DNA of 60,035 nt, filler included, from Rhizaria sp. SCN 62-66 (taxonomy: Eukaryota): NCBI GenBank assembly GCA_001724265.1. It is 5 parts of 5 records of this genome, joined end to end, with 100 filler letters (N's around TTAATTAATTAA, not from the genome) between each part and the next. Parts side by side here need not be neighbours in the genome. Positions count along the whole stretch, not along the records: positions 1 to 9,988 come from MEDY01000565.1; positions 10,089 to 20,036 come from MEDY01000566.1; positions 20,137 to 29,975 come from MEDY01000567.1; positions 30,076 to 48,414 come from MEDY01000568.1; 1 more part is not named here. The stretch is one strand, 5' to 3'. The stretch's first letter is position 1, and every line of letters starts with the position of its first letter. The translations under genes and the position numbers were made by a program. Positions 1 through 60,035 of this stretch are shown here, piece after piece. The notes beneath the pieces are model-generated. The model was not told where the DNA came from. It searched no databases and saw only the letters and a program-made list of their open reading frames with translations.

Positions 1-357
1 GGCCTTGGTGAGGCGCTTGCGGAGGTGCTCGTTGATCGAGTTGCGCTTGAAGCAGCGGCGGGCACGGGAGTGGACCATGCCGATGAACTCCTTCTCGGTA
101 AGGTCGATCATCTTCTCGGCCTCGACGCCGCGGAAGAAGTACTGACGGAAAGGCTTCTTGGTGTCGGACTACACCCGGCAAAACACCACAAGGGAACGAC
201 AAGGACAAAGCAAAATGTGCGAGGAAAGCGGTGAGCCGGGTGAACTGGGACAGGCTCTCACTTTGACAAGCCATCCCGAAAGGAAGCGACCGTTACGAAA
301 GAAATGGCAGTATGTGCTAAAAGGATAAATGTGTGAATTCATCAAAAAACGTACCAT
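1..357 (-). CDS. RPS15: 40S ribosomal protein S15 (uS19), 3'-partial; exons 355-357 (ATG only) and <1-168
   Basis: Not in the ORF track. The minus strand reads M|SDTKKPFRQYFFRGVEAEKMIDLTEKEFIGMVHSRARRCFKRNSINEHLRKRLTKA, matching the eukaryotic uS19 N-terminus (FRxFxYRGV...SARxRR). Intron 169-354 has an ATG|GTACGT donor and a TAG acceptor. Confidence 0.9.
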
Positions 358-724
358 ATTGTCTAAACGGCTCTGTTTCGCGTTACACAAAAGCGAAATA
401 AGTAACCCGCTCGTCATGTCCGCAGAAACAAAACATTTTCTTTTTTCGGCCCCTCGACCTTACTGCTCTTTTTTCGCGATATTCTCTCTCTCTGAACTGA
501 TCCAAGACGCCTAATACGCAGGTGTTTTGTGACATGAATTGATCATCAATCGCTGTGTATGTTATATAAAAGGTTGAAAGGTGGTTTTAATTGTGTTTCC
601 AAAATTGTTAATCCTTATAAATTCCATTAAGCTCTCCAATCCGACATCTTGTGCGGCATCACTTTGCGGTGTCTGACTCACCTTATCTCTTGTGCCCCAT
701 TCGTCCCACTCTCTTGCAGAAACT
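358..724. promoter_or_regulatory. Probable bidirectional promoter region between divergent RPS15 and CYP40
   Basis: About 370 nt of AT-rich sequence between two divergent start codons. Positional inference only; no motif identified. Confidence 0.45.
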
Positions 725-1960
725 ATGTCTTCTGACGAGTCTACCCCGAACCCGCGGGTTTTCTTTGATATCGAGATTGCCAACTACAAGGCTGGCCGCA
801 TCGTAATGGAGCTCTTCAAGGTACGACCTCTCTTTCATTCAGGCTCTTGTCAATAACAAGTCCACTGAATCACTGCACAGCCTCTACTAACATCAACTGA
901 CTCTGACTCTATCACATTTCTGATTCCGTTGCTTTTCATCTCACGTTTCTTATAGGACACCGTGCCGAAGACAGCTGAGAACTTCCGCGCTCTGTGCACT
1001 GGCGAGAAGGGCATGGGCCGCTCGTCGAAGCTGCTCCACTTCAAGGGCTCCATCTTCCACCGCGTGATCCGCGATTTCATGATCCAGGGTGGCGACTTCA
1101 CCAACTTCAACGGCACGGGCGGCGAGTCTATCTACGGCGACAAGTTTGAGGACGAGAATTTCATCCACAAGCACTCGGGTCCGTTCCTGCTCTCGATGGC
1201 CAACGCCGGCGCCAACACCAACGGTTCGCAGTTCTTCATCACGTGCAAGGACACCCCGCACCTGGACAACCGCCACGTGGTGTTCGGCCGCGTGCTCAAG
1301 GGCCACGACGTCGTCCGCATGATTGAGAACGAGCCCGGACCGGACGCTACCAACCGGCCTTACAACGACTGCGTCATCGTCGACTGCGGTGAGATCGCTG
1401 AGGGCGAGTCCGACGGCGTGGAGGTTGACCCCGCCGACCCCTGGCCTTACCTTCCACAAGACTGCCCCGAGGCGCTTCAGGTCGCGGACAAGCTTGGCAT
1501 CGCGCTCAAGATCCGTGCCGTGGGCAACCAGCTGTTCCAGGCCAAGGACTACGCGGGCGCGCTGGTCAAGTACGAGAAGGCGATGCGGTACATCTGCGAG
1601 GACTTCCCGTCCCCCGAAGAGGAGCACGAGATGGAGCGCGCCCGCGTGCCGCTGTTCCTGAACCGTGCCGCGTGCTACTTACAGATCGCCAACGCGCAGG
1701 GCGTCGTGATGCACGGCAAGGCCATCTCGGACCTGCTCCAGGTCATCGCGCTCGACGCCAACAACGCCAAGGCGTACTTCCGTCTCGGACAGGCCTACCA
1801 CGCTGCGGGCGACTACGAGGACGAGCTGTCGGCGCTCAAGAAGGCCAACGAGCTCGTCCCCGGCGACAAGCTCGTCATGCAGTGGATGGCGCGCGCTGAG
1901 AAGCTCTGCTCCGAGAACGACAAGCGCACCGCTGCTATCTTGCGCAAGGCCTTCAACTAA
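725..1960 (+). CDS. PPID: Cyclophilin-40 (PPIase domain + C-terminal TPRs); exons 725-820, 956-1960
   Basis: Exon 1 is [32 protein letters not shown]. Exon 2 has the motifs [31 protein letters not shown] and [17 protein letters not shown], then TPR helices ([32 protein letters not shown]). Intron 821-955 is GTACGA...TAG. Stop is TAA. Confidence 0.95.
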
Positions 1961-2307
1961 GTTGTGCGCCGCCGCAACGTGAGTTTGTACGCTTCTGAGT
2001 CAGCGAGACTCAAGAATCTGAAGCTTGATGCTGAGCAGCGTTGCTACTGTGCGTATGTGGCAGCGTCGTGAGTCGATATGTAGTTATGTATTGGAGTATG
2101 AGTTAATTTGAAGAATACAGTGATATATGTTAGTGCATTGAACATGCTAGCTCTTATTAAGTTTACTTTTCAAGTTCGCCACTTATAGCTCGAAGGTGAC
2201 TGTGGGCATTGCTGGCTCGATTGATCTCACAAATTGGCCGCTTAATTTCAAGTTGATTTTGACTTGAAGTAGATCGTCAACTATTTGTATATTCAAGACG
2301 CAAAAAG

Positions 2308-3774
2308 ATGGACAACTCAAGCAGTCTTGGTGAAGACTCGTTTGAAGGCTCGTTCGCGTCTTTCCTTGCATCTACCCGCAAAGCTCATGACGAGTTTGAC
2401 GACAACGCACCTGCTACATCCCGAGGCGACGAGAACACACCGACCCAAACCTTGCTTAACCAGCCTCTCAAAGATGCCATCATTGCAACCGCCGGCGAGT
2501 TCACGCCATGGCCCGCCCCACACAGGCGCCACGCTGAGTCTGATCCTGTTGCCGTAGCTCCCGCCTTCCGGCTTGAGCTTTCGCGTCCCAAGCGGGCGGC
2601 TCCTAGTCCTGCCCGGCAAAAGAGCACTGGAACTATAGGAACACCGCGTCAAGGCGGCAGTACTACGCCGCATATGACTCTGCACGCGTCTGCGTCCTCC
2701 GAAAGCAGCAGTGCTTCGCAGTCGCAGCACGATTCACCCAGCAGGAACCTCTCACAGCCACACTCTCAGCACAACTCGCAGGCGGATAGCGCACCAACTC
2801 AGCGCGGCGCTGTTCAAGACGTTGTGTGGGGCACGCCGCGCGGACGCCATTTGCCGCAGCCTGCGTCACAACTGCATGAATAGCCGTATGCGATCACACG
2901 CTCGCAGTCGCAGACACCGCGTTCCTCTAGCACGGAGGTTGCAGTGTCTCAGCCCGCCACAGAAAGCGCAACGGGCGATGCTGCTGGCAGCGCGCTTGCG
3001 CTCGCAGTGCGGCGCCTCGAGGAGCTGGAGGCCGCGGCGCGCGCGCGCTCGGGCGCTCTGTCCCGCGCACTGCGCGCCAACGCAGCGGCCGAGGGCGCGC
3101 TGCAGTCGCGGCTCCGCGCCGCCGCTGCGCGCGCGCAAACGCTAGCCGCGCTGGAAGCGAGCGTTGCGGCGCTGCACGCGCGGCAAGCGGCGCTCGCGGC
3201 GGGCGCGCGGGCGGGGGCGCGCGGGGCCGCGGCCGCATCAGCTGCAAGGGCGCAGTGCGCCGCGCTGAAGGAGGACGCGGCGCGCGCGCGGCTCGCAGAG
3301 GAAGCAGTACGCGCGCACGCTGCAGCGTTGACAGCGCAGGAAACCGCGCACGAGGAAGGGCTGCGCGCAATTTTGGCGCGCCGGCGCGGCGCCGCACGGG
3401 CAGAGGAAGTGCGCCAACAGGCGCGCGAGCTGCGTGCGCGCATGGACACGAACGACCACGTCGGCGGAGGCAGCGGCGACAGTGGCAGCGTGGCCGAGCA
3501 GGAGGCTGCACAGGCCACGGCTGCGGCGGCGGCAGCTCAGGCAGAGGCGGAGGCCGTGCGGTGCGCTGCGGCGCGAGAGCGGCTGCTGCAGGCGCAGGCG
3601 CAGCGTGCGCGCGCGGAGGAGGCAGTCATCGCGGCGCGCGAAGGTGGCAGCGCCGGGCAGCGCACTGCGGCGACAGTGGCGCTGGCGCTTGCGGCGCGGG
3701 TGCGCGAGCAGACCGGCAAGTGGGCTGAGCGGCTTGATATTATCCGTGAGCGTATGCAGATGTTTCAGCACTAA
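2308..3774 (+). CDS. Hypothetical protein with disordered N-terminus and Ala-rich coiled-coil C-terminus; one in-frame TAG at 2881-2883
   Basis: ORFs 2308-2883 and 2944-3774 share a frame and the only stop between them is TAG. The sequence turns AT-rich directly after the TAA at 3772-3774. Confidence 0.65.
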
Positions 3775-4139
3775 AAATGCACGATGAGATTGAAATTAAA
3801 ATGTGTATATTGTGAATCTTGCGAGAGAACACACACAAGATTGAAATAGAAACGCGGTAGCAGACATACACTAGTTATTATGTTCTAATGAAAACAATGC
3901 ATGACAATGTTGTCTCTTGCACTGAAAGATGGACGAAGTGGTTGATGTTGTGGAACTACTGATAAGGGTTAGGTAAGCAGGTTGGTAAAAATCGCATGTT
4001 TCAATAAGAATGGAATATGATAGCAGTTTGGTATAGCAACAACAAAAAAGTCGCAAAATACAATAAATGTGACATGTGGAATGAACTCTCAACAAGAACA
4101 TTGTAGTAGTCACACGATGTGTAGCACAGATTGGAAGTC

Positions 4140-7100
4140 TTAGATAACGATGAAGCGAGCAATGAGCGTGTCCTTGGCAGCAGAGATAGTGGGCTCCTGC
4201 TTCGCTGCAGCCCTGCCCGCCGGTCCGCGTTTGACGGGCACGGTCACTTCGACGCGCGCGCCCACCTCACGCAGCGGCGCGCGTGGTGCAGCCACAAGTG
4301 CTCCCATCGCCGGCGCTGGAACGCTATCGGTGTACTCGTCCTCGAACAGGATGCCGCCCGCCAGCGCTCCGGAGGCCACGGACTTGACTCTGCCGCCGGA
4401 GGTCGACGCGGTGGCTGCGACGGCCGAAAGCAGCATGGGCGAGCTCGTCCCAAGCGGATCGGCAGGCGACTGTGGCGCTGACAGCAAGGCAGGCTGGCGC
4501 ACGGCCGCTGCGCCCCACACACCCGCGACCGCGGACACGGCGGCGGCGGCGGCGGCCACAGCCACGGCCGGCGCGTCGAAGGCCTGCACCAGCGCCACCG
4601 CGCGCTCCGGCAGCAGCGGCACAACGGGGCCGAACACAGGGCCAGTGGTGCCGCGGCCGTTGGTGGGCGACGCGCGCGCCGCCGTTGAAGAGGGCGGCGG
4701 CGGGGCGGCTAGAGAGAGCGCGAGCGCAGCGCGGAGAGTAGTCCAGCGGAAGTGCGCCTGCAGAGAGCCGACGAGTGCGGGCGCAGCGTTGATACACAGC
4801 AAGTAACGGCGCCCGCGCTGCAGCGGCGACAGCGTGGAAAATACCACGAGAGTCAGCGGCGCCACGCGCGGCAGCGGCGACGCCGAGGCGGCATCCGTCG
4901 AAGTGGCGTTGGCGTCGGCGCGGCAGCAGCGGCAGCCACCGCAGGGGCCGTAGGGCACTGCGACCAGCGCGGGCGTGGCCGGTAGCACGCCCAGCGGTGT
5001 CTGTGGCGTGCCAGGGTTAGACCGGGGAATGCGGACGGTCAATTTCATATCGTGACTGTCGCCGAAGCCGTGGCCGCTGGGAGAGTTTGTGTTCGCAGCG
5101 CTCACACTCGCACTCGCGCTGGGCGTGGAGCTGGGCGTTCTGTCGGAGGAATCCGTGCTCGTGGACAGAGACGCAGCTTGCGTCGCCATGGCGTCGGGGT
5201 CGTCAAACACAAACGCGCCGGACGCGGTCGCAGCGCCGACGACCGGCGACTCAGGCAGCGTGGGCAGCGCCGTCACGGAGGAGTCGCGCGTGGCGAGCAT
5301 CGCGGGGCGCCGCGGCGGGGTGTTGAGCGCCGCGCTGGGGTGCGTCGCGCTCGGATGCACTCCGAGCAGCGCGTGCGAGGGCGAAACCGCCTCGGCGCGC
5401 GCGGCGCCGTCGAGCTCGGTCGCGGGTGCTGGCAGAGCGGGCAGCCACGCGCTGTCACTGAAGCCGTGGCCGTGGACTGCGCTGTGCGCGTGCGTAGTTG
5501 AGGGCGGCACAGAAGGCGCAACGGGGTTGCAGCCGGTGTCCCAGCAGCAGCACTGCTCAGGGCCCGTCAACGATTCGCTGTACAGCGTCTCGCAGTCGCT
5601 CTCTGGCTTGAACATGCGGTCGCCGCGCACCGCCGCGGGAACGCCAGCAATGTACGGCTCGGCCACGACCGGCGTGCTCATCGCCACGGCCACGCGGTCC
5701 GCGCGCGCAGTGTCCGCACACGCCGGCTCCGCGGGCTCAGTTTCGGAGCGGAACAGCGGGCCCACGGCGGAGAGACCGCGCGCGAGTGCAGCGCGCAAAC
5801 GGCCCGGGGCGGCGCCCGCGGCCTCAGTGGGATCGAGCGTCACAGCGCAGTCTTCGTCGGCGTCAGCGTTGTTCCGGGCAAAGCGCGGAACACGGCACGC
5901 GGGCGCGCGTACCCAGCGTAGCGCGCCGTCGACGCCGGCGACCGTGCCGGACGCCTCGGCCACGGGCGAGGCCGCGAGCAGACAGCGGCGCGGCGCGGCG
6001 TGGCGCGGCGGCGCAGTCTGCAACACGGTGACAAGCCCGCGGACGAGCGCGCCCGACACTGCGTCGACGAGCAGCACGGAGGCGTCGTCCAGGGACCGCA
6101 CGCGCACGCGAGGAACGCTTGCCCAGTGGTGACGTGACGCGTCGGCGCCAGCGGCGATCAGCGCCGGCAGCGTTTGCGACGCGCCGTCCAGTTGCGCGTG
6201 CCGCATCCACGGCAAGAACGCAGACAAGGCGTTGGGGAGAGACCCACCAAGCAGCGACTTGCGCCGCGTCGCGTCGCCAGTCGGCGCAACCTCGTCCGCA
6301 ACCAGCCCCGTGCCGAGGAAGGCAACGGGGCCCAACGCAGGCGAAGGCGACTGACTGAGCGCAGCCGCACCGTCAGTGCCCGCTCCAGAGCCAGCGCCGG
6401 CGCCGGCGTGGCGCTGCTGCAGAAACGCCGGCGGGGCGACCATCGGCGACCCACGCATGCGGTCGGAGAACGAGTTGCCGCGGCGGTGGCGCGGCCGCGT
6501 CACCGCAGCGCCCGCCTCCGTGATCTCTATAGCGGCGGCCGCCGCAGCAGCCGCAGGGTCGAGCTCGGCGAGCGGCGGCGGAGGCGAGCTCTCGCTGCCG
6601 CCAGTCTCGGGGCCCGCGGCGGTCGAGTCGCCGCTGCTGCGGCGCAGGAAACCGGCTTGCTGCAGCGGCGGCGGCGGCGGCGGTGGTGAGGCGCCAGAGA
6701 AAGTGAAGGACCGCTGCGTGCGCAGCTCGTGCGGCGCGTCCGCGAGAGGCGTGGGCGCCTGGCCACCAACGACGCCGGGTGCGAGCGGCGTCGGGGCGGG
6801 CTCACGCTGCAACGCGGCGGCGCCAGCTAGCGGGGACGCAAACGGCGTGGCGGCGGCGGACGTGAGAGCGACGCCGGGGCCGTGATACGGCGACGCGTAG
6901 GGTGAAGAGCAGCCACCGCGCGCGCGCGCGGCGCCGCAATCGTCATCCCACAGCGGGTCGTCGGCGGGCGTCCAGTCAGGGAAAAGCCCGGTGGGCACGA
7001 CAGAGTTATTGAGACACCACACAAGGTGGCGCTGCGCAGGGTGCAGAACGGCGTCCGCCGTGAGAGGCAGCGAGGTGACCGTGGTCATCGCCGCCGCGCC

Positions 7101-9988
7101 CCACCGCGCGTTTTCCGCCGCGGCGTCGGGCGTGACAAGCGCGTCGAGTGCGAGGACGCCTGTCCGAGCACACGCGGCGAGGCCGACTGTGCGCAGCGCC
7201 AGCGGACGCGACGCGCCGACGCCCGTGGTCGACGCGGAGAGCGCGGCGCCGGGATACACGTTCGTCGCGCCGATGGAGACCGCGGAACTAGGCGTCGCCG
7301 CTGGAAGCAGACTGCCAGGCGTGGCTGGCACGGAGCCCGCCACACCGGCAGCAACAGGGCCTGGAACAGGGCCGGGCACGGGGCCCAGAGTCGGCGAGCC
7401 GATGCGGCGCGGCAGCAACGAGCGCGCGCCGAGCGTGGGGCTCTGCTGCGCGCCCGCGGGGACAAAGGATGAGGCGGTCGACAGCGCCACCGGCGTGCGT
7501 GCGGCCACCGCCGCAGAGCTCGACGCAGAGACAGATGCCTCAAACGTGAACGAGTGCGACGGCTGCGTCAGCGGCGCCTGCGCAGACTGCGCCGATTGTG
7601 CTGTGACGAGCGGAGTCGCGGGGGGCGCGCAGGGCCCGCGCGGGGAGCCCATCGGCAGCACCGCCGCTCCGCCGTTGTTACCGGACGCAGAGCTCTGCGA
7701 CTGCGGCGCGGGACCGCGGAACGGGAGCGTGGCCGATGAGCCTGGGCCAGAGACGGAGCCGCGGGGCGGGGACGAGAACAGACCGGAGCTGGAGCGGCGC
7801 ATGCCGCCGCCGCCGCCGTTGCCGCCGCCGACGGAAGGCGACATCGCGCCCCCAGCGGCAGAGCCCGCGCCCGCACTGGTGGACGCTGTCACGCCTGCGA
7901 CAACCGCGCCCGTGGGGACTGCAATCGTGAGCGCAACGCGGTCCCGCGGGCCGAGGCCGTAGCTCCACAGCGCGCGGTGGTCGTCGAGGTACAAGTCCGC
8001 AAAGGTGAGCACGAGCGCGGCAGGGTGCAGCGCCGTGAGAGACGCGAGCTGCATCTTGAGCTCGAGCACCGTGTCGCGCGGCGTCACGAGCAGGTTCGCG
8101 TCGCCGATCGGCATCCCGCGTACGGCGAGCGGGAACAGAAGCCGCGAGCCAGCGCCCGCGCCCGCAGTGCCCGCGCACAGGCGCTCGGTCACGGCCACGG
8201 CCGCGGGCTGCGACAGGCCGAGCGCGGCGAGCGAGCGCGGCGCTGCAGCAGTCTCGCTCTCGCTCTGCTCGCCGGGCAGCGGCAGCGCGCGCGCGATGGG
8301 CGTCACGTGCGGCAGCCACAGCCCTGGGTCCGCGCCGTAGCCCTCGTCAGCGGCGTCGGGAAGGGCGATGCGTGAGGCGTCCATGCTCAGCGTTGCGGGC
8401 AGTGTCGGCGGTGCGGATAGCAGCAGACGGCGGAACACTGCGCCCTCGGCCACGGCTTCGAAGTACGGTCCCTCTGGCGCTGACGCCAATGCTGCCGTCG
8501 CAGAGTCACTGGCGGTGGCACTACTGTTGTTCAGCGCGGCCGCACAGGCGCAGGCACGGCGCAGCGCGGCGAGGAGCGCGAGGTCGGCCGCAGCAGGGGC
8601 GCGCCAGTCTGCGAGCGCCACCGCGCGCACTGTGCGCTGCCCTCTGCCCTCCTCGCCCGCCGCGGCGGCGGGGGCCGAGACCGAGTACCACGCCTGAGCG
8701 GGCGCGAACAGGCGCGACTCCGCGTTGCTGTCTGCGGGCGCAGCGGCCGCGCCGGCCGCGGTAGGCGTGGACACAGGCACGGTCTCGGGGCTGCGCAGGA
8801 GCAGCAGCAGCGCGCGCTCCGGGTCGGCGTCGGCGCGCAGCGAGCCAGCCAACAGCGCCGCGCAGCGCGCCGCCCACAACGCGTGCAGCAGCGGGTTCTG
8901 GTTCAGCAGGCGCGCGATCGCAGTCTGCGCGCGCGCGACCGCAGCGCTGCCGGCGCGCACCAGCCCAGTCACCACGCCGGCCGCCGCCGCGGCGGCGGGC
9001 GACACGTTCCCCGCGGTCGCGGCCGCGAACGCGGGCAACGCGGCCTTGTTGGCGGCGTCGGCGGCGGCAGCCAGGGAGTAGACGACAAGCAGCGCAGCCG
9101 ATGCGGCGCCCGCGGCACTCAAAGCGGCCGCAGTCATGAAGCCCTTGGTCGCGCCCGGCGCGGCGGCCGCAGCCACGGCAGCACGCAGCAGCCGCGACAG
9201 CGCGGACAGCGACACGCTTGCCGACTTCGCAGTCGTCGCAGTCGCGTCTGAAGCAGCAGCAGACGCGGTGTCCGTCGCCGGTCTCGCTCTTGGTGTCGTG
9301 ACACTGTCCGGAATCAGCTCGGCGAGCGTGAGGGATACCGCGGGCGCCTGCTTGACCGGTGCAGCTCCCGGCAGCCCGCCGGCCAAGTCAACCTGCGCGT
9401 CATTCTGCACCGTGGCGACGAGCGACTCCATGCTCAGCAGCCCGCGGCCGACCGTGGCGCCGCCCTCCGCGTCCGCGCAAACGGTGGCGGCGGTGCGCGC
9501 ATCGAACGCAGTCACGGGGCCGCGCGGGCCGGCGGCCGCGGCGTGCGTGTGCGGGAACGCGGCGTGCGAACGCAGCTCCGGGGCCGCGACCAGCTCAAGG
9601 TTCAGCTCCGTCTCCGTCGCCGGCGGCGCAGTCGTGGCCGCGGCAGTGTTGCGGGAACTCGAGGGCGCGAAGACCGGCAGCGGCACGGGGGAAAACACGC
9701 GGATCGCGGGCAGCAGCGCCTCTTCGCCGTCGTCAGCGCTCGAGACGGGCGCGAGCAGCAGCGCGCTGTCGCGGCCGGTCAGTGCGGCCACCGCGGCGGC
9801 GAAAGCCGTGGCGGGCGCGTCGCGCGGCGCGGTGACGGCGGGCGCGGGCGCCAGGAGCGTCGCGGGCAGGAGGCGCAGCAGCGGCAGCGGCAGCCGCCAC
9901 GCGGGCGCGCGCTGCGCTGTGGGGGCGGCGGCGGCCGTCGAGGCGGCGGCGACTGCGGCCGCGGCGGCTGCGGCGGCCGCGGCGGCCG
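4140..9988 (-). CDS. Large Ala/Ser/Pro-rich protein with a ubiquitin-like domain, 5'-partial
   Basis: The frame is open from the contig end to TAA at 4140 (about 1950 codons). A UBL-like segment near 7925-8130 reads LLVTPRDTVLELKMQLASLTALHPAALVLTFADLYLDDHRALWSYGLGPRDRVAL. Confidence 0.75.
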
Positions 9989-10088
9989 NNNNNNNNNNNN
10001 NNNNNNNNNNNNNNNNNNNNNNNNNNNNNNNNTTAATTAATTAANNNNNNNNNNNNNNNNNNNNNNNNNNNNNNNNNNNNNNNNNNNN
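9989..10088. other. Artificial contig spacer
   Basis: 44 N + TTAATTAATTAA (stops in all six frames) + 44 N. Confidence 0.98.
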
Positions 10089-12077
10089 CGCGGCGGCAGC
10101 GGCAGCGGCAGCGGCGGCGGCAGCGGCCGCCGCGGCAGCGGTCGCGGCGGCGCCCGGCACGGCGGGCACGTACGCGTAGGGCGCCGGCAGCCCGTGGCCG
10201 TGCGCCGGCACGCCGTGCGCGGCCACTCCATGCGCGGCGGTCGCGGCCGCGGGCACAGCCGCCGGCGCGAGAGCGTGTCCGTTGGCGGCCGCAGCGGCGG
10301 CGTTGTTACTGTCGCTGGTGCTGGGGACCTCGGCCGTGGTGCCCGACGTCGCAGTCGACAGAGATAGCAGCTGCGGCCCGCCTGCGCCGCTGCCGGCGCC
10401 TGAGAGCGGGGCGGAGGCCGTGGCTGCCGAGGCCGCGGTAGGCGACGCGGCGGCTGAGCCCGGCGCGGGCCCGTTGAAGCTGCCGCCGGCGGTGCTGTTG
10501 GTGGGGCTGGAGCCGGAGTAGCGGCCCAGCAACTCGGCCGTGGTCAGCCCGGAGAAGGTGTGCGGGGCCAGCCGCTCCCCGTCCGCGCCGGTCATCGAGA
10601 CAGCGCCGGCGCCGGAGGCGGGGCCCACAGTGACCGTAAGAACGACGCCGCCAGGGACAGTGGCGGCGGCTGCGGGCGCTTCGGTCGGGCCAGAGGCGGC
10701 GCTGGTCGCGGACGCGGAAAGGGCCGCCGCCGCCGCGGGCACAGCAGCAGCAGCAGTGCCAGCCGGGGCTGCAGCTGCGGCCGCGCCGTCGTGCGCTAGC
10801 GAGAAGCCGTCCCCGGCCCCGGGCGCCACGGCGCCGGCAGCGGACGTGCCGTTGGCGCCCGAGGCGGCGCCCGAGGCGGCGGCGCGGCGGCGCGCGCGGC
10901 GCAGCACTGCGTGGAGCGCGGCCGAGTGCTCCGGCGCCACGGACGAGGCCGAGAGCAGCCCCGCCAGCGGCGCGCTCAGCGGCGAGTCGGGCGGGGTTGC
11001 GTCCGCGGCCGCGGCCGCGGCGGCAGCGTCGGCGGCCGCGGCGGCCGCGTCGGCGGCCGCGTCCGCCGTCTGGGCCACGGTCTGCGCGGGTGCGGGCGCG
11101 GGCACAGGCAGAGGCAGCGGGACAGCGGCCGGCGCTGTGATGACGGCCGCGGACGCAGGCGCAGGCGCAGGAACGGACTCTGGCGAGGTGAAGCTGTTGC
11201 CGCTGTTGTTGGCAGCGAGGTCGGTCGCGCTCGCGCCGGCCGAGGCACCAGCGGACTGAGCCTGCGACGTGGGCTGAGACGGCGGCTGGGACTGGACGGG
11301 CGGCGGCAACGAGCTGGGCACAGTCGCCAGCGCCGGCAGCGTGCCAGCGCCAGCGCCCGCGCCAGGAAGAGCGTCGGTGCTGGGCATCTGCGGCATCGGC
11401 ATCGCGGCGCCCAGGCCCAAGCCGTGGCCGTGACCGTGGCCGAGACCGAAGCCTAGGCCCGCGGTGGCGTCGCCGCCGGGGAACGGGTAGACCGGAACCG
11501 CCGCAGGTAGGGGGAACGCAGACCCGTCAGTCACCCCAGCGCCATGGCCGCTGCCATGGCCGTTGGCGTGGCCGCTGAGCGAGGCGAAGGCGCGGTGCGA
11601 CTGCGTTGGCGTGGGGTCGGCCGAGTCCGAGTCCGAGTTGGAGGGCATCGACAGCGTGGGGAAGCCCCCTAGCAGGTGTAGCTGAGCGCCGGCGGCGGAG
11701 CCGGGGGCGGCGCCGGGAGCCGACTGGGGCAGGGCAGCCTTGCCGAAGGGGAAGCCGTGGCCATGCATGTGACCACCGTGCCCGTGACCATGGCCATGGG
11801 CAGTGAGCGGGAGGGGGGTGAGGCCGAGGTCCATGGCGGGGAGCCCGGGGAGCGAGACGGCGGTGGCGCCGGGGGGGAAGCCCATCGCGTCCCCTGCGGC
11901 CGCGGCGGAGGCGCCCCCGAGCATGAGGGCCGCATCCGAGGGCGGGGGCGTGAGGCCGGAGGGCACCGAGGCGGACGAGGCCGAGTGGGAGTGGGGCATG
12001 GCGCCGGAGACGGAGCCGGGGGCGCCGGGGGGCGCGGGCGCGGGGGGGGCGGACCAGGAGACGCCGGCGTCGGCCAT
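10089..12077 (-). CDS. Hypothetical low-complexity Ala/Gly/Pro-rich protein, 3'-partial
   Basis: ATG at 12077 with an in-frame TGA just upstream. Open for about 660 codons to the contig end, with consistent GC-rich codon usage and HG dipeptide repeats. No recognisable domain. Confidence 0.65.
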
Positions 12078-13575
12078 GGGGAGTCAGCGACTACGGCGGC
12101 TCACGCGGGGCAGAGCGGCGGCGGCAGCGGCGGCGGCGGCAACGCGGGGAGTGGTGGGGTGGGTCTGTGGCGAATGCGGGGAAAAGTTACTACAGCGCAA
12201 AGTGGGAAACGCAGAACCGGTAGGAAAAGAGGGGAATAAGACGGGAGATAAATAATAAGAAGGTTTTGCGTGAGGGAAAGGCCTGGGGTGAAGCGGAGGA
12301 GATGGTGCGGGGAAGATCTCCGGAGCGGAATTACGATTCAAATTTCAGAGACAAATACCGCGCGCTAGAAATGGTTACATGTTAAACTTAGTATCGTTAT
12401 AGAGCGGAAGCAATATATCGCGATCTTCTCTTTGTCCAATGTTACTTCATCGCAAAAAACGTAAAAATAATGGCGCAAGACAGCACTCCGCTTGGACGGT
12501 TGGACTGGTACTCTGTGGGCTGCATGCAAGTGAATGCCGATTAATATTGCAAAAGGAAAACGCCAACCGGCTGGTCGAGGCCGAATACACCACGTTTGCC
12601 TAGTACGAAGCAGTACAGAGGCATACATGGTGCGCACCAAGGCGCGCTGGTCAATTTCCAATGTCGTTGGTCAGCCTTCGCCAGGCCGCCCTCCGAGAAA
12701 GAGGTTGGATAGCATGAATAATAAACATTATTATGTAACGTAGTAACAAACCAGTTATTCCCGGCGCAGAGAGCCCAAGTAGATCAATAATAGTCCAAGT
12801 GAAGCACGCCTTGAACCGTATTTAAGCAATTCACGCCGACGGAGTGCCACCCACCAACTGCTCAATCAAAACCGTCGATCGGTGTTGGTTGGTTGGTCGG
12901 CGTGTTGGGCTTTTTTCGGAACCTGACAAACGGCTCAGAAAGCATTCGGAAATTCAACGGAAATACGAGCTGTGGTATGAAATAGCATCGTGAAAGTAGA
13001 AGATTGAAATATGCTATTATTCTAGAGCGCATGGATATGATATCGGTGTTTTAGCTCCAGTAACGGAAGTCCTACCCTTCTGCGATCGTGTCTTCATCAT
13101 TACTACACACAACTTCCAGCGCCCTCCCATCATCGTCTCATCACGCCTCGTGCGCCTGTTATTTGGTTTTTAGACAGAAATACTGTATTTTAAGCTATAT
13201 ATGCTGTAATTAATATCATTTGACTCGGAGCCGCTCTTTCTTCGAGCTGATTTCATGCAGTAGCCTTCATTTCTCTCATCATAACTCAGTCTTCGAGCGT
13301 TACCGTCTCGCTCACCACATCACTTCTGTTCGACTTGGCTCCTTTCTCTGTCACTCCACACAGCCCTCGCAGACTTGTCGCCACATTTTTGGCGTTTTGT
13401 CTCCGCGCGCTTCACTTTTTTCCCCCTAAAAGGGCAGCGCCAACCTCGCTCGCGCCCTCTTACCAAACTCACTTAAAGCGAGTTCTACTTCTTCGGCTGC
13501 GCAGGAGCCGGGCCCCCCGCTCTCTCCCTCGCGCGCGCACTCCAGCGCAGCTTGCCTCCGCGCCCGGCCCCCGTG

Positions 13576-14153
13576 ATGTTTGGCGCGGCCGGCCCCGCGT
13601 ACGGCCCCATGCGCGCCTCCGCCGGCGTCGCCGCATCCGCCGGGGCTTTCGGCGGCCCGGTGCTTGGCCCCGCTCAGACCTCCTCCTCGGCCTACCCCGC
13701 CGCCAACGCGTACGCGACCGCGGGCCATGGCGCGAACAGTGGCTGGGGCGCGGGCCCGGTCCGCGGGCCGCAAGGTCCCGTGCCCGGCCCGACCGGCGCT
13801 AACGCCCATCCAGCAGCACAGTACGGCCGCTTGTACGCCAACAACAACGCTGGCAACGACGACGGAAACGACGACGGCGACGGAAACGACGACGACGGCG
13901 GTGTCGGCGACGACGGCCCCGCGGCCGGCGGCGCCGCGGGCGGCCAGCGCTGGCACGGCAACGGCACCGCCCCGCGCTTCGGGGAGACGGTCTTCCCCGG
14001 GGGCGACGGCTCCGTGGCGCCCCGCGCGCGCAACAAGCAGCGCAGCAGCAACGGCGGCGGCGCCGCTGCCAACAACCGCCAAGGCGGCAGCTACAACTAT
14101 AATAGCACGCAACAGCAGCAGCAGCAGCAGCAGCAGCCGCGCCACCAGAACAG

Positions 14154-14192
<39 letters not shown>

Positions 14193-16213
14193 CGGCGGCC
14201 AAGGCCATGGCCAGGGCCAACACAGACGCGGCGGGTCGTCCCCTAGCGCAGCGGCCGGCACCACGCGGCCCAACACGGCCAGCCGCAACGGCCCCGTCAA
14301 CAGCGGCAATGACAATGGCCACAACGCCAACGGCCCGACTGCTGGGGCGCGGGGCAGCCAGCGCGGTCAGTACGACGGCAATCACAACGGCAACTGGTAC
14401 GGCGACAACAACAACAACGTCAATAACGGTGATGGCGAGGAGGACGATGACGATGGAGATTCTGAGTATGCGTTCGAGTTTGATGACGACGAAAACATCG
14501 GCAACCACGACAACGCGGAGCCAGAGCCTCCGACGCCGCAGCAGCAACAGAAGCAGAGGCCATCGCAGCAACAGTCGCTGCAATACCCTCAACAGCAGCA
14601 GTTGCAACCACAGCAACAGCAACAGCAGCAGCAGCAGCAGCACGATCGTAGTCGGTCTCGTCCCAGCTCCTCGCGCCAGCCACAGCAGCAGCAGCAGCAA
14701 CAGCAGGCTGTGATGCTCAGTCCGCACCAGCAGCAACAACAGCTGCTGCAGCAACAGCAGCAGCAGCGCCAGCAAGCCCGCGCGCAAATGCTGCAGCAAC
14801 AGCAGCAGCAGTACGCCCCGCACCTGAATCAACAGCAGCCGCAGCAACAGCAGGAGCGCCGTCAGCAGCAGCAGCAGCAGCAGCCTCCACAGCAGCAGCA
14901 ACAACAGCAGCCGCAACGGTCGCGCGCCGCCCCGTCGCCTGGACAGGCCCAGGCCCCTGCGACCCCTGCCGCCGCCCCCGCCCCCGCCGCCGCCGCTGCC
15001 ACTGGAGCCGGGGCCGCGACGCCCGCCGGCCCCGCTGCGCCCGCGGTCCCAGGCTCGGTGACGAGCATGCAGCCGAACGACATCATCAAAAACCGCTGGA
15101 TCCTCCAGGAGCGCGTGGGTCACGGCGCCTTTGGTGACGTCTTCTTCGCGCAACACTTGCTCAAACCGCGGCGCGCCGTGCTAAAGATCGAGTCGTTCGC
15201 GGCGGCGGCGGCCCGCAACATGCGGCCCGTGCTCAAGGTCGAGGCCGTGGTGCTCCGCGACACGCAGCACCTGCCGTGTGTCGCGCGCTTCTACGAGTAC
15301 TCGGCCGACACGGTTGCCGAGATGTACTTTCTCGCGCAGTCTGTGCTCGGTGAGGACCTGATGAAGCTGCGCAAGCGGCGGCCCGGCGGCCGGTTCTCGC
15401 CCGTGACGGTGCTGCGCGTCGGCATCCAAGGACTGCTCGCGCTCAAGGGGCTGCACGAGGCGGGGTATATCCACCGTGACGTCAAACCCGCAAACCTGTG
15501 CATCGGCTACGGCGCGCCTGCGAACCGGACGGTGCACATCATCGACTTCGGGCTGATCCGCGAGTACGTCGACCGCGCCACGCAGGCGCACTTACCCGCG
15601 CGGCCCGACGCCAAGGGTTTCCGCGGTACGCCTAAGTACGCGTCACCCAACGTGCACCTGGAGCAGGACCAGGGCCGCCGCGACGACCTCTGGTCGCTGC
15701 TCTATGTGCTGATCGAGTTCGCGGCTGGCGCGCTGCCCTGGTCGCATCTGCCCGACCGCGTGGCGATGGGCGCGCTCAAGATCGAGCTCATGGACCCACG
15801 CGGACTCGACGCGCTGCTCGCGGGCGTCCCGCCGGAGCTACTCTACGCGCTCACGCAGGTCTTCCATACCGTGCGCGGGCTCGAATACCACGAGACGCCG
15901 CCCTACGAGCGCCTGGTGCAGACCATGGAGACGCAGATCCAGCTGCTTGCGTCCTCGGTCGGCGTTGCACCCGCCACGGGCGAGCCGCTCCCGCAGTCCG
16001 CCTCGGGGGGCCGCGGCGTGCACGGCGGCGTCGAGGCTCTGGCGGCGTCGGCCGCGGCGTTGGGCTTCGTCGCGGGGACCATGTTCGACTGGGAGAGTCA
16101 GCCGCCGCCGCCGCCGCTGAAGCTGGTCACGTTCACGGGCGCCGTTGCGGAGAAGGTCGACCGCGCGATTGCGCTCGCGCAGGCCACGCAACAGCAGCAG
16201 CAGCAGGCCGCGA

Positions 16214-16248
<35 letters not shown>

Positions 16249-17601
16249 TTGTTCTCGACTGCAGCCGCCGCCCCCGCGCCTGTCGCCGACGCGAATCACA
16301 ATAACAACATTGCGAACGCCAACGCGGACGCCGAGTTTGAGCAGCAGCAGCGCGAGCAGGCCGCGGCGGCCGAGGCGGCGGCGGCCGAGGCGGCGCGTCA
16401 GCGGCACCAGCTCCACGAACAGGAGCGGCAGCGCAAGAAGGAGCGCCACGAGCGCACGCGCCAGCTGCAGGAGCAACAGCAGCAGCAGCAGCAGCAGGGC
16501 GAACAAGGGCAGCAGCAACTGCAATCACCCATGCTCGTCGTTACACCTGCGCAGCAACCGCAACTACAGCAACAACAGCAGCAACAGCAGATCGCCACCG
16601 CACCGTCGGTGTTCTCGTCCCCCGGCGGCCCTGTCCCCTCTGCCGCCACCAACACCAAGGCGGGCGCCGCGCTGGCCGCCCCCGGTGGCGGCGTCCCCGG
16701 CGGCGCGAGCGACGTGTCGGTCGAGATGGCCCGACGGGTGGCCGAGATGCTCGTCCGCGGCGAGCGCAACGAGCGGCTCGAGGTTGAGCGCTCGCTCGAG
16801 CGCGAGCGCGAGCAACAACAACAGCAACAGCAAATGCAGCAGCAACAGCAGCAGCAGCGTGAGCGCGAGCAGCGTGAGGCGGAGGCCAGGGCCAAGGCCG
16901 AGGCTGAAGCCGCCGCGGCGGCTGCGGAGGCCGAGCGGCTTAAGGCTGAGGCTGACGCCCGGGCCAAGGCAGAGGCCGAGGCCGAGACGGCGCGGGTGCT
17001 GGCCGTCGCCGAGGCCGACGCGCGCGCCCGCGCCGAGGCCGAGGCCGCTGCGCGCGCGCGCGCCGTGGCGTTGGCGCAAGCACAGACGCAGGCCGAGGCC
17101 GAGGCGCGTGCCAAAGCAGAGGCCGTCGCGCGCGCGCAGGCGCTGGCGGAGGCCGAGGCGGCCGCCCGGGCGCGCGTGCTGCAGGCTGAGGCCGCGGCGC
17201 GCGCGGAGGCCGCTGCCAAGGCCGAGGCAGAGGCCAAAGCCGAAGCTGAGGCCAAGGCCAAGGCGGAGGCGGAGGCTAGGGCGCGCGCCGAGGCGGAGGT
17301 CAAGGCGGAGGCCGTGGACCGCGCCCGCGCGATAGCGGAGGCTGAGGCCAGGGCCCGCGCTGAGGCCGAGGCCGCCGCCGCTGCTGCTGCCGCCGCTGAG
17401 GCCGAGGCGGCCGCGCGCGCGCTGGCGCAGCGCGAGCGCGAGGCGGCTGAAGAGCGCGAGCGGGCCCATGACCGTGAGCGCGAGCGCGAGCGCGAAAAGG
17501 AGCAGCAGCTGCGGCTTCAGCAACAGCGGCAGCAGCTGCAGCAGCAACAGCAGCAACTCCAGCAGCAGCAACAGGACCTCCAACAGCAGCAGCAACAGCT
17601 T

Positions 17602-17638
<37 letters not shown>

Positions 17639-20036
17639 GCGCGTCGCCGTCGACGGCCGCGGCGGGCGGCAAGCGCCTCTCGCCGCACGGCAGCATCGCC
17701 AGCGGTAAGGGCCTCGGCTCCGCACGGAACAGCTACAACGGCCCGGGCTTCTCAGCCGCGGCGGCCGCGGCGGCTGCAGCAGGCAGTGGGCGCATCGGCG
17801 CAGCAGCGTCGCCCGCGACGGGCCCCGAGCCCGTCCTGTGGCTGTTGTCTGACGCCTCCGTGAGCGACCGCGGCAACTATGGCGACGGCAATGGCAGTGA
17901 CAACAACGCTGAGCTGCCCGCTCCTGGCGCCACGGCAGCCCAGGGGGCCGAGACTGTGCTCGGCCGCGCCGTCTCGAACCACACCCAGCAGCAACAACAA
18001 CAGCAACAACAGGAGCAGCAGCAGCCCACAGCAGGCTCCGTGCCTGTGGGCGCGGTTGCGAGCATCACGGCCTTTGTTGCCTCGTACGACCGCTACCTCG
18101 ACACGCAACAAGCGCAGCAGCAGCCGTACGGTCAACAACAGGGCCAGTCTCAGCCTCAGCCTCAGCCTCATCCTCAGCCTCAGCTTCAGGGCCAGGGCCT
18201 GGGCTACAGTCATCAGCCACAGTCAATGACGGCGGTGCCGACTGGGGGCGCGCATCACTTGTTGCCGCCCGCGCAGCCCTCCGTCGCAGTCGCCATCGGT
18301 CAGCATTACCAACAGCAGCAGCAGGCGCAACAGCAGCACATGCAGCAGTCTGCGTCCGCGTCCGGCTCCTTCGGCCCTTCCGGCCCCGCGCTGCGTGCGC
18401 TCCCGCACTCTGGTTCCAGCGCGACCCCGGGCTCGAGCTTCGGCGTCCCCGTCGTCGTCGCCAGCCCCAGCTCCGCCAACGGCAACGGCAATGGCAACGG
18501 CAACGCAGCCGGCAACGCGGCGGCGCTGTCCGCCGCCGGCGCGGCCGCTGCGCCAGTGGCGGTGACGGCGGTGGCGGCGTCGCCGGCGCACGGCGCGCGC
18601 GCCGCGGCGCTGCCCGCGCTGCGCCCGTCGCTGTCGCCCGCCCCGTCGGCCCACATGCCGCTGCCGCTGCCGCTGCCGCTGCCGCTGCCGCTGCCGCTGC
18701 CCGCGTCGGCGACGGGGGGTTCCGGCGCGGGCGCGAGCGCTGCGCCGGGGCTAGGGCCGGGTGCGGCGGCGGGTGTGACGCTGCCTGCGCAGGCGCCTGC
18801 GTCGCCCGCGCTGCCGCAGCTGTCGCAGGGCCCGCTGGCGCCGCTGCACCACGTGCCCGCCCTCGGCCACGGCCATGGTCACGGCCTCGGCCACGGCCAT
18901 GGTCACGGTGCGCACGGCCACCCGCACGGCCACGGCCACGGCCACGGGCTCTTCTCGGGGCTTGCGCACGGCGGCGGCCACGGCTTCGGGGCCCACTCGC
19001 AGCTCCAGCTGCAGTCGCATGACAGCTTCGACGGCGCCGCCTCTGCCGCTGCTGGCTCTGGCGCTGGCGCTGGTATCGCCGTCACGGCCGGCGCGCCGAC
19101 CGCTGCCATCGGGGCCTCGGCCTTCGCTGCGGCCGTTGCCAACGCTGGCGCGGGCGGCAGCGGCAGCAGCTCTGTTGCGCCGGGCAGCGGGCGCGGACTC
19201 GGCGGCCAACGGCGCCAGTCGTTCACGTCGCCCGGCTCCGCGGCGGCCGCGACCGCGGCGGTGGCCGCGAACACGGGATCTGGTGCTGGCGTTGCCAGTG
19301 TCACTGGTCCGGCCACGAGTCTCACGCCGCTGCCTCTGCCCCACCAGCAGCAGCAGCAGGACCAGGGCCAGTCGGCAGGCCACGGCCTGGAGCCCCCCGG
19401 CGGCGGTGCGCTTGAGCGCGGCGCTGCTGACCGTGACCGCGGAGTGGCCGACGACTCCCCGTCGGCGGTGTACCAGACCCCCGCCAAGGGCCCCGCCAGC
19501 GCGCGCCGCCGCACCGCCACCACCGCATTGCTGGCCACGACCACGCCCGCCGCTGCTGCGGGTGCTGCCGGCTCTGCTGCGAACGGCAGCGCGACACCGA
19601 TCTCCGCGATCGCGTCCCCCAGAGGCGCCGCCACCGGCGCCGGCGCTGCCGCGGCTCCCGCCTCCTCGACTGCTGCCGCTGCCGCTGGCAGCGCCCCTGC
19701 GCCGCGCCCGCCATCGACTCCGGCGCCGCCGTCCGCGGCGGGCGGCGGCGGCAACGCGGCGACGCCCGCGCACCGGCGCCCGCGGCCGCCGGGCTCGCTG
19801 CGGCCCCACGAGCCGCCCGGGCGGCCCGGCGACGGCCTCGGGTTTGGGCACGCTGCCAGCGCCGCGCTGCTCGGCCCCGGCGACAGCTACCCCGCCCCCG
19901 TGGGCTCGCCCTACGGTGCTGCCGGCGGCGGCGGTGGTGTGGGGCCGCGCGGGCGGCTGGTGCAGCGCACGGGCGCGGCGGCGGCGGCGCGGTCCACGGG
20001 CCGCGCGGTCGGGCCCGCGCAGGGCGCGCCGCCGCC
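13576..20036 (+). CDS. CK1-superfamily (tau-tubulin kinase-like) Ser/Thr kinase with long polyQ, coiled-coil and low-complexity regions; 3'-partial, start uncertain
   Basis: Kinase domain at about 15080-15930: [68 protein letters not shown] (TTBK-type signature). A possible splice acceptor near 13430 suggests an upstream exon. Confidence 0.88.
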
Positions 20037-20136
20037 NNNNNNNNNNNNNNNNNNNNNNNNNNNNNNNNNNNNNNNNNNNNTTAATTAATTAANNNNNNNN
20101 NNNNNNNNNNNNNNNNNNNNNNNNNNNNNNNNNNNN
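20037..20136. other. Artificial contig spacer
   Basis: Same N/TTAATTAATTAA/N linker. Confidence 0.98.
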
Positions 20137-20352
20137 CTTGGAGGCGCCAGCAGCGGGGGCAGTAGCGAGGAGAGCCTCGCCCTTCTCGAGGAGGGCATCG
20201 ATGGACTGGCCCTTGCACTCCTCAATGAGCTTAGCGAGCTTGGCCTCATCAGCAGAGATGCCGACGCTGTCGAGGATCTTGGTGACGTCAGCGACGGAGG
20301 GCTGGTCGTTGCCGGCGAGGACGGCGAGGAGGTAGGCAGCAACGTGCTTCAT
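20137..20352 (-). CDS. RPLP2: 60S acidic ribosomal protein P2, 3'-partial
   Basis: MKHVAAYLLAVLAGNDQPSVADVTKILDSVGISADEAKLAKLIEECKGQSIDALLEKG is a canonical P2 N-terminus. Confidence 0.93.
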
Positions 20353-22156
20353 TAGACGATACTCTGTGTAACAAGGCAAAGATGAAGAAAGAGAGGGGGC
20401 ACACGAGGCAGGGTAGAGGGCAAAACGGAGGCAATAGAGAGAGTGCAGAGAAGGGGATTATGTGAGAAATAGAGTGGACAGTAGGATAGCGAACAACAGA
20501 TCACACACACAAAGGTGTGCGAACTTCAACAGGGCTGAACGCTTCAGTAACAGCCCATGAGGGACGCGAGCAAGCAAATGTGATACGTAGTAGCCCGCTT
20601 AAACACGGCAGCATCACTGACAAGTGAAGAGTGAATCCGTAATCAAGCCTGGTGGGGTTGAGAAAGGTGGGAACGACCCATGCTGCGCCGGTGGTCGGCG
20701 CGGCGCCATTGTCACCTCTCAACAGAGTCCAAAAGAGCGCCGAGTGAATTTCGCAAAACGATAAATAGAAATGACACGCGGCAATGTAGCCTTATGCAAA
20801 CCCATGATCGTAAATACCCTTTCTATGTCCCATAAAAGACGCCCGACGGTCCATGTTGCGAAAGCCAGGTTTGGCTCTCTGCTCCCCACCCCGCCGGCGG
20901 CCAAACTTTCTGGGGCCTTGCTCACAGTCACCTGCTGGCGACCGTGGGCAAAATGAACTTTGTGTCCTGCTCAAAACAATATCAAATCGAACTTACAATT
21001 TTATGAAATGAAACAAAACAACATGAATATGTCATATTTTTTGGTAGTGACATATCGGAACGAATTATTTTCCGTCGTAGCCAAGTTAATCGAAGTGTAG
21101 GTGTGAAAGAATCATGAAAACGTTGTGTATATTGGTCAGAGGGTTTGGCTGTGCGGTGCAAACTACACAGAGGGTATCAGAGAAATGTACAAAAGCGTTA
21201 TGGTAACTACATATAGACGTTAAGGACGCTCAGAAGCGTTCGTTTTAACTTAACTAAAGAGATTGCAAAGTATTTAACGTGCAAAGAGAGGGAGGGATGA
21301 AAATGAAACAAACACGAAGTGTAATAACTTGAGAAGAATGAGAACAAAATAAAAAGGAACAGGGTCATAACTGCAACGCCTCATTGCTCTCTTTGCAAAG
21401 AGCACACAAAAGCGTCGCAAATGCCACCGTAATAAAAAAAAGAAGAAGTATCACCCTTTCTGCAAACGTGACCTGTGTGGATGCGCAGTGTTGTTATTCA
21501 TATTTGCTCTGGTTGCGATCAAAACATGTCTAGTGGGGAAATAACGCGCTGTACATGAACACAAAGCGCCGTCTCTCTCGAATCGCGATCAGGTTACAGA
21601 CAGCACGGCCATAAGTGATCACGCTTACACTCGCACAGTGAACGAGCGATGCAAATGTGAGCAATTGGGCGGGGTGTGGCTACAAGTAGGTCAGCGGTGT
21701 TCGAGCAGAGGGGGGACTTGTTGTGAGAACATGTAAGTGCAGCTATTTCCTCCACGAATAGGTTTGGATGCAGAGAAATGAAAAACAAAGACAAATAGCA
21801 ACCAACAAACATCGGAACAGCAATACCCCGACAGGTATTGATGTCACACAAAACACGAAGCACACAGGACACAAACAAAATAACCTGCTACAAAATAGAG
21901 AGATTTCCATAGAAAAGAAAAGAAAAGTGTAACGATTACACTTTTACAAACCGCAAACAAACAACTAGTCAAAGACATCAACGAACAAACGATGACGACG
22001 GCCTAGTGACAATGACACAGAAGACACAAAATAGCAAAAGAAAGACCGAAGCACTTCAGACTCCCCTGTTGGCACTTGTGGATAAAGCGCGCATAGAGGT
22101 AGTGTGAGTCGGCAACTCAAACTCAAACAAGGGAAACAACATTTCAAGAAGCGCGG

Positions 22157-23383
22157 TTAACGCTTTCTCGCGTTGTTTTTGTTCGAAAGAGTTGCCTCAT
22201 CGAACACCCTCGCAGAGCCCTTGCTGCCTTTGCCCCGCCCATCCTTGTCTTTGCTGTCCCTGCCCTTATCACTGCTGTCTTTGCCGTCCTTGCGAGCACT
22301 TGCAGCATTGGCACTGGCATTGGCGCTGGCGCTGGCACTGGCAGTGCTGAGGTTGCTGCTGGTACTGCGGACAAATATCCCGCTCGTGCTGATGGCGACC
22401 CCGCTGCTACCGACGCTGCTGCGACTGAGGCTCCGAGGGGCGAGCCCAGAAGAGTGCAGCGCCGTCATCGTCGCTGCAGCGACTGAGGCGGCAGCAGACG
22501 CAGCGGCAGCGGAGGCGGTCAGTGGTGACATCACCGGCGACGCAGCCGGAGACGCGGCCGCAGCCGAGGCGTGCAAGGTCCGCGTCTTTGATTGAATCGC
22601 CGGCGAGGCTGCTGATGTCGACAGCGACAACGACGAAGTTGCTACTGGCGTTGGTGGTGGTAACTTTGGCGTGGTCGGTGAGCTCGGCATCGTCGACGTG
22701 TTGTGACTGCGAGCGCGACCGTGGCCGGGACCGCGAGCATTGCCGTTCCTGTTGCTGCTGTTTCGACTGTAGTAGGCGTGGCTGTGGCCGGGGGCGTGGC
22801 TGAGAGCGACGCTGTTGTGCGGGCGACTGAGAGTGTTGTGACCGCGAGCCGTGGCCCCGTGTCGATGGGCGCAGTGCAGGCAGCCAGCAGTGGGCTGGTG
22901 TGGTTGTGTGCGCAGAGGAGTGGTACTCGTGCAGCCGAGGTCACTCGCACTGCTGATGGCGTCAGCATCATATCTGTCATCATCATCATCATCTTCGGAG
23001 TCCCGGTGACGGGTACAGTTGTCATCGTCATCATTATCGTTGGTGCTGAGAGAGACCGTGGTTGTGGTCGTGTTGCTCCGAACCAAGCCGTGGCAACGGC
23101 GGTGGCAGTGGCAGCTACAGTCGCCGCCGCCGCCGTCGCCACTGTTGTTGTTGTCCGAAGCAGGCGCAGGCGCAGTCCCAGTCGCAGTCGCAGTGTTCGT
23201 CGTCGTCGTCGTCGTCATTGCACTAACAACGTCATCAGCGTCATCGTCGTTGCTGTGTTGGCCGTTGTCGGTGTTGTTTTTCCTAGTGTTGGCGCGGTTG
23301 TGGGTGTCGCCGTCCGCAGTCGCGGCAGTCGTGAGCTGCGATTGTGACTTTGACTTAGACAGCCCTTTAGGCAGAGCTGTCAA
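22157..23383 (-). CDS. Coding-like low-complexity ORF in the +1 frame overlapping the PMCA stop codon; mode of expression unclear
   Basis: At least 408 open codons with in-frame D/N/T/S/A runs and a KD-rich tail (KDGKDSSDKGRDSKDKDG), ending in TAA before AT-rich UTR-like sequence. No ATG at the 5' end. Confidence 0.4.
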   Translation of the reverse strand: MTALPKGLSKSKSQSQLTTAATADGDTHNRANTRKNNTDNGQHSNDDDADDVVSAMTTTTTTNTATATGTAPAPASDNNNSGDGGGGDCSCHCHRRCHGLVRSNTTTTTVSLSTNDNDDDDNCTRHRDSEDDDDDDRYDADAISSASDLGCTSTTPLRTQPHQPTAGCLHCAHRHGATARGHNTLSRPHNSVALSHAPGHSHAYYSRNSSNRNGNARGPGHGRARSHNTSTMPSSPTTPKLPPPTPVATSSLSLSTSAASPAIQSKTRTLHASAAAASPAASPVMSPLTASAAAASAAASVAAATMTALHSSGLAPRSLSRSSVGSSGVAISTSGIFVRSTSSNLSTASASASANASANAASARKDGKDSSDKGRDSKDKDGRGKGSKGSARVFDEATLSNKNNARKR

Positions 23384-26300
23384 GCTCGGAGCCGGCGCCG
23401 GTGGCAGTGCCGTCCTCGGACTCGGGCTCAGCGGGTTTGGCAGCAGTAGCGGCGGCGGCAGGCTTGGACTCAGCGGCGGCGGCAGCGGGCTTCGGCTGGT
23501 TGAGGACGACCTTGACAGGGGCCCTGGCGGGGACAGGCTTGGCGTCGGCGTCGCTGCCGCCGCTGCTGCTGACGTTGCCGCCTTTCTTGGAGTTGTCCTT
23601 GTGAGTCTCGCGAAACATCGCGCCGATCAGACTGCGGTCGTGGAGCCAGGCCGCGCCCTCGAACGTGTGCTCCGTGTCCAGGTCGATCTCGCCCTCGCCC
23701 TCCTCGACGGGAATGAAACGCAGCAGGTAACCCGAAACGAGCTGGGTAGCGCCGAAGGCGATGGCGATGAGCCACAGGTCCCACTCCTGTTAGGAACAAA
23801 AAAGAATAAAAAGCGAGGAATGTGCGAGCGAGTGAGAAATATATTTCTCGAACTAGAATTTAATTTCTAAAATGATTATTTTTAGACTAAATCAACAACA
23901 TTTACTCATTTTTACGTACCTGGTGGACGGTCGAGGCGAAAGAGCCGAAGACCTCAACCATGAGAATCTGAAAGCCGGCGGTGACGATGAGGATGATACT
24001 AAACCAAGCGTTCTCGAAAAAGCCCTCAAAGATGTTAAACTCACCGTTAACCTTGCGGGAGTTGATCTCGTTGAAGAACTGGCACCACACGAAGGTGTTG
24101 AAGATGAGAGTGTAGTGCTTCTCCTCGTTGTAGACGCCGCCCGGGTAGAAGCGGTTGTCGAGCCAGTGCTTGCCGTCGTAGAGGATGATGAGCAGGATGC
24201 CGAGCTGGATCGCGCCCTGGCCCAGGATGCTGCGCCACATCTTCTTCGAGATAAGGTTCGAATCGGGCTTATAGGGACGGCGCTGCAGCAGCACGGGCTT
24301 GGGGTTCTCGGTGCCGAGCGCGAGCGCGCCCATGGTGTCCATGATGAGGTTCACCCAGAGCAGCTGCACGGCCTTAAGCGGCTCCGTGCCGTCGGAGATG
24401 GCGCCGATGAGCGCGATGCCGAGCGCGCAGAAGTTGACGGCGCACTGGAACTGGAGGAACTTGCGGATGTTGTCGTAGACGCAGCGGCCCCACATGACCG
24501 ACTTGACGATCGAGGCGAAGTTGTCGTCGAGAATGATGATGTCGGCGGCGGCCTTGGCGACGTCCGTGCCGGCGATGTTCATTGCCAGACCGACGTCGGC
24601 GGCCTTGAGCGCGGGACCGTCGTTGGAGCCGTCGCCGGTGACGCCGACAACCTCGTTGTGCTCACGGAGGAACTTGACGAGCTCGAGCTTGTCTTCGGGC
24701 TGGCAACGGGCCATGACGCGCAGGTTCTTGACCAGCTCCACGAACTCGGGCTGGTCCTGGCCGTCGTTCTTGAGCTTGTACTGCTCCTGACGCTCCAGAG
24801 CCTGTGCATGTTAGAACAGTAAAAGGGAGCTTAATAGAGCACATAGATATGAGTGAACGAGAATAAAACGAAATAAATATAGTTGAATTGATTGGAATTA
24901 AAAATGAAAAAGAACATAGAAGCAGATAGGAAGGTGAGATAACGTACCATGCGGAAGTCGACGCCTTCGATGGCGACGTGGCGGTTGTGGGTAATGATGC
25001 CGCAGTCCTCAGCAATGAAGCGGGCCGTGTCGATGTTGTCACCCGTGACCATGCGGACGATGATGCCGGCCTGCTGTACGGTCATGACGGCCGCGCGCGA
25101 CTGCTCGCGGAGCGGGTCCTTGATGCCGACGAAGCCGATGAGTGTCCACTCGCCCACCTCGGCGGGATCAACCATCTGCCCGTCCTTGACCTCAACCTTG
25201 ACGCCGTCGACGTACGCCATCGCGATGCAGCGGAGCCCCACGCGGGTCATGTTGGACATGAGCTTCAACGGGTGGTTCTCCAGCATCGCGAGGCCCTGGC
25301 CGTGGTTGGGCTGGTGCTCAGGCTCGGTGCAGTAGAGAGCGTCGGTCTTGGCGCCGCCCGCGGGGCCCATCACGGCCCACTTGTTGCACGTGCGGCCGTC
25401 GCTGCGGCGGTGGCGGCACACGCCGTCGAACGCGCAGTCGCCGGCCTTGCTGTGCTCGTCACAGAGCGTGAGGTCGTCGGCTGAGTTGCCGCGCATGGCG
25501 TCGCGCTTGCAGCCTTCCTGCGAGCACTGCTTGAGCGCGAGCGAGCCTGTCGAGACGCGGTTGCCCTGGGCGTCAAGCGTGTAGGTGCAGGCCTTGATGA
25601 TGCGGTCCGCGGCGCCCTTGTAGAAGCGGCGGCACTGCGCCGTGTCCATCGACTCGGTCAGCATGATCACGGAAGAGTACTTCTTGGCGGAGGAGAACGG
25701 GTAGAACTGCATCGTGCGCTCGCGCGCGGCGACGCGCAGGTCCATGATGTTGGTCCCAGTCGGCGGCATGTGGTAGCGCGACAGCCACGACAGCAGCGCG
25801 GACTCGGTGGCGCCACCGTCGCCCTCCCACCGCCAGTCCTCGGGCGGAACCTCGAAGTTCATGTTCTCGGGGGTCACGCGGCGGTCCGAGTTGCACACGA
25901 CGCCGTCGACGAGCAGCGCGTGAACCGAGTCGGGGATCTCGGCGCGCTCGGGCTGGCAGTGGTAGTAGCGGCCGCCCACGAAGGTCTGCACCACGGTCAT
26001 CTTGTTCTGCGTCAGAGTGCCCGTCTTGTCGGAGCAAATCGCGGTGGCGTTGCCCATAGTCTCACAGGCAGAGAGCACCTTGACGAGGTTCTGGTCCTGG
26101 CGCATCTTAGCCATAGAGTAGGCAAGCGAAACGGTGACGGCGAGAGGAAGGCCTTCGGGGATGGCGACGACAATGATGGTGACGGAGATGATGAAGAACT
26201 GGATGATGTCGGTCCAGTCGTCGGACCACGTGAGCGTGTCGCCGGTCTCGACGTTGACGATGAAGCGCAGGGTCAGGGCCAGGAAGGTCGCGACGGCGCA

Positions 26301-27342
26301 GATGAGGCCGATGTAACCGATCATGCGCGCGGTGTCCTCGAGACGGATCTGCGCTCGGGTAAAGAAATAGTAAAAGATAGTTGAAAGAGTATATGTGAGC
26401 TATAGAAAACAAAAATAATAGCTATAGATAAAAATACATAGAGTATATGATATGGTCCAGTTCAAGGTTTTGAGGGTGAGATCTCGCATGTTATCTTGAC
26501 GAATATGGAACACATACCTGGAGCTTGGTCTGCTGGCTGGTCTGGATGAGCGAGGCCATGAGCTTGCCCTTGGCGGAGTTGATGCCGACGGCAGTAACGA
26601 GCATGAGGCACGAGCCCTCTACGAGCTCGGTGCCGGCGGACATGAAGGGCCACGCGGGGGTCTTTGCACACTCGTCGGACTCGCCAGTGAGCGCGGATTC
26701 GTTGCAGCGAATCGTTGTCTGGTCGATGAGGATGCCGTCGGCGGGGATCATCGAGCCAGGGTTAAGTGCAACGATGTCGCCGACGAGGATCTGGTCCTGC
26801 TCGAGCGCCATCTGCTGCTTGCCGCGCATGACGGTAACCTTGGAGCCCTTAAGTGAGGCCGCGAGCTTGAGGAACGCGACCTCCTGGGACCAGTTGTTGT
26901 ACGAAGTGACGAACGTGACGATGAAGACGGCGATCAAAATGGCAAGGCCTTCAATCCAGCCGGAGCTGGGATGCTGCGCGGTGTTGGCGGCGATGGAGAC
27001 GCAGCCACCGCAGATGAGGATGATGAGCATGGGGTCCTGAACGGCCTCCCACGCGTGCTCGAGGATTGGGTGGACGGGCGGCAGCGGCAGCTCGTTGACC
27101 GAGTACAGCTCCTTGCGGGTCAGGTAGTCTGACTCGCGCTCGTCGTCGCGAATGCCGCCCTCGGTGTCGGTGCGGAGCGCGTATGCGAGACCCATGAGGC
27201 CGCCCATTTCGTTGTACACGGCAGAGTTGTTGAACATGCACGTGAGCAAGTTGGTGTCGAAGTCCCATTGGTGCTCCGAAATAGACCGTAACGCCAGCGC
27301 GCGGGCGCTCTGACGGAACGAAAAGTTGTGGATTGCACTCAT
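23367..27342 (-). CDS. P-type IIB (PMCA-like) Ca2+-transporting ATPase; exons 27342-26518, 26348-24948, 24801-23920, 23786-23367
   Basis: Motifs NESALTGES, VVAIPEGLPLAVT, ICSDKTGTLT, MVTGDN, VTGDGSNDGPALK, NIRKFLQFQ, QLLWVNLIMDT, FNEINSRK. Three phase-0 GT-AG introns join the track ORFs in frame, giving about 1175 aa. Stop is TAA. Confidence 0.95.
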
Positions 27343-28184
27343 TGTCGGTGAGGCAAAACCACGACTAGGGTACGAAGACGCAAAGGGGGCACACCGAGAG
27401 CAAGGACAAGTCAGGAGAGAAGATGGCGGGTGAGTCGGGCGATTCATTATGGGCTCGGTTTCATCTCATTATAGGTACGCTGCGCAATTCAGATACCGGT
27501 CAGGAATGTGTCTGCTAGCATTATTCGTCAAACAAGAGCGAGCATGCGTGCTAAGCGCGGTGACAAGCGAGGTAGGAGGGGCAAAGAGGCAAGTGCAAAC
27601 GACAGATGGCAACCTGCTCTTGTCGATTTCCTTTGAAACAGCGCACTAAAGCAGCAGGTTCGCGTTCAGCGCTCAGCAAAAGAAACACCGTATTCTGTAC
27701 TCCGCTCTCATATTGGAAATAAATAAACAAACACTATCGTTGCACGTATCCGGTGCAAAACAGTCTCTTTCGCGATCGCTCAACGACGGAGCCGCAAACT
27801 GCTCTGCTCACCGCCACTCGACCGGTTCGCCAAAATCCAAATGCAATTTGACACCGACGCGACGAGACGAGAGCTGTTGCCTCTACCAAGCGTTTGTGGT
27901 TGAGCTCGAAGACTCAGACCCAACGACAGATCACACGTCTTGCTTCGCCCTGAGAGTCCATCAAGTAACATTCTGGTTTTTGTGGGAAGGGTATAGGTTA
28001 GCTTGATTTCAGAATCTATATTGAATTCTTCGTTGGGTGTTTCTGTCCCCGTCTATCCGCTCCTATCTGGCCCATCCACGAACTCACTTGCCCTGCCTTC
28101 TGTCTTTCTTCCCTCCTGTCATCTCTTGCGTCCATCTGGGTATGTTCTACATTCGCAATCCCTGCTACATACAGACTACGCGCT

Positions 28185-29408
28185 ATGGCTACCCAGGCTT
28201 CGCCGTTTGTTGAGGCCCCCGCCTGCGTCCAGGCCCAGAAGGTTCGTTGTCCTTCTCTCATGCACTAACTCTTGATCTCCTCCCACTCAACTGTTAGCCC
28301 ACTCAGTTCCTTTCATTTGCAATTTTTTTCACCATGCGACGACGAAATCTTACAAAATCCCATCCCCGCCCCCTTTTGCGCCTTATTTCCTCTTTCTGCG
28401 CTCTCAGGCTGGCCCCGGCTACGCGGACAAGTACCAGTCTGCAGTGAACCCCAACATCAAGTTCTCGCACGGCACCACCACCCTGGGGTTCAAGTTCCGC
28501 GACGGCGTCCTCATCGCCGTCGACTCCCGCGCCTCCATGGGCTCTTACATCGGCTCCAACACCGTGCAGAAGGTGATCCGCATCTCCAAGTATCTCCTGG
28601 GCACCATGGCCGGCGGCGCCGCCGACTGCACCTTTTGGGAGCGTCAACTTGCGCTGCAGTGCCGCATCCACGAGCTCAAGGAAGGCAAGCGCATCACCGT
28701 CGCCGCGGCGTCCAAGCGTCTCTGCAACATGGTCTACCAGTACCGCGGCAAGGGCCTGAGCATGGGCACCATGGTCGCCGGCTGGGACGAGGTCACGGGT
28801 CCCGCCCTCTTCTACGTCGACGACGAAGGCACCCGTCTCCGCGGCGACATCTTCTCCTGCGGTTCCGGCTCCACCTACGCGTACGGCATCCTGGACTCCG
28901 GGTACAAGTGGGACATGACCGTCGAGGAGGCGGTGGAGCTCGGCAAGCGCTCGATTTGGCATGCCACCCACCGGGACGCCTATTCCGGCGGCACCATCAA
29001 CGTCTTCTGCATCACCGCGGTACGCTCTTTGATTCATTTTTGTATCACGATAACAAGATGATATGTGCCACCACTTTGCTTTATTTTTTGTGTTTGCCTT
29101 TGCTGTTAAATTTATTTTACTGCTCTTTTCATTCCGCTGATGCTCGCTCTTTGTACTCTACTCTATTTGTTGTGTCTTTATCTCTTTTTTGTTGTTTTTC
29201 TTTCTTCCCATAGGACGGCTGGACTCAGCACTACGCGGGCGACATGAACGAGCTCCACTACGGTCAGTACGCGCTCGAGCGCGCCCAGGCCGCCGTCGCA
29301 CGCGGCGAAACCGTGGGCCGCGCTGACGTCGGCGCGGCTCTGGCGGCCGGGCTCATCACCGAGGACCAGGTCGACCGGGGACAGCTCACGCTCGCGGCCC
29401 AGACGTGA
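28185..29408 (+). CDS. PSMB5: 20S proteasome subunit beta 5; exons 28185-28241, 28408-29019, 29214-29408
   Basis: [10 protein letters not shown] autoprocessing site, [35 protein letters not shown]. Introns have GTTCGT and GTACGC donors. Stop is TGA. Exon 1 is less certain. Confidence 0.94.
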
Positions 29409-29975
29409 GTGCGCGCGTGGACACGCCGGCACGTAACTGAGTATGTGAGAGTGTGCGTGCGTGCCTATGGTGATGATGCGCCTCGTTTGTGAATGATGAC
29501 TGCACTACATTCACACTTCGTGTTGGAATGCTGTTTGTGTTATAGTGTCAAGAGAATATGGGGCCAATGTCCTTGGTGGTGTTGTTGTGAGTCGCAGCTC
29601 GCACGAAGGACGAGGCCGAGCTCGTGGAGTTACAAGACTGATGCTGTGTTGCCCGCTTTACTGTCAGTTAACAACAACAATGTCGTATAATAAGAATGTA
29701 TAATTCAGCACCAAATACAAATACATGTACATAATATAATCAGCGACTGCTGTTACAGCCGACATTCTGCATGAAATTCCCTTCGACAGCAATTGCCGGC
29801 CGCAATATAAAGGTGGCGTTTCTTGTGTACAGACTTCGTTTTCTTGTGAACACAGACTCTCTTTTTCGATGAAAACAATAAGAACCACGTATATAATTCG
29901 AATTATATACTGTGTCTCTGATATTATGTGACGCACGACATTTTACATAAAAAGCATGTGAGACGGTGACGAAGG

Positions 29976-30075
29976 NNNNNNNNNNNNNNNNNNNNNNNNN
30001 NNNNNNNNNNNNNNNNNNNTTAATTAATTAANNNNNNNNNNNNNNNNNNNNNNNNNNNNNNNNNNNNNNNNNNNN
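29976..30075. other. Artificial contig spacer
   Basis: Same linker. Confidence 0.98.
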
Positions 30076-30520
30076 TTGCGCTCGACGTAGTCGATGGCAC
30101 GGTACTTGGCAGCACCCTTGCGGTGAGTGGTCACGGCGTTGAAAACCGTGTTGTTACCCTTACGCTGAGCTGTAGTGGAGATAACAAGCAGGGCGGCAGT
30201 AGCAAGTGGGGAAGCCGAGAGGGGTTGGGGTTTGTGTTGGGAGCGCACAGGGCGGAAGGACAAACGTGGAGGAAAGTCGCAGTCGGAGAGAAAGCGAGGG
30301 GAATGCAGGGATAGAATAGAAAAAGGGAAATGAGATGATAAGAAGACAGAGGCAAAAAGTGGGAGAGAGTGTGAGAACAGGGATGCGACAGAGAGGGCTG
30401 GGAGGTTGGGTGAGCTTCAATGCGGCGGGCTCTACGAGAGCTCGTTGTGATATGACACAGCAGTGCGAGTGACAGATTTTAGCATGAATAGAGAGACGTA
30501 CCACGAATAACGCGACCCAT
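30076..30520 (-). CDS. RPL8: 60S ribosomal protein L8 (uL2), 5' part; exons 30520-30502 and 30169-<30076
   Basis: Spliced translation is [37 protein letters not shown]. Phase-1 intron 30170-30501 is GTACGT...CAG. Confidence 0.93.
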
Positions 30521-30999
30521 GTTGATTAGGTTTGTTACTTTGTCCACTTGCAACACGAAATCGATCAAAGTCAGTCCGCAGCTCAACTTCCTCGGTCGGC
30601 GCAGTCCAACCCACACCGCCAACAAAGTTAAGCCGCCGCGACTGTGAGCATCCACTTGGCTTGGTCGGTCAGCTCGACTCCACGACTTGACCACGAACTC
30701 GTTCATGTTGTGTTCTCGGTCAGGTGTCCGCCAGTGGAGATACTGCGTGCAATTCTCGGCGAGCCTAGCGCTTTTTTTATTAAATTTAATTTTCAAATTC
30801 CTTGCGAAGGCATTCTTGCGACTTACTGAGCCTCTGCTGAGGGCACTAGCACCAAGACTTGAAGACCGTTTGGCTCACTCTGCACCACGCCTTGTCCGCT
30901 TTGTAGTGCATGTGATTGCCCCTTGTTCGCTTAGACTGTTAAATCGACTACTATATAACTGTCAAGAAGTCCGTGTGGCTTATAATTGAACTTGTGCTT

Positions 31000-31696
31000 A
31001 TGATGTCCTCAGCATCAGCATCGTCTTCGTCAGCATCTGCATCTGCGTCCGCCGCGACTGCTACTGCCTCTGTTGCCTCACAGCAACAGCAACAGCAACA
31101 AGCATCGGCGGACAACACGTCTACCTCGTTGCCACATGAGCTGAACATGGCGAAGCTGCTGCTTGACCTTCCCATCATCCTTCCCTGCGAGCTCGACGAG
31201 GTACGCTCACACAACATACCCTCTTAGCTCTCAATCAATATCTTTGCACCTACCTTCCCTCACTCTTGCGATGTTGTGTTGTGCTGTTGTGCATTGTTTG
31301 TAGCTGCTGGAGGACAACGCGCTGCTGCTGACTGCGGCCGCGCAGTGCCAAGATCTGGGCCGGCTTGAAGACTCGCTGACGTACCTAAGCAAATTGCAAG
31401 AGAACATCGCGATCCTGGGCCGCCACTGCGAGATCTACCGCTCGCAATTCAACCCGCACGCGCTCACTGGCGCTGCGAGCGACGCTGCCAGTGCGAGCAC
31501 AAATGGCGCTAGTGCGAGCGCGACAGCAGGGGCGAGTTCTGGAGCTGCTGCTGGGGCGAATGCTGCGCCGGCGGCCAAAGTGCAGTTGCCGCCTGTGGCG
31601 GCACATTACGTTACACTGCAGAAAGAGCGTGCGCGCGCGTTCGCGGCGTTCATTGACGCCTACGTTGCCATGGTTCCGCCCGTCTCGCGCGCGTGA
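31000..31696 (+). CDS. SSXT/SS18-N (GIF-like) domain protein; exons 31000-31200, 31304-31696
   Basis: ELDE|LLEDNALLLTAAAQCQDLGRLEDSLTYLSKLQENIAILG resembles the SSXT pattern (IQxxLDENxxLIxxIxxxQNxGKxxECxxYQxxLxxNLxYLA). Intron is GTACGC...TAG. Stop is TGA. Confidence 0.7.
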
Positions 31697-32228
31697 GACA
31701 TCATGCGCCGTGGGCTGCTGGCGCTGACGTCTGTAGACGTGTCACAATGCAGACTGCGTCTCCCGTCACTACGCTGTAAAGATTTGAAGTTGAGCCATGA
31801 AGCGGGACAAATGAGGACGGAAAATAATCATATGCGTTAACGTCTATCGTCTTTGTGTGAATGTTATATAGTATGGTTAACTACATCTGTGTCTATCCAT
31901 AGGGGCTTCGGTGTGTGTAATTGGTACTGGCAGATCGAGCCGTTCCTGAGCCTGTCTGGGCGATGATAGCGAAACGGCTTGAAGATGAAATCCCGAGACC
32001 GTGTGCGGTATCATAGAAATATAATGATATGTGGTCACTTGATTTGATGCATAGACTCTCATTTCAATTTTACTTTGCTTTAATTCATCAAGTTGACGGA
32101 CACCTCAAGGTGTATCAAACAGATTTAGTCATCAGTACTGCCGATTCCTCTCAGCACTTTCGCACACCCCTTGTTCAGCCTCTAGCGCACACCCCTGTCG
32201 CTTTCGCGGCACCTGCGCCCTCACCGTA

Positions 32229-33550
32229 ATGTCCCACAACCTTGCGGCCAGTAGTATTGTCCCCGTGAACCAGAGTCCGATCTACGCTGCCGGAGACTGG
32301 CTCCCCATCCCGGCTGGCGCTCCCGCGAACGCTGAGGCCCTCAACCGCCTCTCACAGCCCACCAAGCGTCAGAAGGAGATTTGCAAGCAAACGTACGTTG
32401 TTAAATGATTTGATGCGTATATGTTATCTCGGTTAGTAGCGTGATGTTGTTATTCTACTTTGTTTAACCTCTCTAAAATTTGGACTCCTGCCACCATCAG
32501 GGACACGACCCTCTGCGGAGGGCTTATTTTCTTTATCACACGTATTTTCTGTATATAACGCTCACAATATCTCATTCTGACAATTTCCTTTGAAATTTCC
32601 GTGCTTACTTCATTGTCCACAGTCTGGCCCGCATTGAGACCTCTAAGCACGCCCCCCTGCCTCCGCCCGTTCTCTCCTCCGACCAGCCCCCGCTGCCGCC
32701 CGCGGCCGCCGAAGCAACCGAGCGCCTCACCGCGGTCAAACCGGGCTCGCGCACACTCCAGCGCATGCGCAACACGCTTGACCGCTATTTCCCCGCCGTC
32801 CGCGTCTCCGCATCGGGCGCGGCCGCTTCAGCCGACAGCGGCGGCGCTGACGGCGACGGCGGCGACGGCGGCGGTGGTGACGGTGACGGCGATGGCGACG
32901 CCGCTGCTGCTTCCGGTAAACCTCGCGGCGGTGGCGGCGGCGCGACGGGCCTGCAGGCAGCGCTGCAGCGCGCGGCGCACCTACGCGCCAAGGCCCCATC
33001 CCTGGCCCCGACCCCGAAGCCGCAGTACCCCGGCCGCGACCTTCGCGAGACCCCGCTCCCCGCCGCCGCTGAAGCGCGACTCGCAGCGCTGGCCAAACCG
33101 GGGCGACCGGGGCGGTGCCGCGCCAAGTACGCACACCCACCAAAGGAGCGGCATGATCTGCATGAGCGCACGGCGGTGGCGCCGGACACGCTGCGGCGGC
33201 TGGAGGAGCTCAGTAAGCCGCGGCGCGTCAATTCGCCAACGCACACCGCCGCTTTGACCGCGAATGCGCCTGCGAGTTCGAGTGCGACGGGGACGGGCAA
33301 AGGGACTGTGGGCAAGGGTGATGGCCGGCGCTAGTTACAGGGTGGTGCCGGGGAGGAGTCGCGGTCTAGGGGCGATGAGGACGCGGCTGCAGCTGCTGGA
33401 GCAATATCAACAGCGGAACCATCGGCGTCGGATGCAGCAGCAGCAATGGCAACGGCGGAGGCAGCGACTTCGGAGGCGGACACGGAACCCAAGGTGGATT
33501 CCCATGCAGATGGTGATTACGCGGATGGTGCGGAATCAGGGCAAGAGTGA
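32229..33550 (+). CDS. Protein with RLxxLxxP repeats (THEG/microtubule-binding-like); exons 32229-32392, 32623-33550; in-frame TAG at 33332-33334
   Basis: Phase-2 intron GTACGT...CAG. Repeats are ALNRLSQP, TERLTAVKP, ARLAALAKP and RRLEELSKPRR. After the TAG, 71 coding-like codons run to TGA at 33548-33550. Confidence 0.6.
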
Positions 33551-34416
33551 ATAGGGCTACAGACAGACAAGCTCATAAGGCATAACAAGACGTTGGCAAC
33601 GACACACGACTGTCACAATGGTGCTGAAGATGCTCTGCTCACAAAGATTATTGAACTAGCGCGGCTTGCAACGCATTGACACGCGGGATAACTTTGTCCG
33701 GGTGTGCAATTTGTTTTTGAGTTCGTCCGAGTTGACACTGGTGCTTCTAAACACTCAGGAGTGTTGAGTTACTCACGGCCACAGTGGATGTTAATGATGA
33801 AATTCGCTGGGCATATGCACGGGTCAATCAGAATACATAGAGACATCGTGTATAATACGAGCTATACATTTATATTATGCCAAATTGTATGCAGCCCGGC
33901 ATGAATAGTGCGTTATAAGCTCGATAAACTTAACTATTGTGATCTTGGAAGTACCGAAAAAGTGCTCGCAGCCAACGGCAGTGACGGTGGCTTCGCACCG
34001 ACCAGAGTTATTTAAAAAGGTAAACAACGCATGTCCAGACGTTAAATACTATCATCCTGTGTTTTAGTTGAATAATGCGTACTGGATTGGCCGTCCATTT
34101 CATTCGACGTGAAATCGAATTAAGTTTGGCTGCTGGAGAGCTGCTTTAAAGCTGAGCTTCGCGGGTCGAGGATATCGCTCCCCGTCGTCTCTCAAAATGG
34201 CATTTTTGAGCTGCACTGTAGCGCTGATTCGAACTCAGACCACGTTATACTTAAATCTAACGCAGTGCTGTTTGACAATCCCTCCGTGATCTACTCTGTG
34301 CAGCACACTGTCTTACCACGTGACCTTCTGTTTGCCCTCAACCCTCCCCCTCCTCCAAATTGTACAAACCCCGCAACGTCTTCGCTCGCGCCGTCTCCCC
34401 CAGGTCTCTGTCCGCG

Positions 34417-34974
34417 ATGCTCGCCCGTCAGATCAAGTCCGCGACTACGGTCGTCTCCCGCGCCGCTCGCGCGCTGTCGACCAAGGCCGCCAACGCGCCT
34501 TTCGTCGCCACCGACATCCTGAACCTGGACTCGCGCCTCACCGAGGAGGAGCGCATGGTGCGCGACACCGCCAACGCCTTCGCGCAACAGGAGCTCATGC
34601 CCATCGTTACCGAGTGGGCGCGCAAGGAGACGTTCGACCGTAAGATCATGGAGAAGTTCGGCGAGGTCGGTCTCCTCGGCGCCACGATCGAGGGCTACGG
34701 CTGCCCCGGCGTGTCCACCACCGCGTACGGCCTCATTGCGCGCGAGGTTGAGCGTGTCGACTCGGGCTTCCGCTCCGCCATGTCCGTCCAGTCTTCGCTC
34801 GTTATGTTCCCCATCTACAACTACGCGTCCGAGGCGATCAAGTCTAAGTACCTCCCCGAGCTGGCTAAGGGCAAGCTCGTTGGCGCGTTCGGCCTCACCG
34901 AGCCCAACCACGGCTCCAACCCCTCCGGCATGGAGACCCGCGCCCGCAAGGACGGCGATTCCTACATCCTCACC

Positions 34975-35009
<35 letters not shown>

Positions 35010-35793
35010 GGACGTGTTTGTCGTCTGGGCCAAGGATGATGAGGGAGTGATCTCGGGTTTCGTGCTCGAGCGCGGCATGGCCGGCCTTACCACCCCCAAG
35101 ATCGAGGGTACGTTTGCTTTAACAACAATCAATATCCACGTGTATTTTATTTAAATTGAACTCTTTTTCTTTGTATCTCATTGACATCGCATTATCTAAC
35201 CCTTTTTTACCTCTTTGTCTTCTTTTTTTTTCTTCACTGCAGGCAAGCTGTCCCTGCGCTCGTCTGTGACGGGTCAGATCATCATGGACGAGGTCCGTGT
35301 CCCCGCCGGCAACAAGCTTAACGTCTCCGGTCTCCGCGGCCCCTTCTCCTGCCTCAACTCTGCCCGCCTCGGCATCGCGTGGGGCGTCCTCGGCGCCGCC
35401 GAGTTCTGCATGGAGTACGCCAAGAACTACACGCTTGACCGCATCCAGTTCGGCCGCCCGCTCGCGGCGACGCAGCTGGTGCAGTTCAAGCTCGCCGACA
35501 TGGGCACCGAGATTGCGCTCGCGCAGCAGGCCGTGCTGCAGGTCTCCCAGCTCAAGGACCAGGGGCTCGCCAACACCGACATGGTTTCGCTCGTCAAGCG
35601 CAACAACTGCGTCAAGTCGCTCAACATCGCCCGTGTCGCGCGTGACATGCTCGGCGGCAACGGTATCGTCGATGAGTTCCACGTCATGCGCCACGCCGTG
35701 AACCTCGAGACCGTCAACACGTACGAGGGCACCGCCGACATCCACGCGCTCATCCTCGGTCGCGCCATCACCGGCATCCAGGCCTTCCAGTAA
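34417..35793 (+). CDS. GCDH: Mitochondrial glutaryl-CoA dehydrogenase; exons 34417-35107, 35243-35793
   Basis: Basic presequence, then [58 protein letters not shown] and [29 protein letters not shown]. Stop is TAA. Confidence 0.96.
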
Positions 35794-36326
35794 GCAGGTA
35801 TATCGCTATCCGCGAAAATAGCAACGGCGGTGCGACGTGCACATGCCGATGGGGAAGGGAAAGGGGTTGGGGAACTTATTTTATCTATTCGCTGGATGTG
35901 ACTGGCTGACTTTTAACTCTCGGTTGTCTCAAGCCAGTGCTTTGATCTTCTGTCGGAACAATGACAACACGCGTGGTCGGCATCTTGGATAAGACCGACT
36001 GCACTCAATTCAATAAAGCATCGCATACTTTGATCACAATGAGCTTGTGTGCTCTTTAAGCACCGTATATCTTGCATACCAGCTCTGAACTGCTTTTTGC
36101 TCGTTCAGAAGTCAAGCTTCAGAAGTCGGCTAACGATCGAGTCAATTTCATATGGAAGTCCTCGCAGAATCCGTTATCTAAACTGCTTCCGAGATATGAA
36201 ATCGCACATATATGTTTATCTATTTAATTTAAATAGCACGCTCAAAAACGTTTTATTTTCCTGTCAATCATACGTTTTTCGAACCGTCCTTCAGAGTCAG
36301 GTAACGACTCTTCGTTGATAATCACT

Positions 36327-37502
36327 ATGTCCTCGTCCCCCGCGGACGCCGCGTCCGCCGACGCCCATTGGTTTGGCGCGCATGCGTCCCACGCGATGCT
36401 GCACGGCCCCGACCTTGACAGCAATCTGCGCGTGCCCACCCCGCCGACGCCCGAGACGCTGCCAGTATCGAGCGCTTGGCCGGACGATTTTGCAGCGACA
36501 ACATCTGCCGACGGCACCACGGCGCGCCGCGTGTCTTTCCCGCCGTCTTCGCCCTCCGACGCGCTCGCCGCCGAGCTTGGCGCCGCGCCGGCAGCCGTTC
36601 CCGCGGCCGACCGCTCTAAGGACGAGGAAGCCGCGCTCCGCCTGGCCGCGCGGCAGCAACTCGCCGCCGCGCTCAACGACGGGTTATACTTCTCGCAGGC
36701 AACCGCTGGCATTCCGCGCGGCGTCTACCTGCTCCCCCCGTCGGCCTCCGCAGCCGCGGCCGCCAACGCCGCCTCTCTGGCGGGCGGATCGGGTCCCGGA
36801 CACAGCCACCGCGCTGCCGCAGGCACTGGCCATGGCTCTGGCTCTGGCACTGGCTCTGGTGCAATAACTGCGACGCATGCGGGGGTGTTCGCGATGGGCT
36901 CGACATACAACAACCGTCACCTGCTGGCCGCTGCTGGCGGCGGCGCTGCGGCGGGCCCCGCCACGGGCGCCAGCTCGCCCTGGGCCGTCACCACCGCAGG
37001 CGGCCTCGTCCACGGCGGCGGCAGCTCGATTAACGGCAACAACACCACAACTGGTAACAAGCGGTCTCAGTCGCCGCAGCGCGCCGCGAGCGCCCGCGCG
37101 GCCGTCGTAGCCGCGGGCGATGCTCTGCTTGCGCGGCCTTTCCCGCTGCGCTCGCCCGCGCTCGGCCCACCCACAGCACCCCCGTCAGCCGAGGTTTGCG
37201 CGTTCTCCGCCGCCGCCGCGGCCTCTGTGCGCGCCGCCGCGCTCGAGCGCCCGCGCACGCAGACACAGAGCAGTGTCAGCGGCCGCCACCGCCCGCGCTC
37301 GCGATCCCGGTCGCCGTCGCCATCGTCGTCCCCACGCAAGGCCGCTGCTGCCGCCGCCGCCGCTGCCGCCGCCGCCGCTGCAGAGGTTGAGGCGCAGGCG
37401 CAGGCGCAGGCGTTGTCAGCCGCGGCAGCGTCGGGGCTGCTGGCCGGTTTGGGGGCACACGCGCTCGCTGGCCACGTGTCCACCGCAGCGTCCACTGCGC
37501 AT

Positions 37503-37585
<83 letters not shown>

Positions 37586-40225
37586 CCGGCAGCAGCAGCG
37601 CATGGCGGCAACAGCGCCGAATTTGGCGAAGGCAGTGGGTCGCAGCCGCACACTGCGAGTAGCGCCCGCGCCGCCCGACGCTCTCGCGGCGCCAACAGCG
37701 GCGGCGGGGCTGCGGTGCAGAGTTGTGATGCGTGGACGCAGACGGCCCCGCAAGTGCCTGCCGCGCTCGGGACGGTCTCCGCGCTGCTCTCCCGCGTGTG
37801 CGACGCCACGGGCGCTTTGCACGCCCGCCTACTCGCGCTGCAAAGCACTGCCGCGCGGTCCGTCTCCCGCGGCCAGCTCGAGGGCGCGCTTGCTGCGCGG
37901 TTCCCTTCCCGCGACGCACTTGCCCTCGCGCTCGCCCGGCTTGTCCGCGCGGTCCGCACCGAGCACGACCACGACCACGACGGCGTCGCCGCGGCCGGGG
38001 CCGGCGCCGGCGCGTGCGCGACGAAGGCCGACCTCCTCCGCGCAGCGGCCTCGCGCGGCGGCAAGCGACAGGTGCGCGCTCTGCGCCGGGCGCTGATTGA
38101 AGTCAAGCGCCTCGTCGCCAGGGCCATCACTGGCGCCGGAGCGGGGGACCCGGCCGCGCTCGCATCTGCGGTCGCAGCGGCAGCTGTAAACACGGTCACA
38201 GCGGGCGGCAGCGCAAGTGGCAGCGCCGCGGGGGGGCAGGCCGCTGCGGCTGCGGGCTCGTCTGCACCCGGTTTGAGCGCTAGTGCTGCGATTGACGCGG
38301 CAGCAGCGCGTGGCAGCGACCCTGCGCACGGCGACGCGAGCGACCTCGAGCTGCTCAAGGCGCTTGTCCGCATTGGACTGAACCCGCGCGAGATCGCGTC
38401 GCTGGAGCTCGGCGTGCCTGGCGCCGGCAGCTGGGGCTCCCGCGGCGCGGGCGACGGCGACGAGGACGAGGACGAGGCCGAGCTTCGCGCCGCGGTCGAC
38501 GCCGCGCGCGCGGGCCGCGGCTCGGGCGACGGCGCCGGCGGGCCCGGCAGCCCGCACGGGGACGGGCGCCGCACGACGCTGCTGCAGCGGCTGTCGGCGC
38601 GCGGCGGCACGCTCGGCATACGCGGCGGGCCCAGCAGCGCGGCGGGGTCGCGGCGGCCCAGCGGTGCCGGACTGGGCAGTCCGCACGCCGGCGGCGGCGG
38701 CGGCGGCGGCTGGGGGCACGATGGATACGGCTCTATCAGCGCCGCCGCGCTCCAGGGCCCCGGCGGCGGCGGCGCGGCGGCGGGCGCTGCTGGCGCGGGC
38801 GCGGCGGCCGCCGGCAGCAGTGCTGATTACGCGGCGCTGCTGGCCCGCGTTGAGCGTGCTGAGACGGCGCTGGAGCTGTATCTGCGCTCGGCGCGGCTCG
38901 TGCAGACGCAGCAGGGCAAGCCGTTACTCGTCCGCGGTGGGCCAGACGCGTCCGGCACCGGTGGTGGCAAATCGACATCAGGGGCGCGGGCGGGGCGCGC
39001 GTCCCGCGACTCCACCTTGTTGTCGGCACTGACCCGCACCGGCACTGGCGCTGGCGCGGGGGCGGGCAACGCTCCCGCAAGTGGCAACACAGCCGGTCTG
39101 GTGAACGAGGGCGGGCTGTGGTACGCCGACCCCACGGGCGCGGTCGGGCAAACTCTCGCAGCGTTGATGCAGCTCATGCGGCGCCGCGCTGGCGCAGATA
39201 TGGCGCGTGTCGAAGCCGCGCTGGCCGTCGCACGCGAAGCGCACGCGCGGGACGCGGCGCGAGCAGGCGGGCTCGCTGCGCGCGTGCGCGGCGACCGCGC
39301 GGCGCTGGCCGCCGCGGTGCGCGCGCTGGCCACGTCGGAGCGCAGTCTCCAGGCGCTGGAGAAGCGGATGGGCGACATCGCGGGCGGGCCCGGCGCGGCC
39401 GCGACCGGCGACGCTATGGTGGCTGAGGCCGCGCGGCGCCACGACGCGCTGGCGGGTGAAGTCGAGGCACTGCTCGCGGAGGCACGCGGGCGTGCAGATG
39501 CGCAGCGGGCGCTGCTGCAGTCGCTGGGCGGCTCCGGCCGCGGGCTTGCTGACGCCGCTGTGCAGCTGCATGCGAAGCTCTCCGCCGTTGCGGGGCGCGC
39601 GAGGGACCTTGCCGCGGCTGCGGGCGACGAGGCCGCGCGCGACCGTGCGGAGACCGAGGCGCGGCTGGCTGCGCTGGAGCGCGCTGTCGCCGCCGCTGGC
39701 CGTGGCGCGCGCGAGGCGTCCGAGGGCGTTGGGTCTGCGGGGCAACGCGTTGACGCACTCGCGCTCGCGGTTGGCATGCAGCACGGTGGCGCGGGCGAAA
39801 CCTCGCTCGCCGCGCTCGGCCCTGGTGGTGTCGCGGGCGACGGCCGCTTGGGCGGCGGCGTCGGCGCGCTGCCGTGGGCCGCGGCGCTCGTGAGCGCGGT
39901 CAAGGAGGTTGAGGCGCTCGACACCGCGCGGCTTGCAGGCGCAATGGCTTCCGTGCCCGGTGCCGGGCCCGCTGGTGGGCCCATGCCGCTGACGCGCACG
40001 TAGGCCGCCACCACGGCCGCCGGGTGGAGCGCCGGGCCTGCTGCAGCCGGAAGTGCGCGCGGGAACGCGGGCCCAGGTGTCCACGCAGGCACGGATGCTG
40101 TAATGGGTGCGGGTCAGCAAGGCCAAGAACAGACACAAGGCCAGGGTCAGGGTTATAGCAGGCCCGGGACTGCTGGACCTGGCGCGACTGTGGGCTCCGT
40201 GATGAGGCGCTCGCGTATGTTGTAA
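36327..40225 (+). CDS. Large Ala/Gly-rich protein with a C-terminal coiled coil; frame changes within the (AAC)28 tract; in-frame TAG at 40001-40003
   Basis: The frame from ATG 36327 is coding-like up to the microsatellite. After it the CAA frame (ORF 37715-40003) is coding-like and continues 73 codons past the TAG to TAA at 40223-40225. Confidence 0.6.
37503..37586. repeat. Perfect (AAC)28 microsatellite
   Basis: 84 nt of uninterrupted AAC, counted from the sequence. Confidence 0.97.
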
Positions 40226-40704
40226 AGACACTGCGGCGCCGATCGATGATTCACATTTCTTAAATATTGTCCGTGATATTGAATACATGTCGCTTTATTA
40301 TACTGTTTCGACGATATGAGCAAGGTGTCAATCCAACTGTACATCCGTGTTTGACAGCGTTAATCTTTTTAGCAATGCAACTCGACTGAGGCTTGGGGGC
40401 ATGGGAAACAATATTTGTTATTTTCTTGGCTTAGATTAATAAATTAAAGGAACTATCACATATAAAGCTGCATATTTTCCTTTATTCTACATAAATTAAA
40501 ATTTATTTTTTATTTACGTATGTTTTTGAAAACTATAGTCTTGAGTTACATAGTCATACTAGTTGTTCATACCGCAAGCCTTGGCAAAAGTGATTACGCA
40601 TGTTTGCTTAATGTATTGTTAAATAAATGCTAAAAGCTAAATAAAGTCGAGGATAATAAAATAAAAACAGTGTAAGATGAGTGAACAATGATGATGATGT
40701 CAAA

Positions 40705-43700
40705 TCACTTCGTTTGATCCGCCGCATAGTGTGCCATGACAGCTTTACGGGCATCGAGCCACGCCGCACGGCCGTTCTCACGCCAAAGCGTCCATGCACG
40801 TTGTGCTTCAGCGGCCTGTCGCTCTGCACCGTCACGCAGTGCCTTGACCGTGCGCGTTTTGAGGTCTTCGTCGCGCGCATCGTACGCGTCCACTTCAAGT
40901 GCGTGCGCCAGGGCGGTCGCGCCGTCATGGTCGCACCGCGCTGCCGCCAGAGCGCGGCCAGCAGTCGCATCAACGCTCCACCCACATGTGGCGTCTGCGT
41001 TTGTGGCAGGGGCTGTTGTGTCGCACGCCCGTGGAAGACAGCGGCAAGCGCCGGCGAAAGCGGGTGCGGGAGCCAGCCAGCCCGCGGCAACAGACGGCGA
41101 CCGCGCCTCCGAAGCGCGCTCCCGGCGCTGCTCGGTCGTTGCGTCATCAGCTATCGCGTCAAACACTCTGCCATCAAGCAGGGCCGTTAGCAGCGCGGGC
41201 TCACGGTACGCCGCTGCGGCAGCCAGCATCGTGCGCCCATGCTCGTTGGCCGCCGCGGGGCCCGCAGCATGCAGCAGTGGCGCAGGAGGCACTGCCAGCG
41301 GCGACCACGGCGCTGTTGGAAGCTCAGTGGTCGATAAGACTGGCGTAATCGCATCTGAGACCGGCGCGGGCAGTGCGGTCTCACCAGCAGCAAAACTGCG
41401 TGGGACAATGCGCCGGCCCAAAAGATCGGTCCAGGTGCCGTCAGCCCAAAAGCATGACTCCTCGCTCGCAGTGGCGCAAGACTTTGGTGTGGCGTCTGCG
41501 GGCAGCGCCACGGTCCAATTCGCGTCAACAGCGAGGCCCCAAAGCGCACGGTCCACAACAGCGGCCGCGATGGCGTGCAGTGTACGCTTGCGTGCGGGTG
41601 GGACGATGAAGCTCTCGTGTCCGCCTGCTAATGCAACCGCCGCAAGCAACGAGTTTGCATCTCCATCCTGGAGCGTGACTGGTGCTGCGGGGAAACGCCA
41701 CACGCGGTAATCGCTGCCACTCTGAGCCCACGTACTGCTGATGCCGACAAGTGCAGACTCAGCAGTCAGTGCAATGGAGTCTTCAGTTGCAAGCAGTGCC
41801 GCGAGCAGAGGCTCGTCCTGGTTAAGCACCGCAATGTGCATCGGGGGCAATCCGGGTCCAAAGGAGCGCCACTAATCCACAGTCGTGTCCGTCAACACCA
41901 TGCCCACCGTCAGCGCTGCCGTTGGCAACAGTGCGCGCCGCTCTTGTTCCGTTAATGGGCTCGCACCATTTGCGGGTACTGGCGCTGCAAGATGATTCTC
42001 GAGCAGCTCGCGCATGCACTGCAGAGGTTCGGTGTTTAGAGTCTGGTGATCTCTACTCGAGGTGCCGTTTTCACCATCGCGCACATGATTACGACGCGAC
42101 TTGGCGTAGAGCACGGCAAATGTCTCGCCGTCGCCGCACACATGCCGCGCGTACAGCCCCTTGGCACGCGCCGCACGCAGTGCGCGCAGTGCACTGCCAT
42201 CGGCCCCCGGCACAGCGCATGCGCGCGCCACATTCGCATGCATTTGCGCAATCGCGCCGGGTGACAGTGCGAAGCCGTCCTGCGCCGCCAGCGCATTCAT
42301 CAGCACCGAGCTCGCGCTGGTGGCTGGCGCAACCGCGAGCGTTCCCTTGTGCGTGGCCACCGAGATGGTCGCGCGCGCAACGTCTTGTGCAAGGAGCACC
42401 AGACCGAAAGAGCCCGCAGCGGCTGCCAGATGCAGCGGGGCGCGCTGATCGAGGCCCGCGGTGGTTGAGAGCAGCGCTGCACTCGCGCCGGACCAGGCCC
42501 CCGCTGCTGTCAGTGGTGACGTGCTAAGGCGCTGGTTACGGAACCAGGCATCACCCACGTCCACGGGAGACCAGGATGAGAGGGGCGCGCCCGTCAACAG
42601 AGCAACCAGTGCACAGCGCTCCAGCGCGGCCGTCGAAGCCACCGTCGCAGTAGAGCCTTCCTCCCCGCGCCATAGCGCGTACACATGCTGAGACAGTGCA
42701 GCACCCGCAGTCGACTCAGCCTCAGTTACAGAGCCGGTCTGCGCAAGCGCGGCGGCGGCGAGCAACTCTCCGGCCAGTGCCTCATCGGCGTGGTAACACA
42801 GCCGGTGCAGCAGCGTCAGTCCGCCCGCTGCGCGCGCCATGAGTCCGCCGGGCTGTGCACAGTCGCGTTGACCGTCGCGAGCGCAGTGCAGAGTCTCCGC
42901 GGCCGTGGCGGCGGCGATGGCGGCGAGCGTGGCGGCCGCGGGCGCCTGTGCAACGTTGTCGCAGGGCGCGCGGCACCGCGGACCGGGGGCGCTGCCGGAG
43001 CTGGTGCCCAGGCTCAGCAATGGCGTGCGGCCGCGCGCGCAGCAGTGCGACAGCGTGGGAAACAACGCTGCACTGGGGCCGCCGTGGGCACACACTGCAC
43101 GCACCGCTGGCAGCGCTGCACAGGCTGCGGGCGCCACAGGCTCAGCGCAACATAAAAGCAGCGGGGCAAGTGCACGGAGCGCACCGACGCGGCAGGCTGC
43201 AGCGGCAGCGTGCAAGGGCGTCGCGCCCGCAAAGAACGATGTCAGCCCCGTGGGCAGCGGCGCGCGGGGCGCGGCGGCTAAATTCGCCATGGCACTGTCG
43301 TTGATAAGCGGGTCACAAGAGCGCGGGGGTGGCAGCAGAGCTGGGGGCCACCAGAGCATGCGCCTCGCAGTCGCAGCGCTGGTTTCTGGATATAAGCTGG
43401 CGGTGAGAGTGACGGGGCGGGCGATGAGCGCCAGCAGCGCGGCAGCAAGCGCGAGGCGGCCGCGCGCAACAGCCGCAGCGACAATACACTCGCCATCTGC
43501 CACTGGAAGCGCGAACGACACCGGCGGGCGCGATGGATACTGCGGCCGCTGCGACTGCAACGGGTTTGAGGGCGACGTGTGGCCATCTTGCCAAAGCGCG
43601 GCTGTGGCCCCAGAGCGCAGCAGCAGCGCAACAAGGCGCACACAGCGGCGCTCTTTGCGCGACAACGGCAAGGTACGCAGCCATGCCACAGTGGCCGCAG

Positions 43701-45210
43701 TATGTGAGTGGACATTTGGGCGCGATTGACACAGCAAGACATCGGTGGCGCCGGGGGGCCACAAAGTCGAGGACGACGTCGTATCGCACGGACAGCGCAC
43801 TGTAGCACTTGCTGTTGCAGGCGCGGTAGTGCTACAAGTGCTTGCAATGTTGGCCACATGTGCGGCAACTGCGGCTGCAGCCGTGGCAGCAGCTGTGGCT
43901 TTGCCAGTCGCAGATGCGCACCGACGCCTCGACTGCGGAGCAGAGCCCAGCGGTGGGAGGAGCGACTGCAGCAACCACGGATCACTGTTGTCGCCATCGT
44001 CGTCCCCGTCGTTGTTGTCGCCGCCGTGATCGTGGTCGTCGTATGCTTCGTCGTCGGTCTCAGCGCCAGCGTCAACCCACGCATCGCCAGCGTTGATCTC
44101 GCGTGGACTCTAGTCAGAATATGCCGTTTGTGCCAAAAGTGCGGCGGCAACGGAGCCCATCGCTTTCTCGTCAGCGCCGTTGATTTCGCTCTCAGCAACA
44201 GAAGATGCAAGGTTCCCCGCCGCAGACACTGGCGGCGCAGCGCAAGCGCGTGTGTCGGTGCGCAACGCGCGTAGCGGAGCCAGACACGCGCCCAGCGCAG
44301 TCGTCCACTCGCTCGCTGCTGACAGCGGCAGCGGCGCTGCAGAGCTCAGGACGCCGGATTCACTCTCAGCATGTGCGGTGGAGTGTGCAGGAGCTGAGGA
44401 CGTCACGGACAACTGCGCCGCCACAATCTGTGTTCCCGTAGCCTCCGTCGTCGTCATAGCAGCGCCGATGTGGCTGGCGCTGGCGTGGCAGCTGTCTTCG
44501 CAGGGTCGCATATGCACGGGATACGCAGTTACAGCGACCGCGGCCTCGGGCGCCGTGCCAGGGCCTGCGAGGCGCATGTCAGGGTCCGCGCCTAGCGCCA
44601 ACAGCGCCGCCGCGGTGCGCGCGCGGCCGGCAAAGCAGGCGGTGTAGAGCGGTGACCGCGCGGGAGAGATGAGCAGGTCCGTGCAGAGAGGGTAAAACAG
44701 GTACTTGCCGCTCGATACAGACGTCGACTAGCTCCTCTGTGCCTGGCCGTGAGACAATGAGACGGAAGCGCGCACAAGCAACGGGTGCGGGACGCCGTCG
44801 ACGCGCGCGCCGCCCTCCTTGACGAGGACTGTGAGCGCTGCCGAGGCGGCGCGTTCGTGCGGAATGGCAGCCCAAGTTGACAGCACGCAGAGGTCGGAGC
44901 ACGTCTCCACGGCATCGGGGTCGGCGCCCGCCGCAAGCATCGCGCGCAGCAGCGTCAACAGCTGCGACACAGTCTCTTCGCGCCCAGCATTCAATGAGTC
45001 AACAGCAGTGGCGTCAAAAATGGCGTCTGACGCGGAGTGCGGATGCGAACATGATCGAGCAAGCAGCATCAGCGGGGACGTGTCCGTAGCCGCTGAGGCG
45101 GGAATGTAGTTCGGGTCAGCGCCGCGAAAAAGCAAGTCCGCCGCAAGGGATAGGTCGCCTAAAGCGCACGCCGCGTGAAACGCCCTGGACAAGGCAGCAA
45201 CGTCGTCCAT
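40705..45210 (-). CDS. Ankyrin-repeat protein (about 1500 aa) with three in-frame TAGs (44728-44730, 44110-44112, 41872-41874)
   Basis: Four track ORFs (44728-45294, 44110-44601, 41872-43974, 40705-41850) share one frame and are separated only by TAG. Ankyrin-like motifs are spread along the whole length (AFHAACALGDLSLAADLLFRGADPN, SPLYTACFAGRARTAAALLALGADPD, TPLHAAAAAC, APLHLAAAAG, PPMHIAVLNQD). Ends in TGA. Confidence 0.78.
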
Positions 45211-46049
45211 TGCGCGCGGAGGGCTGAATCGAATGCAGTGAGAAGAGAGCAGATGTTTAAGAAGCCGACACAGGGGATACTGTGAGCTCAACAAAATCTA
45301 ATGAGCGGAACAGTAAGAAGTTAACAATTTCTATCCGAATTACGCAGTGGTATTGTCATTGACGGAGATACCATCGATATAATTCCTCATTAATAACGAC
45401 TGAGCGTTCAAATTCTAGACTGTTGCTAGTGGTCCAACGGGTCTGAAGAGTGTTTTGGTTCATTTTGTATTTCGATTATTGCTTGTTTGTTGCTATTTTT
45501 TGTTGATTTTTGTTTTTTTGTTGTTACATTTCTGATCTTGTTTGGTTTCTACATTGTACTCTCACGCCATTCCCAAGTTTGCCTCACAGTCAGCAAACAG
45601 TCGCACTTGGCCAACTCTCTGCAGCGCCACGACAACAACTCTGCCATGTCTGCGCTCCTAGTCATGCACCCGCACACCGGGAGCGCCCGTGTTACTATCT
45701 CTTTCTCTCTCTCTCTCTACTCTCTCTCTAGGTACTAGTTAGGAAAGCCGCATCACTCGCTCGTTCGCTCTATCGCTCATTCTCTCAATCGCAATCAACC
45801 AGTCAACTCAGTCTGCCAGTTACGCGCCCACAGCTGAGTCGCAATCAGTCGCTCGCTCACAACTCAGTCACGCGGCGCTCAGTCAATCACGCTCGCACTA
45901 GCAAGCTTTGTTTCGTTTCGCTTTGCTTTGCTTTGCACTGCGCTGCGAATCACGGCATTGCGCTACTGCGCATCATTGTGTGCTGTTGCACTGCGCTTCG
46001 CTTACACTGCACTGCGTTTAGCTTACACTGCGCTGGGCTTAGCTTACGC

Positions 46050-47195
46050 TTAGTCATCAGAGATCTTCTCGAACTTGGAAGTCTGCACCTTCTGGTTCAT
46101 CTTGGCGAGCGCAGACTGGAAGCGTTTCTGGTGGTCGAACCGGCACTCGTGCTCATCCGCGTACCTGTGCCGCCCGCAGAACACGTACCCGCAGCGGCAC
46201 TCGACGCCCGCCAGGTTGAGCTTGCGCTGGCACACGAAGCACCGGTCGCGGTGCTCCTGCACGGGACGCTTGCCCTTGTTCCACCGGTACACGGCCTGCG
46301 TCTTGACGAAGGCGTATCGCAGCCGCTCGCGCGGGGACCGCTTGAGGTAACCGGACCGCTGCGCCGCCGTCGTCTCCGCAGCAGCGGCGGCGGCGGCCTT
46401 GCGAGCCGACGGGGTGGCGGGGGTCGACGCGGCGGCCGCGGCCGCCGCCGCGGCCGCAGCGGCGTTCATCGACGTCTGCTTGTAGCACTTGGAGCACATG
46501 TTGCCCGTGCTGGCGTCGCCGAAGAAGCCGCAGCTCTTGACACACAGCGTGCGCTCAGCTGGAACAGGAGCCGCGCTCGACGCAGTGGTGCCGGCGCCAG
46601 CGCTCGCGGACGCCGCCGCAGCGACGGGCGCGGGGGCGGGGGCGGCGGCGGTCTCGGCGCCTGCGTTGACGAGCACGGTGGCGAGTGCGTCGAAGGTGGG
46701 CAGCGCGGGGGCGGTCTCGTCGACCGAGAGATACTGCTTGCCGTCGAGCGTGATCTCCTCGAAGCCCAGCACCTGCGCGAGCGCGAGCGCGCCGGGCACG
46801 TTGACGACAAACTTCTTGAGGATGATGTTATCGAGGCGCAGCTGGCGCAGCTTCTTGTCACCCGGCTTGGCGGCGATGGCGCTGAGCATCTTCGCGATGG
46901 CCTTGGTGGAGCCGGTGAGTACGTCGCCCGCAGCGCCCGCCGCGCGCATGGCCGTCACGGCCGCGCGCACGCGGGCAGGGAACGAGTCGGGGTCCTCAGC
47001 CGCGGCGCCTGACGCCGAGTCCGTCGCAGTGGCCGCAGAGGCGGCGGCGTCGGTCGGAGTGGGGGTCGCGGAGGAGGAGGGCGCGGTGGACGAAGTTGTG
47101 GAGTTGGCGCCGCCTGTGGTGGCGTTGGGCGTGCCGCTGGGGGCGTCGGGACGGGGCGTGGGGGTGTCGTTGCCGTCGGACATTTGCACAGACAT
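46050..47195 (-). CDS. PUB domain + A20 zinc finger + AN1 zinc finger protein
   Basis: PUB-like KMLSAIAAKPGDKKLRQLRLDN...VPGALALAQVLGF; A20 LCVKSCGFFGDASTGNMCSKCYK; AN1 RCFVCQRKLNLAGVECRCGYVFCGRHRYADEHECRFD. Stop is TAA. Confidence 0.88.
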   Translation of the reverse strand: MSVQMSDGNDTPTPRPDAPSGTPNATTGGANSTTSSTAPSSSATPTPTDAAASAATATDSASGAAAEDPDSFPARVRAAVTAMRAAGAAGDVLTGSTKAIAKMLSAIAAKPGDKKLRQLRLDNIILKKFVVNVPGALALAQVLGFEEITLDGKQYLSVDETAPALPTFDALATVLVNAGAETAAAPAPAPVAAAASASAGAGTTASSAAPVPAERTLCVKSCGFFGDASTGNMCSKCYKQTSMNAAAAAAAAAAAASTPATPSARKAAAAAAAETTAAQRSGYLKRSPRERLRYAFVKTQAVYRWNKGKRPVQEHRDRCFVCQRKLNLAGVECRCGYVFCGRHRYADEHECRFDHQKRFQSALAKMNQKVQTSKFEKISDD

Positions 47196-48319
47196 CGTTG
47201 CGGCGGCGGCTCGGGGGGGAAGGCTACGGTGCCGGCGGGCTGAGGCTAGGGAACGAAACGGGGGGGGGTTGTAGTGTCTGCTGCTCAGAGAGCGAGAGAG
47301 CAGGTTAAGGGGGGAAGGGGGGAAAAGAAAATATAAAATCCAGAGCGGAGACAAGAGCTGCGTGACTGGTAAACCTGGCCGAGTGCTGCTTAGAGCGCTA
47401 AGGAGCGGCTGTAAGCGCGACAAACGCCGAGAGACAGGAAAGGGCGACGAGCGGTGAAACAAGGAGAGATGATATCGAAGAGGGAAAATAAGAGAAAGTC
47501 GAGGTTAGAAGGGGCAAATGGAAACACAAGCCGTGGATTCAGCAACAAAAAATATCGGGATTTTCTGTTATGGAGTACTTCATCGCGCTTGTTGCCAGCT
47601 AATGTGTCGTCCGCGTGTGAGCTACTGCAGGTCAAATGCCACGTCGCCGGGTACACAAGTGAAATAAGCTGGATGCGCCCCTTGCAAACCACATCAAGAC
47701 ACACGAGCACGCTCTGCATGTTTCGGCTGTCTCGGCAGGCGCAGAGAAGATGCGTATGCACCATCAGCAAACATGATCCACGTCTCCGACCGGAGGGAAG
47801 TGACAAACCCATGAAAGAGAGGTCGCGTCCCTCCGGATGTCAAGGTTATATACGCGCCCCCGCCGCGTTAATCAGGCCCATAAGCAGTGCAATGCAGTAG
47901 AACATAACATGCAAGTGTAGAACCAAAGACGAAACATGCTGCAACGCTGGTTGAGGGGCAAATATAGCAGTGGATGAGAATGGGGAAGCGCTGAAACGGA
48001 CCGATCCATTCGAGAACCTTCTCACCACCTTGAGTCCCGCCCTAACGCCCCCGCACGAGAACCGAAAAATTGCAACAAATCTTAAAACAACATGTTAATC
48101 CTTATGAAGAGTGCAGTGAATAGTAAAGACGAGGGGTTGGCGCTCCAGTGGCGATTCCTGCAAACTGCCCTGTCGAGGGCCACAGGGGAACGGTTTGTGG
48201 TGGCTTAGAGGTGACCGTGGCCAACAGAGTAATAAATGGTCATTTCAGGGGACAGATAGAGCAGATCAAGATGTTTAAACGAAAGTGGGTGTATGTAAAG
48301 AAGGAAAATGATCAACACT

Positions 48320-48414
48320 TTACTCCTTGGTCTTCTTGTCACCTCCACCGCGGAGGAGACCGGTGCGGCGGGCGGCGATGAGACCGACCTTCTTACCGGC
48401 GGAGGAGTTGCGGG
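48320..48414 (-). CDS. RPL8: 60S ribosomal protein L8 (uL2), 3' end
   Basis: Not in the ORF track. The minus strand reads RNSSAGKKVGLIAARRTGLLRGGGDKKTKE*, the canonical uL2 C-terminus. Stop is TAA. Confidence 0.92.
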
Positions 48415-48514
48415 NNNNNNNNNNNNNNNNNNNNNNNNNNNNNNNNNNNNNNNNNNNNTTAATTAATTAANNNNNNNNNNNNNNNNNNNNNNNNNNNNNN
48501 NNNNNNNNNNNNNN
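48415..48514. other. Artificial contig spacer
   Basis: Same linker. Confidence 0.98.
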
Positions 48515-48676
48515 CTAAAAAAAAAAATGCTGACTGGTCATTTGATTTTGATTGGCTTCAAAAATCCTGATGCCAGGAAACGCCTGGCCCAGTCTGGGGT
48601 TGATCGGACGTGTATACGAACACAGTTGGTTTTAAACTGACCGTGATCGGACCCAGGAGACCGCCAAGTCGCTTGG

Positions 48677-49404
48677 TTCCCGAAAAAAGCACGATAAGTG
48701 TGAATGAGGGTACCGTAGATATTGACGAACGCTGCACGGCCACGTAGGATTAACGCATGCGTCCTGTCCATAGCAACTTTGGGCGCCCCGCGTTTCACCA
48801 AGTTACCTGCGCGTTGCTTGAAACGTTCACAGGGCATAGAATACCATGAGAACTTTTGGTTCTAGCAAGGGTGCCGCTTATGCCGTCAGTCGATCGTGCC
48901 CAACCTGATCCCTGATAGCCACAGATCGATGCAACAGCACGAAATCCGCCGCGGTCAATCTACTATAAAGATCCATGTAGGCTGAGTGGCGCCTGTCATT
49001 GTTGTGTACGGCGACGATCCGTTTGTGTGCGGTGCTCGTTGGTGCTAGATCGGCGGCAGGGTAGGGTGGTTTGGAGCTGGTTTGGAGGGTGGTTTGGCAT
49101 CTTTTGGCGTCCCCTGCGTTTCCCGCGGATTTACTGAAGAAATCGCATGCGATTTGTTCGTCCGAGGACCCATTTTTCTTTTGCTCACAGCTCTATCGAA
49201 TATATTTTAAACGCAAAAACCCTTGCTAGAACCAAAAGTTCTCATGGTACTCTATGTCCTCTGAACGTTTCAGAAACGCGCAGGTAACTTGGTGAAACGC
49301 GGGGCCCTCAAAGTTGCTATGGACAGAACACATGCGTTAATCCTACGTGGCCGTGCAGAGTTCGTCAATCTACCCTCATTCACACTATCGTGCTTTTTCG
49401 GGAA
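48677..49404. repeat. Long imperfect inverted repeat (arms 48677-48872 and 49219-49404, spacer 346 nt); possible non-autonomous DNA transposon
   Basis: The arms are reverse complements with few mismatches or indels, e.g. CCATGAGAACTTTTGGTTCTAGCAAGGGT versus ACCCTTGCTAGAACCAAAAGTTCTCATGG. No target-site duplication seen. Confidence 0.88.
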
Positions 49405-49822
49405 TCAATTTTTCCACATCGATAAAACACAATGGCAGTCAAGAGAAAAAATGCAAAGGAATACTCTAGTAAGTGCCGACGTTGACGGGGGGGGACATCA
49501 TTTTAAATTAGGACCTATATCTTTATGGAAATTGTTTTGGTTTGTGTAGGGGGCTAGTGCTTATCGAGCCAAAAATGGCTGAAGCAGCGCGCTGTAGTTC
49601 CGGAAAATTCCAGAGATAACGAAATGGTATAAGTAGTTAAGGAACTCCAATATATTGTCTTTCTCCCTGTGCTACACACTCACTACGAGTCACCAACGAA
49701 CGCACTCGACAGGAGGAAGAAAAGATATAAAAAAACAACGGGACGGTTGCTTAAGGCGGAGACCATACTGCTAACCGCACTCTAACGTTCTCAAAGCAAT
49801 GGTACCAAAAAGTCAACAGTCT

Positions 49823-52800
49823 CTACCAAGAGTATTTGCTTTCGATTGGATCAACAGAGCTCGGCGGAACACGAATGATCTTGAACAAGCAAAATGCGTC
49901 CTCCAATTGGCTGTAGACATTGAGATCTACAATTGGTGTAGTACCAGTAACCACTAGTTCATTCACAGAGGCGGGACCTAGGCATGGCATAGTGGGGCCG
50001 CCAAACGAGAGCTCGCCCGCATGTGCGCCGTCGTTGACGACAAGAATGAAGTAGGTTGTATTGGACGGCATGTACGGATTGTTGGGGTCGTAGTCAAACT
50101 CTTCAGAGGACGGCATGTGGAAGAGGCGCAGGGCAACAGGATCCGTATGGTTTTTAGGCCACTCGTCCGTATAGTGAGCGGTATTGTTGTCGTATATGAC
50201 TGGCTGATCTAAGGTAGATAGGTAGAAGTTGCGGCCGTTGCGAAGTGGCTTGCTCTCGCGTGTGCCGATAAGATCTGGGCCCAAAAGACGGAAAACGTAA
50301 GGACGAGCTTCGTCGGTTAGAACTGGCGGATCACTCTGATGGGTGTCGAACAGAAGCGAGTCAATCGCGCGCAGCTTCTGTGGGAGGCCTTTTGCGGTTG
50401 GAAGGCGCAATATTTCCACGTCGCTGCACGTGCTGCTATACTGTGAACTTCCTATGCAAATGCCGCTGTCCATTACAAGGCCGAGCGAGTCAGGCGCCAC
50501 GGCTGCGATAAAGGTATCTCCACTGGTACCCTCAAGAGACTTGCAGCGTGCCATGCAAGGAAACGCGTCCTCCAACTGTACTCGGGAGGCTGAACCAAAG
50601 ACGTCGGCGCCAGCCACGATGGTCGCGCCCAGATGCGGTGTCATCACAAGACTAGCGCGTCGCAAAATATCCTGATCATGGATGCTGCGAAAAATGGGCG
50701 CATGGTCGGGGAAGGCAGTCTCGAGCGGCATTGGGAAAAAGCGAGACGATCCGTGAGGAAGGGTGCAGGAAATATGCAGCTGCTGCGCGCGGCATGCGGC
50801 CGCTACCGTCAGATTGTCCCGGACAAATAGCCATACTTGCTCGCCATGTGCAGACGAAGTCGGAGCTTGAATGCTGTCAAACCCCTCCAAAAATGGGAAG
50901 AAGGGATCAAAGACGTGCTCGAAAGACGCTTCCTCGCATTCGCCTGATGCTTCGGCGTGACAGGACAGAACACGGGTACCAAAAAAATATGCAATAACTT
51001 GGTTCTTAGCTCGGCGTAGGCGAGATGGCTTGCGTAGGTGACTCAATGAAACCGAGCTTTGAAACACGATCACACCGGATGATCGACGCGACAGATCTTG
51101 CGGCGGCAACGGCCAACTGAGAGGGACGCGGTCAAGGAACAAGCTGTTCTGGTGCTGCATGACCATGTATCGACTAGTATTTACGCGCGAGGACGCAAAC
51201 CACTCAAGATAGACGTAGTCGCCAAACTTCAGGTCGGACGATTCCGCAGAGACGAGAGGATCGGTGCAATACGAGCCACCGCTGGCCTGACAAATAGTAT
51301 CTTGGAAGTACAAGCCCTTTTTACGCAAGGTCGAATTCATTTCGGGGGGGAATAAATCTTCGCGGGCAAATAGGTCACTGATATCGGCAACTTCGATACT
51401 TGTAGGAACCGGTGCGTCCGGTACTGTGAGACTCCACAATTTAAGCCCGTCGAGATTTCCGTCCTTCATATCCTGGCCAGCAACGGGTGAGCCTCCAAGA
51501 TACCATTCTGTCATTGACGCCGACATTTGGTTGAGCGTGCTACGCGCATCCGTCTGCATCTTACTGCTCGCGTCGACCGACATCGACGCCGAGAGGCTGA
51601 AGAACCTTCCCGAAGCAGAAGCTGAGGCACTGCCGCCGATGAGCTCCTGCTGGAACTTGGAGAAGGAATCTTGTGAGAGAGTGTATCGTACACTCGCAAC
51701 ACCACCCATCACAACATTGGTAGTCAGATGAGTTCCATATCGTTCCAGAAAGCTCATGTAGGTCACATTTGCTTCGGGGTGTGTTGCCGGATCAGACTCA
51801 GGTAGCGCTGCGACAGCCTCGATAAACGCGTCGTCGAGCTGGAACGTGGGTCGGAGGCGCGCCCGATAAACAGATGTGACGCCATCAAGTTGAGTGTATA
51901 CCGAATTACTCGACGACATCTGACTAACCGTATTCTGATACGTGGCACTGGCCGAGAAGCGAGCTTCCACGGATATTTTCTTGGTGAATTTAGCGCCGAC
52001 AGAGCCGGCGAAGGAAACCGACCGGTCGAGGGAGCTTAGATACTCGGACTGGCTCGAATATGTTGTGCTGATAGAGGTGAATGTGGCAGCCGTCTCGTCG
52101 GCCACATCGAAATGATCACTGACGAAACGGCGCCCGTCGCCGGAAAACCGTCCGTCGTTAAAAGTGCATGCCACGACGGGTGCGCGATAACCGGGATCTA
52201 GCGCGCCCGTCATTTCGCGGGGGTTCGCTTCGAAAATGTTGTATCCACGTCCCAAGTAGCCGATGTTGGCATAACTCATTGTCGTGGGACTGAAAGGAGT
52301 GTTTACAGCTCGTTTCGCTGTAGGCAAAAGGAGCAACATAGCGTGAGCAAAGCGAACTCTTATAATTACTTAACCTCGCGTACACATCACGTTGCGCATC
52401 TCAGCTTCCTTTGCCTCTGCTTCTGCTGTCGCTTGCGGAACGCTTTTAGCGAGACGCACATTGGCATAATCGCGAGCGAGGGTTGCTGTATAATAATAAT
52501 AGATAAAAATCGAGCTCATCAGCAATAGCAAAATATGAAGGCTAGCTTAGAAACGAACCTTCAGCACTCTGGGCAAGAACGTCGTTGATCGACGCCGTTG
52601 CGGCATGCTCGACGTATCCTTCGGCGTTAGCGGCGTTGAGGACGTCGGAGCGAAGTTGTGCCTCGGTCTCAAGCAGGAGTGTCAGGGCTGGGGTGTCCGC
52701 ATTCGCACTGCTTGCAGTCGGTGTGGGTGCCAGTCGAATTTGCGAGGGAGCCCCCGCCACTGTGCAGACGCTCAATGCTCCCACGAAAAGAATGGCTACC

Positions 52801-52823
52801 GGTAGTTCCCAGCGCATCCTCAT
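49823..52823 (-). CDS. Secreted MACPF/perforin-like protein 1; exons 52823-52559, 52485-52375, 52317-49823
   Basis: Signal-peptide-like MRWELPVAILFVGALSVCTVAG; YLGRGYNIFEANP...DPGYRAPV; MACPF signature YGTHLTTNVVMGG. Two short phase-1 introns (73 and 57 nt). The ORF ends at TAG. Confidence 0.85.
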
Positions 52824-53173
52824 CCTTGTCGTCCCAGCCAGTGAAAAGGGAAGAAACAGAGGTAGGCCACCCCTGCGCGTGAAATTGGGAATAGAACATT
52901 TTGATAGGCTAGTTGGCCATCGTACGGATACTGTTTTTTTACCCGCACAGGTTGAAGGGATCTCACACAATCAATCCCGCGGACCCGAAATAGGCAAGTA
53001 AAAATCACCTGCCCAGGTAACGTATCATAACAGAGCACAACTTCAACCCTTCGTGGTCGCATACCTAAATTGACGCAACTTTTCTGGCACATGCCGCTGG
53101 CCACGGCCCCATACGGTATTTTACCGGCAGCATGTTGCTCTCGATGGAGAGAGTGGCCAAGAAGCGAGCAAGG
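52824..53173. promoter_or_regulatory. Probable shared bidirectional promoter of the MACPF pair
   Basis: About 350 nt between the divergent start codons. Positional inference. Confidence 0.45.
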
Positions 53174-56100
53174 ATGTCGAGATGGGCAGCTTTGTTTGCT
53201 GTGGTCTCACTTGCATGCATTATGGCGGCAGCAGACGCACAGGCAGACACCGCTCCGATGTGTACCTGGAAGGATTTTGTTTCCACAGTCGACACTGGTG
53301 AGACACACTTGGCGTCGGCCTCTTTTGGTCTAGCCGCCTATCACACTGTTTACGACTCCCTAACTAATGGTACGCCGGAGGAAAAGCTTTTCTAACCCTG
53401 AGACGGTTGCCCATGGTCATGGCATGTCGTGTTCTCTATGTTTATGTCTCCTTCTTCGCCCCATGGTCGTACTCAAAAGATCGCTGTAGGCACGGAACTC
53501 GACGCTGTCGACCTCTTTATCGAGCTACAGGCAGAGACCTTAGTCAATGTCACTATGAATAAGGCGGGTGTATTCGTCGACGCGGAGGCTGGCCGTCTGC
53601 TTGCTCTTTCAGAGCAACGCGGGGCAGAAAGTGCGCCACGACGCTTGACGACGCTTGATCTCGCGTCGCTAACGATATGGTGTTTAGGTAACACGACTCT
53701 TGCAGCTATGCAAGCTCGTACAATTTTGGACACGGCTGGACTTCACGCTACTGCTGAGGTGGCTGACGCGGAAGCTCGAGCACGTTTCGGTTCGTAGGGA
53801 TGATACTGAGAGATTTTGATCCGCTAATATCGTATGACCTTTTATTAGCTCGCGTACGCAGCGCTGCTCCCATCGAGCTGCCCGAGACTGCTGCAAGCGC
53901 CCCCAACATACAATATGTGGGCCGCGGCTACGACCTGATTAAGGGTTGCCCGCGCGAGATCGGCGGGTCCGTCGACCAAGGCTTTCGACTACCCGTTGTT
54001 GACCTGACATACCGCCTGGGTCGGTTTACGCCCGACGGCCTGTATGCCCTGCCTGATGCTGTGGAATTTCGAGGAATGCCCAGCGTCGCGTTATCGTCGA
54101 GTGTCTTGCACATCGCCACAGAGAGTCAGTTTCGTTCGCAGCTGGAGCGGAGTGTTTCTCTTTCGACGTCGCTCGAGGCCGGTAGGTATGCTCAAGCGAG
54201 TTTCGCTGGGTCCTCTTCCTACCAGCAGACTGTGGAGGCCATTTCCAATGTTGATACAAATTTTGTTGATATCGAGGCGTCGGCCATAAGCTATGAAGCC
54301 TCAATCCGACACTCAGCGCAGTCACGGAATCTTCCTTTGACGCTGGACTTTCGCAACGCGGTAAAGAATCTTCCCACGGTCTACGTGACCGGCGACGACA
54401 ACTCGACGTTGGCTGCGTTGGTTGACGCCTATGGTACACACTTTGTTGTTGAAGTAGTCATGGGCGGCGTCGGTATCGAGCGGCACGTTCTCACAAGCTC
54501 TGACCTCAACACCTACAAGGCCACTGTTGCTTCTCAGGCGGTGGATGCTTCCGGCTCGGTGCAATTTGCAGGCGGTAGCGCTTCAATGGGCTTTGATTAC
54601 AAAAGTACCCAGCAGTCCGAAGCTCGCGGTGCACTGGCCCAAAGTTCATCCTCCAGGACAGATTGGTACTATGGTGGGCAGCCGGGAGACAGCGCTTTCG
54701 GTGATGATGAAGGCTCCACCGAAGCGCTAAAGGACTGGGCCTCGTATGTTGGTGACAAACCGGTACCGATCAAGTACAAAGTGACAGACCTGCCCGACGT
54801 ACTTAATACCTTTACCTTCCCCGAAGACGAGGGCATTGATTTGAAGCGTACTTCATTGTGGACCTACCTTACCGCACTTATCGCTCCGTACAATGAGGCT
54901 GTGTCCATGCGAATCGCAACGTCCAGCAACGTCAACAACGATACCCTCCGTTATGGTGACTTTTTGCTTCTTAATGGTGTGTCGTTCATCCCTTCCGACG
55001 ATCCCGACGAGGTTCTGCAACCGCAAGCAAACACTCCTTCCCTCCTGCGGGTCTACAACACGTTTCTCAAGCATGAAGGCGTGCGTGACATCGTATTTGC
55101 CAGCATGTCGCCCTCAACCTGCCCCACATTGGTTGCCGACTTTAACGCACGCAACGCCACTGCCGCTCCTCTTCTATTCCGGGATATACACGTTGTGCAC
55201 GACAATCGTCCCTTTGCGAAACATATGCCAGCGATCGATGCCCATTCATCTCCAGTCATTTTATACGTTTTGTACGGACGCGATTGGCAGCCCGGTTTCG
55301 TTCGCGAGCAGCAAGATGACATGGTTTGTGTCATGACAATCGCCAGGAAGCCGGTGCAGGGGTTGCAACCTCTGCCGGACGATGTGGTCGATTCTTCCAG
55401 CTTATATTCTTCTCAACTCCTTCCTCTGGACACTATTTTTCCACACCGTAGTGCATTTAATGGAGACTCGAACAAGCTGAAGAACTGGGGCCCGGTTGAG
55501 ACAGTATTTGGGTTTCCTCCGTCGCTTGTGTCGGCTCCCAGTCCTTCAGTTCATTACCAACTCTACGCCCACAACTGGTTTAGCATAAGCAACGCAACCA
55601 CGATGGATGTGTCTGATGCGCTTCAAGCCTCATGTCCCATGCCGATGGGCGACATCTACGACGATATGGAAACGCTGAGCGTAGATTTTACAAACGTCTG
55701 CAACGACTTCTGCGCCTGTCAGTCCGTCAATAGCGCAGCCTTTTTACAGCCAGCATCGGAGGTGAGCACAGCATTCCCTGTGTGCAATGCTACCAACGTT
55801 TGTTGGGCTGGCTTCCAGACCGAGTTTCCGCTCATCAATCACTCCGATCCATTTGAGACGTCCCCAAACCGATCTACGCTGCATCCTCGCGGATTCGAAG
55901 CTTTTGCATGGACCGTAATCCCTCGATATGTAGCAAACTACAGTTTCTTCGAAGTATTATCAATTGCGATTTTTACTATCGCGCCGGAAATGGATTCGCC
56001 CGCTCCTGGATGGAATGGCGGATATTGGTTAGCGGAGGCGCAGTTTATGGAACCGCTGAACGTATCTTCCAATCCTCGCAATGGAGGGCGCTTTTCTTTT

Positions 56101-57495
56101 TGTGAACCAGTTGGAGGCGTTGCGGCGCTATTTGTTGGAATGGACTCCAAGTACTGTCAACGCATCCGCGGGCTCATCTTTGTCAAGAAAGACGCTTACG
56201 TGTTTTATGATGAGACCTACAGCGCTATGGCGGGAAAAATTTTGGTTATGCCCAGCTTTGCTGAGTCCCTTTCCGCCATCGCTTTAGCCAACAACATGGT
56301 CAATCCTGATGTTGATCCGCTCTATCCGCCTACTTACGAGGGTGATTTTCCCTTCTCTACGTATTTTGAGATTTCGATGGAGCAGTTTTTCCATATCGAG
56401 GAGCACCAATTCAAGCTTGCTTCTGCGGTGGCTTCGGAGCACCTTGACGTCGACGAGCTCCCAAATATGTATCACGACGTTGTCCGTCCGTATCTTTGGA
56501 GACTAGACTCTGTCAATCCAGAGTTGAACATTGAGAAGTCAGTTCTCCAGTATGGTCAAACGGTTCATTTGACGTCAACCTTCGGGGGCGTGTACTACAA
56601 CCAAGCTGGACTCTACCGTGAGGATCGCGGAACTATTGATCCAAAAAATGGCAGTTTTCCTTATGCCACTTTCGTCGTTCGTTCAACGGACCCAGATGTA
56701 TCACGCGGCCCCGTGCAAACCGGAGACAGTATTTTTTTGCAGGTTCGTTCGGAGGGAGCGCAGATGAATGAATCCTTCAGTATGCCGATTCCCCGCGTAC
56801 TTGCGCCGTGGGGAGGCCTGATCCCGGCACAATCATTCTCGTACGCTCATGTACGAGATGTGGTTCGCGGAAGCGACCCCCAGTGGGAGACCTCGTCTGG
56901 CATTAAACTCCTACGAGTTCCTCGCGAGAAAGTTGTGCTCAATGACCATTTCTCGAATATCGGCGGCAGTACTAAAAAAGCAGCTATTGAGCTCAGGCGA
57001 TATGTGTTGCGCTCGTGGCTGCGCATGGAGGAGCCGGACTCTTTAAATTTGCTTGTGCTTCGATTCGAGGGGTCTTTACTTCCACTGGTCATCGACGTAA
57101 ACGCATTCCGAGGCGTCATGCACACGATTGTTCGTTCTCACTCTCGAACGGATCCGGAGAGCGTCTGTTTTTCGATTGCGGTACTGCTTGGAGTGTTCTC
57201 GGACGCGGGGCAGCCATCCGAGACAAACCCAGGCGTTTGGCGTGTTGACGTTCCCGACGGCATGAACGTTACTCTCATTTGGGACGCTCCTTATCGTAAA
57301 GATCAGTCACTTATCCCCGCTTGGGAACAAAGCGATTGGGATTTACAGCGTCCTCATCTTGCCCTTCACGGTCCTTCTGAAGCCGTTCTGCGAGGTGCCG
57401 ACATCCGCGTTGACAATTTGTGCTTTCGATTGCCGCAAGCGGCAATTGCCGACCCATTAAAGGATCCCTACTATATACTTCCGTGTTCTGAATAA
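53174..57495 (+). CDS. Secreted MACPF/perforin-like protein 2; exons 53174-53369, 53490-53789, 53849-57495
   Basis: Signal-peptide-like MSRWAALFAVVSLACIMAAADA; YVGRGYDLIKGCP...DQGFRLPV; MACPF signature YGTHFVVEVVMGG. Two phase-1 introns (120 and 59 nt). Stop is TAA. Confidence 0.87.
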
Positions 57496-57779
57496 GACGT
57501 CTCTCTCGAATTGCTTTTATCGCCTGTGCTGCGTCAGTGTCATTTTCTTTTCTTTTTCGTTTGTCAGCCCCTCCAACAAACTTTATTCCGTCTCCTACTA
57601 CGATAATGTTAATGCAGTATCACGTCCCCTTGCCTTTTCTACTGATCGTTGGTCATTATTATTATTTTACCATAGGTCATTTACCTTTACAAAGAGGAAG
57701 AGCTACGGAAGGTATCAGAGAAAGAACGATAAAGATAATGTATCCCACGCCATGATTGTGTAAACACAATGGATCCATA

Positions 57780-57873
57780 CAGTATCGTACCTTTATATTA
57801 CTCTTCCGCTGGGAAAATGGCGTGCTTCGACAGCCGCCTTAATGATGTGATTCCCAAAAAAGGCACGATACTA
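57780..57873. mobile_element. Short MITE-like element with about 15-bp imperfect TIRs and TA flanks
   Basis: TA|CAGTATCGTACCTTT ... AAAGGCACGATACTA|TA, with 13 of 15 positions complementary. A CAGT end plus TA target is typical of pogo/Tc1-mariner elements. Confidence 0.5.
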
Positions 57874-58149
57874 TACAGTACTCATATGGTCCCCCCTCCT
57901 TGGTCGGGACACTTCCTAAAAATCAGCGTCTCAAATAATTAAAATTTCGTTCTTTCGATCTCATTTTTGTAAAATTATACTCTTTAGTCACTTCCTCACA
58001 ACGTTCTATAAGAGTGCAACGGGTACTTTATTTTGAAAAACACTACTTCACTAATGGGCAAAAAAAGGTACTTGGATCGGGGAGTCAGATCTGACCCCTC
58101 CGTGGTCGGAACACCTACTCTATAGAGAAAAAAGGGAGCAATCTGAAGG

Positions 58150-59964
58150 TTAAATGTCTGCGTCGCTCTGCGACTCTGCGTTTGCTGACCCCGACGATGA
58201 TGCGATGGCGGCGGGAGCAATGGAGTGCTTGTGGACGAGCTGGCGGCCAGTCCTCACGAGCTTGTCGGCGTCATTGAACATGGACTCACGACTCACTGTG
58301 ATCGGCACTCCGCACCCTTGAATCTTAAGGAACTCATGGAGGATGGCCTTCGTCAGGCGGTCATCCTCCTCCATGAATCCCTTTTCCACAAGGTGGGAGC
58401 GCAGCACCGACTCCGCCTTGGCGACGTTCGTCTTCTTGTCCTTTTCCACCTCGCGCCGGTCCTGAAGCTCCGAAAGAGCAGCGAGGCGCGCGCCGTCCGT
58501 CAGCATCTTCGGGATGGACGGGTTCTCGCCGTTGATGAGGCGCGCCTTCTTCGTCGCCGGCGGCAGCGGGGCGAGCTTGAACGAGTCCGGCACCGGCTCG
58601 CGCGCGCGCTTCTTCACCGGCGAGAGGTTCAGCGCGGCAAGATGAGGACTCTTGTTGAGCTCCTTGGTGGCGTCCTCGCCGAACCGGATCATGCCCGGCG
58701 TGCGGTGGAAGCTTCCCTGCGTGGGACGGCGGAAGCGCTCGCTCGCAGCGAGGACGCCGTTCTTCGCCAGCTTATCGGCGAGTTCGCGGCTGACGGGCCA
58801 CGCTCCAGCGCTGCGGAAAGCGGCAACCACGTTGGACGAGGACGCGGCGGTTTCCCAGGCCTTGCAGACGAACCTCCGCCATGTCGGCCTTCGGGAGGAA
58901 CTGGGAGCGAGTTCCCTCCAGCCGAATGTCGGCCGTCGCCTTGCGCAAGAAGGCCTTGAACGGCGCAAAGACGCCCACATCCAGCGGCTGCAGCACGCTC
59001 GACGTATGCGCGGGCATGGTGAGCGCGTGCACCTGCGCGTCGATGAGCTTGCGCAGGGTCGCCACGCTGCTGACGTGCGAGCTGCAGCCGTCGAGGATGA
59101 GCAGATACGGCGGCGGGACGTTCTGCGCCTTCTTCAGCCAAGCGATGAAATGATCGATCACTTGGCCAAAGATGCGCTCGTCGACGTAGCCGGACTCTGA
59201 GGCGCTCGCGCTCACTGACTTCTCAACCCGTGACAGCCACTCGTCTCTTGTTCCCCGTCGCCGAAAAGACGAGAAACGGCGGCAGCGCGACTCCGTCGGC
59301 ACGGATAAAGCATGCCAAGGAGAGGTGCTCGCGCTCCTTGGACACGAGCGCAACCGGCTTGGTTTGCTTTCCGCAGTAAGTGTAGCCACCGGTCTATACT
59401 GTGTCGATTATGTGAGTTTATAGATGAACATTGTATGGATGAATGATACACATATCTCGAAAATAACACGCTCATCAAATTACATTTACAACGTACAACA
59501 AGGTCAAACGAGAAATTAGTTTCATCCATGTTGAATATCTGGCTCGCAGATAGCTTGAGGCGGTCGATAGTCTCTGCGAGAAGCGTCGTCCAGCGGGAAA
59601 TGTTGGGCGCATTCAGAGCACTGGCGCGCAGCCCTTCCATGCCAACGTTCTTCTTGCGCTGAAGGTTCGGGTTGCGACGCAAGAAGGCAGACCACCAGCG
59701 CTCGCTGCACTTCAGTGTAGGCTTGAGCTCAATGACGCGCTGAGAGAGGATGGAACGGGTGACGTCCCACCCCTTGACCGAAGCGGTGTCAGCCCAAGAC
59801 ACAACAAGTTCTTCCTGATCAGCAGAAAGTGCGCTCGGGGCTCCACGGCCCACGACCTTACTGTTACCCGAAGCGTGTGCTTGCAGAGTGCTCAGCGCAA
59901 CGCACCGCGGTGTCCAGAGCGGCCTTGCGAAGACTCGCGCCGCCGGCGATCTTGCCGAGCGCAC
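58150..59964 (-). pseudogene. pogo/Tc5 (CENP-B HTH + DDE-1) transposase, degenerate; one intron (59394-59496) and two frameshifts (about 59255 and 58870)
   Basis: HTH region GAPSALSADQEELVVSW...SERWWSAFLRRNPNL; catalytic motifs IFNMDETNF, LLILDGCSSH and PAHTSSVLQPLDVGVFAPFK; also EHLSLACFIRADGVALPPFLVF and AWETAASSSNVVAAFRSAGAWP. The motifs fall in different frames. Confidence 0.88.

Positions 59965-60035: not shown

Follow-up and report, generated by a model that had tools for sequence, protein, structure and literature searches.

Rare in-frame UAG codons in orphan genes of an uncultured GC-rich eukaryote and their possible translation

Described codes that uncouple UAG from UAA

To our knowledge, UAG has been uncoupled from UAA in few eukaryotic lineages, and all described cases are finished, with the codon already common. 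In Condylostoma, stop codons are ambiguous and context-dependent. In the rhizarian exLh, UAG encodes leucine, and the cited part of the report counts 384 in-frame UAGs in 71 genes, many of them at hyperconserved leucines and with proteasome genes included; in Iotanema spirale, UAG encodes glutamine, and in both organisms only UAG interrupts the frames and genes end on UAA (most) or UGA (PMC5304391). In phyllopharyngean ciliates, UAG encodes leucine or glutamine, and the cited section reports internal UAG in 78–91% of genes and suppressor tRNAs (PMC11687900). As far as the cited passages describe them, Blastocrithidia nonstop uses UAA both for glutamate and as a stop (PMC12153298), and Amoebophrya sp. 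has ambiguous, context-dependent stop codons (PMC6394959).

Here we analyzed a window (the whole stretch of DNA under study) of 60,035 nucleotides, filler included, from Rhizaria sp. SCN 62-66 (GCA_001724265.1), an uncultured GC-rich sewage-sludge eukaryote (GC 46–77% per 2-kb window). The window consists of short metagenome contigs in five N-separated pieces. Its oddness led to its selection in a very large scan, so that rare coincidences are enriched. The fifth piece has a lower GC3 and might belong to another organism.

As in exLh and Iotanema, only UAG interrupts frames in the window, the unambiguous gene ends are mostly UAA or otherwise UGA, and the source is an uncultured protist known from sequence. 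Unlike in the part of the exLh report cited above, TAG makes up 6 of 13,830 codons here and occurs in no conserved gene, PSMB5 included. The phyllopharyngeans, in what the cited section covers, share with the window the uncoupling of UAG from UAA, here a proposed one, the preference for UAA as terminator and the discovery in metagenome assemblies, but here only about 4 of 20 genes carry an internal TAG. As in Blastocrithidia, Amoebophrya and Condylostoma, one codon may serve as both sense and stop; in those organisms, within the passages cited, in-frame stops are abundant and usually involve more than one codon, whereas here UAG alone is concerned and is rare. Our searches of the literature for such a code in activated sludge, or in non-ciliate metagenome-assembled genomes of eukaryotes, turned up no described case.

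Six in-frame TAGs, their reading frames and their frequency

The first-pass annotation had reported six TAGs interrupting otherwise continuous frames, and all six were found with their strands: 2881–2883, 33332–33334 and 40001–40003 on the plus strand, and 41872–41874, 44110–44112 and 44728–44730 on the minus strand. They are confined to two of the five pieces (1–9988 and 30076–48414), as had been described. Directly 3′ of the six TAGs stand the bases C, T, G, T, A and T, with no common context. We compared contig 4 (30076–48414), the only part covered by this comparison, with independent DNA assemblies from other samples and years (X2/X3, whose two identical tables were counted once, and X4). 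No difference was present in the X2/X3 contigs spanning the TAG at 33332 (32914–34816), that at 40001 (37602–41600) and that at 44728 (44544–45688), nor in the X4 contig spanning 41872 (41309–42009); among the listed contig pieces, none bridges 44110. Because four of the five contig-4 TAGs are unchanged in independent assemblies, they are not assembly errors. Strain differences over these 18 kb comprise four listed indels against about eight isolated base differences (our own count). In polyA-RNA contigs, where bins without RNA cover were excluded as evidence, none of the eight listed pieces bridges a TAG; the polyA metatranscriptomes that contain this organism come from activated sludge, in the study of X4 and X5.

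Four of the TAGs are robust and lie in two genes. The coiled-coil orphan gene (2308–3774, plus strand) starts with ATG at 2308, carries the TAG at 2881 as codon 192 of 488 and ends on TAA at 3772–3774. Its two halves score best in one frame under a codon model (+37.1 and +34.6 nats), the 296 codons 3′ of the TAG preferring this frame and strand by 34.6 nats. Local GC around the TAG is 57–73%, with no AT-rich island, and the drop in GC coincides with the TAA rather than the TAG. No Pfam family matched this gene.

The ankyrin-like orphan gene (40705–45210, minus strand) has 1,501 codons from ATG at 45210 to TGA at 40705–40707, and the TAGs at 44728, 44110 and 41872 are its codons 161, 367 and 1113; that at 44110 is robust in sequence. 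The frame contains these three TAGs and no TAA or TGA, compared with 9 TAA and 52 TGA in the two other frames. All four segments delimited by the TAGs have their highest score in this one frame, with margins of 24–122 nats, and the coding signal per codon is 0.16 nats before the first TAG and 0.12–0.17 after it. Sub-threshold Pfam matches to ankyrin at residues 10–35 and 185–211 flank the first TAG. A search of a 1,200-residue stretch against 1.84 billion representative proteins gave five matches: two are weak ankyrin matches (40–42% identity) and three are fragments of the gene itself, each beginning or ending at a TAG; no protein or orthologue among these representatives crosses a TAG site of this stretch. 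Gene callers split the genes of this organism at TAG, and this gene is in the database only as TAG-bounded fragments. Two polyA-RNA contigs lie inside the gene (42210–42490 and 42977–43550), and the single strain difference in its coding sequence, 3′ of two TAGs, is synonymous; both are weak hints of expression. Neither the coiled-coil nor the ankyrin-like gene contains a frameshift. The TAGs are real, four of the five on contig 4 recur in independent assemblies, and in these two genes the sequence behind them is coding in frame.

The claim that coding continues past every TAG holds by frame scores for these four and is weaker for the other two. A low-complexity orphan ORF (32594–33550, plus strand) carries the TAG at 33332, with the next stop, TGA, at 33548–33550. 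An alanine-rich orphan ORF (37505–40225, plus strand) carries the TAG at 40001, with the next stop, TAA, at 40223–40225; an upstream part (36237–37499) lies in a different frame across an (AAC)n repeat. The repeat at 37337–37601 is unreliable, and the reading frame shifts there. The tails behind 33332 and 40001 are 71 and 73 codons long, lengths with chance probabilities of ~0.18 and ~0.38 as estimated from off-frame stop rates. Under the codon model, the upstream part of the low-complexity ORF scores +30.3 nats and its tail −7.1, and the corresponding values for the alanine-rich ORF are +53.0 and +4.0. GC3 is lower in both tails. The two extensions could be due to chance and both TAGs could be ordinary stops. 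The first-pass annotation had also stated that composition shifts only at the following TAA or TGA. This was borne out in the coiled-coil gene and at 33332 and 40001, where the GC-to-AT change-points lie at +154 and +215 nt, beside the following TGA and TAA (7 nt before the TAA in the alanine-rich ORF), but the latter two tails carry no clear codon signal. In ten control genes with TAA or TGA ends, the change-points range from −87 to +82 nt. We regard the TAG at 33332 as ambiguous between an internal codon and a true stop, and that at 40001 as ambiguous but leaning toward an internal codon.

One further TAG (49825–49827, minus strand) closes an 848-codon MACPF ORF, with a TAA 23 codons further on. 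It is possibly a genuine TAG terminator and thus a counter-example: the 23-codon tail does not look coding under the codon model, and the change-point lies 138 nt before the TAG, with weak contrast. A 59-nt GT..AG intron beginning at this TAG, read by eye, is conceivable, as is a short real extension of the protein. Like those at 33332 and 40001, this end is a candidate TAG terminator and a candidate for dual use of the codon as sense and stop; under dual use, TAGs inside genes and a possible TAG end in MACPF would be compatible. Coding-like frames ending on TAG at 31225 (plus strand) and 52544 (minus strand) were rejected both as gene ends and as sense codons, the AT-rich sequence 3′ of each being read as intronic (SSXT and MACPF).

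Twenty coding segments with 13,830 codons in total contain six TAG as in-frame stops, no TAA and no TGA; internal TAA or TGA as frequent as internal TAG, which the first-pass annotation had named as refuting, was not seen. Position-specific composition predicts 138 TAGs, ~23 times the number observed, and the six sit in genes that hold 17% of this expectation. TAG accounts for 0.04% of codons and was seen only in fast-evolving orphan genes. As had been noted at first pass, highly conserved genes are free of it: the homology-supported genes (CYP40, PMCA exons, PSMB5, GCDH, two MACPF genes and PUB-A20-AN1), 4,663 codons in all, contain none, for which P is ~0.03 by our own arithmetic if TAGs were spread by composition. 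Widespread in-frame UAG at conserved positions, as in established UAG-sense codes, where genes carry several each and conserved ones are included, was not found.

None of the approximately 12 unambiguous gene ends is TAG; those at 33332, 40001 and MACPF 49825 are ambiguous. TAA predominates as terminator despite a GC3 of 0.8–0.9. Among eight genes previously listed as ending on TAA or TGA, the ends of CYP40 (TAA), the PMCA region (TAA), PSMB5 (TGA), GCDH (TAA) and PUB-A20-AN1 (TAA) were recovered, and SSXT probably ends on TGA at 32406; the UBL and RPL8 genes were not found. A tRNA scan of the window gave no tRNA gene, Rfam gave no match, and no eRF1 was met in the Pfam-scanned parts.

Possible translation of UAG weighed against other explanations

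Taken together, a code in which UAG is sense is favored in part by these results: the interruptions are real and the sequence behind them is coding in two genes, but a settled reassignment is unsupported at 6 of 13,830 codons and 0 of 4,663 in conserved genes. We give about even odds that UAG serves as a rare, translated sense codon. On this reading, UAG would be decoded in a minimum of two genes (coiled-coil and ankyrin-like) and probably in two more. The ribosome would pass the UAG, add an amino acid and run on to UAA or UGA, most likely by means of a CUA-anticodon tRNA or efficient near-cognate decoding and with a release factor that recognizes UAG poorly. This would be a nuclear code variant with UAG uncoupled from UAA, and the reassignment may be young, inefficient or still ambiguous, which fits with the codon being very rare and found only in fast-evolving orphan genes. 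Translation through the TAGs, a mechanism involving tRNA and eRF1 and a stage of reassignment are what we infer from these data. More tentatively, and with doubt, we suggest an early or ambiguous stage in which a suppressor tRNA competes with a weakened release factor, so that UAG would be tolerated only in orphan genes that evolve fast and are weakly expressed, conserved genes would be purged of it, and it might still terminate near 3′ ends. If UAG is indeed translated yet nearly unused, the organism would represent a natural intermediate of code change, and codon capture could be tested against an ambiguous intermediate in a living system.

Under the standard code, the coiled-coil and ankyrin-like genes could instead be young pseudogenes or truncated alleles, with the ORFs at 33332, 40001 and MACPF ending on TAG, with somewhat GC-rich 3′ ends; we consider this possible but rather unlikely. 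Nonsense alleles would fit the avoidance of TAG in frame (6 against 138), its absence from conserved genes and the location of three of the six TAGs in one orphan gene; such clustering would be expected if that gene were decaying and counts against translation. TAG is also the commonest nonsense outcome for such codon usage, with a share of 0.56–0.64 of the possible single-base nonsense changes. Random single-base nonsense would then give TAG in four of four cases with P = 0.10–0.17 and in six of six with P = 0.03–0.07, so that the first-pass argument that six TAGs are not expected from random nonsense is overstated: the outcome is only mildly unlikely given the codon content, and the restriction to TAG is in part due to codon usage rich in CAG and TGG. 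Three TAG ends would give an unremarkable stop usage, no coding signal marks the tails behind 33332 and 40001, and the samples are nearly identical in sequence, so that shared TAGs say little about age. On the other hand, the four lesions in the two genes come with no frameshift and no TAA or TGA in 1,989 codons, although indels are common among strains. Since the TAG share is only 0.56–0.64 and frameshifts are competing lesions, as the strain indels indicate, neutral decay should not give TAG alone. The coding signal after the first ankyrin-like TAG is no weaker than before it, and in both robust genes only TAG was found in an unbroken frame, not the mixed lesions and fading coding signal of pseudogenes. 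Two interrupted genes among ~20 in 60 kb would be a high rate for a compact genome, and the change-points at 33332 and 40001 fall outside the range of the ten control ends. Should the TAGs be nonsense alleles, the finding would be an ordinary one, with the caution that nonsense in GC3-rich genes is mostly TAG.

Removal of the TAGs from RNA with short, GC-rich, in-frame introns whose 3′ ends lie at or close to them, or their change through U-to-C editing, seems improbable to us. A TAG can serve as an intron acceptor, inspection by eye allows GT...TAG spans of 33–72 nt, each divisible by three, at every site, and CTGAC stands just 5′ of the TAGs at 40001 and 44110. However, the reference intron in GCDH (35108–35242, plus strand; GTACGT...CTGCAG) is 135 nt long and AT-rich, three gaps in PMCA are AT-rich too, and MACPF has introns of 73 and 57 nt (by eye) and an RNA joint at 30169–30502 defines one of 332 nt. 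Recognized introns are thus AT-rich (13–40% GC in 30-nt windows) and 57–332 nt long, whereas the six TAGs lie in 30-nt windows of 47–90% GC. Neither composition nor length places the TAGs in recognizable introns, the concern raised at first pass. The candidate spans are GC-rich, shorter than the known introns and have poor 5′ sites, the probability that four such sites would all have lengths divisible by three is about 1 in 81, and no joint falls at a TAG among the 15 listed of 144 RNA joints. We know of no nuclear U-to-C editing of such a kind, which counts against the editing variant. Gene-specific programmed UAG readthrough giving extended isoforms under the standard code is likewise a reading to which we give little credence. 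The TAGs are few, and those at 33332 and 40001 are followed by another stop after 71–73 codons, an arrangement that fits a C-terminal extension. However, three sites within the ankyrin-like gene, beginning with codon 161 of its 1,501, would at usual efficiencies leave almost no full-length product, and the six TAGs share no 3′ context. The bases after them match no readthrough context known to us. That assembly or sequencing errors produced the pattern, or that the contigs mix several organisms, is very improbable: the short metagenome contigs, the unreliable repeat with its frame change and the lower GC3 of the fifth piece would suit this, but four of the five contig-4 TAGs are identical in other samples and years, and every error would have had to yield TAG.

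The source organism

Judged by its PMCA matches, the source belongs to a lineage without a named sequenced relative: named proteins are at most 45% identical in a protein search, and unnamed metagenome proteins 61–72%. PMCA relatives at 63–68% lie on contigs of 204–284 kb, and a 41-kb contig of the organism itself is present in public assemblies. A PMCA exon gave no match in prokaryote genome contigs. From the GC of 46–77%, the introns of 57–332 nt and the multi-gene contigs, we infer that it is not a ciliate. Named matches of CYP40 are at most 69% identical over the cyclophilin domain and ~53% or less over the full length. PSMB5 gets nearly the same score with the proteasome chains of yeast, human, plants and trypanosomatids, and a protein atlas returned only generic proteasome clusters for it. 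A six-frame Pfam search of 20137–22200, 30076–32600 and 47000–48414 added only a weak SSXT match and ribosomal protein P2. Named matches of GCDH are at most 62% identical over most of the protein, and its exons reach up to 79% against homologues. A metagenome scan with GCDH exon 1 gave, among the matches listed, at least 80 loci with 57–70% identity. In the 25 loci inspected, just a few bases separate the two exon matches and the intron is missing here, and these loci are probably bacterial. GCDH relatives at 71–79% identity exist as proteins.

Coding continuity across the TAG codons

All six in-frame TAGs reported by the first-pass annotation were confirmed, at 2881, 33332 and 40001 on the plus strand and at 41872, 44110 and 44728 on the minus strand. 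The strongest case is an ankyrin-like gene that runs from ATG 45210 to TGA 40705 (minus strand; 1,501 codons). TAG occupies codons 161, 367 and 1113, and neither TAA nor TGA occurs in frame; the other two frames together contain 9 TAA and 52 TGA. By arithmetic from this off-frame rate, the probability that the 1,338 codons past the first TAG are free of TAA and TGA by chance is of the order of 1e-12. Under a codon-usage model trained on the confident genes of the window, the best-scoring frame was the same for all four of its segments, by margins of 24 to 122 nats, and the coding score per codon was equal past the first TAG (0.12-0.17 nats) and before it (0.16 nats). Weak, sub-threshold ankyrin matches flank this TAG on both sides. 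The second solid case is a coiled-coil gene (2308-3774, plus strand) with 191 codons before TAG 2881 and 296 after; the same frame and strand scored best on both sides (+37.1 and +34.6 nats), and the sharp fall in GC comes only with the terminal TAA.

The proposal that coding continues through the TAGs therefore stood for the four TAGs of these two genes, on frame scores, and was weaker for TAGs 33332 and 40001, whose tails do not score clearly as coding (-7.1 and +4.0 nats, respectively). The frame stays open for 71 codons past TAG 33332 and 73 codons past TAG 40001; computed from off-frame stop rates, the chance of this in GC-rich sequence is roughly 0.18 and 0.38. Third-position GC in both tails is below that of the upstream part. 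The best GC-to-AT change-points lie 154 nt past TAG 33332 and 215 nt past TAG 40001, adjoining the next TGA/TAA, whereas those of ten control genes ending in TAA or TGA lie between -87 and +82 nt; this point favours the first-pass claim that composition shifts at the next TGA/TAA and not at the TAG. We take the observation of a coding frame that runs on through TAG as genuine in four cases and as plausible in these two.

The orphan frame with TAG 40001 begins at 37505 without a plausible start of its own, and the frame switches from an ORF at 36237-37499 across an (AAC)n run of ~28 repeats (37505-37590). Because independent contigs break or stop matching at 37337-37601, the join there may be a mis-assembly or a hidden intron.

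Independent DNA, introns and polyA-RNA

Logan contigs from four runs were compared with contig 4, TAG 2881 lying on contig 1 outside this comparison. X2 and X3, DNA runs that date from other years, yielded identical tables and were counted as one. Their contigs showed no differences over 32914-34816 (TAG 33332), 37602-41600 (TAG 40001) and 44544-45688 (TAG 44728), and a 2025 run (X4) matched 41309-42009, which spans TAG 41872, without change. TAG 44110 was bridged by no piece among those listed, and the table of differences for contig 4 has no row at a TAG. The four TAGs so covered are not artefacts.

Introns of this organism are readily visible as AT-rich islands with GT..AG borders. They include one of 135 nt in the glutaryl-CoA dehydrogenase (GCDH) gene, three AT-rich gaps in the ATPase gene, and two at the 5' end of the first MACPF gene (~52558-52486, 73 nt; 52374-52318, 57 nt), drawn by eye from borders and frame continuity. 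A further intron of 332 nt (30170-30501, minus strand; CT..AC on the plus strand) is removed in a spliced contig of the polyA-RNA run (X5; joint 30169 to 30502), so this run contains mature mRNA; this RNA contig comes from a gene at the start of contig 4 and, at a depth of 34, gives the strongest RNA signal of that whole contig. None of the six TAGs has an AT-rich intron-like island (30-nt windows, 47-90% GC). By eye one can trace short GC-rich stretches from a GT to the TAG; each would need a length divisible by three, and they do not look like this organism's introns. The TAGs are thus not within recognisable introns. Two further frames that look coding reach a TAG, at 31225 and at 52544; these were set aside, since the AT-rich sequence that follows was read as introns.

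X5 cover is not proof of spliced message, because one contig (34867-35229) includes 122 nt of the GCDH intron. Within the ankyrin-like gene, X5 pieces cover 42210-42490 and 42977-43550. The RNA is not decisive for the TAGs, since none of the eight pieces listed crosses one and none of the 15 joints listed (of 144) removes one.

TAG frequency, gene ends and competing explanations

The 13,830 codons of 20 coding segments include six in-frame TAGs and no TAA or TGA, where position-specific base composition predicts ~138 TAGs if unconstrained. The four TAG-bearing genes account for 17% of this expectation; homology-supported genes, with ~45% of it, contain no TAG in 4,663 codons (P ~0.03). A settled UAG-sense code was thus not borne out. 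By contrast, the rhizarian exLh has 71 genes with 384 in-frame UAGs between them, many at hyperconserved leucines and above all in proteasome genes (PMC5304391), and internal UAG occurs in 78-91% of phyllopharyngean ciliate genes (PMC11687900), against four genes here. No described UAG-sense lineage shows the codon at such low frequency, and the window therefore does not show a mature reassignment of these kinds.

Gene ends had been listed as TAA or TGA only, and every unambiguous one agrees: TAA for CYP40, the coiled-coil gene, the 1,948-codon gene, the ATPase region (both candidate ends), GCDH, PUB-A20-AN1, the second MACPF gene and the gene at 59133-58152; TGA for PSMB5, the ankyrin-like gene and, probably, SSXT. 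TAA dominates (~9 of 12), so the zero for TAG is weak evidence. The list omitted the first MACPF gene, whose 848-codon frame closes at TAG 49825-49827 (minus strand); the 23 codons to the next TAA are not coding-like, and this end is a possible counter-example, although a 59-nt terminal intron starting at the TAG, drawn by eye, is conceivable. TAA prevails at gene ends despite a coding GC3 of up to 0.8-0.9; some tens of bases from the stop, GC is down to ~0.4.

The best single explanation, to which we give about an even chance, is that the organism translates UAG, but uses it very sparingly and in fast-evolving orphan genes only; such a reassignment would be young, inefficient or ambiguous. 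The main rival, which we consider less likely, keeps the standard code: two dispensable genes would carry TAG nonsense alleles, and the other TAGs would be ordinary stops. Of the single-base changes that create a stop in these CAG-, GAG- and TGG-rich genes, 56-64% give TAG, so that P is 0.03-0.07 for six of six and 0.10-0.17 for four of four; the argument that six TAGs are unexpected from random nonsense mutation is accordingly less meaningful than claimed. However, the ankyrin-like and coiled-coil genes contain no frameshift, TAA or TGA across 1,989 codons, and this absence of other lesions, together with the equal coding score past the first ankyrin-like TAG, weighs against plain decay. Strains differ over 18 kb by 4 listed indels versus ~8 isolated base differences, excluding clustered differences from other organisms' homologues. 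With frameshifts counted as disabling events, at indel-to-substitution ratios that we assumed, four TAGs in a row become improbable, by estimate of the order of 1e-3.

Removal or editing of the TAGs at the RNA level has little likelihood, given six TAGs without an AT-rich island and drawable spans unlike real introns, and programmed readthrough about as little. An artefact is close to negligible, TAGs 33332, 40001 and 44728 (X2/X3) and 41872 (X4) being identical in independent contigs.

Gene content and relatives

The contigs span 1-9988, 10089-20036, 20137-29975, 30076-48414 and 48515-60035, with N spacers between, and GC per 2 kb ranges from 0.46 to 0.77. The source organism is a eukaryote. 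Encoded are a cyclophilin-40-type protein (CYP40), an intron-split P-type Ca-ATPase (PMCA), PSMB5, GCDH (one intron), a PUB-A20-AN1 zinc-finger protein, ribosomal protein P2, two MACPF proteins and very long stop-free alanine/glutamine-rich orphan frames (1,948 and 2,186 codons). Three giant frames, these two among them, at 4142-9986 (minus), 10089-12083 (minus) and 13477-20035 (plus), comprise 1,948, 665 and 2,186 codons; they are Ala-, Gln- and Gly-rich, with GC3 of 0.83-0.86 and long CAG/GCN repeats, lack stops of any kind and extend off their contigs.

The two MACPF (perforin-like) genes adjoin in divergent orientation (49825-57495); their N-terminal 387 residues are 31% identical and the long C-terminal parts unrelated. 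The first apparently has two extra 5' exons (52318-52970, minus strand), one with a signal-peptide-like start (MRMRWELPVAILFVGALSV...). Directly downstream of it, an inverted repeat (48721-49369; adjoining arms of 98 and 54 nt, 94% complementary, spacer ~350 nt) may be a foldback or MITE-like element.

The same DNA was found in bioreactor, wastewater and activated-sludge metagenomes; part of the window is present in 10 of the 12 runs listed, from six studies. The nearest relatives of CYP40 (72% identity), GCDH (79%) and PMCA (61-72%) are metagenome sequences, and named organisms are far more distant (PMCA <=45%, GCDH <=62%). Some of the PMCA relatives (among proteins P0252-P0256) sit on contigs of 204-284 kb. 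Their ATPases are each predicted as one protein of ~1,100 residues, suggesting that they have fewer introns than the window's gene. The latter (minus strand) apparently ends at TAA 23369; its frame (23370-23789) overlaps the start of a 489-codon ORF (22159-23626, minus strand) that extends to TAA 22161 and is probably a distinct gene.

Follow-up and report, generated by a model that had tools for sequence, protein, structure and literature searches.

Nuclear genetic codes in which UAG alone has become a sense codon are known from the rhizarian exLh (Leu) and from Iotanema spirale (Gln) (PMC5304391), and also from phyllopharyngean ciliates (Leu, Gln), Protocruzia (Gln) and Scotinosphaera (Ser) (PMC11687900, excerpt). 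UAG is read as glutamate in peritrich ciliates (UAR = Glu; PMC11687900, excerpt), in Oligohymenophorea sp. PL0344 (UAA Lys, UAG Glu; PMC10553269) and in Blastocrithidia (UAR Glu; PMC12153298, excerpt). Our analysis of Rhizaria sp. SCN 62-66 suggests that nuclear UAG has probably been reassigned from stop to sense, most likely to glutamate, while UAA and UGA remain stops. Such a code would have in common with the UAG-only codes a sense UAG, UAA and UGA as stops and a CUA-anticodon tRNA that is either predicted or found. It differs in the residue, which is probably glutamate and is absent from the UAG-only codes given in that excerpt of PMC11687900. Only a tRNA gene prediction is available for exLh and Iotanema, whereas here the tRNA(CUA) gene is in hand. 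Peritrichs, PL0344 and Blastocrithidia likewise read UAG as glutamate, but in these lineages UAA is also sense, whereas in our genome it is the main stop (38/55 gene ends). We found no description in the literature of a code in which UAG specifies glutamate and both UAA and UGA terminate.

The window (the whole stretch analysed, 60,035 nucleotides of joined genome parts) contains an ankyrin gene on its minus strand, running from an ATG at 45210 to a TGA at 40705 (1501 codons plus the stop). Three in-frame TAGs lie at codon 161 (44728..44730, flanked by two ankyrin repeats), codon 367 (44110..44112) and codon 1113 (41872..41874). The preliminary description had joined four predicted ORFs into this one read-through frame, and our results agree with it: the TAGs are where it placed them, TAA, TGA and frameshifts are absent inside 40705..45210, and the peptides it quoted were reproduced. 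Across 300 base shuffles, whichever frame was taken, runs free of TAA and TGA reached at most 650 codons (mean of the longest runs 360), with ~13.5 TAGs per shuffled frame compared with three in the gene. The ankyrin frame is therefore coding, and it contains fewer TAGs than its base composition would give. A Viterbi composition model in which the three stops were weighted alike returned one coding segment of 1501 codons. The TGA terminator (40705..40707, minus strand) is followed by AT-rich DNA. Four public predicted proteins are 100% identical to pieces of the ankyrin protein, and their ends and restarts coincide with the three TAGs. More generally, the public gene calls for this genome are fragmented at TAG.

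The ankyrin protein is degenerate in its repeats, with Ala-rich or low-complexity inserts; two repeats are clear but separated, and further ones are faint. A weak Pfam Ank match covers residues 10-35 (45106..45183, minus strand, as are the features below). The full repeat reported after the first TAG is present at residues 185-211 (44578..44658), although no TAG cuts it. Since TAG 161 precedes it and the next ATG (M212) comes only after it, a standard-code gene caller drops the repeat, and its recovery needs read-through. The acidic loop past the second TAG was also recovered, as a D/G/N stretch read from the sequence at residues 386-410 (43981..44055), and just past TAG 1113 there is an ankyrin-like half repeat (residues 1120-1141, 41788..41853; Ank_3 E 0.008, below the cut-off). 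The HMM search that had been proposed as a check gave a divided answer. With TAG 161 taken as sense, residues 1-270 scored 30.1 bits for Ank against a cut-off of 21.1 (and passed that of Ank_3), whereas the same region taken as separate pieces scored 18 and 14.5 bits and missed the Ank cut-off; the full protein stayed below the cut-offs of Ank, Ank_2 and Ank_3. A search of 1.84 billion representatives returned no orthologue, and its seven matches comprised the four own pieces and three generic ankyrin proteins. The proposed alignment to orthologues thus yields no residue opposite the three TAGs, and the residue at these codons cannot be read off from this gene.

The ankyrin gene had been put forward as the strongest single test case, but it is weak as a test of TAG reassignment: it has no orthologue, its ankyrin matches are weak and, given its codons, neutral decay would make all three of three stops TAG with a probability of 0.12-0.14. 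Stronger cases are provided by eRF1, Thg1, kinases, the gene-end tally and tRNA(CUA). The sense reading of TAG is thus well supported, by other genes and the tRNA rather than by the ankyrin gene. We infer that the latter would be translated in full, as one intact 1501-residue protein with three sense TAGs. Contigs from polyA libraries, which can contain DNA, cover 40691-40924 (run X1, across the terminator), 42210-42490 and 42789-43550, and among the contigs listed no RNA contig bridges an ankyrin TAG. Two contigs of run X2 reach TAG 41872 but extend too little beyond it on one side to be counted. Runs X2 and X4 contain only small shares, and gaps in the RNA cover are uninformative. A contig of run X3 crosses TAG 41872 without difference. 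The only variant listed inside the frame (43024; runs X1 and X3) is silent, at the third base of Thr 729.

We sampled ~2.5% of the genome (~890 kb). Under strict rules, clean gene ends were TAA in 38/55 cases, TGA in 17/55 and TAG in none (0/55). A looser tally gave 53 TAA, 27 TGA and 4 TAG (n = 84); three of these four TAGs lie past an earlier in-frame TGA and one is probably intronic. UAA is not read as an amino acid here, as it is in UAR = Glu codes, given that more of the sampled genes end in TAA than in any other codon. Of the 25 TAA calls inside genes in the Viterbi tally, most are due to gene ends, introns or wrong frames (L063 has one that is unexplained), and pattern searches gave no confirmed tRNA candidate with a UUA anticodon, not including four TTTAA matches outside known tRNAs.

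Internal TAG is observed directly and is very rare: we counted 43 in 189,416 clean internal codons (~0.2 per 1000); the frame of one locus (L011) was mis-called, and six kinase or eRF1 loci were chosen because a TAG had been seen. TAG amounts to ~0.5% of glutamate codons (42 vs. ~8,400), compared with 6.5-32% of the codon family and 78-91% of genes in the UAG-only ciliates. Its frequency falls with codon bias, from 0.53 per 1000 at GC3 < 0.7 to 0.064 at GC3 >= 0.9; the ankyrin gene (GC3 0.68) is among the least biased genes sampled. Two or three TAGs occur in the ankyrin gene, L148, L013, L052 and L108. Three lone in-frame TAGs were identified on the plus strand of the window: 2881..2883 (frame 2263-3774, ending in TAA, on a contig other than that of the ankyrin gene), 33332..33334 (frame 32594-33550, ending in TGA, on the ankyrin contig) and 40001..40003, in the convergent neighbour 37505-40225, where 73 more codons of like style lead to a TAA. 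Not one of 52 internal TAGs fell within the 20 stretches of dynein. Several internal TAGs sit in Q-rich tracts, and TAG flanks contain 0.79 Q per 10 residues compared with 1.86 expected for CAG. These flanks differ from those of both GAG (P 0.002-0.006) and CAG (P < 0.001), and a 20-way flank test did not separate the candidate residues.

Intact conserved genes with a single TAG include eRF1, Thg1, a Ubc6/UBE2J-type E2 and five kinase domains (C16, C161, C148, C49, C18). In the kinase survey, 11 of 142 matches had a TAG (four in domains, one in an insert, five intronic and one, C77, unassigned); a further search added C18, whose TAG is real, and listed C208 and C505. The eRF1, Thg1 and E2 alignments are gap-free across their TAG. 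In eRF1 the TAG is codon 107, and its column has E in 107/117 homologues, D in nine, V in one and Q in none, and the closest relative, P0124 (84%), is the one with V. The same TAG is repeated in a separate public contig (1626/1626 bases identical); a metagenome scan with eRF1 gave ten loci, of which one was the same gene and nine were distant (45-64%), with no TAG seen at that site in the latter. In Thg1, E occupies the column in 4/4 solved homologues. This site corresponds to E77, described as the third conserved active-site carboxylate, which binds no metal (PMC3701042, excerpt), and the homologue search for Thg1 returned one protein only, a piece of the same gene. At the kinase hinge, E occurs in 32/42 of the genome's own domains and 104/119 homologues; KSR has S there and TNNI3K has Q.

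Other sites are less uniform. The CaMK TAG falls in a variable column with Q in the closest relatives, P0001 and P0002 (16 Q, 14 K and 3 E among the top 50), and the Nek TAG in a variable column with Q in Nek1 and MST1; the E2 column has D or S among the four alignments listed. Taken together, the three best-conserved columns point to glutamate as the probable residue, whereas the two variable columns and some poly-Q tracts favour glutamine. Over seven columns, assumed to be independent, E is favoured over Q by ~4.7 log10 units. Some candidate columns were set aside. Among 18 AAA_6 matches of dynein heavy chains two had a TAG, one an intron end (C390) and the other near a segment start; the single TAG in 54 kinesin matches was an intron end, and no column could be used at the sites in PTEN-C2 and CIMR.

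A tRNA gene with a CUA anticodon was located by pattern search and ARAGORN outside the window (G000:C84:76008-76080, minus strand), on a contig that also carries kinase and kinesin genes; no tRNA or Rfam family was found inside the window. The gene is directly observed, single copy in a DNA search, scores 58 bits in Rfam and has an oligo-T terminator. PL0344, by comparison, has ten tRNA(CUA) copies, also most like tRNA-Glu, whereas our GC-rich genome has one. The best match among 34 other tRNA sequences is the genome's own tRNA-Glu(CUC), with 47/73 identities, compared with 33 and 29 for its tRNA-Gln genes; in phages and E. coli, the annotated tRNAs that match it best are tRNA-Glu, although at E 0.1-7. 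The fold includes U11-A24, U13-G22, A46 and a four-base variable loop, all E. coli Glu determinants (PMC9976931, excerpt). It also has C32-A38, a pair with which human tRNA-Glu(CUA) suppressed UAG more than 20-fold better (PMC12204705, excerpt); the genome's tRNA-Glu(CUC) has C38 at that position. The likeness to that amber suppressor extends to the Glu-type body, the CUA anticodon and C32-A38, but its engineered 30-40 pair is G-C where ours is A-U. ARAGORN's 'Pyl' label derives from the anticodon alone, and pyrrolysine tRNA was rejected on account of U1-A72 instead of G1-C72 and the Glu-type body (PMC9976931, excerpt).

An eRF1 search gave three matches, two of which were pelota, leaving a single eRF1 gene. 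Compared with 117 homologues, its protein has T32S, G57S and T58K and keeps E55, NIKS, S70 and YxCxxxF. The change of GTS to GSS is unique among these homologues, and T58K is common to P0124. The GTS motif is changed in Iotanema spirale as well, there by T32G. In human eRF1, T32S had little effect at any of the three stops (PMC3632111, excerpt), and so the change to GSS does not establish loss of UAG recognition. Yeast eRF1 with E107A is viable (PMC4381064, excerpt), which, like V in P0124, tempers the case for E at the eRF1 TAG, just as S or Q at the hinge and the lack of metal binding by E77 do at the other two E sites. The chance of a TAG in a gene of this length and bias is ~3-7%, and no stable structure was found past the eRF1 TAG (z 0.09).

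The rarity of TAG, its fall with codon bias and the TAG-free dynein stretches would also suit an ambiguous or partly reassigned UAG, at which a Glu-type tRNA(CUA) opposes an omnipotent eRF1 and glutamine is inserted as well (by mischarging, or by a near-cognate tRNA-Gln(CUG)), so that Glu, Gln and some termination would all occur. So would flanks that fit neither GAG nor CAG, the co-occurrence of E-type and Q-type sites, an eRF1 with its motifs kept and a mild T32S, and the frequent mischarging of bacterial amber tRNAs with glutamine (PMC9976931, excerpt). We nonetheless consider this unlikely: low read-through would penalise genes with two or three TAGs, yet such genes exist, TAG ends 0/55 genes, and an optimised human tRNA-Glu(CUA) inserted ~95% Glu and no Gln (PMC12204705, excerpt). 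A code in which UAG is simply glutamine, as in Iotanema and two phyllopharyngean ciliates, with the E columns as tolerated E-to-Q changes, is distinctly improbable. It would need such a change at each of the three best-conserved sites and at no conserved Q, against Q in 0/117 eRF1 homologues and flanks poor in Q. CAG does become TAG by one transition, Q occurs in the closest CaMK relatives, Nek1 and MST1, and TAG in poly-Q tracts. U1-A72, U35 and G73 of tRNA(CUA) fall at bacterial Gln determinant positions (the 1-72 pair, U35 and the discriminator; PMC9976931, excerpt), but the tRNA is far from the genomic tRNA-Gln genes, which start with G1-C72 and end in U73, and U1-A72 is common to both genomic tRNA-Glu genes.

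Removal or change of the TAGs in RNA, as ends of short in-frame introns or by A-to-I editing to Trp, is very unlikely. Many TAGs flagged in domain matches were indeed intron ends (C6, C9, C68, C108, C390), words resembling splice donors precede TAGs 161 and 1113 by 45 and 210 bases, both in-frame distances, and RNA contigs across a TAG were absent among those listed. However, GC before the three ankyrin TAGs is 0.57-0.65, compared with a median of 0.36 (95th percentile 0.46; median length 166) in 149 intron-like gaps; eRF1, Thg1 and E2 align without gaps; and Trp is in none of the CaMK, eRF1, Thg1 and kinase hinge columns. Under the standard code, the ankyrin gene would be a young pseudogene, or its TAGs would be G-to-T damage or assembly errors. 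Considered alone, the gene, with its P of 0.12-0.14 and no orthologue, allows this, but the idea is already largely refuted and is extremely unlikely overall. The sole eRF1 gene found would be knocked out, the tRNA(CUA) and the 0/55 TAG ends would be left unexplained, and the one variant in the ankyrin frame is silent. Damage also predicts GAA-to-TAA and GGA-to-TGA changes, whereas the TAA and TGA in the kinase matches inspected are intronic, and the TAGs recur in other assemblies, although those repeating the ankyrin TAGs may stem from the same source as the window.

UAG is gone from the sampled gene ends and present inside essential genes, which indicates a code change and not background suppression. 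In the mechanism we propose, glutamyl-tRNA synthetase would charge tRNA(CUA), which is transcribed by Pol III and has a Glu body, and the charged tRNA would read UAG in competition with eRF1. UAG would have been lost from gene ends and would have returned within genes as an infrequent and disfavoured codon. New UAGs would arise chiefly in genes whose codon bias is weak and at sites under little constraint, from GAG (a silent change) or from CAG and other neighbours (a tolerated one). It is conceivable, although rather unlikely, that the code is early in its reassignment, with UAG read as glutamate by one C32-A38 tRNA(CUA), UAG recognition kept by eRF1 and the two balanced by the UAG in the eRF1 gene. 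Excess eRF1 would then stop at its own in-frame UAG and cut its own synthesis, and this feedback would set read-through at every UAG genome-wide. Bacterial RF2 autoregulates via a frameshift at an internal UGA. The eRF1 gene similarly has an early in-frame stop that its own product may read; unlike RF2, it needs no frameshift, a cognate tRNA competes, and the regulation is putative. A literature search found no eukaryotic precedent for release-factor autoregulation by an internal stop, and such a loop, if real, would be a eukaryotic counterpart of that of RF2.

If correct, our reading adds to the listed nuclear codes one in which UAG is Glu and both UAA and UGA are stops, in a GC-rich non-ciliate. 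Both the decoding tRNA and eRF1 are in hand, as they were not for the UAG-only codes described before outside ciliates. With UAG still very rare and eRF1 apparently almost intact, the genome allows a direct test of routes of stop-codon capture (after loss from gene ends vs. through an ambiguous stage) and of whether a tRNA alone can drive a code change. With regard to lineage, the nearest reliably named homologue is rhizarian, and Plasmodiophora is the best named CaMK match and falls in the same clade in a quick tree. Among the marks of Rhizaria/Cercozoa (a polyubiquitin insertion, an rpl1 insertion and an 18S deletion; PMC6133090, excerpt), no polyubiquitin junction was found in the loci sampled, and the 18S is very divergent. 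The host is a flagellated protist with a GC-rich genome and is not a ciliate. Near-identical sequence is present in activated-sludge runs, and material may therefore be within reach.

The long ankyrin frame with in-frame TAGs reported in the preliminary description of the window was confirmed. It runs on the minus strand from ATG 45210 to TGA 40705-40707 as 1501 codons without TAA, TGA or frameshift, and it contains TAG at codons 161 (44728-44730), 367 (44110-44112) and 1113 (41872-41874). Across 300 shuffles of the sequence, the longest TAA/TGA-free run was at most 650 codons. The gene lies on contig C568 of a eukaryotic genome (34.9 Mb, 714 contigs), in a window that is a string of short contigs, and in the genes next to it the exons are GC-rich and the introns AT-rich. 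Recognisable ankyrin repeats occupy residues 10-35 and 185-211 (fainter ones occur further along), and the second of these sits after TAG 161 and before the next ATG. Only residues 1-270, read through TAG 161, exceed a Pfam cut-off, and the full protein falls below; a search of public proteins found no orthologue. Public gene calls split the gene into four pieces that agree with the TAG positions. This gene on its own is little proof of TAG as sense, since a decaying gene would show TAG at all three stops with a probability of 0.12-0.14 (counted from single-base paths of its codons to each stop). The earlier proposal that TAG is a sense codon pointed in the right direction, but its support comes from other loci.

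With regard to RNA processing, the three TAGs could be intron ends, and donor-like words precede two of them at in-frame distances. This is unlikely because the 60 bases preceding the TAGs (GC 0.57-0.65) are far GC-richer than 149 intron-like gaps (median GC 0.36, median length 166). A polyA library has contigs over gene segments that lie beyond one, two and three of the TAGs; none of those listed bridges a TAG, and a contig from another run (X3, of unspecified kind) spans TAG 41872 without change.

TAG also occurs inside other genes. Among 142 kinase matches, 11 contained TAG: four of these TAGs fell within intact domains, five were intronic, one was part of an insert and one was unassigned. 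In the matches that were extracted for inspection, TAA and TGA were intronic, and a second kinase search gave one further in-domain TAG. A composition model that treats all three stops alike was applied to ~890 kb in 145 stretches, a selection made partly with kinases, dyneins and tRNAs in view. Among 199,697 internal codons it called 52 TAG, 25 TAA and 23 TGA, with no internal TAG in the dynein stretches. Inspected singly, most of its TAA and TGA proved to be gene ends or to lie in introns or in wrong frames, while most of its TAG were flanked by coding sequence on both sides. Masking the TAA/TGA surroundings left 43 TAG in 189,416 codons, including those in Thg1, a Ubc6-type E2 and three further frames of the window. 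TAG became rarer with codon bias, at 0.53 per 1000 codons where bias was weak and 0.064 where it was strongest, and the ankyrin gene (GC3 0.68, 2 TAG per 1000 codons) is at the high end. Exons read in ordinary intron-bearing genes of the window (600-36300) had no in-frame TAG; these genes include a cyclophilin with TPR (ending in TAA), a P-type Ca-ATPase and what we take to be a proteasome beta subunit and an acyl-CoA dehydrogenase. One in-frame TAA lies in a TKL kinase frame (L063 549-551, minus), with coding-like sequence on one side and a poly-Q stretch on the other, and may be a gene end, an intron or an error.

A strict tally of gene ends gave 38 TAA, 17 TGA and 0 TAG, and a looser one 53 TAA, 27 TGA and 4 TAG. 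Of these four TAG, three come after an earlier TGA and the fourth is probably intronic. Of two apparently intron-less MACPF-domain genes in the window (49751-52369, minus; 53767-57495, plus), one has a TAG 24 codons ahead of a TAA, either of which may be its end. The pair is divergently arranged in a lower-GC stretch (~53%), with 31% identity over the domain. A protein with PUB, A20 and AN1 zinc finger domains (window 46050-47504, minus) is flanked at its 3' side by a short repeat in which several TAA fall in frame.

Of the 23 candidates from a pattern search, ARAGORN accepts a single one as a tRNA bearing the anticodon CUA (G000:C84:76008-76080 = L005 1489-1561, minus). It is single-copy by DNA search, is followed by a run of T and scores 58 bits against the Rfam tRNA model, similar to the genome's tRNA-Glu(CUC). 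Among 34 other recovered tRNA sequences, a partial set from which Tyr, Ser, Phe, Pro and Val are missing, tRNA-Glu(CUC) is nearest (47/73 identities, with acceptor ends and T arm in common) versus 33 and 29 identities for the tRNA-Gln genes. Among phages and E. coli, its best annotated matches are tRNA-Glu, with weak E-values. Its fold has U11-A24, U13-G22, A46 and no base 47, which the available text of PMC9976931 gives as Glu determinants of E. coli. It has C32-A38, and tRNA-Glu(CUC) has C38; in human tRNA-Glu(CUA), the C32-A38 change reportedly raised UAG suppression >20-fold, and an optimised variant inserted ~95% Glu (PMC12204705, available part). Its D arm is closer to bacterial tRNA-Glu (73-77%, ~60 bases) than to the genome's own tRNA-Glu(CUC), and an old paralogue, an organelle or transfer are candidate origins.

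Alignment columns point mainly to Glu. The eRF1 TAG column has E in 107/117 homologues and Q in 0. In Thg1 (L146 1304-2182, G000:C25), TAG stands at the E77 codon, with E in 4/4 solved proteins; the site is described as the third conserved carboxylate (PMC3701042, in part). The kinase hinge column has E in 32/42 own domains and 104/119 homologues. The Thg1 catalytic domain also holds a ~170-residue low-complexity insertion. Exceptions to Glu are V in the closest eRF1 relative and S or Q at the hinge of some TKL kinases, and yeast eRF1 E107A is recorded as viable (PMC4381064, available text). Decoding as Gln would fit the CaMK column (Q in both closest relatives), the Nek site (Q in Nek1 and MST1) and several TAGs inside Q-rich tracts; over seven columns, assumed independent, E is ahead of Q by ~4.7 log10 units, and we regard Gln as improbable. 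TAG flanks are unlike both GAG and CAG flanks, and a separate flank test was indecisive. We consider UAG very probably a sense codon in this genome, and probably Glu. G-to-T damage as the source of the TAGs would account neither for the tRNA(CUA), nor for the gene-end tally, nor for the recurrence of the TAGs in other assemblies. Glu would be encoded at constrained sites, and at positions where the residue is of little consequence TAG may also arise from CAG and other neighbouring codons.

In the available portions of the sources, UAG-only reassignments are to Leu, Gln or Ser (PMC11687900, PMC10553269, PMC5304391), and UAG = Glu is on record only alongside reassigned UAA (the same sources and PMC12153298), whereas here UAA and UGA are stops. 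Our literature search, which covered few subscription journals, found neither a description of UAG = Glu in a code that retains UAA and UGA as stops nor one of in-frame UAG within an eRF1 gene.

Three eRF1 matches resolved into one eRF1 gene, on contig C63, and two pelota exons. The gene ends in TAA and carries, in its N-domain exon, an in-frame TAG at human E107 (L113 1594-1596, minus), followed by the exon's sole AAA lysine codon. A separate public contig matches the gene at 1626/1626 bases. GSS replaces GTS (T in 117/117 homologues), S57 and K58 turn GTASNIKS into SKASNIKS, and E55, NIKS, S70 and YxCxxxF are intact. In place of T32S, Iotanema eRF1 has T32G, for which weakened UAG binding has been proposed (PMC5304391, available part). 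Since human T32S is described as largely unaffected (PMC3632111, in part), eRF1 here may still read UAG, which would fit the rarity of the codon. It also makes a UAG in eRF1's own gene interesting, and we hypothesise a feedback in which higher eRF1 leads to less eRF1 being made. The chance of a TAG in this gene is 3-7% from observed TAG rates, and no structure was found after it. Decoding that is mixed or partial would leave UAG to eRF1 some of the time; we think this unlikely, and Glu remains our preferred meaning.

Two public metagenome proteins, P0001 and P0124 (82-84% identical to the CaMK and eRF1 of this organism), mark a relative whose eRF1 kept T32, has K58 in common and has V at 107; this relative is a natural outgroup for dating the code change. 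The organism likely belongs to Rhizaria: the best reliably named CaMK homologue comes from Plasmodiophora and shares its clade in a quick, unfinished tree. The organism's 18S rRNA gene (L025 1501-5945, G000:C706) is 4.4 kb, AT-rich and highly divergent, and Rfam calls four group I introns in it. At least 11 dynein heavy-chain loci suggest a flagellate, and activated-sludge runs contain near-identical sequence.
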